Positions 1 through 24,000 of a stretch of DNA of 24,000 nt are shown one piece after another. Made by a program: the position numbers and the translations under genes. The DNA lies in contig NZ_JBPFDG010000003.1 in assembly GCF_051025635.1 (NCBI RefSeq), forward strand, positions 338,451 to 362,450, written 5' to 3'. Position 1 is the stretch's first letter. Each line of letters begins with the position of its first letter. This stretch comes from Williamsia sp. MIQD14. GTDB taxonomy: Bacteria > Actinomycetota > Actinomycetes > Mycobacteriales > Mycobacteriaceae. A model generated the notes under the pieces. It was not told the DNA's origin and ran no database searches. It saw only the letters and a program-made list of their open reading frames with translations.

Positions 1-233
1 CGGCGTCGTACCGCGTCGGCGAGTTCGGCGTAGGTGAGGGTGCGGTCGGGGTCGCTGACGGCGGGCGTTCCCGGCGCACGCCGCGCCGCGGCATCGACCA
101 GCTCCCACAGGGGCGCGTCGTCGACGACCCCCGCGGCACGGTATCGCCGCAGCGCGTCGGGGTCGTGGGGCACGAAGCCGGTTGCGAGATCGTCGGTCTC
201 GGGGGTCGGGCGCGGGAGTGTGGGCTGGGCCAT
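1..233 (-). CDS. mbtA: Aryl-acid (salicylate) adenylating enzyme, MbtA/EntE family, N-terminal fragment; gene continues past the left window edge
   Basis: Open-ended, so absent from the ORF track. The reverse complement from CAT at 231-233 reads MAQPTLPRPTPETDDLATGFVPHDPDALRRYRAAGVVDDAPLWELVDAAARAPGTPAVSDPDRTLTYAELADAVRR with no stop to the edge. The 'GFVP..P.....YRAAG' and 'TYAEL' segments parallel the N-terminus of M. tuberculosis MbtA as I recall it. It is divergently paired with a salicylate synthase. Confidence 0.7.
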   Translation of the reverse strand, partial: MAQPTLPRPTPETDDLATGFVPHDPDALRRYRAAGVVDDAPLWELVDAAARRAPGTPAVSDPDRTLTYAELADAVRR

Positions 234-256
234 GACGACATCCAATCACGCCTACG

Positions 257-275
257 TTAGGGTAGCCTTTCCATA
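257..275. promoter_or_regulatory. IdeR/DtxR-type iron box in the divergent mbtA-like / mbtI-like intergenic region
   Basis: TTAGGGTAGCCTTTCCATA matches the remembered 19-bp consensus TWAGGTWAGSCTWACCTWA at 16/19 positions (hand count). It lies 52 nt upstream of the salicylate synthase start and 24 nt from the divergent start. Confidence 0.6.
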
Positions 276-326
276 CCCCGATGCGCTCGCGATCCGAGTG
301 CACACGACTCCCAGGGAAGCAGACTC

Positions 327-1655
327 ATGTCGTTGACCGTCGACGCCGCACCGCCCCCCACCCCTGCCGTCGATGATCCCGCGCGAGCTGCCGATGTCGT
401 CGCCGCCTGGGCGGCGTCGGGCGAGTTCGGGGACCACGTGGTCTACGAGCGGAACGGTCGTTGGACCTTCGCGGCGGGCGTCCGATCACGGATCATCCTC
501 ACCGGCACCGAGATCCGCGTCGACGACGGCGAGCACAGTGCGGTCACCGCGTGGACGGGCGAGCCGTCGGAGGCTCTGGAGTCGGCGGTGTCGTCACTGT
601 CGTCGGGTGCGGACTGGCGCGTGTACGGCTGGGTCGGGTTCGACTTCTGCGCCGCCCGCCACGGCCTGGGAGACCACGTCGACGGCGACGCCGTCCTGGC
701 GCACCTCATCGTCCCCGAGTTCGAGGCGTACGTCGACGCCGACGGAGTCGACACCGGCACCGCCGATCCCGCCGGCGCAGCCCGCCTGCGACACCTCGCC
801 CACGTCTCGGCGGATCCCGCGGCGAGCCGCGCGGTCGATGTCGACACCGACGTCGACGACTACCGCGGTCGGGTGGCCACGGCGGTCGCCGAGATCGCGG
901 ACGGTCGCTATCACAAGGTCATCATGTCGCGGGAGGTGTCGATACCGTTCGCCGTCGACATCCCGGCCACGTACGCGCGGGGTCGCGCCGCGAACACCCC
1001 GGCGCGGTCGTTCCTGCTCTCGCTCGGCGGGCTGTCCGCGGCCGGCTTCAGTCCCGAACTCGTCGTCGCCGTCGATGCCCGGGGCGTCGTGATCACCGAG
1101 CCCCTGGCGGGCACCCGGGCTCTGGGGCAATCGGCCGAGGCCGATCTGCGGGCGCGCGACGATCTGCTGTCGGACGGCAAGGAGATCGCCGAGCACGCGA
1201 TGTCGGTGCGTGCGTGCGTCGACGAGATCGCGTCGGTCTCGCGTGACGGGTCGACCACGGTCGACGAGTTCATGGAGGTCCGTCGCCGCGGCAGCGTGCA
1301 ACACCTCGCCTCCACCGTCAGCGGTCGGCTGGACGCGGGTGTCAGCGCGTGGGACGCGCTCGCCGTGCTGTTCCCCTCGATCACCGCCTCCGGTATCCCG
1401 AAAGCCCCTGCGCTGGAGGCGATCTATCGCCTCGAACCCACCTCGCGGGGTCTGTACTCGGGTGCGGTGATGACCGCCTCGTCGACCGGCGAGCTCGAGG
1501 CCACCCTCGCCCTGCGCACCATCTTCGCCGACTCCGACCGTGCCTGGCTGCGGGCCGGCGCAGGCGTCGTCGCCGCCTCCACACCCGACCGCGAGTTCAC
1601 CGAGACCTGCGAGAAGCTCGGCAGCGTCGCGCCCTACGTGGTCCCCGCCCGGTGA
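327..1655 (+). CDS. mbtI: Salicylate synthase (isochorismate synthase / isochorismate-pyruvate lyase), MbtI/Irp9 family
   Basis: 442-aa ORF. It has long collinear similarity to MbtI as recalled: 'GRYHKVIMSREV', 'NTPARSFLL', 'SPELVVAV', 'VVITEPLAGTRALG', 'KEIAEHAMSV', 'RGSVQHLAST', 'LFPSITASGIPKA', 'RGLYSGAV', 'WLRAGAGV', 'REFTETCEKL'. Confidence 0.92.
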   Translation: MSLTVDAAPPPTPAVDDPARAADVVAAWAASGEFGDHVVYERNGRWTFAAGVRSRIILTGTEIRVDDGEHSAVTAWTGEPSEALESAVSSLSSGADWRVYGWVGFDFCAARHGLGDHVDGDAVLAHLIVPEFEAYVDADGVDTGTADPAGAARLRHLAHVSADPAASRAVDVDTDVDDYRGRVATAVAEIADGRYHKVIMSREVSIPFAVDIPATYARGRAANTPARSFLLSLGGLSAAGFSPELVVAVDARGVVITEPLAGTRALGQSAEADLRARDDLLSDGKEIAEHAMSVRACVDEIASVSRDGSTTVDEFMEVRRRGSVQHLASTVSGRLDAGVSAWDALAVLFPSITASGIPKAPALEAIYRLEPTSRGLYSGAVMTASSTGELEATLALRTIFADSDRAWLRAGAGVVAASTPDREFTETCEKLGSVAPYVVPAR

Positions 1656-2650
1656 CCGACGACACTCGCACGCCCGATTTCCCGACGGTCGAGGTGACCG
1701 ACCTCGTCAAGAGCTACGGCGGGGTGCGGGCGCTGGCGGGCATCTCGTTCACCGTCGCGCGCGGCGAGGTGCTCGGGCTGCTGGGTCCGAACGGCAGCGG
1801 CAAGACGACGACGGTGTCGGTGCTGTCGACATTGCAGCGGCCCACGTCGGGCACCGCCCGGATCTGTGGGCACGACGTCGTCGCCGACGCGGCCCGTGTG
1901 CGCGAGCTGATCTCGCTCACCGGCCAGTACGCGGCGGTCGATCCCGGCCTCACCGCGGCCGAGAACCTGGCGGTGTTCGGCCGACTGACCGGCCTGCGCG
2001 GCCGTCACCTCACGAGCCGCATCGACGATCTGGTCGACCAGTTCGACCTCGGCGCCGTCCGCGGACGGCGGGTGGGACACCTCTCCGGCGGGATGCGGCG
2101 TCGGGTCGACATCGCCGGCGCGCTCGTCACCCGACCGGAGGTCGTGTTCCTCGACGAACCGACGACGGGCCTCGACCCGCGCAGCCGCGCCGCCGTCTGG
2201 GACACCGTCGCCGGGTTGCGCGACGCCGGCATCACGGTGGTGCTCACCACGCAGTACCTCGAGGAGGCCGACCGCCTCGCCGACCGCATCGTGCTGCTCG
2301 ATCGCGGCGCCGTGGTGGCGACCGGCAGTCCAGGACAGCTCAAGTCCCGTGCCGGGGGAGCGGTCTGCGAGATCACCGTCGCCGACGGCGAGAACGCCGC
2401 CCGCGCCACCGCTCTGCTCACCGGCTTCGACGTCGTCGACACCGGCGACGACCCGTCGGGGCCGCCAACCGAACCGGGGCGGGCGCGGCTCGTCGTCCGT
2501 GCCCCCGACGGGGTCACCACCGTCGGTGAGGTCATCGCACGGCTCGACGGTGTCGGCGACGACGGGCGCGGCGTCGAGGTCGTCGACATCGGTCTGCGCC
2601 GCCCCTCGCTCGACGAGGTGTTCCTCCAACTCACCGACGCGCCGGCATGA
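1652..2650 (+). CDS. ABC transporter ATP-binding protein (DrrA-like, ABC-2 exporter subfamily)
   Basis: Walker A 'GPNGSGKTT', signature 'LSGGMRRR', Walker B 'VVFLDEPTTGLD'. Start chosen at GTG 1652, which overlaps the mbtI-like stop as GTGA. The Arg-rich extension from 1349 in the track looks like read-through of an off-frame. Confidence 0.9.
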   Translation: MTDDTRTPDFPTVEVTDLVKSYGGVRALAGISFTVARGEVLGLLGPNGSGKTTTVSVLSTLQRPTSGTARICGHDVVADAARVRELISLTGQYAAVDPGLTAAENLAVFGRLTGLRGRHLTSRIDDLVDQFDLGAVRGRRVGHLSGGMRRRVDIAGALVTRPEVVFLDEPTTGLDPRSRAAVWDTVAGLRDAGITVVLTTQYLEEADRLADRIVLLDRGAVVATGSPGQLKSRAGGAVCEITVADGENAARATALLTGFDVVDTGDDPSGPPTEPGRARLVVRAPDGVTTVGEVIARLDGVGDDGRGVEVVDIGLRRPSLDEVFLQLTDAPA

Positions 2651-3429
2651 CCGCTGTCCTCGACGACCGGTCGTCGGTCGGCCTGGTGTCGGCGTCGGCC
2701 ACGTTGGCGGGCAGAAAGATCCGTGCCGCCGTCCGGTCCGGCGACGCCACCTTCGCGCTGCTGAGCCCCGCGGTGTTCTTCCTCTGCTTCCACACCCCGC
2801 TGCACCGCCGGTTCGAACTCGGTGGTGGCGACTACGCGCAGTTCCTCACCCCGCTGATCCTGGTGCAGGCCGGGCTGTTCGCCGCGATCGCGGCCACCGA
2901 GTCGGCGGGTGCCGATGCCCGTGCGGGCACCCGCATGCGGATGATGTCGATGCCGATCTCCCGTCTCGCGCCGGTCGTGGCCCGCATGACGTGGGTGTCG
3001 GTGCGGATGGTGCTGTCGATCGCCGCCGGTGTCGCCGTCGGCGCGGTTCTCGGCTTCCGCTTCGACGGATCATCCGTCGACACAGCGCTGTTCGTGTGTC
3101 TGCTCGTCGCGTTCGCGGTGTCGGTCAGCCTGCTCACCGATGCGGTGGGCACGATCGTGACCGGCTCGGCCGCGGTCGCCGGCGTGCTGATGATCCCGCA
3201 GCTCATCCTGGTGATGGCCTCGACCGGACTCGTTCCCGCCGAGGGCTTCCCGGGCTGGGCGCAACCGTTCGTCCGCAACCAGCCCGTGTCGGTGCTGACC
3301 GACGCGCTGCGTGCTCTCGCCGAGGGACGTGACATCGACGTCGTCGCGATCGGGTTGTGGTCGCTGGGCCTGTTCGCAGCCGGAGTTCTCGCCGTGAGCA
3401 TCGCCGGACGACGGCAGTTCGCCCGATGA
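2647..3429 (+). CDS. ABC-2 type transporter permease (first of two)
   Basis: 260-aa hydrophobic protein with multiple predicted TM stretches ('AVFFLCF', 'LILVQAGLFAAIAA', 'VLSIAAGVAVGAVLG', 'LFVCLLVAFAVSVSLL', 'LMIPQLILVMA', 'LWSLGLFAAGVLAV'). ATGA overlap with the upstream ATPase stop. Confidence 0.8.
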   Translation: MTAVLDDRSSVGLVSASATLAGRKIRAAVRSGDATFALLSPAVFFLCFHTPLHRRFELGGGDYAQFLTPLILVQAGLFAAIAATESAGADARAGTRMRMMSMPISRLAPVVARMTWVSVRMVLSIAAGVAVGAVLGFRFDGSSVDTALFVCLLVAFAVSVSLLTDAVGTIVTGSAAVAGVLMIPQLILVMASTGLVPAEGFPGWAQPFVRNQPVSVLTDALRALAEGRDIDVVAIGLWSLGLFAAGVLAVSIAGRRQFAR

Positions 3430-4241
3430 CCGCCGGACACGCTGCGGCACAGCTCACTCCGGTGCGCGGCTCGGTGGGTCTCACCCGCCAATCGGTCGTG
3501 CACGCGACCGCGCTGCTGCGCACGTGGTCGCGCGATCCCGGCATCGTGGTGCAGGCCGTCGTGTTCCCGGTGTTCCTGCTGCTGATGTTCCAGCTTGTGC
3601 TCGGCAAGACCGTCACCTCGATGGGCAGCGGCGACAGCATCGTGGGCAACACGGGACTCGTCGCCCTCGTCGGCGCGCTCTACGGGACCGTCGCCGCCGC
3701 GCTGACCGTGATCGCCGACCGCGACTCCGGCGTCCTCGCGCGACTGTGGACCCTGCCGGTGCACCGGTCGGGCTTCCTCCTCGGCCGTCTGCTCGCCGAG
3801 GCGATACGTACCGCGATGGGGACCGTCGTCCTGTTCGCGGTCGCCACGACGATGGGTTTCCGTTTCGATCAGGGGATAGCCGCCGCGGTCGGGGCCCTCG
3901 CCGTACCGATGGTGTTTGGTGTGGGCGTGGCCATCCCGGTGATCGCTCTGGCGACGGTCGCCGCGGGACGCGAGGTGGTGCAGCTGCTCGGTGGCGCGTT
4001 CCTGTTCCTGCTGTTCTTCACCACCGGGTTCGCCCCGCTCACCGAGTACCCGGGGTGGATCCGGCCTGTGGTCGCGCATCAACCCATGAGTCCGGCGATC
4101 GACGCGATCGCCGGCCTCACCGACGGCGGCCCCGTCGCCGCACCCCTCGCGGTCACCGCGGCCTGGACGCTCGGCCTCGCGATCGTGTTCGGCCCGGTGG
4201 CGATGCGCGGCTACCGGCGTGCCGCCGCAGGACCCCGATGA
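3426..4241 (+). CDS. ABC-2 type transporter permease (second of two)
   Basis: Start taken at ATG 3426 (ATGA overlap with the previous stop), giving 'MTAGHAAAQL...'. Multiple TM stretches ('VVFPVFLLLMFQLVLG', 'GLVALVGALYGTVAAAL', 'VVLFAVATTMG', 'FLFLLFFTTGF', 'AAWTLGLAIVFG'). Size and position are typical of a DrrB-like partner. Confidence 0.8.
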   Translation: MTAGHAAAQLTPVRGSVGLTRQSVVHATALLRTWSRDPGIVVQAVVFPVFLLLMFQLVLGKTVTSMGSGDSIVGNTGLVALVGALYGTVAAALTVIADRDSGVLARLWTLPVHRSGFLLGRLLAEAIRTAMGTVVLFAVATTMGFRFDQGIAAAVGALAVPMVFGVGVAIPVIALATVAAGREVVQLLGGAFLFLLFFTTGFAPLTEYPGWIRPVVAHQPMSPAIDAIAGLTDGGPVAAPLAVTAAWTLGLAIVFGPVAMRGYRRAAAGPR

Positions 4242-4300
4242 CCCGACCTCCCGTCCACGCAGTCGACCCCACGACGACTCACAGCAAAGGAGCACCACCC

Positions 4301-4576
4301 ATGACCGAACCCACCGCTGACCCCGGCGCAGACCGCGTGCACGACGAGCTCCGCGACATCCTCGCGAACGACCTCGATCTGTCCCCCGACCACGTCACCG
4401 GCTCGGCCCGCCTCGTCGACGACCTCGGTCTCGACTCGGTCGCCGTCGCGATCGGTGTCGTCGCCATCGAGGAACGCCTCGGCGTCGCCCTCACCGAACG
4501 CGAGATCTTCGAGAGCGCCTCGGTCGCCGACCTCGAGCAGGTCATCCGGTCGCGTCTGGCCGTGGTCGGCGGATGA
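4301..4576 (+). CDS. Stand-alone acyl/peptidyl carrier protein (MbtL-like)
   Basis: 91 aa. Phosphopantetheine attachment motif 'DDLGLDSVAVAIG' with Ser46 at 4436-4438. SD 'AAAGGAG' lies 7-13 nt upstream of ATG 4301. Only the last 91 codons of the 350-aa track ORF look coding. Confidence 0.85.
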   Translation: MTEPTADPGADRVHDELRDILANDLDLSPDHVTGSARLVDDLGLDSVAVAIGVVAIEERLGVALTEREIFESASVADLEQVIRSRLAVVGG

Positions 4577-5865
4577 CCGAGACGACCGAGGTCGCAGACG
4601 TCGCGACGGATGCCGCGGCCGGCCCGACCGAGTACGGCCCGCCGGATTTCACCTACCTGCACATGGACACCCCTGCGCGGCCGATGCACTGGTCGATGGT
4701 CCTCGAGATCGCCGGCGGTGACGCCCCGGTGGGCATCGACGAGATCCGCGATCGGGTGCGCTCGCGGGTCGCGCGCTACGACGTGTTCGGCGTGGGCGTG
4801 CGTGGCGGGCGGTGGCGTCGTCCCGACATCGTCGTGACGCCCGCCGACGCGATCGACATCGACCACCACGTCGTCGCCACCGAGGTGGCCGACGCCGCGG
4901 CCCGTGACCGGATGATCGCCGAGCTGTGCGCCACCCACCTACGACGTCCGGATCCGTTCTGGCACATCACCCTGATGACCGTCGCGGAGTCGGGTGAGCA
5001 GCTGCTGGTGCTGCGGGTGCACCACAGCCTGTCCGACGGCCTGGCCGGTGCGGCGTTCGCCGCGCTGCTCGCCGACGGGACGCCCGAGCAGCTCGCCGAG
5101 TTCGACCGGTTCGGCGCCGGTCCCCGCTTCCGCGTCGGCGACGTCGATCCCGACGTGCTCGCCGACGCCCGCGCCGCCCACGACGAGCAGTGGAAGGCCG
5201 GCCGGTCCGGTCGCGGCTGGCCCGCGCTCACCAGATCCGGCCGCCGCGAGATCGCGACGGTGTCGGTGTCGACCCGCGACCTCCGTCGTGCCGCGAAGCG
5301 CCACGAGGCCACGGTGCACGAGTTCGTGCTGGGTGCCGTCGGCCGAACCCTCAGCGCGCATCCGCCGACCGCGACCGGTCCCGAGAACATCCGGGTGACC
5401 CTGCCCGCCACCCTCGATCCCACGTTCCGCCACACCGGGAACGCCGTGTCGGTGACACTGCTCAACCTCGCGGGCGACGACACCGACCTCGACCGGCAGA
5501 TCGCCCGGAGCCGGGAGCAGTTGTCGCTCATCGAGACCCGGCGCGCGGCACTCGCACTCGCCGCCACCGGGCACCCGTCGCCGCCGTGGCCGGTGATGCG
5601 CGCCATCGTCGGGGCCTCGATGTCGCGGATGGCGCCCGACATCCACATCGGGGTGAATCCCGGGTTCTCCCGGGTGCGTTCGGTGCTGGGGCGTCGGATC
5701 GTCTCGCTCACGCCGCTGTCGCCGCTGGGCGGGTACTCGTTCTCGGTGACCTCGCTGGTCCTCGGCGACCGCACCACGTTCGGGATCGTCACCGACCCGC
5801 AGGCCCTCCCCGGCTACGCGGCGCGCTTCGCCGCCGCCTTCGACGAGCTCCTCACCGCCCCCTGA
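4573..5865 (+). CDS. WS/DGAT-family (wax ester synthase / diacylglycerol acyltransferase-like) acyltransferase
   Basis: 430 aa. N-terminal 'D..YLHMDTPARPMHWSMVLEI' resembles the WS/DGAT N-terminus ('D..FL..E....PMH'). Catalytic 'HHSLSDG' (HHxxxDG) is at 5020-5040. ATGA overlap with the carrier-protein stop. Confidence 0.75.
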   Translation: MTETTEVADVATDAAAGPTEYGPPDFTYLHMDTPARPMHWSMVLEIAGGDAPVGIDEIRDRVRSRVARYDVFGVGVRGGRWRRPDIVVTPADAIDIDHHVVATEVADAAARDRMIAELCATHLRRPDPFWHITLMTVAESGEQLLVLRVHHSLSDGLAGAAFAALLADGTPEQLAEFDRFGAGPRFRVGDVDPDVLADARAAHDEQWKAGRSGRGWPALTRSGRREIATVSVSTRDLRRAAKRHEATVHEFVLGAVGRTLSAHPPTATGPENIRVTLPATLDPTFRHTGNAVSVTLLNLAGDDTDLDRQIARSREQLSLIETRRAALALAATGHPSPPWPVMRAIVGASMSRMAPDIHIGVNPGFSRVRSVLGRRIVSLTPLSPLGGYSFSVTSLVLGDRTTFGIVTDPQALPGYAARFAAAFDELLTAP

Positions 5866-5886
5866 CCCGCCAGTTGGACACGTAAC

Positions 5887-5969
5887 GACCGCAGTCGGGC
5901 ACCGCTTTGTTCGGCCGCCCGCGATCTGAAAGCACAGATTACGAACGACCGACCGACCCGTAGAAGACC
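5887..5969 (+). repeat. Left copy of a degenerate direct repeat bounding the low-G+C insertion (tentative)
   Basis: Collinear short matches with 7592-7658: 'gaccgcag' (5887-5894 / 7592-7599), 'acgaac' (5941-5946 / 7622-7627), 'cgaccgaccc' (5950-5959 / 7639-7648), then 'tagaagacc' versus 'tagaccc'. The spacing between blocks differs. Confidence 0.25.
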
Positions 5970-6115
5970 GGCCTCGGAAGCCGCGCCTGCGCCTATTTAA
6001 TCGGCAGCGCCAACGGAGTGCGGCATCCAGTCGGAGGTGATATCCCGGGACTCACGACCCGCACGGTCGTCGCCACGGCGGCTGGCCAATTGCGGTGCGT
6101 CACGGAAGGCCCTGA

Positions 6116-6334
6116 GTGAGCGCGATTATCGATTCCAAAGGTCCGCTGTCGATCGATCTGGTGTCCCTGCTCGGCTTCGCCTTTCACGAAACGAGTGTCG
6201 GCGACATGCCGAGCATTCGGGACGAGATGTCGCAGGCCGTATCATTGAGCGTGCCGATTGCGGTCCAGTGGGCCATCATTCCCCCGAGTCGGGGGCTGTC
6301 CCTTGGAGGAGGAAAGTTGAATGTTTCTTCGTGA
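6116..6334 (+). CDS. Hypothetical small protein (72 aa), questionable
   Basis: GTG-initiated ORF directly after an in-frame TGA. Its third-codon positions are noticeably more G/C-rich than in the alternative frame 6037-6348 (hand inspection). It ends 14 nt inside the next ORF. No recognisable motif and no clear SD. Confidence 0.25.
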   Translation: MSAIIDSKGPLSIDLVSLLGFAFHETSVGDMPSIRDEMSQAVSLSVPIAVQWAIIPPSRGLSLGGGKLNVSS

Positions 6335-7313
6335 CTACCTATATGTAGATTTGGATAAAGTTCGGGCGTTGATATCGCAAATACTTGATGGAGTTCCCGA
6401 ACTGTCGACTCGCGTGGAAAGAAAAGAGAAAGACCGAGAGTTAAAAAATCGATACATTGGGGGCGTGTCGACGAAAAACGCAGATGAGCAATCGTACGAG
6501 AATAGTCTCTCGGACTCGTTGTTTCGAATCCTCGAAGAGGAACTGGAGCCGCTAGGGCTACTGGTAGATGTTTCACAAGAGCTCGCCGCGTCTAATGATT
6601 GGGGGGCACTTGAGGATACGATCTACCCGGGCGCCATCCTACGAATTTCGGCGCCAGCCACTCTTTTTCACCCGGGGCATCTTTCGAATGCGTTGGTTGG
6701 TATTGCGACGGCTGCGCACGGGTTGTCGACACTGGGAGACGTCGATGCGCCTCCTCCGGCTGGCCCTGGCGGGGGTAAGCGCAAAAATCAGCCTAGAAAC
6801 CGAGCGCTTCCTCAAAAGGTTGCGGGCGGCAACCCGGAAGATTTGTTGCCCTCTGAGGCCAAGATTCCTGTCCTTGACATACCTCGGGAAGAGCTTTCAG
6901 GAATGATTCAGCTTATTCGGGGTCTTTACGACAACGGTGTGCATCTCACAATGAAGCCGTGTGGCTCCGATGGCCCGGTGGTCTCGGCGCGCCTCGAAAG
7001 TGGAAGAAGGTTCCTTGATGCATCGCCTGAGATACTGTTCTCTCGCTACGGCTCAGGCGAACAGGTCTGGACCGCGGTCGGGCTGGTCGGACAGTTAGGC
7101 ATAACTGCCCCTGATGCCGATCCGCCGAGAGCTGTAGACGACGATGGAAACATAAGCCGTGCGTCCACAATGGGACTGATCGACTGGTTTCTCTCGATTG
7201 CGGGCACGTCAGGTCTGATTGACCAGCCTGTCAAGCCTAGCTTTTCATTCGTGCCACTTGCAGTCTATAGATCGATTGGACAGCCTGAGGTGCAGCCGAG
7301 TCTGCATGCGTAA
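6321..7313 (+). CDS. Hypothetical protein (330 aa), no assignable family; cargo of the low-G+C insertion
   Basis: Longest ORF in the islet. Strong SD 'GGAGGAGGA' (6305-6313) lies 7 nt before ATG 6321. The composition looks protein-like and is not Arg/Gly/Pro-skewed like the shadow ORFs. N-terminal 'MFLRDYLYVDLDKVRALISQILDG', central Gly/Pro/Lys/Arg-rich linker 'PPPAGPGGGKRKNQPRNRALPQK'. No TM segment, signal peptide or catalytic motif recognised. Confidence 0.75.
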   Translation: MFLRDYLYVDLDKVRALISQILDGVPELSTRVERKEKDRELKNRYIGGVSTKNADEQSYENSLSDSLFRILEEELEPLGLLVDVSQELAASNDWGALEDTIYPGAILRISAPATLFHPGHLSNALVGIATAAHGLSTLGDVDAPPPAGPGGGKRKNQPRNRALPQKVAGGNPEDLLPSEAKIPVLDIPREELSGMIQLIRGLYDNGVHLTMKPCGSDGPVVSARLESGRRFLDASPEILFSRYGSGEQVWTAVGLVGQLGITAPDADPPRAVDDDGNISRASTMGLIDWFLSIAGTSGLIDQPVKPSFSFVPLAVYRSIGQPEVQPSLHA

Positions 7314-7591
7314 TAAGAAGTTATGTGTATACGCGACTAGTAACGAAAGTCAGAGAGCGAAAGAATCTCAAACAAATTTCAAGGCGTCGGATTCGTACGC
7401 GCGGCAACTGGCAGTGTTAATTTTCGTGTGTCGCGCATATCCTAGGGTGGTGGGACCCTCGTCTTGACCCGCGCCTCGCGGTCCGCTCGAACTAGCTTTG
7501 AAGCTGTTCGGCGGCCCCCGCGACCAACGTCGAACCCAGCAGTACATCCGAATCGTGCCTGTGTCTTCTTTCCGCAAGTTTAAGCGGCAGT

Positions 7592-7658
7592 GACCGCAGA
7601 CTGCCATTTGCACTCGCAAGAACGAACTTCGAAAGTTTCGACCGACCCTTCTAGACCC
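7592..7658 (+). repeat. Right copy of a degenerate direct repeat bounding the low-G+C insertion (tentative)
   Basis: See the left copy (5887-5969). It also contains a small hairpin, ggcagt-gaccgcag-actgcc (7587-7606). Confidence 0.25.
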
Positions 7659-7759
7659 CTCTTCATGCCATGCTGAACAATTGCTGGCACTGTCACGTTC
7701 GTCAGAAGTCGCAGCGAGATCCAACCGGGCCGTCAGCACTTACCGCCCAAATGGGGCGT

Positions 7760-9139
7760 TTACGTGCCCAACTGGGGTAGCGGGAGCTCGATCACGTCCT
7801 CGCCCGGGCCGAAGGTGGTGAACGCCGTGTGGCCGGGGAGCCGGTAGACCTCACGGCCGGTGACCGCGTTGAGGATGCGCGCGTTGCGGACCGCGCCGAT
7901 GTCGAGGTTCGGCGAGGACACGCCGTGGCTGTGTTCCTCGGCGTTCGCGACGAACAGTCGACGGTCGAGGCCCTCGCGCATCGTGACGGAGTGGTCGTCG
8001 GCGATGACCGGTCGGCCCCGGGAGTCCCGGACCATCAGGGCGTCGAGCGGGTCGAGGAACGACGTGCTGCGCGGTCGGTATCCGGTGGCCGCGACGACGA
8101 GGTCGGCGGTGTGCGCGATCGTCGCGCCCGTGTCGTCGTGGCGCGCGTGGATGCGCAGGCGCCCGTCGGGCTGCTCGGCCAGACCCGTCACCGACACCCC
8201 GACACGCAACTGCACCGGCGGGAGCTTGCCGGCGAGCTGGCGGCGGTAGAGCAGATCGTGGAGGCGTTCGAGGGTGTCGGCGGAGATGCCCTTGTGGAAC
8301 TGCCAGTGGCCCGCGCGCACGGAGTCGCGGGTCTGCTCGGGCAGCGAGTGGAAGTAGTCCATGTACGCCGGTGTCGTCATCTCCAGCGACAGCTTCGTGA
8401 AGTCGAGCGGCGCGAACCACCCGGTGCGGGTCCACCACCGTACGGCGGGGCCGCCGGCGAGGTTGGCCTCGAGAAGATCGACGACGATCTCGGCGCCCGA
8501 CTGCCCCGACCCGATGACGGTCACCGCCTCGGCGGCGTGGGCGCGGGACCGGTGGCCGAGGTAGTCGCTGCTGTGGATCAACGACGGTGATCCGGTCGCG
8601 TCCCGCGCGGTCGCCCGTGCCGAGAGCGTCTGTGTCGAGAGCGTTCGGGGCAGATGCGGTTCGGTGCCGACGCCGCAGACCACGTGGGTCGCATGGATGA
8701 CCGACCTCTCGCCGTCGGAGGTGACGACGACACGGAACGAGTCGGTCTCGGCGTCGAAGTGGACCTCGGAGACCGAGGTGTCCCACCGCAGCGAGCCCAG
8801 TCGTTCGACGACCCACAGCAGGTAGGCCTCGTACTCGACGCGTGTGGGGAAGAAGTTCTCGCGCACCAGGAACGGGTAGAGGCGGTCGACGTCGGCGAGA
8901 TAGGCCAGGAACGACATCGGGTGGGTCGGGTCGACGAGCGAGACGAGGTCGGAGAGGAAGCTGACCTGCAGTGTCGCATCGTCGAACATCAACCCGGGAT
9001 GCCAGCGGAACTCCGGGCGTGCGTCGACGACGAGGAGGTCGAGGTCGTCCACGGTCGACGCCAGTGCGGCGAGGCCGAGGTTGAACGGGCCGCAGCCGAT
9101 CGCGAGAACGTCGACGCGACGGGGGGACTCAGTGCTCAC
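7760..9139 (-). CDS. Flavin-dependent lysine/diamine N-hydroxylase (IucD/DesB/AlcA family)
   Basis: FAD motif 'VLAIGCGPFNLGLAA', 'FRWHPGLMF', 'SFLSDLVSLVDPT.P.SFL.YL' (strongly IucD-like as recalled), NADPH motif 'VTVIGSGQSGAEI'. Start chosen at GTG 9139 ('[15 protein letters not shown]'), overlapping the upstream stop by 11 nt. The track ATG at 9235 would add a 32-aa Arg/His/Pro-rich overlap. Confidence 0.9.
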   Translation of the reverse strand: MSTESPRRVDVLAIGCGPFNLGLAALASTVDDLDLLVVDARPEFRWHPGLMFDDATLQVSFLSDLVSLVDPTHPMSFLAYLADVDRLYPFLVRENFFPTRVEYEAYLLWVVERLGSLRWDTSVSEVHFDAETDSFRVVVTSDGERSVIHATHVVCGVGTEPHLPRTLSTQTLSARATARDATGSPSLIHSSDYLGHRSRAHAAEAVTVIGSGQSGAEIVVDLLEANLAGGPAVRWWTRTGWFAPLDFTKLSLEMTTPAYMDYFHSLPEQTRDSVRAGHWQFHKGISADTLERLHDLLYRRQLAGKLPPVQLRVGVSVTGLAEQPDGRLRIHARHDDTGATIAHTADLVVAATGYRPRSTSFLDPLDALMVRDSRGRPVIADDHSVTMREGLDRRLFVANAEEHSHGVSSPNLDIGAVRNARILNAVTGREVYRLPGHTAFTTFGPGEDVIELPLPQLGT

Positions 9140-12100
9140 GGGATGCCTCCAGCGCGTCGGTGGACGGTGAATGGATGGACGGGCCGTCGGCCGAGAGTGC
9201 GCGTGCGTTCTCGGATTCGACCTCGAGTGCCACACGGATGATGTCGTCGAACAGGGCGTCGATGTCGGTCTCGTGGGTCTCGGGGTTGAGCAGGGTCAGC
9301 TTCAGGCAGACCTGCGGGTGGTCGGCGTCGGCGGTCACCACCCGGGTGCGGCCGATGAGGGCCGCCCCGGACCGGATGAGGCGGCGTCGGAGTTCGGCGT
9401 TCACCGCGTCGAGATCGGCGCAGCGGTAGCGGAACACGACCGTGGTGAGGGTCACCGGGGCGATCAGCTCGAGATGCGGTTCGGTAGCGATCCGCTGCTC
9501 GGCGTGCCGTGCGAGATCGTGGCACCGATCGAGCATCGCCCCGAGCCCCAGCCTGCCGTAGGCGAGGAACGTGGCGGCCACCTTGAGGACGTCGGGACGC
9601 CGCGTGGTCTGCAGGGTCTGCCCCAGCAGACCGCCGTATCCCGCCTCGATGTCGTCGGTGGGGTTGAGATACGACACCGACCGGTCGACGGCGGCGAACC
9701 GTCCGGAGTCGGCGAGCAGCAACACACTCGCCGCGGCCGGCTGCCACCCGATCTTGTGGAGATCCAACGTGATCGAGTCGGCACGATCGACCCCGTCGAG
9801 GAGACCGGCGAGTCGATCGGAGAACAACGACCCGAAACCGTAGGCGGCGTCGACGTGCAGCCACACACCGTGCCGACGGGCGATGGCGGAGATCTCGCGC
9901 AGCGGATCGACGGTGCCGAAATCGGTGGTGCCCGCGGTGGCGACGATGGCCACCGGCGTCCGATCCCCGGCGGCGGCGAGCGCGGCCTCGAGCGCCGCGG
10001 GGACCATGCGGTGGTCGTCGTCGACGTCGATGCCGACCACCGCCGATTCGCCGAGACCGAGTGCGGCGCAGGCGCGATGCAGCGAGAAGTGCGCGATCCG
10101 CGAGCAGAACACGACCGGACGGGGGAGTGCTCCGGTGCCGTCGGCGCGGGTGTCGAGGCCGATGGCCGCGGCGGCGTGGTCGCGAGCGATCAACAGGGCC
10201 AGGAGGTTCGAGTACGAGCCACCCGGCCCGAACACGCCGCCCGCATCGGCGCCGAGGCCGGCGAGATCGGCCAGCGCCGCGATCATCCACTGCTCGATGG
10301 CCAGCGTCGCGGGCCCCGAATCGTAGGTGTCGAGGGAGGCGTTGGTGGCCCCGGCGAGGGCGTCGGCGACGACCGCGACCGTCAGGGGTGGGGGTTGCAG
10401 GTGCGCGGCGGTACGTGTGTGGGTGAGGTCGAGACCGTGTCGTGCGACGAGGTCGCCGAGACGGGCCAGTGCCTGCGATTCGCCGATGCCGGCCGAGGGG
10501 ATGACCCGCGGGCCGAGGCGGGAACCGACCTCGTCGAGGACGTCACCGGGGAGTCCGTGCGGCAGGGGTGCGCCGTGGTGGGACGTGGCGGAGACCGATT
10601 CGGCCATGCGGATGAGATCCTCGCCGACCTGTGCCCACCCCCGACCGGGGGAGGTGAAACGAGAACGGCGTGCGGGCAACTCGGGGAAGGCGCACGCCGC
10701 ACGCACCGCGTCGACGAGGTCGGCGACGGTGGAGTCGAGGTCGGCGGGCAGTTCACGGAGCAGACCCATCGCTACGCCCGGCGCACGCTGCGTCACCTCC
10801 GCGTCGGGGGTGTCGGTGCGACGGTCGATCTCGAGTTGGATCCCGTCGTCGGTGATCTCGAAGGCATAGCTCAGCGTGTAGCCGCCGACGCCTGTCGAGA
10901 CCGATCGGTAGGCGACGCCGCCTCCGGCTGCGACACCCCGTACCGGTGCGCTGCGCACCGAGGCCATCACGTCGGCGACGGGGAACCGCCCGCCGTGGGT
11001 GCGCAGGGCGGTCAGCAGGGTGCCGTAGTCGACCGACGCGAACTCCATCGCCGAGTAGACGGCGGACATCATGCGGTGCAACGTCTCCCGGACCGATGCC
11101 GTCGGGTCGACGGTGAACCGGATCGGCACGATGTTGCCGCAGTACCCGACCGCACGCGGGTCCTCGTCGGCCCGCCGGTTCTCGCTCGGGACGAGCATCA
11201 CGAAGTCGTCGGCGCCGCTGAGCGAGTGTGCGGCCAGCGCGCACACCCCGATCATCAGTGCGTTCGATGTCGCGCCGATGTCGCGGGCGACGTCGGCCAG
11301 GGCGGTGACCACCGCGGGGTCGACGGCGCGGCGGTCCCGCGACACCGCGCCCTCGTCGAGGGGGGTGATCCAGCTCTGTTCGGCCGACTCCGTCGGCCGG
11401 GCCCCGGTCAGCGGGTGCCGGATGTCGTCGGCGGCCCAGGTCGACAGGGCATGGCGCAGTGCGTCGTCGACCGGTGCTGCAGATCCATCCGGCCCGGCAC
11501 CGCCTGTCTCGGTCCCGCCGGTCTCGACACCGGTGACCGTGCTCGCGCCGGCGACGAGGGGGCCCAGCACTACCGGCCACGAGGTGCCGTCGACGGCGAT
11601 GTGGTGGATGACGAGGATCAGCGTGCACGTGCCGTCGGGGAGCACGGTCAGGCGTGCGCGGGCCGGTGCCTCGTCGGCCAGATTGAACGGCCGTCGGGTG
11701 AGCGACTCCGCGGCGTCGTCGACGTCGTCGATTCGTGCTTCGCCCTCCGCCGACGCGGGCCACTCCCAGACGGTGTCGGGTGCCGACCAGCCGGCCTCGA
11801 CGTCGACGCGCCGCCGTCGCACGACACCCTCGTCGTCGACGATGACCGACGACAGGACCGGGCTGCGCAGCGTCTCCTCGAGGGCGGCGACCACACTCTG
11901 CGCCGGCCGACCGTCGATGAACGTGAGCACGAGACCGATGTTGTGCGAGATCGACGCGGGATCGAGCTGGTGGATACGCCACATCCGACATTCGGCGACG
12001 CCGAGCTCACCGTCCGGTCGGGGCGTCGAATCCGTTGCGGCGTCGGGAGTCGAGGCCGTGTCGGCGGCGACCGCGCCGGTGTCGACACCGGCGAGGCGTC

Positions 12101-12140
12101 GTCGCATCAGCTCGAGCCGTGATTCGTCCAGTACGCTCAC
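9129..12140 (-). CDS. Fusion protein: NRPS-type condensation domain (N-terminal) + PLP-dependent group II amino-acid decarboxylase (C-terminal)
   Basis: C domain spans about aa 45-480 (nt 10701-12008), with C1-like '[13 protein letters not shown]' and C3 '[12 protein letters not shown]' (HHxxxDG at 11586-11606). The decarboxylase spans about aa 500-975 (nt 9216-10643), with 'GGSYSNL', '[13 protein letters not shown]', 'HVDAAYG' and the PLP-lysine motif '[13 protein letters not shown]' (Lys796 at 9753-9755). No carrier or adenylation domain. GTG start in a GTGA overlap with the upstream stop. Confidence 0.9.
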
Positions 12141-14464
12141 GCGTCCTCCATCGTTCGACTGTCGGTGGTTGTCCCCGTGGTGGCCGGGGTGGAGATCGGG
12201 TCATGGGCGGTCTCGGTCGGCAACCGGTCCCAGGAGTCGACGACGGGCAGCAGATCACCACGCGCCCACCGTGACGACTGGTTCTGATAGGCGCGGTCGC
12301 GCGGGTCGCCGGAGGCCCCGAGGGGTACCACCCACCGGCTGGCGGAGCGGTCGGCGAGGTCCCACACGAAACGCGCGGCCGAGCCGACGCTGCAGGCGTG
12401 GCTGAAACCGATTGCGCTGCCGTTGGCGAACACTGTCTCGGCGTCGCCGCCGAGAGCGTGCGGATGGGGGCGCAGCCGTGCCGAGAGTGCGGGGTGGGCG
12501 GCCGTCGCACCGACGAGGTCGAACCCGTGGATCGGGGTGAGCACGTGCACGTCACCCCACGTCGGGATGTCGTCGAGGTGGTCGAGACCGGTGGCGACGG
12601 CGTCGATGGCCTCGCGCAGGATCGCGGTGACGTCCGCACCGAGCCCGCCCGCGTGGGTGACCACCGATTCCAGTGCGGCCGAGACGCGGGGCAGCGAGAC
12701 GAACCAGGGATCGAAGACGGCGGGGAACACGTGCCGGGTCGCCAACGGCTGCAGCGCGGGCGAGCGGATGAGGCCCCGGACGAGATGGGCACGGATCTCG
12801 GCGAACACGTAGGCCTGCGTGCTGTCGACGGCCATCGACCGGTCCCATCCGTCGAGGTGCGCGACCAGTCGGCGTCCACGCCTGTCGAGGCCGTCGACGT
12901 CGGCGAGAAGCCGGACCACGACATCCCGCTCGTCGAGGACGTCGTCGCGATGGATCCGTTCGGAATCGGCGACGCTGTGCTGGGACTTGGCGCGCAGGAG
13001 TGTCGCGATCCGGTCGGCACGATCGGCGCGGACACATTCGGTCGTGACGGGCTGCAGCGGCGCCGACGTCATGCGTTGGTTGGCGATGATCGAGAACGAC
13101 GCGACCTCGGCTGTCCCGGGCTCGTGGACCGAGGTGGCGCGCATCCCGGTCCACCGGTGCCGATCGGTCCAGCCGGGCACCGGGAGCCAGTAGTTCTCGG
13201 GTGTGCGTTCGGGCATCGCCCCGACGAGGTGGGCCACGAGTCGACCGCTCGTGTCGCCGATGACGACGCGGTTGACCGGCTCCACCCAGTCGCCCAGCGC
13301 ACGTTCGACATCGGTGATCGACGCCGCGAAGAGCAGGTCGATGAACGGATCGGCGGTGGTGGTCTCGTCGTGGAGGATCGGGGTGCGCAGGCTCAGTGCG
13401 ATCGGTGCGTCGGGTCCGCCGACGATCACCGATCCGTGTGTGGTGTCGATGATCTCGACCGTCACCGGTTCGGCGTCACGCACCGTGATGGATTCGGTCC
13501 GGGTCGCCACCTCGGTGTCGCCGTGGGGTCCCTGTGCGGTCACCGACCCGTCTCGGCGCGAGAGGCGTTCGATGTAGACGTCCTGGTGGTCGCCCATCGC
13601 GTTGGTGATGCCCCATGCGACCGGGCCCGCGTGGCTGAAGTGCGGCATGCCCGGGACCCCGGCGAACGCAAGGCCGACGACGTCGAATTCCGGTGACGCG
13701 AGATGGGTCTGGAGGTAGATCCCGGGGAGTTCGAGGAAGCGGTGCGGATCGCCGGCGATCTGCGGCGAGCCGCTCGACGAGTGTGCGGCGGCGACTCCCC
13801 ATGCGTTGCTGCCGCTGATCGCGTCGCTGAGCGGAGTCGGTCCGGGCGGTTCGGCCCCGGTGGTGCCCGCTGCCGCGAACTCGGCGAGCACGGTGTCGAG
13901 GAACGCGGTGTCGGGCAGGGGCGGGTCGAAGGGATCGTCCGGGTCGGGGTCGTCGGGGCCCTCGAAATCGAACAGGCGCAGGGCATCCGGACCGAGATGG
14001 GTGCAGGCGTGCACGCGCCACAGTTTGGTCAGGAAACGGCCGAAGAGGATGTTGTGGGTGATGAACACCGCGATTGGCGTCCACGGTGACCAGGGCGCCG
14101 GCCGGTGGTCGAGTTCGGTGAGTTCGAGGGCCCGGGCGGTGCCCAGCGTGCTGTTGACCCCGTCGACATACGCCGCGAACAGGTCTCGCGTCCGCACCGA
14201 GGAGCGAGCGAGGATCCGGCGTGCGGCGCGGTCGATCCCGGCGCGCCGGGCGAACTCGTCCCAGCCGACGGCGTCGGCGCCGAAGACCTCGGCGGTGCGG
14301 CCCTCCGACCGCAGTCGGAGGAACTCGATCTGCCAGGCGCGGTCGAGGCCACACGCCCGGCCCTGTCCGTACAGGGCGCCGCGTGCCGAGTGGGCGCGGA
14401 TGTGCGGGACACCCCATGCGTCGCGGCGGATCTCGACACCCTGGGCATCGCAGGGAGCGGTCAC
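12137..14464 (-). CDS. Penicillin amidase/acylase family Ntn hydrolase (peptidase S45; PvdQ-like siderophore/AHL acylase)
   Basis: 775 aa. N-terminal '[13 protein letters not shown]....ALYGQG.A...DR.WQ' is typical of the family alpha subunit. The autoprocessing/nucleophile motif is 'SG|SNAWGV', with Ser219 at 13808-13810. GTGA overlaps at both ends. No N-terminal hydrophobic signal sequence is visible. Confidence 0.85.
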
Positions 14465-16305
14465 GGGCGTTGCGCTGCCGACGGCGGGGAGGGGGCGTAC
14501 CGCGCGATCGGGTTCACGAGGCGGTGGTCGGTGTCGAGCAGGGCGGCGTAGGAGTCACCGAGATCCACCATGCGGCGACTGTTGCCGAGCTGCAGGCGGT
14601 TCATGTGGATGGCCCCGAAGTCGGGTGCGAACAGGTCCCACCGGGCGAACCGGTCGGCGAGGTCGGGGTGGTCGCCGATGTAGGCGGTCACGCTGTCGGC
14701 GACGGTCTTCCAGAACGAGGCGTCGTCGCACAGACCGGCCTGGTGCAGGATCCCGGCCAATGGTCGGAGGAAGTCGTCGAAGACGTCGGACAGGATGCCC
14801 AGGTTGCCGATGGCGTCGTCGGTGGGGACGACCGCGCGGCGGCAGGACTCGGGCAACCCGGGGGCGTCGTCGCCGATGGTGACCTCCTCGCCGATGTCCT
14901 TGAGGATCGCCCGCACCGGCACGCCGTCGGCGAGCACCAGGATCAGGTTCTCGCCGTGCGGCGAGAACTTCAGCCGGTACCGGTAGAGGAGGTGGATGAT
15001 CGGGTGCAGATAGGTGCGCAGGTAGCGCGCGAGCCATGCGGTGGCGGACAGTCCGGACCGTTCGACGAGCGCACCCACCAGCGGGTCACCGCGGTGGTCG
15101 ATGTGCAGCAGTGCCGCCATCGTCATCAGCTGCTGGTCGTCGTCGACGAGACCGACGGGGCTCTGCCGCCACAGCGCCGACATCAGTTTCCGGTACTCCG
15201 ATCCGGGCTCGGTGACGCTCTGCAGCACCGGGTTGCGGTAGCCGATCGCGACGACCTCGAACACCATCGTGAAGCCCACGGACCGCAGGAACGGGTCGTC
15301 GCCGACCCGGTCCCGGACCCAGTCGTTGATGAGCGGGGTGGTGCGCATGTAGTCGGCCGACATCCCGCGGGTGAAGCCCATGTTGGTGATCGACAGGGCG
15401 AGTTTGACGTAGTGCCTGCGGGGTTCGTCGGCGTTGAACAGCGTGCGGATCGACTGCTGTGGTCGATACAGGTCGGTGCCCTCCCCGACGCACACCAGCG
15501 TGCCCTCGGCGAGTTCGCGCGCGAAGACGCGAGCGACCTTCTCGTTCCACTGCCACGGGTGCACGGGCAGGTAGAGGAAGTCGGCGGGATCGAGTCCCCG
15601 CGAACGCAACTCGGCGTCGAACTCGTCGAGGGTGGTCGAACCCAGTTCGCCGCGCAGCAGGTCGTGGTGGTCGTGGTCGGACATGGCCGCGACCTCGCAG
15701 TGTCCGCGGGGCGCCGCGACCCACACCAGTCGGCAGTGCTCACCGCGCTCGGGTGCATAGCGGGCGACGTCGTCGGAGCTGAACCCGATACGACCGGCAT
15801 TGGCCACGATGCAGGGATGTCCCTCGGTCATCGTCTGCTCGACGGTCTGGAAATCCGCCCGGGCCAGTTCCGCTGCGGGGACACGGAGGTGGTCGGGTCG
15901 ATCGGCGCCCAGGCCGAGCGTGTTGACGAACTCCTCGAGATAGGCGGGCACGGCGTCGGCGGCGATCGCGAGGCGCTCGCGCAGGTCGAGAAGCATCGCG
16001 ACCGGATCGACCGGCACGTCGGCGCCGTCTACCAGGCGGCGCATCGACGGCCCGTCGATCACCCAGTTGTCCAGCGACAACACCTCGGCACGGAACACGT
16101 ACTCGGTGCTTTGGTCGTCGGAAACGACCAGATACATCGAACCGGCACCCGACGCCCCGGCGTCGTCGGGACCGGGCCCCAACGGGATCGGGTGGATGAT
16201 CTGTTCGTGGGCGAACTCGGCCAGCACCTTGCGCGCCATACGTCGCCCGTACACCGCGGCCATGTGGGCGCGGCCGTCGGTGACGGGTGACACCGTGGCG
16301 GTCAC
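14461..16305 (-). CDS. IucA/IucC-family NRPS-independent siderophore (NIS) synthetase
   Basis: Family hallmarks 'LPVHPWQW', 'SIRTL', '[15 protein letters not shown]' and '[11 protein letters not shown]'. Start chosen at GTG 16305 (GTGA overlap with the NRPS stop). The track ATG at 16347 would overlap the NRPS by 46 nt. Confidence 0.9.
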
Positions 16306-19300
16306 CGGGTGGCCGTCTCGGTCGCGGCGAAATCCTCTGCTGTGCAATAGCTCAGACGCGCCGTCTTCGCCCCGACGGGGTGATCGCCGGCGACGCGGAA
16401 CCCGACCAGGTCGTTGAGTCGATGAACGGCGGTGTTGCGGACGTCGGGTTCGACGACGACGCGCCGCGCGCCGGCCTCGGTGAACGCGGTCCGCATGATG
16501 TGGCGCATGACCGCTTCGGTGAAGCCGGCCACCGGGGTGTCGGTCGGGGCGACCAGCAGGTGCATGCCGACGTCGCCGGGGGAGTGGACGTAACCGGTAC
16601 CCGCATCGGCCAGTTCGCTCGAGAGGGGTTCGTAGAGTTCGAAGAGGAACTGCGGCTCGGCCCCCACGCCTCCGACACGGTCCTCATCCCCGCCGACACC
16701 GACGACGCCGAGTCGCATCCCGAAACCGGTCGCGTCGGCATGGGTGATCAGGGCGACGACCTCCTCGCGGGTGGCCGACGACATGTCCCAGAAGTGCGAC
16801 TTGGGGTGGGTGAGCCACCGGTGCACGAGGTCGACGTCGGTGTCGAGATCGATACGACGATGGGTGATCTCGCGGTCGGTGGTGTCCGGGTCGCTGTCGG
16901 CCCGGTCGAGTTCGGAGGCGACCTCGCCGGCCGAGAGCCCGAGCACATCGAGCATCACCTCGGCGACCTCGGTGATCGCCGCACCGTGCAGTTCGTCGAG
17001 CCGTGTCGCGACACCCGCGACGGATCGGCGGGTGAAGACGTCGGCCACGGTCACCGAGGCCGCGGCACCGGGTACGGCGAGCCACCGGCGGATCTCGGCG
17101 ACGAACCGTGTGGCGAGCACCGAATCCCCGCCCAGGGCGACGAACTCGTCGGTGACGCCGATCGGCCGTGTGTCGAGGATGGTCTCGAGCACCGTCACGA
17201 GGGCCTTCTCCACCGGCGTGCGCGGGGCAATCGACGCCGACGACCCGGCGTCGTCGAACTGCTCTGCGATACGCGCCCGATCGAGTTTGCCGTTGGCGGT
17301 CAACGGGAGCCGGTCGACGACGGTGATCGATCGCGGGATCATGTGCGCGGGGAGCAGTGCACCCAGATCGGCGACGAGACGCGGGGGTTCGGAGGTTTCT
17401 GTGGTCGGTCCGGTCACCGCGGCCCGCAGGTCGCGTCCGTCGGTCCAGGCCACGGCGGCCGACACCTGCTCCAGGCGTAGCAGTGCGGCCTCCACCTCGC
17501 CGAGTTCCACGCGATGCCCGCGGATCTTCACCATGTGGTCGTCGCGGCCGAGGAAGTCGAGGAACGCACCCGGCAGGTACCGCGCGACATCCCCGGTGCG
17601 GTACCACCGCACGTCGTCGACCTCGACGAAACGCTCCGCGGTGCGGTCGGTGTCCCCGCGATACCCCGCGGCCACCCCGTCGCCGCCGATCCAGAGTTCA
17701 CCGGGCACGAAGTCGGGCCGATCGCGGCCGATGGCGTCGACGACCCGGCAGCGCACGCCGCGCAGGGGGGTGCCGTACGGGACGAAGCCGCTGTCCTCAC
17801 CGACGTCGGCCAGTTCGCAGACGGTGGAGTGGATCGCGGTCTCGGTGGTGCCGCCGAGACCCGCGGCGCGGACGCCCGGTACCTGCTCGGCGATGCGCCG
17901 CAGATGGCCCACCTCGACACGGTCGCCTCCGGTGAGCACGACCCGCAGCGACGCGGGCATGTCGGTGATGTCGAGGAGCATCCCGAGAACCGTGGGGACG
18001 CAGTTCAGTACGGTCACCGACGCCTCGTGGAGCGCCCGAGCCCAGGAGTCGACGCGGGTGGTGGGGTCGTCGTCTCCGACGACCACCGATCCGCCGACGG
18101 CGAGCAGTGCGAACACGTCGAACACCGAGAGGTCGAACTCGAGGGACGACACCATGAGCGCGCGATCGGATGCGTCCAGCTCGTATCGGTCGGTGAGGTC
18201 GGTCAGCGTCGCGACCGCGGCGCGATGGGGGACCTCGACACCCTTCGGGGTACCGGTCGACCCCGAGGTGAACAGGATGTAGGCGAGCGAGTCGGGGCCG
18301 CTCGGGTCGTCGGAGGGGTCGAGTGGTGCGGCCGAGGACGTGTCGTCGAACACGACGACCTCGATCGCGGTGTCGGATACGCGGTCGGGCCGGTCGGTGA
18401 GCACCGCCGATGGGGTCGCCACCGCGACGATGCGGTCGCGGCGATCGGCCGGTTGCGACAGCGAGATCGGTACGTAGGTGGCGCCGGCCGCGAGAACGCC
18501 GATGGCCGCGACGATCTGCGGTGCGCCCTTGGGCATCGTCACGACGACGGTGTCGCCGGCGCCGACACCGGCTGCGCGCAGTGCCCCCGCCACCCGTCGT
18601 GCACGGTCGGCGAGTTCGCCGTGGGTCCAGTTGGACTCGTCGTCGACGAGCGCGGCGGTGTCGGCCCGGGATGCGGAGCGATCGAGGATGCCGCGGTGCA
18701 GCGTGCCGTCGAAGATGTCGGTGTCGGGCAGCGGATGTTCGACGGCGTGACGCTCGGCGATCACCTCGGACGGCACGCTCGAGGGTGCCGGTCGCCCCCA
18801 GTCGCCGATGACGAGCAGGTCGAGCAGCGTGACGTAATGATCGAACATCGACTGCGCCACAGCAGGATCGAGATCGGAGGCGCGGACGTCCCAATTCAGC
18901 AGCAATCCGCCGTCGATCTCGGTGACCTGCGCGTCGAGGAGGACCTGGGGGCCCTGCGACACGATCCAGGACGGGGTGCCGAACACCTCGGTCACCGCGG
19001 GGGAGAACAGTTCGCCGAGCCCGAGTGCGCTGGTGAACACCACCGGCGACACCACCGGTTCGCCGCGCCGCCGGCTGAGGTCGCGCAGGACGTCGAGGCC
19101 GCTCACGGTGCCGTGCGCCGCGGCGTCGTGCATCGCCGCACGCATGTCCACGGCGCGCTCGACGAGGGTCCGCTCGGCCGTCAGATCGACGGCGACGACG
19201 ATGGACGACGTGAAGTCGCCGACCACCCGGTCGACGTCCGCGTGGGTCGCGTCGCGATCGAAGAGGGGAACCGTCAGCAGGAAACGGGATGTGGCCGAGT

Positions 19301-20390
19301 GTGTTCCGACGGCCTCGGCGAACATCGCGGCGACCGCGGTCGCCGGTGTGACGCCGTGTGCGTGGGCGTGGGTCTCGAGGCGCTCGCGATCGGCCGCGTC
19401 GATGACGTGGTGCAGCCGCACCGTCGTGGCGCCGCCGTCCGCGCCGGAACCGGTCGGGTCGGTACGCGGCAGCTCCGGTGGTCCGGGGAGGTCGTCGAGA
19501 CGCGCCCGCCACCAGGCGATGTCGGCGTCGCGGGCCGGCCGCGACGCGCGTGCCGCCGACAGGGTGCGGAAGTCGGTGCCCAGCGGGGTCAACTGCTCGC
19601 CGCGGTGGAGGCGGGCCAGGTCGTCGACGAGGACGCGGAAGCTCATGGCGTCGGCCGCGATCATGTCGACGTCGAGATGTACCCGGGTGCGGCCCCGGGG
19701 TAACAGGGTGAGCTCGACGCGGATCACCTGACCGTCCTCGACCGGCAGCATCGCGTGGGTGTTGGCCCGGCGCTGCTGCGTGAGGAACTCCCCGACCGCC
19801 TGCTCGGACCGGCGTCGGAGGTCGTGGACGCGCACGGCCTCCGGGTGTGCATCGCCGACGCGCTGGGTGCCGTCGGGTGCCACCGCCACGCGCGTCATCG
19901 GATGCCGCGCGAGGAGAGCGGCGACGGAGGCTCGGAAGCGGTCCGGATCGATTGCCGTGCCGTCGAACTCGACGTACAGGTGTGCGGCGACACCGCCGAG
20001 GTCGTGGCTGTCGGAGCGGCCGACCCAGTACGCGTGCTGCATGGGGGCGAGCGGAAACGGCGAGTCGTCATCGGCGGCCGCGTCGGTGGGATGCACGTCG
20101 CCGCGTCGCGGTTCGTTCGCCTCGGCCACGCCCGTGTCGGGGCCCGGTCGGTCGAGCAGACGCGACCACGCCACGATCGTCGGCTCCTGCGCCAGTCGCG
20201 CGAAGTCGATGTCGTACCCGCGTTTGCGCCACTGACCTGCGAGCCGCATCATCCGCAGCGAATCGAGCCCCTGCGCGATGAGGTCGCTCTGCGGATCGAG
20301 ATCGGCCGGGTCGACGCCGAGTGCCGCTCCGACCGCCGACACCACGTCGGTCGACGCGCCCTCCGTCGACACCGCTGTATCGACCACCAT
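16302..20390 (-). CDS. Non-ribosomal peptide synthetase, ArCP-Cy-A-PCP-GNAT (IucB/MbtK-like N-acyltransferase) architecture
   Basis: 1362 aa. SD 'GAAGGGGAG' precedes ATG 20390. ArCP: aa ~10-78, '[12 protein letters not shown]', Ser44 (nt 20157-20363). Cy domain: aa ~110-530, '[15 protein letters not shown]' and DxxxxDxxS 'DMIAADAMS' at 19641-19667. A domain: aa ~575-1040, '[17 protein letters not shown]', 'FDLSVFDVF', 'GLGGTTE', '[14 protein letters not shown]', 'YRTGDVARY', '[14 protein letters not shown]', 'NGKLDR'. PCP: aa ~1055-1130, '[11 protein letters not shown]', Ser1090. C-terminal aa ~1175-1355 (nt 16326-16868): '[15 protein letters not shown]' and '[17 protein letters not shown]' match MbtK/IucB ('RRIMFDPDHRNTATRRL' in MbtK as recalled). 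No TE or reductase domain. Confidence 0.9.
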
Positions 20391-20424
20391 GGTGACTCCC
20401 CTTCGTTGTCGGCTCCCGTCGAAC

Positions 20425-20448
20425 TTAGGTTAGGTTAGGCTTAATATA
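20425..20448. promoter_or_regulatory. IdeR/DtxR-type iron box(es) in the divergent NRPS / FAAL promoter region
   Basis: TTAGGTTAGGTTAGGCTTAATATA contains three tandem TTAGG pentamers. Two overlapping 19-mers (20425-20443 and 20430-20448) each match TWAGGTWAGSCTWACCTWA at 16/19 (hand count). The site overlaps a -10-like TAATAT (20442-20447). It is 35 nt from the NRPS start and 33 nt from the FAAL start. Confidence 0.65.
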
Positions 20449-20480
20449 CAAACGGCGGGGATGCGGAGAGGTGTACGTCG

Positions 20481-22160
20481 ATGTCAGTTGTTCCGACCGA
20501 TCGCGAAGTGGCACAGCATGATCGGCGTGGTGGCGACAGCGGCCGTCGGGATTGGGCCGGACTGATCGACACGGCGATCAGCGAGAGCGACGCGGTGTTG
20601 TCGGCTTTCGACGTGTCCACCGAGCAGTGGGTGCAGCGGCCGTGGCGGGCGATCCGGGAGCGCGCGATAGAGATCGCGACCTGGATCGACGCCACCCGAG
20701 GTGGGCGTCCGGCGGGGGCGGCCGTCGGACTGATCGGCGATCCAGGTCCCGACCTGGTCGCCGCGGTGCATGCGTCGTGGCTGTCGGGATCGGCCGTCTC
20801 GATCCTCCCCGGACCGGTGCGCGGGGCCGACGACGCGCGGTGGGCGGTGGGCACCGCGGCACGCTTCGCCGGGATCGGGGTCGACATCGTGCTGGGATCC
20901 GGCCCCCACCTCGAGGCGCTGATCGCGGTCGACTGTGCGCTGCACATCGAGCACGTCGACCTCGTCGGTGTCGGCATCGACACCGGCGCCCACCGTCCGG
21001 TCGGTCTCATCGGCGATGCGCCGGCGATCCTGCAGGGGACCGCCGGATCCACCGGCGACCCGAAGACGGCGGTGCTCACCGCCGACGCGGTCGCCAAGAA
21101 CACCGCGGCGCTGGTCGACCGTCTACGCCTCGACGCCGCCGACGACATCGGTCTGAGCTGGTTGCCGCTCTACCACGACATGGGACTGACGTTCCTCGTC
21201 GCCGGGATGTACACCGGTATCCCACTGTGGATCGCGCCGAACTCGGCCTTCGCCGCGTCGCCGTTCCGGTGGCCGCAGTGGCTCACCGACTCGTCCGCGA
21301 CCATCACCGCGGCCCCGAATTTCGCCTACGACATCGTCGGTCGCTACGGCCGACTGTTGGCGGGTGCCGATCTGTCCCGCCTCCGGGTCGCGCTCAGCGG
21401 CGGCGAACCCATCGATCCCGATGCCTTCGATCGCTTCCTCGCCCACGCGTCGGCGGTCGGATTCGATCCGTCCGCCGCGACACCGGCCTACGGCATGGCG
21501 GAATCGGTCTGCGCGGTCACGGTTCCCGCACCGGCCGAGGGTGCACGCTACGACGCGGTGAGCGTGCGAGGTGACGACGGGACGACCATCGAGCGGCGCT
21601 ACCCGCTGCTCGGCGAACCGTTGGAGGGCATGGAGATCCGTGTCGTGGCCTCCGATGTCGAGGTGCCGGCGATCGACGGACGCGACGTCGGGGGTGTGGA
21701 GATCCGCGGAACCTCGATGATGTCGGGCTATCTCGGGCACCCGCCGGTGCAGCCCGGCGACTGGTTTCCGACCGGCGACCTCGGATACCTCGTCGACGGC
21801 CGACTCGTCATCTGCGGTCGGGCGAAAGAGATCGTCATCGTCGCCGGTCGCAACCTGTTCCCCGTGGAGATCGAGCGTGCGGCCGCCGGGGTCGACGGCG
21901 TCCGACGCGGAGGGGTGGTCGCCGTGTCTCGGGGGTCGGGACGTCCCGGACTCGTGGTCGTCGCCGAGACCCGCACCTCGCCTGCCGAATTGCCACGGTT
22001 GCGCGCCGCGGTGATGTCGGCGGTGGCCTCCGACTGCGGGGTGGTCCCCACCGACGTGGTGTTCACCGCCCCCGGGTCGGTGCCGCGCACGACCTCGGGC
22101 AAGCTCCGCCGCCTCGCGACCCGCGAACTCGTCGAGTCGGGGGCGTGGGCGTGGGCGTGA
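20481..22160 (+). CDS. Fatty acyl-AMP ligase / acyl-CoA synthetase family (FAAL, MbtM/FadD33-like)
   Basis: 559 aa. '[14 protein letters not shown]' (AMP-binding core), '[11 protein letters not shown]' (typical of actinobacterial FAALs), 'YGMAES', 'FPTGDLGY', '[20 protein letters not shown]', 'TSGKLRR'. SD-like 'GGAGAGG' lies upstream of ATG 20481. Confidence 0.85.
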
Positions 22161-23317
22161 CCGTCGTCGCGCCCACCGGCACCTACCAGCACCTGCTCGA
22201 CCGGGTCTTCGACGACGAACTGCGCGGGTGGGTCGACGAGGCGGAGGCCACGGCGCACTTCCCGCGCCGGCTCATCGAGAGACTGGGCGCCGCAGGTGTG
22301 TTCGCCGAGAAGTGGGGTACCGCGACGACCCCCGACATCGACAGGCTGGTGGCGCTGTCGTTCGCGCTCGGCCGGCTGGGGTCGGCGGGCATCGGGGTCG
22401 GGGTCAGTCTGCACGATTCGGCGATCGCGATCCTGCGCCGCTTCGGTGGCCGTTCGGAGACGCTGCGGGAGGTGGCGCAGGCGGCCATCGCGGGTGAGGC
22501 CATCCTGTGTCTCGCGGCGTCGGAGTCGTCGGGTGGGTCGGACCTCCAGATCGCGCAGACCTCGATCACGAGGCAGGACAATGGGTTCTGGGTGCGTGGC
22601 GACAAGAAGTTCGTCTCGCTGTCGCCGATCGCCGACCACATCCTGGTCGTCGCCCGCGACTCCTCGGCCGACGGCTCGACGTCCCACGGCAACGTCGCGC
22701 TCGTCCTGGTGCCGACCCGCGAGGTCACGGTGCACGCGCCGTGGGCCAAGGCCGGCGCCGCCCCGCTCGACACCGCCGCGGTCGAGATCGACACCTGGGT
22801 CCCCGCCGAGAACCTCATCGGCCGTCCCGGAACGGGTCTGGCGATGGTCAGTTGGGGGTTGGCACACGAGCGGCTCTCCATCGCCGGGCAGGTGGCCGCG
22901 GCGTGCGAGATGGTCATGGGCATCACGGTCGCCCGCATGCAGGACCGGACCCAGTTCGGGAGCACGCTCTTCGAGCACCAGGCGCTGCGCCTGCGGATGG
23001 CGGATCTGCATGCGCGCGTGGAGATGCTGCGCCTGTCGCTCACCGGGGTCGCGGCGACGGGGCGCCTCGACGTGCGCACCGCGTCGGCCCTCAAGGTGAC
23101 CGCCGCCCGCCTCGGCGAGGAGGTCATGGGCGAGTGCATGCACATCTTCGGCGGTTCGGGATATCTCCCCGACGAGACGCCCCTGGCCCGATGGTGGAGG
23201 GACATGAAGCTGGCCAGGGTCGGCGGTGGCGCCGATGAGGTGCTGTGGGAGCTCGTCGCCGCAGGGATGCGACCCGACGTCGACGGCTATCGGCGGTTCG
23301 CGGACGCGATCAGCTGA
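22157..23317 (+). CDS. Acyl-CoA/acyl-ACP dehydrogenase (MbtN/FadE14-like)
   Basis: ACAD features: '[14 protein letters not shown]', '[20 protein letters not shown]', 'ERLSIAGQ', '[25 protein letters not shown]', 'FGGSGY'. Start ambiguous among in-frame GTGs at 22145, 22151 and 22157. I chose 22157 because it forms a GTGA overlap with the FAAL stop. Confidence 0.85.
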
Positions 23318-23332
23318 CCCGCGTTTGGCGAT

Positions 23333-23351
23333 TGAGGTTAGCCTCACCTAT
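23333..23351. promoter_or_regulatory. IdeR/DtxR-type iron box upstream of the membrane-anchored protein gene
   Basis: TGAGGTTAGCCTCACCTAT matches TWAGGTWAGSCTWACCTWA at 16/19. Its core AGGTTAG-C-CTCACCT is a near-perfect palindrome. It overlaps a -10-like TATATT (23349-23354) and lies 56 nt upstream of ATG 23407. Confidence 0.65.
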
Positions 23352-23406
23352 ATTCTGAGCACACCGCGGGCGACATCACCCGCACCGCGACGAGGAGACC
23401 ACACGA

Positions 23407-24000
23407 CATGACCCAGGGCGATCCCTACTCGCGTGACACCCAGGGGGCCGAGCACCACGAGGCCACCGCGACCCCGTCGTCGACGCGGACCTCGTCGGTG
23501 AACCTGCCCACCGTGCTCGCCTCCGCCGGTGTCGCTGCGGTCGTCTCGGCCGTCATCGTCACGATCGGCGTGGTGGGACTGGTGATCTCGGGCGACATCG
23601 ACGGTGCGCCGAGTGTATCGGCGCAGACGCCGACCGTCGTCAATCTCGGTGCCGCCCAGTCCGGACTCACCCAGCAACCCGTCGCGCAGGCGGCCCCGCA
23701 GTCCGCTGTACCCGCCGCGTCGGCGACGCCCGGCGCTCCCGCGGGCGCCGCCCCGGCCGCCGAGCAGGTTCCCGAGAGCGGCGGCGGCGCGGGAGCGGGA
23801 ACGGCGCCGGTCGCCACCGCAGCCCCCTCTGCGGCCCAGCCGGCGGCGCCGCAGCAGGCCGCGCCCGCCACTCCTGTCGCCGCACCGCAGGCCCTCACCG
23901 CCGGCCAGCTCAACACCAAGGTCCGGATCCTCATGAACACCGGCGCCTCGCGCGCCGCCCGCGCCGACGAACTACAGTCCGGCGCCAGGGGTCTCGGGTC
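23407..24000 (+). CDS. Hypothetical membrane-anchored protein with an Ala/Pro/Gln-rich linker, partial (continues past the right edge)
   Basis: Open-ended, so absent from the ORF track. Hand translation: MTQGDPYSRDTQGAEHHEATATPSSTRTSSVNLPTVLASAGVAAVVSAVIVTIGVVGLVISGD..., with a single TM helix. This is followed by an Ala/Pro/Gln-rich low-complexity segment and '...LTAGQLNTKVRILMNTGASRAARADELQSGARGLG'. No stop through 24000. Confidence 0.6.

Follow-up and report, generated by a model that had tools for sequence, protein, structure and literature searches.

The closest described system to the locus considered here is the ncd cluster of Nocardia carnea NBRC 14403, which is reported to make nocardichelin (Fisk et al. 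2025, ACS Chem Biol 20:1435) and for which crystal structures of NcdF (PDB 9NOM) and NcdE (9NIJ–9NIM) exist. As described in the RetroMol preprint, nocardichelin B is composed of salicylate, serine, two N-hydroxycadaverines, succinate, and tetradec-2-enoic acid, and the same gene set is tied to this compound by LC-MS/MS in Nocardia sp. NBC_01329; the preprint also describes a shorter analog in that strain and reports that NcdE-ATx accepts acyl chains of varied length. NcdF is reported as the enzyme proposed to join HSC to the fatty-acylated unit. A homologous locus in Gordonia rubripertincta CWB2 (GCWB2_02925–03005) is induced by low iron, with nocardichelins proposed as its product (PMC12161575, S7 Table). 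The nocardichelin product, the activities of NcdF and NcdE-ATx, and the role of the DesG amidase (PMC12161575) are taken from this published work.

Genes in the Williamsia sp. MIQD14 window (the whole analyzed stretch of 24,000 nucleotides) were delimited by GC3-guided calling, and families were assigned by Pfam and NCBIfam profile scans (Table 1). The NRPS and WS/DGAT proteins encoded here match those of Williamsia sp. MIQD14 with 100% identity. All enzyme families of the siderophore set are present with intact catalytic motifs, as detected by these scans and a motif check. Sequence analysis places the locus, by its orthology, domains, synteny, and intact motifs, with the hybrid NRPS–NIS ncd cluster, of which it is very probably an ortholog, most likely responsible for making nocardichelin or a closely related congener when iron is limiting. 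A preliminary description of the window had listed the same components across positions 1 to 23,317, arranged around a single amino acid adenylation (A) domain with no thioesterase or reductase domain, and both the families and the domain content were recovered by the gene calls and profile scans. The chemistry it proposed, a salicyl-oxazoline unit, an N-hydroxy-N-acyl diamine, NIS condensation, and a lipid tail, comes close to the structure of nocardichelin B. Its claim of novelty did not stand: no characterized cluster of this content had been recognized, but the N. carnea NBRC 14403 cluster has the same genes and a known product, sharing the NRPS–GNAT fusion though not the condensation–decarboxylase fusion. 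The ncd-type pathway was thus already published, and its occurrence in Williamsia is not a new pathway; no report of nocardichelin from any Williamsia strain was found in the literature. Also absent from the preliminary description were the condensation domain proposed here to release the chain, the ABC ATPase and two ABC-2 permeases, a 1.8 kb low-GC insertion, and IdeR-like boxes.

Table 1. Features of the Williamsia sp. MIQD14 window, with positions counted from its first nucleotide.
Feature	Positions	Strand	Basis and remarks
Aryl-acid (salicyl) adenylating enzyme, N-terminal fragment, NcdA/MbtA counterpart	3..245	-	Weak AMP-binding match; gene leaves window at left edge
IdeR/DmdR-like iron box, weak	252..275		Adenylating enzyme/salicylate synthase divergent promoter; 5-6 mismatches
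Salicylate synthase (NcdB/MbtI counterpart)	327..1655	+	Chorismate_bind 5e-75; TIGR03494 equivalog 487 bits, cut-off 325
DrrA-type ABC transporter ATPase, probable exporter subunit	1649..2650	+	ABC_tran 5e-32; start codon uncertain
ABC-2 permease a	2647..3429	+	ABC2_membrane families
ABC-2 permease b	3426..4241	+	ABC2_membrane 5e-15; ORF opens 3357, likely ATG 3426
Free-standing acyl carrier protein (ACP), MbtL-like	4301..4576	+	DLGLDS motif; NCBIfam PRK05883 84 bits, cut-off 72
WS/DGAT-like acyltransferase, distant family member	4573..5865	+	WS_DGAT_cat 4e-10; motif HHSLSDG
Low-GC insertion (~55-57%), 1.8 kb, outside pathway	5904..7744		Composition
DUF6414 ORF inside insertion	6321-7313	+	DUF6414 8.5e-11
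Flavin N-monooxygenase (DesB/NcdJ-position counterpart), predicted N-hydroxycadaverine maker	7760..9235	-	Lys_Orn_oxgnase 2e-97; start probably near 9139
Fusion of condensation domain (N-terminal half) and PLP decarboxylase (C-terminal half)	9129..12140	-	
PLP decarboxylase domain (DesA-like lysine decarboxylase)	9129..10508	-	Pyridoxal_deC 7e-53 at residues 588-906
Condensation domain, proposed chain-releasing amide synthase	10701..12140	-	Condensation 1e-19; HHIAVDG
Ntn penicillin-amidase-family protein (DesG counterpart)	12137..14464	-	Penicil_amidase 4e-143; nucleophile in GSNAW
Type C NIS synthetase (IucA/IucC+FhuF), NcdF ortholog	14461..16347	-	IucA_IucC 1e-77, FhuF 4e-35; start probably near 16300
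NRPS ArCP-Cy-A-PCP-GNAT (NcdE ortholog)	16302..20390	-	Domain scan
GNAT N-acyltransferase domain at NRPS C terminus, NcdE-ATx equivalent	16383..16850	-	Acetyltransf_8 2e-31
Overlapping IdeR/DmdR-like iron boxes	20425..20448		NRPS/FAAL divergent promoter; 4-5 mismatches
Fatty acyl-AMP ligase (FAAL), MbtM type	20481..22160	+	NF004510 661 bits, cut-off 621
Acyl-ACP dehydrogenase (MbtN-like)	22145..23317	+	Best model MbtN equivalog, 621 bits, just below cut-off 700

The N. carnea locus holds a counterpart for every biosynthetic gene and for the ABC-2 exporter trio at 45 to 72% identity (FAAL, 35%), and most Williamsia proteins are 55 to 72% identical to their N. carnea counterparts. In the N. carnea locus L005 and in locus L006, a protein is encoded that shows 100% identity to crystallized NcdF over 560 residues, together with counterparts of the penicillin-amidase-family protein, condensation domain, decarboxylase, N-monooxygenase, ACP, acyl-ACP dehydrogenase, WS/DGAT-like protein, FAAL, and ABC-2 trio. 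The gene set stays together, in shuffled order, in Williamsia, Nocardia, and Gordonia loci; the co-occurrence of these genes is not a matter of chance. The adenylating enzyme fragment matches, at 75 to 76% identity, the beginning of a full-length 562-aa gene of DhbE/MbtA type in two Williamsia loci (L001 and L002). The best NCBIfam model for that gene is DHB-AMP ligase (524 bits, below cut-off), and it shares 55% identity with the gene that occupies the ncdA position of a Nocardia locus (L004); the salicylate synthase of the window is 52% identical to the counterpart in that same Nocardia locus. An N. carnea protein (P0017) of identical five-domain architecture shares 63% identity with the Williamsia NRPS along the whole length of the latter, in which the Cy motif (DMIAADAMS) and carrier serines (in GLDS and GGDS) are intact. 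When compared with all solved structures, the GNAT domain best matched NcdE (9NIJ–9NIM, 2e-62), with MbtK far weaker (1e-4), and the NIS synthetase, itself 63% identical to NcdF, best matched NcdF (9NOM, 6e-248), with DesD second (2e-166). The specificity pocket of the A domain, at positions assigned by motif anchoring to a segment of GrsA, reads DLFNLGLIH in Williamsia and DLFNIGLIH in N. carnea. For module two of an Amycolatopsis NRPS, the same pocket rule returns DLYNLSLIW, the cysteine code.

The N-monooxygenase is 68 to 70% identical to Nocardia and Gordonia cluster genes, the decarboxylase domain, with its PLP lysine in DLHK, is 68 to 72% identical to stand-alone decarboxylase genes of the same two genera, and the amidase-family protein is 59% identical to that of N. 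carnea and matches PDB 35sz at 4e-193. The most diverged component is the condensation domain (45% identity to N. carnea), which shares 44 to 46% identity with the C-domain proteins that stand alone in N. carnea, NBC_01329, and G. rubripertincta and returned only generic C-domain matches from the PDB; its fusion to the decarboxylase was found only in the Williamsia-type lineage. Among the lipid-tail genes, the ACP and the acyl-ACP dehydrogenase are 62% and 61% identical to the corresponding N. carnea cluster genes, the dehydrogenase being the likely source of the 2-ene of the tail. The WS/DGAT-like protein scores 40 bits with Pfam WS_DGAT_cat (cut-off 23.6) and 98 bits with NCBIfam TIGR02946 (cut-off 310), has weak PDB matches (3e-5), and is 55 to 61% identical to the in-cluster orthologs of N. 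carnea and NBC_01329. The FAAL shares 60% identity with that of the G. rubripertincta cluster and 34 to 35% with Nocardia FAAL, which by sequence comparison assigns it to the Gordonia lineage; because identity to the N. carnea enzyme is only ∼35%, the tail may differ from that of N. carnea.

The ATPase, permease a, and permease b are 72%, 64%, and 71% identical, respectively, to proteins of N. carnea locus L005, and this trio probably corresponds to ncdQRS of the RetroMol preprint. Neither an IrtAB-type importer nor a siderophore-interacting reductase was found within the window. Five IdeR-like candidate sites were detected at three places, as compared to 0.54 expected by shuffling; all are intergenic and are weak matches to the consensus. 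The low-GC insertion is missing from the Williamsia loci L001 and L002, in which the flanking genes lie ∼150 bp apart.

From these components a biosynthetic route can be proposed, in which we infer the order of steps, the use of serine, and the roles of the condensation domain and the WS/DGAT-like enzyme. Salicylate synthase would convert chorismate to salicylate, with which the aryl adenylating enzyme would charge the N-terminal ArCP of the NRPS. The lone A domain would place serine on the second PCP, and the Cy domain would condense and cyclize the two to yield a PCP-bound 2-hydroxyphenyl-oxazoline. Cadaverine, formed from lysine by the decarboxylase domain, would then be N-hydroxylated by the flavin monooxygenase, and the NRPS-fused GNAT would N-acylate the resulting N-hydroxycadaverine with succinyl-CoA (giving HSC) and/or with fatty acyl donors. 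FAAL, ACP, and the MbtN-like dehydrogenase are predicted to supply a 2-enoyl fatty acyl-ACP, which the WS/DGAT-like enzyme may transfer to N-hydroxycadaverine. The NcdF-type synthetase would link HSC, through its succinyl carboxylate, to N-acyl-N-hydroxycadaverine at the free amine of the latter. The condensation domain would free the salicyl-oxazoline from the PCP by amide formation with the primary amine that is still available, in place of a thioesterase, and this proposed release would account for the absence of a thioesterase or reductase domain. The DesG-like amidase probably de-succinylates HSC, balancing the two monomer pools, and the ABC-2 trio would export the product.

Of the other readings considered, a distinct congener that is neither nocardichelin A nor B, differing in chain length or saturation, in a threonine-derived methyl-oxazoline, or in assembly order, is possible though unlikely. 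One L/I difference separates the A-domain pocket from that of N. carnea, but this change is conservative, and 8 of the 9 variable positions are identical. A different chain would be consistent with the Gordonia-type FAAL and with the chain-length promiscuity of NcdE-ATx and the shorter analog reported in the RetroMol preprint; chain-length variants would, however, remain in the nocardichelin family. The diverged condensation domain, uniquely fused to the decarboxylase, also points toward a distinct product, but the tailoring enzymes are all one-to-one orthologs, and the window contains no additional tailoring genes. The condensation–decarboxylase fusion may mean that assembly in Williamsia follows an order other than that proposed for Nocardia. 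In one such order, which we regard as improbable, cadaverine would be captured by the condensation domain on the same polypeptide to form salicyl-oxazoline-cadaverine, followed by N-hydroxylation, GNAT succinylation, and NIS extension; the substrate of the hydroxylase and acyltransferase would then be the NRPS product, not the free diamine.

The NRPS, NIS synthetase, amidase, condensation–decarboxylase, and N-monooxygenase genes, all on the minus strand, overlap end to start, which indicates one operon. This arrangement argues against a reading in which the two halves are independent, the NIS half making desferrioxamines and the salicylate/NRPS half a separate small aryl-oxazoline. In favor of independent halves, the locus contains a desA/B/C/D-like set, DesD is the second-best structural match of the NIS synthetase, and G. 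rubripertincta CWB2, with its homologous locus, reportedly produces desferrioxamines B, A1, and E. However, the des-type acyltransferase is fused to the NRPS and the condensation domain to the decarboxylase, the NRPS lacks any other release domain, and orthologous clusters are tied to nocardichelin itself, such that independence of the halves is judged very unlikely; desferrioxamine-type by-products beside the hybrid are possible. A mycobactin/nocobactin-type cluster, suggested by the MbtI-, MbtB-, MbtL-, MbtM-, and MbtN-like genes, is extremely improbable given a window with no PKS (no MbtC/D-type ketosynthase or acyltransferase domains), no lysine-activating MbtE/F, and one amino acid A domain, a decarboxylase and an NIS synthetase in their place, and closest structural homologs in NcdF and NcdE, MbtK being far weaker.

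Assignment of the locus as a nocardichelin-type cluster extends a pathway only recently characterized to the genus Williamsia. No new biosynthetic logic is revealed, the hybrid chemistry being already in print. Nocardia, Gordonia, and Williamsia have kept the gene set but differ in how its genes are ordered and fused. The GNAT–NRPS and condensation–decarboxylase fusions suggest which enzymes cooperate, and such natural fusions could serve as handy constructs to study handover of the NRPS product to the NIS machinery.

In common with the Williamsia locus, the N. carnea ncd cluster contains an aryl ligase, salicylate synthase, ArCP-Cy-A-PCP-GNAT NRPS, NIS synthetase, penicillin-amidase-family protein, condensation domain, decarboxylase, N-monooxygenase, ACP, acyl-ACP dehydrogenase, WS/DGAT-like protein, FAAL, and ABC-2 trio, with the core order NRPS–NIS–amidase–condensation–decarboxylase–N-monooxygenase and the NRPS–GNAT fusion. 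In contrast to Williamsia, the condensation domain and decarboxylase of Nocardia are separate genes, the lipid-tail genes form one operon (ACP, acyl-ACP dehydrogenase, WS/DGAT, FAAL) rather than two groups, and an IrtAB-like importer, absent from the Williamsia window, adjoins the NRPS; the 1.8 kb foreign insertion further distinguishes the Williamsia window from the N. carnea cluster. The same families occur in the G. rubripertincta CWB2 locus, arranged overall almost as in Williamsia, with FAAL divergent from the NRPS. However, GNAT (DesC), condensation domain, and decarboxylase are three separate genes in Gordonia, a binding protein and a hypothetical gene occupy the place of the Williamsia insertion, the ABC-2 trio is absent between salicylate synthase and ACP, and the acyl-ACP dehydrogenase adjoins the ACP.

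The desABCD and desG genes of Streptomyces likewise comprise a lysine decarboxylase, N-hydroxylase, Acetyltransf_8 acyltransferase, type C NIS synthetase, and DesG amidase, and the two pathways have in common the logic of making and joining N-hydroxy-N-succinylcadaverine units. Desferrioxamine biosynthesis, in contrast, has no NRPS, salicylate, or lipid-tail genes, and DesD oligomerizes or cyclizes HSC. A plain desABCD cluster was considered and rejected for Williamsia, in which desC is an NRPS domain, desA is fused to a condensation domain, and both lie in one operon with the NRPS. The mycobactin mbt-1/mbt-2 genes of Mycobacterium tuberculosis share the salicylate synthase, salicyl-AMP ligase, MbtB-type ArCP-Cy-A-PCP, and MbtL/MbtM/MbtN types, whereas the Williamsia locus is without PKS, MbtE/F modules, and lysine incorporation and would instead join diamine-derived hydroxamates by an NIS synthetase. 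The proposed release step has a parallel in vibriobactin biosynthesis, where the free-standing condensation domain VibH acylates a free polyamine. No sequence relationship of VibH to the Williamsia condensation domain was found by phmmer; the likeness is one of principle, i.e., a carrier-less condensation domain moving a carrier-bound aryl acyl group to a soluble primary amine with no thioesterase. Two points set Williamsia apart from VibH: the acceptor would be a diamine chain that contains hydroxamate, and a decarboxylase is joined to the condensation domain.

The window (G+C ∼71%, with a drop to 57% around 6–8 kb) contains fifteen real genes as judged by third-position GC, which were named from Pfam and NCBIfam scans. 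The NRPS, NIS synthetase, amidase, condensation-decarboxylase fusion (C-DC), and N-monooxygenase genes form one minus-strand run, overlapping end to start. Catalytic motifs were all intact (Cy DxxxxDxxS, C HHxxxDG, carrier serines, PLP lysine, and Ntn serine). The WS/DGAT-like enzyme scored only 98 bits against an NCBIfam family cut-off of 310 bits. Every component of the hybrid NRPS, NIS, and lipid-tail cluster named in the preliminary description was thus present with intact motifs, confirming that observation; its gene list was correct for the families given and omitted the condensation domain, the exporter genes, and the low-GC insertion. Neither an IrtAB-type importer or siderophore-interacting protein nor an extra tailoring gene was found within the window.

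Features of the window, with protein identities to Nocardia loci (NRPS versus locus L003, salicylate synthase versus locus L004)
Feature	Coordinates	Strand	Remarks	Identity
AMP-binding enzyme, start of gene	3-245	-	continues past window edge	
Salicylate synthase	327-1655	+	TIGR03494 equivalog, 487 bits (cut-off 325)	52%
DrrA-type ABC ATPase and two ABC-2 permeases	1649-4241	+		72% (ATPase); 64% and 71% (permeases)
Small carrier protein (ACP)	4301-4576	+	DLGLDS motif	62%
WS/DGAT-like protein	4573-5865	+	HHSLSDG motif	55%
Low-GC stretch (insertion)	about 5904-7744			
Lys/Orn-type N-monooxygenase	7760-9235	-		69%
C-DC, 1003 residues	9129-12140	-	N-terminal half condensation domain, C-terminal half PLP decarboxylase	45% (C domain); 68% (decarboxylase)
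Penicillin-amidase-family protein	12137-14464	-		59%
IucA/IucC+FhuF (NIS) synthetase	14461-16347	-		63%
NRPS, ArCP-Cy-A-PCP-GNAT	16302-20390	-	five-domain architecture also in L003	63%
MbtM-type FAAL	20481-22160	+	divergent from NRPS; 661 bits (cut-off 621)	35%
MbtN-like acyl-ACP dehydrogenase (ACAD)	22145-23317	+	621 bits, just below cut-off of 700	61%

This gene set is a Williamsia instance of the published nocardichelin-type cluster. The preliminary description recognised no characterised cluster with such content, but the ncd cluster type is already published and its product known. Nocardichelin B is composed of salicylate, serine, two N-hydroxycadaverines, succinate, and tetradec-2-enoic acid (RetroMol preprint). 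According to the same preprint, the hybrid NRPS-NIS cluster ncd of Nocardia carnea NBRC 14403 was identified by Fisk et al. (ACS Chem Biol 2025, 20:1435), and Nocardia sp. NBC_01329 has a highly similar cluster that was tied independently to nocardichelin B by LC-MS/MS, the compound giving a feature at m/z 716.459. The preprint also names ncdA (aryl adenylating enzyme), ncdB (salicylate synthase), the acyltransferase domain NcdE-ATx, and three ABC genes, ncdQRS, and relays that NcdE-ATx takes a range of acyl-CoAs. The NIS synthetase NcdF is proposed to couple N-hydroxy-N-succinylcadaverine (HSC) with a fatty-acyl analogue (DesD paper). Gordonia rubripertincta CWB2 carries a homologous locus that is induced by low iron and for which nocardichelins were proposed as the product; the same study proposes that a DesG-type amidase de-succinylates HSC, freeing N-hydroxycadaverine for another acyl cap (PLoS Biology, PMC12161575). 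No literature report of a nocardichelin-type cluster in Williamsia was found.

Among all PDB chains, the window NIS synthetase matched NcdF best (9NOM, E=6e-248), with DesD next (2e-166), and the C-terminal end of the NRPS (last 192 residues) matched NcdE best (9NIJ-9NIM, 2e-62). In two N. carnea assemblies (loci L005 and L006), a protein is encoded that shows 100% identity to crystallised NcdF across the 560 residues visible in these loci, which are therefore the published ncd cluster. The tabulated identities give each biosynthetic gene of the window a counterpart in the characterised ncd cluster, and values for the producer strain NBC_01329 were similar. A word-indexed search for C-DC homologues yielded only four proteins, and a single genome scan only two Williamsia loci; the Nocardia and Gordonia loci were reached via NRPS and WS/DGAT homologues. 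The NRPS and the WS/DGAT-like protein of the window show 100% identity to proteins of Williamsia sp. MIQD14 (family Nocardiaceae). The loci of W. herbipolensis and Williamsia sp. Leaf354 are fully syntenic with the window, at 84–91% protein identity for complete genes.

Each step towards the nocardichelin structure can be matched to the genes present. The earlier chemical proposal of a salicyl-oxazoline, N-hydroxy diamine units, NIS condensation, and a lipid tail also held up. Salicylate synthase and the aryl ligase would prime the ArCP, and the one A domain, together with the Cy domain, would yield a PCP-bound hydroxyphenyl-oxazoline. Judged from its pocket (DLFNLGLIH in the window and DLFNIGLIH in N. 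carnea and Gordonia, with positions set by motif anchoring), the A domain is likely serine-specific. The decarboxylase and monooxygenase would produce N-hydroxycadaverine for acylation by the NRPS-fused GNAT; the FAAL, ACP, and MbtN-like dehydrogenase would supply a 2-enoyl fatty acyl chain, and the NcdF orthologue would couple HSC with the acylated unit. The carrier-less C domain would release the aryl-oxazoline as an amide with the remaining primary amine, resembling VibH in principle. Such release by amide formation would explain why no thioesterase or reductase domain is present. We infer in what order the steps occur, which acceptor the C domain uses, and what the WS/DGAT-like enzyme does.

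Given how far the FAAL has diverged, a congener with another tail is plausible; this FAAL is about 60% identical to the G. rubripertincta enzyme and only 34–37% identical to those of Nocardia and G. crocea. This two-lineage pattern suggests that the FAAL alone may have been replaced during the history of the cluster; the genes compared with that of the window lie at 11303-12940 in L005 (N. carnea) and 8005-9669 in L008 (G. rubripertincta). Desferrioxamine-type by-products alongside the hybrid are possible, and products of this type have been reported from G. rubripertincta (PMC12161575). Manufacture of independent products by the NIS and NRPS halves is unlikely, given the single operon and two cross-pathway fusions. 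A plain desferrioxamine-type reading was rejected, since the desC homologue is a domain of the NRPS and the desA homologue is joined to the C domain within the same operon, and a mycobactin-type cluster is excluded because the PKS and the MbtE/F modules are missing.

The low-GC insertion (1.8 kb, about 55–57% GC) lies between the convergent WS/DGAT-like and N-monooxygenase genes; W. herbipolensis and Leaf354 lack it. It contains one clear ORF (6321-7313, DUF6414, 330 aa), flanked on either side by roughly 400 bp that appear to be non-coding. Comparison of the DUF6414 protein with PADLOC, plasmids, and phages gave no match, and PHROG gave only a weak one; a search of the insertion for flanking or terminal repeats, tRNA, and Rfam matches found none. 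In the other Williamsia loci (L001 14310-14449; L002 14301-14439), the 150 bp separating the convergent genes form an array of the motif CAGTTGGGCAC, in which six exact copies (four one way and two opposite) and further diverged ones make up a large palindrome. The motif is absent elsewhere in those 23 kb loci. The insertion falls in the middle of this array (5871-5902 and 7764-7774 in the window), and the array might act as a terminator in both directions or as a hotspot for insertions. The junction beside the WS/DGAT-like or monooxygenase gene differs among genomes: a metagenomic relative has DUF222 (HNH-type) and SnoaL/LEH genes there (L009 6376-8760), G. crocea a DUF222 gene (L011 2938-4659), and G. 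rubripertincta a binding protein and a hypothetical gene (L008 22970 onward), whereas two Williamsia genomes have no gene at this point. Gene gain seems to recur at this junction.

Five weakly matching IdeR/DmdR-like sites lie at three places in the window, against 0.54 sites expected by shuffling; all are intergenic, and both divergent promoters (252-275 and 20425-20448) are among the places. The best box (TGAGGTTAGCCTCACCTAT, 23333-23351, 3 mismatches) lies directly past the ACAD stop codon and about 55 bp upstream of an ORF (23405-23998) that continues off the window and encodes an Ala/Pro-rich protein that is predicted to have one membrane segment and has no Pfam match. This ORF may be an iron-regulated gene; the Mtb12_C protein at a similar place in N. 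carnea is unrelated to it.

The nocardichelin-type cluster of the window differs from ncd and its Gordonia relatives in that the C domain and decarboxylase are one protein, whereas Nocardia and Gordonia encode them as two genes. The fusion also occurs in W. herbipolensis, Leaf354, and more distant loci at about 66% identity (proteins P0001-P0003; loci L009 and L010), and no other protein matched both halves among the best 150 matches from 1.84 billion representative proteins searched exhaustively. Those matches included GNAT-decarboxylase, decarboxylase-monooxygenase, and aminotransferase-decarboxylase fusions, indicating that fusions are common among these pathway enzymes and that C-DC is lineage-restricted. 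Examples are a GNAT-decarboxylase of 740 aa and a decarboxylase-N-monooxygenase of 928 aa (P0205, P0206); this decarboxylase type is also fused to DAHP synthase and, in other proteins, to aminotransferase. In the Nocardia locus L004 (18170-21256), the separate C-domain and decarboxylase genes share a reading frame and lie 82 bp apart, and in tblastn the Williamsia C-DC aligns right through this gap, so loss of a stop codon could easily create the fusion. As a modest point, C-DC may offer a clue to the coupling between the NRPS and NIS halves. The gene order, in which the FAAL and NRPS genes are divergent, resembles that of Gordonia. Fusion of the GNAT to the NRPS is shared by Williamsia, Nocardia, and some Gordonia, but the G. 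rubripertincta group carries the GNAT as a gene of its own.

Follow-up and report, generated by a model that had tools for sequence, protein, structure and literature searches.

A strain-specific, recombinase-free cassette at the center of a Williamsia palindrome carries a DolA-like gene, a candidate for stand-alone defense

How does a single gene of low G+C content come to lie between the facing ends of two siderophore operons, and what might it do there? We analyzed a 24,000-nucleotide stretch of the genome of Williamsia sp. MIQD14, hereafter the window. The plus-strand siderophore operon ends with a gene for a WS/DGAT-type acyltransferase (4573-5865; PF03007, E 3.9e-10), and the minus-strand operon ends with a gene for a lysine/ornithine N-monooxygenase (7760-9235; PF13434, E 1.7e-97), whose true start probably lies downstream of that of the longest open reading frame, since its orthologues are 444 to 448 residues long. 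Both matches confirm the neighbors recognized in the initial annotation, the acyltransferase being 100% identical to the Williamsia sp. MIQD14 protein, and the wider siderophore context was confirmed as well. The drop in G+C that it described between these convergent genes is equally real: in 300-nt windows, G+C is 0.69 to 0.75 on either side of the gap and 0.46 to 0.64 over 6001-7800. Windows beyond the gap average 0.709 (standard deviation, 0.024; minimum, 0.63; n = 215 windows), and the inner windows of the low-G+C segment go down to 0.49, some 9 standard deviations under that mean.

The borders of the segment were defined by alignment with syntenic siderophore clusters. In the two closest, a locus of Williamsia sp. 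M5A3_1d (L057) and a metagenome scaffold (L058), gene order is the same and the flanking genes are 87 to 90% identical in DNA sequence to those of the window, the WS/DGAT orthologues being 89% identical, and the intervening gene is absent. Their spacers, of 36 bp in L057 and 171 bp in L058, are made of 21-nt units laid out as a long palindrome. That of L058 comprises 3.8 forward and 4.5 inverted units and folds with -83 kcal/mol (z = -12.7); in the insert-free relatives, this palindromic array is probably a bidirectional terminator of the convergent genes. Homology between the window and L058 stops at 5902 and restarts at 7745, exactly at the center of the palindrome and not beside it. The window retains two units on each side, which refold with z = -5 when joined. 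The left half (5866-5902) contains two forward units of about 21 nt, CCAGTTGGACACGTAACGACCG and CAGTCGGGCAC, and the right half (7745-7775) two inverted units, GCCCAAATGGGGCGTTTACGT and GCCCAACTGG, the last of which codes for the end of the N-monooxygenase (...QLGT and the stop codon). The two halves, neither of which is assigned to a strand, form the left and right arms of one inverted repeat (I1), with matches to the unit motif at 5871 and 5892 on the left and at 7764-7774 on the right.

The foreign DNA therefore corresponds to 5903-7744 (plus strand; 1,842 bp, mean G+C of 0.56). The initial annotation had placed it correctly but let it extend over the whole gap, from 5866 to 7759; its ends must be moved inward because the outermost 37 nt on the left and 15 nt on the right consist of units of the host palindrome that are also found in the insert-free relatives. 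These data demonstrate that a horizontally acquired, strain-specific cassette occupies 5903-7744, at the palindrome center; a foreign insertion had first been suspected from composition. The same gene at the same place in all related siderophore clusters had been named as an observation that would speak against an insertion; since the gene is missing from the two closest clusters, no such objection arises. A third Williamsia locus (L060) has different cargo at the same junction, a SnoaL-like gene and a DUF222 gene. The empty-site relatives fix the insertion to the base, which makes the locus an unusually clean before-and-after example, and the insertion divides what is likely the bidirectional terminator of both siderophore operons.

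The cargo is one intact gene on the plus strand (6321-7313; 330 codons, ATG start), preceded by a Shine-Dalgarno sequence, GGAGGAGG (6305-6312), that we read 8 nt before the ATG. The open reading frame, its strong ribosome-binding site and the peptide segments quoted from it in the initial annotation were all found as described. In contrast, its classification as an orphan without a known family does not hold: the protein matches the Pfam family DUF6414 (PF19952, E 8.5e-11) with 42.6 bits, above the gathering threshold of 25 bits, and the identical protein at NCBI is named "DUF6414 family protein [Williamsia sp. MIQD14]." In a single-sequence scan the match covers profile positions 1 to 149 only, because an inserted linker interrupts the local alignment. 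Two clade mates (P0029 and P0053) cover the profile from 1 to 283 of 283, and hhalign aligned the clade profile with a canonical DUF6414 protein of 304 residues at a probability of 99.9 over 276 columns. Moreover, 53 homologues align over 97% of the length of the protein, and all 35 residues that are invariant in the clade are present in it. As judged from these alignments, it is a full-length DUF6414 member. The family counts about 650 clusters at 50% identity (E <= 1e-3), and about 100 clusters fall within the clade at E <= 1e-30.

A structure model computed with AlphaFold from 145 sequences (pLDDT, 89.1; pTM, 0.82) shows a beta strand at residues 3 to 9, a helix at 11 to 22 and a beta hairpin at 28 to 62, so that the N terminus is not simply helical, as had been predicted. 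The linker, rich in Gly, Pro, Lys and Arg, is encoded at 6747-6833 on the plus strand (codons 143 to 171) and appears disordered, with low pLDDT across residues 141 to 170. It occurs in the actinobacterial clade and is gapped in the alignment with a canonical relative of about 300 residues (P0191). Conservation is highest in the first and last beta strands and at acidic (D10, D65, E72) and basic (R108, R280, R317) residues, and the protein has no hydrophobic segment (maximum Kyte-Doolittle mean over 19 residues, 1.16). An earlier model (34 sequences; pLDDT, 79.7) gave weak Foldseek matches to OB-folds of AspRS/LysRS, SSB, MCM and RecJ. We dropped this lead because the better model did not reproduce them: its comparison with the PDB yielded no structural neighbor (best E 0.28). 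Sequence-profile searches of PDB chains with the 34- and 145-sequence profiles likewise returned nothing below E 0.1.

Its position between both operons and an orientation shared with the WS/DGAT operon upstream of it might suggest that the DUF6414 gene is a working part of the siderophore cluster, as a tailoring, export or regulatory accessory. Such a part should be conserved in presence and position, but the two closest clusters lack the gene, and in the third other, unrelated genes stand in its place. Its third-position G+C, 0.54 compared with 0.92 in both flanking genes, also sets it apart, and homologues are found in contexts as unrelated as a ribosomal operon, the vicinity of a nuo operon and restriction-modification islands, with no siderophore genes in any annotated homologue neighborhood. 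A role in the siderophore cluster is thus effectively refuted and retains almost no probability; for natural-product work, the DUF6414 gene can be left out of the siderophore pathway.

On either side of the gene lies an arm to which we could assign neither a feature nor a strand. The 5' arm (5903-6320; 418 nt, G+C of 0.62), which presumably holds the promoter, contains no conserved open reading frame and resembles no other DUF6414 locus in DNA sequence. The 3' arm (7314-7744; 431 nt, G+C of 0.54), previously described as about 450 bp of apparently noncoding low-G+C DNA and measured here at about 430 nt, has no similarity to the neighbors of homologues. When both arms were set against every related locus by blastn, by tblastn of open reading frames and by six-frame tblastn, only scattered compositional noise emerged. 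Scans of 5600-8000 detected no recombinase, tRNA, Rfam RNA or terminator-like site, and no tRNA was found anywhere in the window. Gene remnants in the arms were rejected on these grounds, and a plasmid or phage origin of the insert was rejected for want of any match at the protein or DNA level.

The route by which the cassette arrived was considered in light of its ends. As the initial annotation had noted, the insert has no recombinase open reading frame and carries single-gene cargo. Direct repeats around it comprise nothing att-like beyond chance-level matches, and no target-site duplication was detected beyond short repeats expected by chance. The flanking 31-nt inverted repeats are not transposon ends, because they belong to the host palindrome and are present in the insert-free relatives. 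The cassette thus has neither the terminal inverted repeats of its own and target-site duplication of a transposon or mobile insertion cassette, nor the recombinase, att direct repeats and tRNA of an integrative element; it holds one intact full-length DUF6414 gene, with no DolB, recombinase or recognizable ends. We tentatively propose, with confidence somewhat short of even, that it entered without a site-specific recombinase: the apex of a palindrome hairpin or cruciform would have broken, and illegitimate end-joining would then have captured foreign DNA at the break. Such capture may have been a one-off event, since flanking palindromes are absent from 11 of the 12 other solo DUF6414 loci, and palindrome-flanked insertion was accordingly rejected as a general pattern. 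We also considered whether the 21-nt unit is a dispersed REP-like repeat. Within the sequences compared, it occurs only at the WS/DGAT-N-monooxygenase junction; metagenome contigs scanned for exact 16-mers gave single chance-level matches and no multicopy contigs, which says little about dispersal.

Alternatively, the segment might be a stump left by the decay of a larger mobile element whose recombinase and other genes have eroded, so that the cargo and two arms of about 420 nt survive. The arms are long for simple untranslated regions, and some homologues keep such company: that of Leucobacter lies 0.8 kb downstream of HTH_17 and Phage_integrase genes, in an islet with integrase, excisionase, DUF6414 and Abi_2 genes; a Glycomyces relative is close to an integrase fragment; and the low-G+C companions of the homologues, when pooled, include integrases, a resolvase and a DDE transposase, together with Mrr and a reverse transcriptase. 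However, the noise-level six-frame comparisons of the arms, the lack of att-like direct repeats beyond chance and of a tRNA target, and the insertion exactly at the palindrome center rather than beside it all argue against a stump, which we regard as rather unlikely. Taken by themselves, the 418- and 431-nt arms may just as well be remnants of such an element. A stump would be compatible with a defense function of the gene and differs solely in how the DNA arrived.

The family assignment provides a first clue to function. Dodola, composed of DolA and DolB, is a two-gene system that confers phage resistance (Millman et al. 2022), and one review preprint describes DolA as its DUF6414 component. 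By its Pfam match and this literature equivalence, the protein of the window is a DolA-type component. It lacks the two other marks of Dodola, a DolB partner and a PADLOC match. No adjacent gene encoding a DolB with a ClpB-like AAA+ domain was found, either in the one-gene insert or in any annotated related locus, and no annotated homologue locus has an AAA+ partner of any kind. All-against-all clustering of open reading frames and inspection of those immediately downstream revealed no conserved neighbor gene in about 50 loci. The sole Clp-related match is a Clp_N protein of 159 residues at one locus, encoded 3.3 kb away on the opposite strand; being small, distant and oppositely oriented, it does not qualify as a partner, and a hidden partner gene in the neighborhood was rejected. 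PADLOC-DB v2.0.0, whose models should include DolA, returned no family at E <= 10 for the window protein and its 33 clade mates, which together make up all 34 clade members, and none at E <= 1e-3 for 10 more distant DUF6414 members. PADLOC annotation thus misses the DUF6414 proteins tested.

The neighborhoods of homologues provide a second clue. At all 50 loci checked, the homologue is lower in G+C than its host, by 3 to 25 points. The closest homologue adjoins GmrSD and a ScoMcrA-like HNH gene, and others have MmeI, NACHT, PIN_8, type I restriction-modification, SLATT_5 or PLD-SNF2 helicase genes as neighbors or, in one case, a DISARM-like cluster; these are raw tallies over the annotated part of the neighborhoods. 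In the window itself, the DUF6414 gene sits in a siderophore cluster and not in a defense island. The argument for a defense role is circumstantial and proceeds by analogy, through the family link to DolA and the defense neighborhoods of homologues. From these data, we consider it an even call that the gene serves immunity on its own, as an accessory gene of the anti-phage or abortive-infection type about which the initial annotation had speculated, and is mobile AT-rich cargo in Actinobacteria. It would move between high-G+C members of this group as such cargo and settle in variable regions and defense islands.

The same neighborhoods would be expected if DUF6414 proteins were accessories of mobile DNA without a defense role, acting in toxicity or addiction, in anti-defense or competition between elements, or as nucleoid-associated proteins, and merely shared hot spots with defense genes. 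Many homologue loci indeed have no defense neighbor, for example those between housekeeping genes; the Rhodococcus copy adjoins a WXG100 polymorphic-toxin cassette; and the N terminus of the window protein weakly matches a phage family, phrog_9699, with no function on record. No family member tested had a PADLOC match, as described above. Against this stand the literature tie of the family to a validated defense system and the repeated adjacency of restriction, Abi, DISARM-like or PIN genes, including at the closest homologue. No conserved antitoxin-like partner was detected, and no homologues were found on known plasmids or phages. We therefore hold a nondefense role to be distinctly less probable than immunity.

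The gene might also be silent in its present host, through Lsr2-type xenogeneic silencing or for lack of a promoter, and have no current role. AT bias is the target property of actinobacterial Lsr2, and the gene is strongly AT-biased relative to the genome. A search of the plus strand ahead of the ATG gave no sigma-70-like promoter, but the consensus scan omits actinobacterial promoter types, and with the palindrome split, transcription could read through from the upstream operon. The intact full-length frame with all of its clade-invariant residues and strong Shine-Dalgarno sequence also speaks against silence, to which we give only a slim chance.

On balance, we lean slightly towards the view that the locus is a recombinase-free, strain-specific, horizontally acquired cassette with a stand-alone DolA-like candidate defense gene. 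As to how the protein might work, it could be a soluble cytoplasmic alpha/beta protein of unsolved fold that, during infection, binds a ligand (a nucleic acid or a nucleotide) and acts alone; the ClpB-like ATPase of canonical Dodola would then be an accessory with which the actinobacterial clade can dispense. Neither Foldseek nor the PDB profiles give a fold or motif match behind this biochemistry, and we regard the proposal as doubtful. A broader reading, in which solo DUF6414 proteins are autonomous single-gene anti-phage systems of unsolved fold, DolA is the core of Dodola and the gene was captured at a hairpin apex without a recombinase, is speculative and, taken as a whole, fairly unlikely. 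If true, solo DUF6414 systems would be common across Actinobacteria yet escape current defense-finder models, DolA rather than the ClpB-like ATPase would be the functional core of Dodola, and such genes could be captured at palindrome apices between convergent operons without a recombinase. Loss of the terminator may then couple expression of the gene to the siderophore operon induced by iron starvation. The locus itself is a tidy case of horizontal transfer, not a new kind of system. It bears on how small defense islets reach hot spots without the markers of mobile elements, and the large DolA-like clade, having no ClpB-like partner, lets the Dodola mechanism be approached more simply, through a single gene.

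Several known systems resemble the locus in part. REP-targeting insertion sequences (IS1397 and the IS110/IS621 family) insert into palindromic, REP-like hairpins, and the insertion point in Williamsia is likewise the center of a strong hairpin repeat between convergent genes. Unlike these elements, the insert has no transposase or bridge-RNA-type element, and the 21-nt unit is found at one junction only among the sequences compared. Defense islets at hot spots and transposase-less "mobile insertion cassettes" share with the locus the arrangement of one gene with noncoding arms between conserved convergent genes, the presence of different cargo in different strains at one junction and the lack of a recombinase. 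In contrast, the inverted repeats at the edges here belong to the host palindrome, and no target-site duplication was seen. The comparison with Dodola is made through DUF6414, the family reported for DolA, and thus by description rather than by direct alignment with DolA. Dodola has an adjacent ClpB-like DolB, whereas neither this locus nor any of about 65 related ones has such a neighbor, and the actinobacterial clade carries an extra basic disordered linker. Dodola loci and the homologues of the window protein are nevertheless alike in their distribution, as both occur as stand-alone units or in defense islands.

Along the 24-kb window, G+C content stays between 0.69 and 0.75 except across 6001-7800, where it falls to 0.46-0.64 (300-nt windows); sequence outside the gap averages 0.709 (sd 0.024, minimum 0.63). 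The drop that the initial annotation placed in this convergent gap is thus real and large. To its left lies a WS/DGAT-type acyltransferase gene (4573-5865, + strand), whose product is 100% identical to its Williamsia sp. MIQD14 counterpart, and to its right a lysine/ornithine N-monooxygenase gene, here called N-hydroxylase (7760-9235, - strand). The remainder of the window is taken up by a siderophore cluster, which encodes a chorismate-binding enzyme, an ABC-2 exporter, a decarboxylase-condensation fusion, a penicillin-amidase-like protein, IucA/IucC and an NRPS module with a GNAT domain. The 330-aa ORF (6321-7313, + strand) is present as described, with a Shine-Dalgarno sequence, GGAGGAGG, 8 nt upstream of its ATG, and its GC3 is 0.54 vs 0.92 in both neighbors. 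Scanning 5600-8000 revealed no tRNA, Rfam family or terminator-like site and, in agreement with the initial annotation, no recombinase.

The foreign nature proposed for this DNA was borne out by syntenic clusters of Williamsia sp. M5A3_1d (L057) and a metagenome scaffold (L058), which carry WS/DGAT orthologues (89% protein identity) in the same gene order and flanking genes of 87-90% DNA identity. Their stop-to-stop spacers measure 36 and 171 bp, respectively, vs 1,894 bp in the window; the insertion is missing from both, and nothing in these comparisons spoke against a foreign origin. As a separate observation, the decarboxylase of L057 (10232-11685) is called at 520 aa and followed by approximately 1.4 kb without a called gene, instead of the condensation-decarboxylase fusion of 1003 aa in the window and 987 aa in L058; M5A3_1d may carry a frameshift or a pseudogene here, or the annotation may be incomplete.

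In L058 the spacer is built from a 21-nt unit that includes CCAGTTGGGCACGTAA, present in 3.8 forward and 4.5 inverted copies, and folds into a single long hairpin (-83 kcal/mol, z = -12.7); the last N-hydroxylase codons (QLGT-stop) come from the innermost inverted unit. The window retains a forward pair of units at 5870-5902 (left) and an inverted pair at 7745-7775 (right), and joining these halves in silico restored the hairpin (z = -5). As the alignment to L058 stops at 5902 and restarts at 7745, this comparison defines the foreign segment to the base as 5903-7744 (1,842 bp, average G+C 0.56, internal windows down to 0.49), an insertion occupying the palindrome center. The low-G+C gap initially reported as 5866-7759 therefore stands, but not its exact limits, whose edges are host palindrome units. 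The 31-nt inverted repeat at the exact cassette edges is the retained forward/inverted unit pair, and because it is host sequence, it was ruled out as a transposon end. Palindromic arrays of the unit occur in the convergent spacer at L058:7306-7500, L059:3910-4040 (another related locus), L057:7303-7338 and window 5866-5902 plus 7745-7775, with strain-dependent numbers of forward and inverted copies: 4+5 (L058), about 0+1 (L057) and 2+2 (window).

The palindrome between the WS/DGAT and N-hydroxylase genes is probably a bidirectional terminator, whose two halves the cassette would split; a protein-binding site and a recombination hot spot are other candidate functions of the array. The cargo gene points the same way as the WS/DGAT operon, and the terminator scan of the gap found no terminator-like site, making read-through from that siderophore operon into it plausible. 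Antisense transcription across it from the N-hydroxylase operon is likewise plausible.

In a more distant Williamsia, SKLECPSW1 (L060, 68% orthologue), SnoaL-like and DUF222 genes occupy the same junction, and no 21-nt units were found there. This different cargo marks the WS/DGAT-N-hydroxylase site as a recurrent landing place. The L060 segment (7305-9387) encodes a SnoaL/LEH-like protein of 149 aa and a DUF222 protein of 471 aa, whose gene overlaps the N-hydroxylase stop by approximately 40 nt at its 3' end. The idea that the 330-aa gene is a component of the siderophore cluster is refuted by this other cargo and by the empty L057 and L058 junctions.

As the initial annotation held, the cargo is a single gene, with nothing else recognizable in the cassette, and is followed by unassigned low-G+C DNA. 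Neither the 5' arm (5903-6320, G+C 0.62) nor the 3' arm (7314-7744, G+C 0.54) contains an RNA family, a conserved small ORF, a plasmid or phage match, or sequence resembling the flanks of the other homologous loci compared, and short direct repeats within the region are at chance level only. We infer that the DNA was captured at the apex of the hairpin without a recombinase, or that the element has decayed beyond recognition. Among 12 other loci in which a homologue is the sole low-G+C gene, a comparable arrangement was seen in one, so palindrome targeting is not a trait of the family. In that locus (L041, Streptomyces sp. NPDC012888), the homologue lies in a 2.5-kb segment bracketed by a 35-nt self-complementary, terminator-like hairpin, AAGGCCCCCAACCG...CGGTTGGGGGCCTT, one copy at either end (9584-9618 and 12088-12122); insertion at a hairpin may have happened here as well.

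The gene had been regarded as an orphan without a family, which proved incorrect. Its product matches Pfam DUF6414 (42.6 bits, cutoff 25), the identical NCBI protein is named 'DUF6414 family protein [Williamsia sp. MIQD14]', and an exhaustive profile search retrieved 650 clusters at E <= 1e-3, 102 of them at E <= 1e-30. After the identical protein, the best homologue is only 56% identical; 53 word-indexed matches, all of approximately 330 aa, align over 97% of the length, and a 34-sequence alignment has 35 invariant columns. Named homologues are all actinobacterial (Rhodococcus, Leucobacter, Agromyces, Mycobacterium, Nocardiopsis, Arthrobacter, Kocuria, Streptomyces and Amycolatopsis). The single-sequence Pfam alignment reaches the N-terminal half only. 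Clade mates, however, match the profile over 1-283/283, and the clade profile aligns with a canonical 304-aa member with a probability of 99.9 over 276 columns, the sole gap being the Gly/Pro/Lys/Arg linker (residues 143-171). These profile alignments indicate a full-length DUF6414 protein with a clade-specific disordered basic insertion. The N-terminal 60 or so residues (3-62; window 6321-6500) weakly match PHROG phrog_9699 (E 3e-5, function unassigned), and the conserved strand-helix motif LREYLYVDxDRVR may be common to some phage proteins; tblastn found no match to the protein in any phage genome of the GenBank set.

An AlphaFold model built on 145 sequences (pLDDT 89.1, pTM 0.82) predicts a beta strand (3-9), a helix (11-22), a long beta hairpin (28-62), helices (67-97), a beta segment (106-116), a helix (118-142), the disordered linker, and a C-terminal alpha/beta half whose last strand (308-319, PGFSxVPLAVYR) is the most conserved. 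Residues 28-62 (window 6402-6506) were modeled as helices with the 34-sequence alignment vs the hairpin with 145 sequences, which may reflect model uncertainty or true conformational switching. Foldseek found no structural relative in PDB or BFVD (best E 0.28, TM about 0.1), nor did a sequence-profile search of PDB; an OB-fold hint from an early model vanished with the better one. The protein has no hydrophobic segment, and D10, D65, E72, R108, R280 and R317, among others, are near-invariant across the family. From these features one might tentatively, and with considerable doubt, picture a soluble protein whose charged site binds a ligand or is catalytic, with a basic tail that in the actinobacterial clade would suit nucleic-acid contact.

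Homologue G+C was below that of the host in 50 of 50 loci checked (about 50 loci, L001-L052; actinobacterial hosts), by 3 to 25 points, a mark of cargo that stays mobile or has not been ameliorated. When all neighboring ORFs were clustered, no conserved partner gene emerged. Neighbors are varied and often related to defense or mobility, and other copies stand alone between housekeeping genes. The closest homologue directly adjoins GmrSD and a ScoMcrA-like HNH enzyme; that of Leucobacter has HTH_17 and an integrase upstream and Abi_2 downstream. Elsewhere we found an MmeI-type IIG enzyme, a NACHT ATPase, PIN_8 proteins and a DISARM-like cluster, and distant family members adjoin a Type I R-M system, SLATT_5 and a PLD-SNF2 helicase. 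Among the low-G+C companions pooled across loci (n = 99) were integrases, a resolvase, a DDE transposase, Mrr and a reverse transcriptase. As a raw tally, this pattern may point to a defense or accessory role. The initial interpretation is partly supported, the anti-phage function that it raised speculatively being plausible.

A Rhodococcus copy interrupts a ribosomal protein operon between the S14 and S8 genes, a striking location for accessory DNA (L056:7562-12835, Rhodococcus sp. 06-235-1A; 51% identity); its companions are an unannotated 262-aa gene and a WXG100/WXG100_2-'Cytotoxic' toxin cassette with a DUF7683 gene. In two Streptomyces loci (L017:8107-9927 and L021:8077-9891), a low-G+C pentapeptide-repeat gene of approximately 605 aa sits directly upstream and co-oriented, and could encode a lineage-specific partner. 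Many immediate low-G+C neighbors are unrelated to one another and mostly lack a Pfam match (777 aa in L005, 334 aa in L015, 261 aa in L023, 231 aa in L044, 238 aa in L063), and such ORFs form a pool of uncharacterized island genes.

The known system closest to this gene is Dodola, which combines DolA (DUF6414) with the ClpB-like DolB; its activity was first shown against phage SPP1, as summarized in later literature, and its mechanism was given as unknown as late as 2026. The window protein belongs to the same family as DolA, as the latter is described in the literature, but its gene has no DolB. No ClpB-like ATPase was found among homologue neighbors, the lone Clp-related match being a Clp_N protein of 159 aa, encoded 3.3 kb from the homologue in a single locus, and PADLOC models matched neither the window protein nor 33 clade mates nor 10 more distant members. 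With no DolB and no PADLOC match, we classify the gene on these comparisons as 'DolA-like, stand-alone' rather than as a Dodola system. It represents a new partner-less variant of a known, mechanistically unsolved family, caught in an unusually clean insertion event.

Follow-up and report, generated by a model that had tools for sequence, protein, structure and literature searches.

An in-frame fusion of a condensation domain and a DesA/DfoJ-type decarboxylase in a nocardichelin-type siderophore cluster of Williamsia

VibH is a free-standing condensation (C) enzyme that takes a soluble amine as acceptor and a carrier-bound acyl group as donor, and amide formation releases the chain. In the assembly of acinetobactin, pseudomonine, and anguibactin, terminal C domains use N-hydroxyhistamine as acceptor; there the amine is histidine-derived, and the C domain lies within an NRPS protein that has a PCP. 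The soluble amine in these three pathways comes from an in-cluster PLP decarboxylase and an N-monooxygenase, as is proposed below for Williamsia, and by analogy the logic would be the same, with an aryl-oxazoline or aryl-thiazoline thioester released by a soluble amine.

According to later literature that cites Fisk et al. (ACS Chem Biol 2025), the nocardichelin (ncd) cluster was assigned in Nocardia carnea NBRC 14403; a citing preprint gives the building blocks of its product, including cadaverine. In a Gordonia cluster, a “Condensation domain” gene stands apart from DesA, and low iron induces each of them about sevenfold (PMC12161575).

Here we describe a locus of Williamsia sp. MIQD14, contained in a window of 24,000 nucleotides (GCF_051025635.1, NZ_JBPFDG010000003.1:338451-362450), from whose first nucleotide all positions are counted. 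Judged by its genes, it is an iron-box-controlled hybrid NRPS-NIS siderophore cluster. By content and order, it is an orthologue of the nocardichelin cluster published for N. carnea. We consider it likely that the locus contains an in-frame fusion of a free C enzyme and a DesA/DfoJ-type lysine decarboxylase in a nocardichelin-type setting, with release of the chain in the manner of VibH.

Cluster organization and related loci

Five minus-strand genes form a translationally coupled operon, with a predicted IdeR-type iron box in front. The first encodes an NRPS (16302..20390) with ArCP, Cy, A, PCP, and a C-terminal GNAT domain (Acetyltransf_8), 63% identical over its full length to the N. carnea NBRC 14403 orthologue. 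Its Cy domain has DMIAAD where HHxxxDG would stand, and neither Pfam nor reading of the sequence revealed a TE domain, in agreement with the initial annotation. It is followed by a DesD/NcdF-like NIS synthetase with IucA/IucC and FhuF domains (14461..16305; Pfam), whose likely GTG start at 16305 shares a GTGA overlap with the NRPS stop; the role of NcdF is given in literature citing Fisk et al. 2025. The next gene encodes a DesG-like penicillin-amidase family protein (12137..14464; PF01804, E 3.5e-143) and has GTGA overlaps with its neighbors at both ends (for the role of DesG, see PMC12161575). Then come the fused gene (9129..12140) and a DesB-like, lysine/ornithine-type N-monooxygenase (7760..9139; PF13434, E 1.7e-97), with a likely GTG start at 9139 that is accompanied by GGAGG and gives an 11-nt overlap with the fused gene's end. 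The best NCBIfam model for this monooxygenase is “histamine N-monooxygenase”, at 357.6 bits, under the cut-off of 700. DesB-, DesC-, and DesD-like functions neighbor the fused gene, as they do DesA and DfoJ in desferrioxamine pathways.

The promoter region shared by the NRPS operon and a divergent fatty acyl-AMP ligase (FAAL) gene holds two overlapping predicted IdeR/DmdR-type iron boxes (20425..20448, plus strand). Another predicted box (257-275; pattern search) lies between the divergent genes for salicyl-AMP ligase, whose 5′ end (233 to 1, minus strand; tblastn and translation of the left end) runs off the window, and salicylate synthase (327-1655, plus strand; TIGR03494, 486.8 bits, cut-off 325). 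Overall, the iron-box pattern matched four times in the window, vs 0 matches expected by chance. The remaining cluster genes are on the plus strand: an MbtL-like acyl carrier protein (∼4301-4576, with an inferred start) and a WS/DGAT-like acyltransferase (4573-5865), both recognized by Pfam and NCBIfam, the MbtM-like FAAL (20481-22160; NF004510, 661 bits, cut-off 621), and an MbtN-like acyl-ACP dehydrogenase (22145-23317; NF037942, 621 bits, below the cut-off of 700).

The cluster is collinear with that of N. carnea NBRC 14403 through NRPS, IucA/C protein, amidase, C enzyme, decarboxylase, and N-monooxygenase (59-69% identity). Counterparts of the ACP, MbtN-like, and WS/DGAT-like proteins occur in the N. 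carnea locus at 55-62% identity, and the sole match there to the FAAL is weak (35%). Across N. carnea NBRC 14403, Gordonia, and Dietzia, the core is syntenic, with 52-72% identity. The same core order is seen both in the ncd cluster and in the locus of Gordonia rubripertincta CWB2 (PMC12161575, Table S7), where protein identity is 55-72% and the salicylate synthase, salicyl-AMP ligase, MbtL/M/N-like, and WS/DGAT-like genes are shared as well. However, both encode a separate C enzyme (∼490 aa) and decarboxylase (∼514 aa), with a spacer between the genes, whereas Williamsia has one polypeptide of 1003 aa.

The fused gene

Positions 9129-12140 on the minus strand form one uninterrupted ORF of 1003 codons, as the initial annotation had stated. 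Its GTG start at 12140 follows GGAGGA and lies within a GTGA shared with the stop codon of the amidase gene upstream. The C half and the decarboxylase half each have a GC3 of 0.87, which supports the minus strand as the coding one. The two domains and the motifs originally quoted for them are all present by Pfam score and in the translation. The reported lack of A and PCP domains also held, with no Pfam match to AMP-binding or PP-binding in the 1003-aa protein.

The condensation domain occupies approximately residues 45-470 (10731..12008, minus strand; PF00668, 70.9 bits vs a cut-off of 30.6). Its AF2 model (pLDDT 85.4, pTM 0.84) has the complete two-lobed C-domain fold of ∼430-450 residues, and Foldseek matched it to the C domains of LgrA, Txo2, DhbF, FscG, and CDA (E 1e-23 to 1e-20, TMq 0.6-0.68), with E ∼1e-23 for LgrA, Txo2, and DhbF. 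A C1-like motif, [11 protein letters not shown], stands at residues 49-59, and the catalytic motif HHIAVDG at residues 179-185 (11586..11606, minus strand). H179, H180, and D184 are invariant in all 41 aligned orthologues; the last position of HHxxxDG is G in the four fused forms vs D in the 37 split forms. Like VibH, this C domain has no A or PCP in its polypeptide. VibH was found neither among PDB sequence matches at E ≤ 0.01 nor among the top 50 Foldseek matches, and the C half shows no special sequence affinity to it.

The second half, approximately residues 493-985 (9186..10664, minus strand), is a group II PLP-dependent decarboxylase of the DesA/DfoJ type (PF00282, 180.2 bits vs a cut-off of 27), with which it shares the fold and the DxHK lysine; unlike DesA and DfoJ, it has a 490-aa C domain at its N-terminus. 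HVDAAYG is found at residues 762-768, and DLHK at residues 793-796 (9753..9764, minus strand) includes the PLP-binding lysine K796, which is likewise invariant (41 of 41 orthologues). In a PDB sequence search, the best solved relative was 5O5C (DfoJ, the desferrioxamine-pathway decarboxylase; E 4e-72), ahead of the 2,4-diaminobutyrate decarboxylase 2QMA (E 1.6e-63). The NCBIfam equivalog for RhbB (L-2,4-diaminobutyrate decarboxylase, NF052646) scored 314.5 bits, below its cut-off of 900, and the half is 66-74% identical to decarboxylases from split ncd-type clusters. From these relationships, the diamine is most likely cadaverine made from lysine; we infer this substrate because the cluster is orthologous to one with a cadaverine-containing product. 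Of the substrates first suggested, lysine is thus favored, with DfoJ as the closest solved structure, and ornithine and 2,4-diaminobutyrate are less likely.

Distribution and origin of the fusion

Of 39 species genomes (Nocardia, Gordonia, and Dietzia), 37 encode the C enzyme and the decarboxylase by adjacent, separate genes, and so do eight metagenome contigs. Spacers of 16-229 nt lie between these split genes, the second of which is mostly in a different frame. The continuous ORF recurs in Williamsia herbipolensis, Williamsia sp. Leaf354, and Williamsia sp. SKLECPSW1, as well as in four ENA metagenome contigs and one read-archive (Logan) contig, and these eight fused homologues are 66-86% identical to the ORF in the window. 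Because the same ORF recurs in these genomes and contigs, it cannot be put down to a sequencing error and is a genuine, derived fusion. Among the loci examined it is restricted to the Williamsia lineage, in which it is always a single ORF. The fused forms group together, their C domains being 58% identical to one another vs at most 50% to split forms, which points to a single origin; the fusion would have arisen once, by loss of a stop codon and a short spacer between two genes. As far as these comparisons can tell, the fusion is lineage-specific, in Williamsia and close relatives, and the 1003-codon gene is a rare, genus-specific variant of a known pathway rather than a new kind of system.

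Among the 150 best-scoring representatives, siderophore decarboxylases were seen joined to N-monooxygenase, GNAT, class III aminotransferase, and IucA/IucC partners, and none of the multidomain matches had a Condensation partner. Therefore, fusion to a neighbor does not by itself imply consecutive steps. Neighboring pathway genes are likewise merged in one ORF in desG-desH fusions (PMC12161575). Our search of the literature found no description of the fused C-decarboxylase architecture, so the original impression that it was uncharacterized stands, and the fusion is rare. The pathway, on the other hand, is not uncharacterized: Fisk et al. already described the ncd cluster in 2025, as later literature states.

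Proposed pathway and alternative explanations

In the pathway that we propose, the decarboxylase half would convert lysine to cadaverine and the N-monooxygenase would form N-hydroxycadaverine. [quoted passage not shown] At the HHxxxDG site of the C half, a cadaverine-derived unit would attack, through its free primary amine, the salicyl-oxazolinyl-S-PCP on the TE-less NRPS, forming the amide and releasing the chain as VibH does. Candidate acceptors are cadaverine, N-hydroxycadaverine, HSC, and the full NIS product. The predicted logic shared with VibH, by analogy, is that a soluble amine accepts an aryl or aryl-oxazoline group bound to a carrier. The donors differ (2,3-dihydroxybenzoyl for VibH vs a predicted salicyl-oxazolinyl group in Williamsia), and VibH has no amine-supplying enzyme as fusion partner, whereas the Williamsia C domain is fused to the decarboxylase.

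We take nocardichelin to contain an amide that joins the salicyl-oxazoline carboxyl to the cadaverine-derived primary amine, and because of this amide in the product, VibH-like release would be the natural role of the C domain. Release by amidation, as first suggested, therefore fits the product structure, the TE-less NRPS, and the fact that the C half is the sole free C domain of the cluster. The further suggestion that the fusion accounts for the missing TE does not hold: because 37 of 39 relatives have split genes, fusion is not needed for release. Group II PLP decarboxylases pair as dimers. The most likely effects of the fusion are expression at a fixed 1:1 ratio and tethering of the C domain to a decarboxylase that, by analogy with this family, should be dimeric; we do not read it as an obligatory new mechanism.

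A stronger role for the fusion would be channeling, in which the decarboxylase hands cadaverine directly to the acceptor site of the C domain, salicyl-oxazolinyl-cadaverine is released first, and N-hydroxylation, succinylation, and NIS ligation follow. The fusion has been kept under selection across sequences just 66% identical, and its junction, [13 protein letters not shown] (residues 483-495; 10656..10694, minus strand), is essentially without a linker: in alignments with fused and split orthologues, the final C-domain helix passes directly into the conserved decarboxylase N-terminus. A comparable argument has been made for the desG-desH fusions (PMC12161575). We nevertheless regard channeling as unlikely, given that the proteins are separate in most relatives, where it is plainly dispensable, and that decarboxylases of the family also occur in fusions with enzymes for which their product is no direct substrate (GNAT, IucA/IucC). 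The initial annotation proposed an AlphaFold model as a check for an inter-domain channel. The full-length model has a pTM of 0.51, with pLDDT < 50 over residues 490-529, and with this low score and disordered junction no confident inter-domain arrangement is predicted. In addition, the literature that cites Fisk et al. describes HSC and the fatty-acyl unit as being joined by the NIS enzyme, and this suggests that the amine acceptor comes late and is larger. In a speculative extension that we rate as quite improbable, the protein would be a dimeric “make-the-amine-and-release” module that brings two C domains together and captures nascent cadaverine as the chain-releasing nucleophile, so that salicyl-oxazolinyl-cadaverine is formed first and tailored later. 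If so, the order of assembly would differ from that in the split Nocardia and Gordonia systems, and the product spectrum might too.

The fusion is hidden in NCBI annotation, which starts a decarboxylase of ∼500 aa at an internal codon in Williamsia. For Williamsia sp. MIQD14, RefSeq has a 516-aa stand-alone protein (WP_434216952.1), 100% identical across the decarboxylase half, that begins at an internal TTG (L488; 10677..10679, minus strand). Taken at face value, such models mean that a decarboxylase of ∼516 aa is (also) made alone and that the C region is a remnant or pseudogene. RefSeq proteins of 497-520 aa for five Williamsia genomes fit this, as do the SKLECPSW1 locus (the one Williamsia locus inspected in this respect), where NCBI calls no protein over the C half, and the ATG codons at the junction in that lineage. 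However, no Williamsia-lineage sequence has a stop codon between the halves, so translation of the C domain must run on into the decarboxylase. The high GC3 of the C half, its invariant HHxxxD, and its confident full fold are not those of a pseudogene. Moreover, no Shine-Dalgarno-like sequence lies upstream of the internal TTG, and gene callers other than that of NCBI give proteins of 964-992 aa. We therefore hold the stand-alone reading to be distinctly improbable.

It is very improbable that the C domain is, instead of a release catalyst, a starter-C-like acyltransferase that moves a fatty acyl group from the MbtL-like ACP to N-hydroxycadaverine. The starter C domains of RzmA and CDA-C1 are among its structural neighbors (Foldseek), and genes for a FAAL, an ACP, and an acyl-ACP dehydrogenase lie in the cluster. 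Yet the cluster already offers the GNAT of the NRPS and the WS/DGAT-like protein as two candidate N-acyltransferases, the citing preprint assigns the fatty acyl units to the GNAT domain of the orthologous NcdE, and the TE-less NRPS would be left with no release catalyst.

Finally, an error of sequencing or assembly that merged two genes through a lost stop or a frameshift could be suspected, since two genes are the rule among the relatives. This is effectively refuted: the same unbroken ORF recurs in eight or more independent assemblies, from different strains and samples, and the fused form lacks the entire intergenic spacer rather than a single base.

On the opposite strand, positions 9171-12122 form a plus-strand ORF of 983 aa, which we interpret as an antisense shadow because its GC content is highest at codon position 1.

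The fused reading frame and its database model

The fused gene is a single open reading frame (ORF) of 1003 codons at window positions 9129-12140 on the minus strand, as the initial annotation had read it, and all four motifs quoted there were located in the translation: a C1-like motif (residues 49-59) and HHIAVDG (179-185) of the condensation (C) domain, and HVDAAYG (762-768) and DLHK (793-796) of a DesA/DfoJ-type group II PLP decarboxylase. The Pfam matches are Condensation (70.9 bits) and Pyridoxal_deC (180.2 bits, residues 588-906); as was also claimed, Pfam gave no adenylation or carrier domain in this ORF. With a window G+C content of ~70%, long chance ORFs are common, and one of 983 aa lies on the opposite (plus) strand over the fused gene. 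We rejected it as coding and consider it a shadow, because GC3 is 0.87 in each half of the minus strand ORF and the plus strand ORF has its GC peak at codon position 1. The start of the fused gene is a GTG at 12140, which shares a GTGA overlap with the stop codon of the upstream gene and is preceded by GGAGGA, and the alignment with orthologues begins at residue 1. The exact 1003-aa sequence was absent from the protein collection (exact look-up).

RefSeq contains WP_434216952.1 (Williamsia sp. MIQD14), a 516-aa protein that is 100% identical to the decarboxylase half and starts at an internal TTG (window 10679-10677). Five Williamsia genomes (MIQD14 and four others) have their decarboxylase annotated by NCBI from an internal codon, and in Williamsia sp. 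SKLECPSW1 (locus L053, 4598-6000) the ~1.4 kb that codes for the C domain has no NCBI protein call, yet the ORF is continuous. Other gene callers make the fused gene 964-992 aa long. We regard the short 516-aa model as an artefact of homologue-guided start choice, because no Shine-Dalgarno sequence precedes the TTG and no stop codon separates the halves. Some initiation at the internal TTG may occur and would give a separate decarboxylase too; given the missing stop codon, the C domain would never be made without the decarboxylase attached. For practical purposes the NCBI annotation of Williamsia is a trap, and cluster mining based on it would probably miss the release enzyme.

The siderophore cluster around the fused gene

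The fused gene is the fourth of a five-gene minus strand operon, in which the first four genes are linked by GTGA start/stop overlaps (16302-16305, 14461-14464, 12137-12140) and the fifth by an 11-nt overlap with the fused gene (9129-9139). The operon begins with a TE-less NRPS (16302-20390), which comprises ArCP, Cy (with DMIAAD replacing HHxxxDG), A and PCP domains and ends in a GNAT of the IucB/DesC/MbtK family. An IucA/IucC NIS synthetase and a penicillin-amidase family protein follow, the latter directly before the fused gene, and a lysine/ornithine-type N-monooxygenase comes last. The A-domain specificity code, derived by hand, is approximately DLFNLGLIHK, which we place between the Cys and Thr codes that cyclising modules typically have.

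On the plus strand are a salicylate synthase (with a score that exceeds the equivalog cut-off), an ABC ATPase with two ABC-2 permeases (the second at 3357-4241), an MbtL-like ACP, a WS/DGAT-like acyltransferase, an MbtM-like fatty acyl-AMP ligase and an MbtN-like dehydrogenase; a salicyl-AMP ligase gene crosses the left edge of the window, which contains its 5' end. An ORF of 350 aa at 3524-4576 (plus strand) with a C-terminal PP-binding domain was considered as a permease-ACP fusion and rejected: its first ~250 residues are Arg/Gly/Pro-rich and come from the second permease gene read out of frame (a shadow). The ACP probably starts at an ATG near 4301.

A pattern search for IdeR/DmdR-type iron boxes (three or fewer mismatches to TWAGGTWAGSCTWACCTWA; expected by chance, 0) identified sites at 257-275 and 20425-20448, which are at both divergent promoters of the cluster, and at 23333-23351, preceding an ORF at the right window end whose Ala/Pro-rich product is membrane-anchored. 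Judged by its genes and these sites, the cluster is predicted to be an iron-regulated hybrid NRPS-NIS siderophore cluster.

Relatives of the entire fused protein occur at 39 loci (one genome scanned per species) in Williamsia, Nocardia, Gordonia and Dietzia. The core order of NRPS, NIS synthetase, amidase, C enzyme, decarboxylase and N-monooxygenase is kept in the N. carnea, Gordonia and Dietzia clusters, at 52%-72% identity. Among the 39 is Nocardia carnea NBRC 14403, the strain in which Fisk et al. (2025) identified the nocardichelin (ncd) cluster and characterised it in part, as two citing papers report. By gene order and protein identity, the Williamsia cluster is orthologous to the published ncd cluster. 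The units of nocardichelin B listed in a citing paper are salicylate, serine, two N-hydroxycadaverines, succinate and tetradec-2-enoate, and the same paper gives its feature at m/z 716.459. In Gordonia rubripertincta CWB2, the equivalent genes include a “Condensation domain” gene and DesA, each ~7-fold up in low iron, and the amidase is called DesG (PLoS Biology, PMC12161575). The C enzyme of Gordonia araii (L025) has a long tandem peptide repeat of ~14-aa units such as SATDEARSTAHGGR, situated in a loop that matches residues 200-220 of the window protein, where the sequence is low-complexity and modelled with pLDDT <50.

Fused and split forms

In the protein collection, relatives were gathered by searching each half of the fused protein separately. 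For the 39 loci, split or fused status was taken from the DNA of every locus. The C gene is closed by a stop codon in 37 of the 39 species, N. carnea NBRC 14403 included, with the decarboxylase starting after another 16-229 nt (median 107 nt; distances run to the conserved F..PGxGW motif) and lying in a different frame from the C gene in 31 of the 37. Eight additional metagenome contigs are also split. In these relatives it is the C/decarboxylase junction alone, with its spacer, that departs from the start/stop overlaps of the operon. A single ORF was found only in Williamsia-type sequences, namely the window, Williamsia herbipolensis, Williamsia sp. Leaf354, Williamsia sp. SKLECPSW1, four ENA metagenome contigs and one read-archive contig, with identity to the window down to 66%. 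At the junction, the last helix of the C domain runs directly into the residues that form the decarboxylase N terminus of split forms; the N. carnea counterpart is VSEKIAFPRRQRSKFATPG, and its stop codon and spacer are missing from the fused form.

A sequencing artefact is excluded, as the same ORF is present across Williamsia-type genomes and contigs and the whole spacer and stop are gone. A pseudogene reading of the C half was likewise considered and rejected, as that half keeps a GC3 of 0.87, an invariant HHxxxD and a confidently modelled full fold. Fused forms resemble one another more than they resemble any split form in both the C domain (58% identity vs. no more than 50%) and the decarboxylase (77% vs. 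no more than 74%), which points to one fusion event, maintained since. On the loci compared, the fusion is confined to a single lineage, the genus Williamsia.

Release of the NRPS chain

Both halves look functional, judging from conserved residues and models. All 41 orthologues compared retain H179, H180, D184 and the PLP lysine K796. Fused and split forms differ in the final residue of the C-domain catalytic motif (G185, window 11586-11588): the motif is HHIAVDG in all four fused sequences and HHLAVDD in the 37 split ones. Modelled alone, the C domain (pLDDT 85.4, pTM 0.84) matches canonical NRPS C domains, among them LgrA, Txo2, DhbF, the FscG PCP-C didomain, CDA-C1 and RzmA, with E-values of 1e-23 to 1e-20; its sequence is divergent (best PDB E-value 4e-8), and PDB sequence and structure comparisons found no special link to VibH, the free-standing C enzyme of the vibriobactin pathway. 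The nearest solved relative of the decarboxylase is 5O5C, a desferrioxamine-pathway enzyme (E-value 4e-72).

Release of the NRPS chain by amine attack is found with VibH and in acinetobactin-type siderophores, where it is N-hydroxyhistamine-dependent. The product here presumably has its oxazoline carboxyl joined, as an amide, to a primary amine of a unit derived from cadaverine (the connectivity is our reading; the units are those of the citing paper). Because of this amide, the lack of a TE in the NRPS and the fact that the C domain of the fused protein is the sole free one in the cluster, the best-supported role of the C half is that of amine-dependent release catalyst: it would release the chain by attack of the cadaverine-derived amine, forming the amide.

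The initial annotation had proposed that the fusion couples diamine formation directly to amide-forming release, thereby explaining the missing TE. We agree with the release role, but the idea that the system works because of the fusion is not supported, since the split arrangement is the rule in related clusters. The same observation counts against direct channelling of the diamine from decarboxylase to C domain, which is not supported. In addition, according to a citing paper the NIS enzyme joins N-hydroxy-N-succinylcadaverine to the fatty-acyl unit, so the amine acceptor may be late and larger. Furthermore, the fusion partners of decarboxylases in this family also include GNAT, N-monooxygenase, IucA/IucC, aminotransferase and others; such mergers with an operon neighbour are common and are not a mark of consecutive steps. 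The full-length AlphaFold model (pTM 0.51; residues 490-529 with pLDDT <50) has no defined inter-domain geometry; because its alignment included only four fused sequences, it counts weakly for or against channelling. Amine-dependent release by the C half is supported by the conserved fusion, which constitutes Rosetta-stone evidence that, in nocardichelin-type clusters, the free-standing C enzyme is linked to cadaverine supply.

Novelty and minor observations

The C-decarboxylase fusion was absent from the multi-domain matches among the 150 best-scoring representatives of 1.84 billion proteins, and a literature search found no published description of such a polypeptide. As far as we found, it is undescribed; the initial annotation, too, was aware of no characterisation of this architecture. 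The pathway class and both enzyme functions are already known or proposed, and understanding of the class is unchanged by the fusion. Its value lies in the Rosetta-stone support, in the annotation warning and in a ready construct for testing the linkage of NRPS and NIS chemistry and whether coupling improves when the enzyme that forms the amine is fused to a C domain, an arrangement that is also a design idea for engineering amide-capped NRPS products. Close homologues of the decarboxylase (P0007, P0008, P0018, P0094, P0051, P0092) are fused to a DesC-like GNAT, a DesB-like monooxygenase, an IucA/IucC synthetase, class III aminotransferases and a class II DAHP synthase.

Between the WS/DGAT-like and N-monooxygenase genes is a stretch at ~6000-8000 (window 5866-7759) with 56%-58% G+C, compared with 70% for the cluster. 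It includes a DUF6414 ORF (6321-7313, plus strand), and PADLOC gave no match on it. The flanking genes are separated by only ~150 nt in W. herbipolensis and Leaf354, and at loci L049 and L053 the same position is occupied by DUF222 and LEH/SnoaL genes. The stretch looks like a variable insertion site within the cluster.
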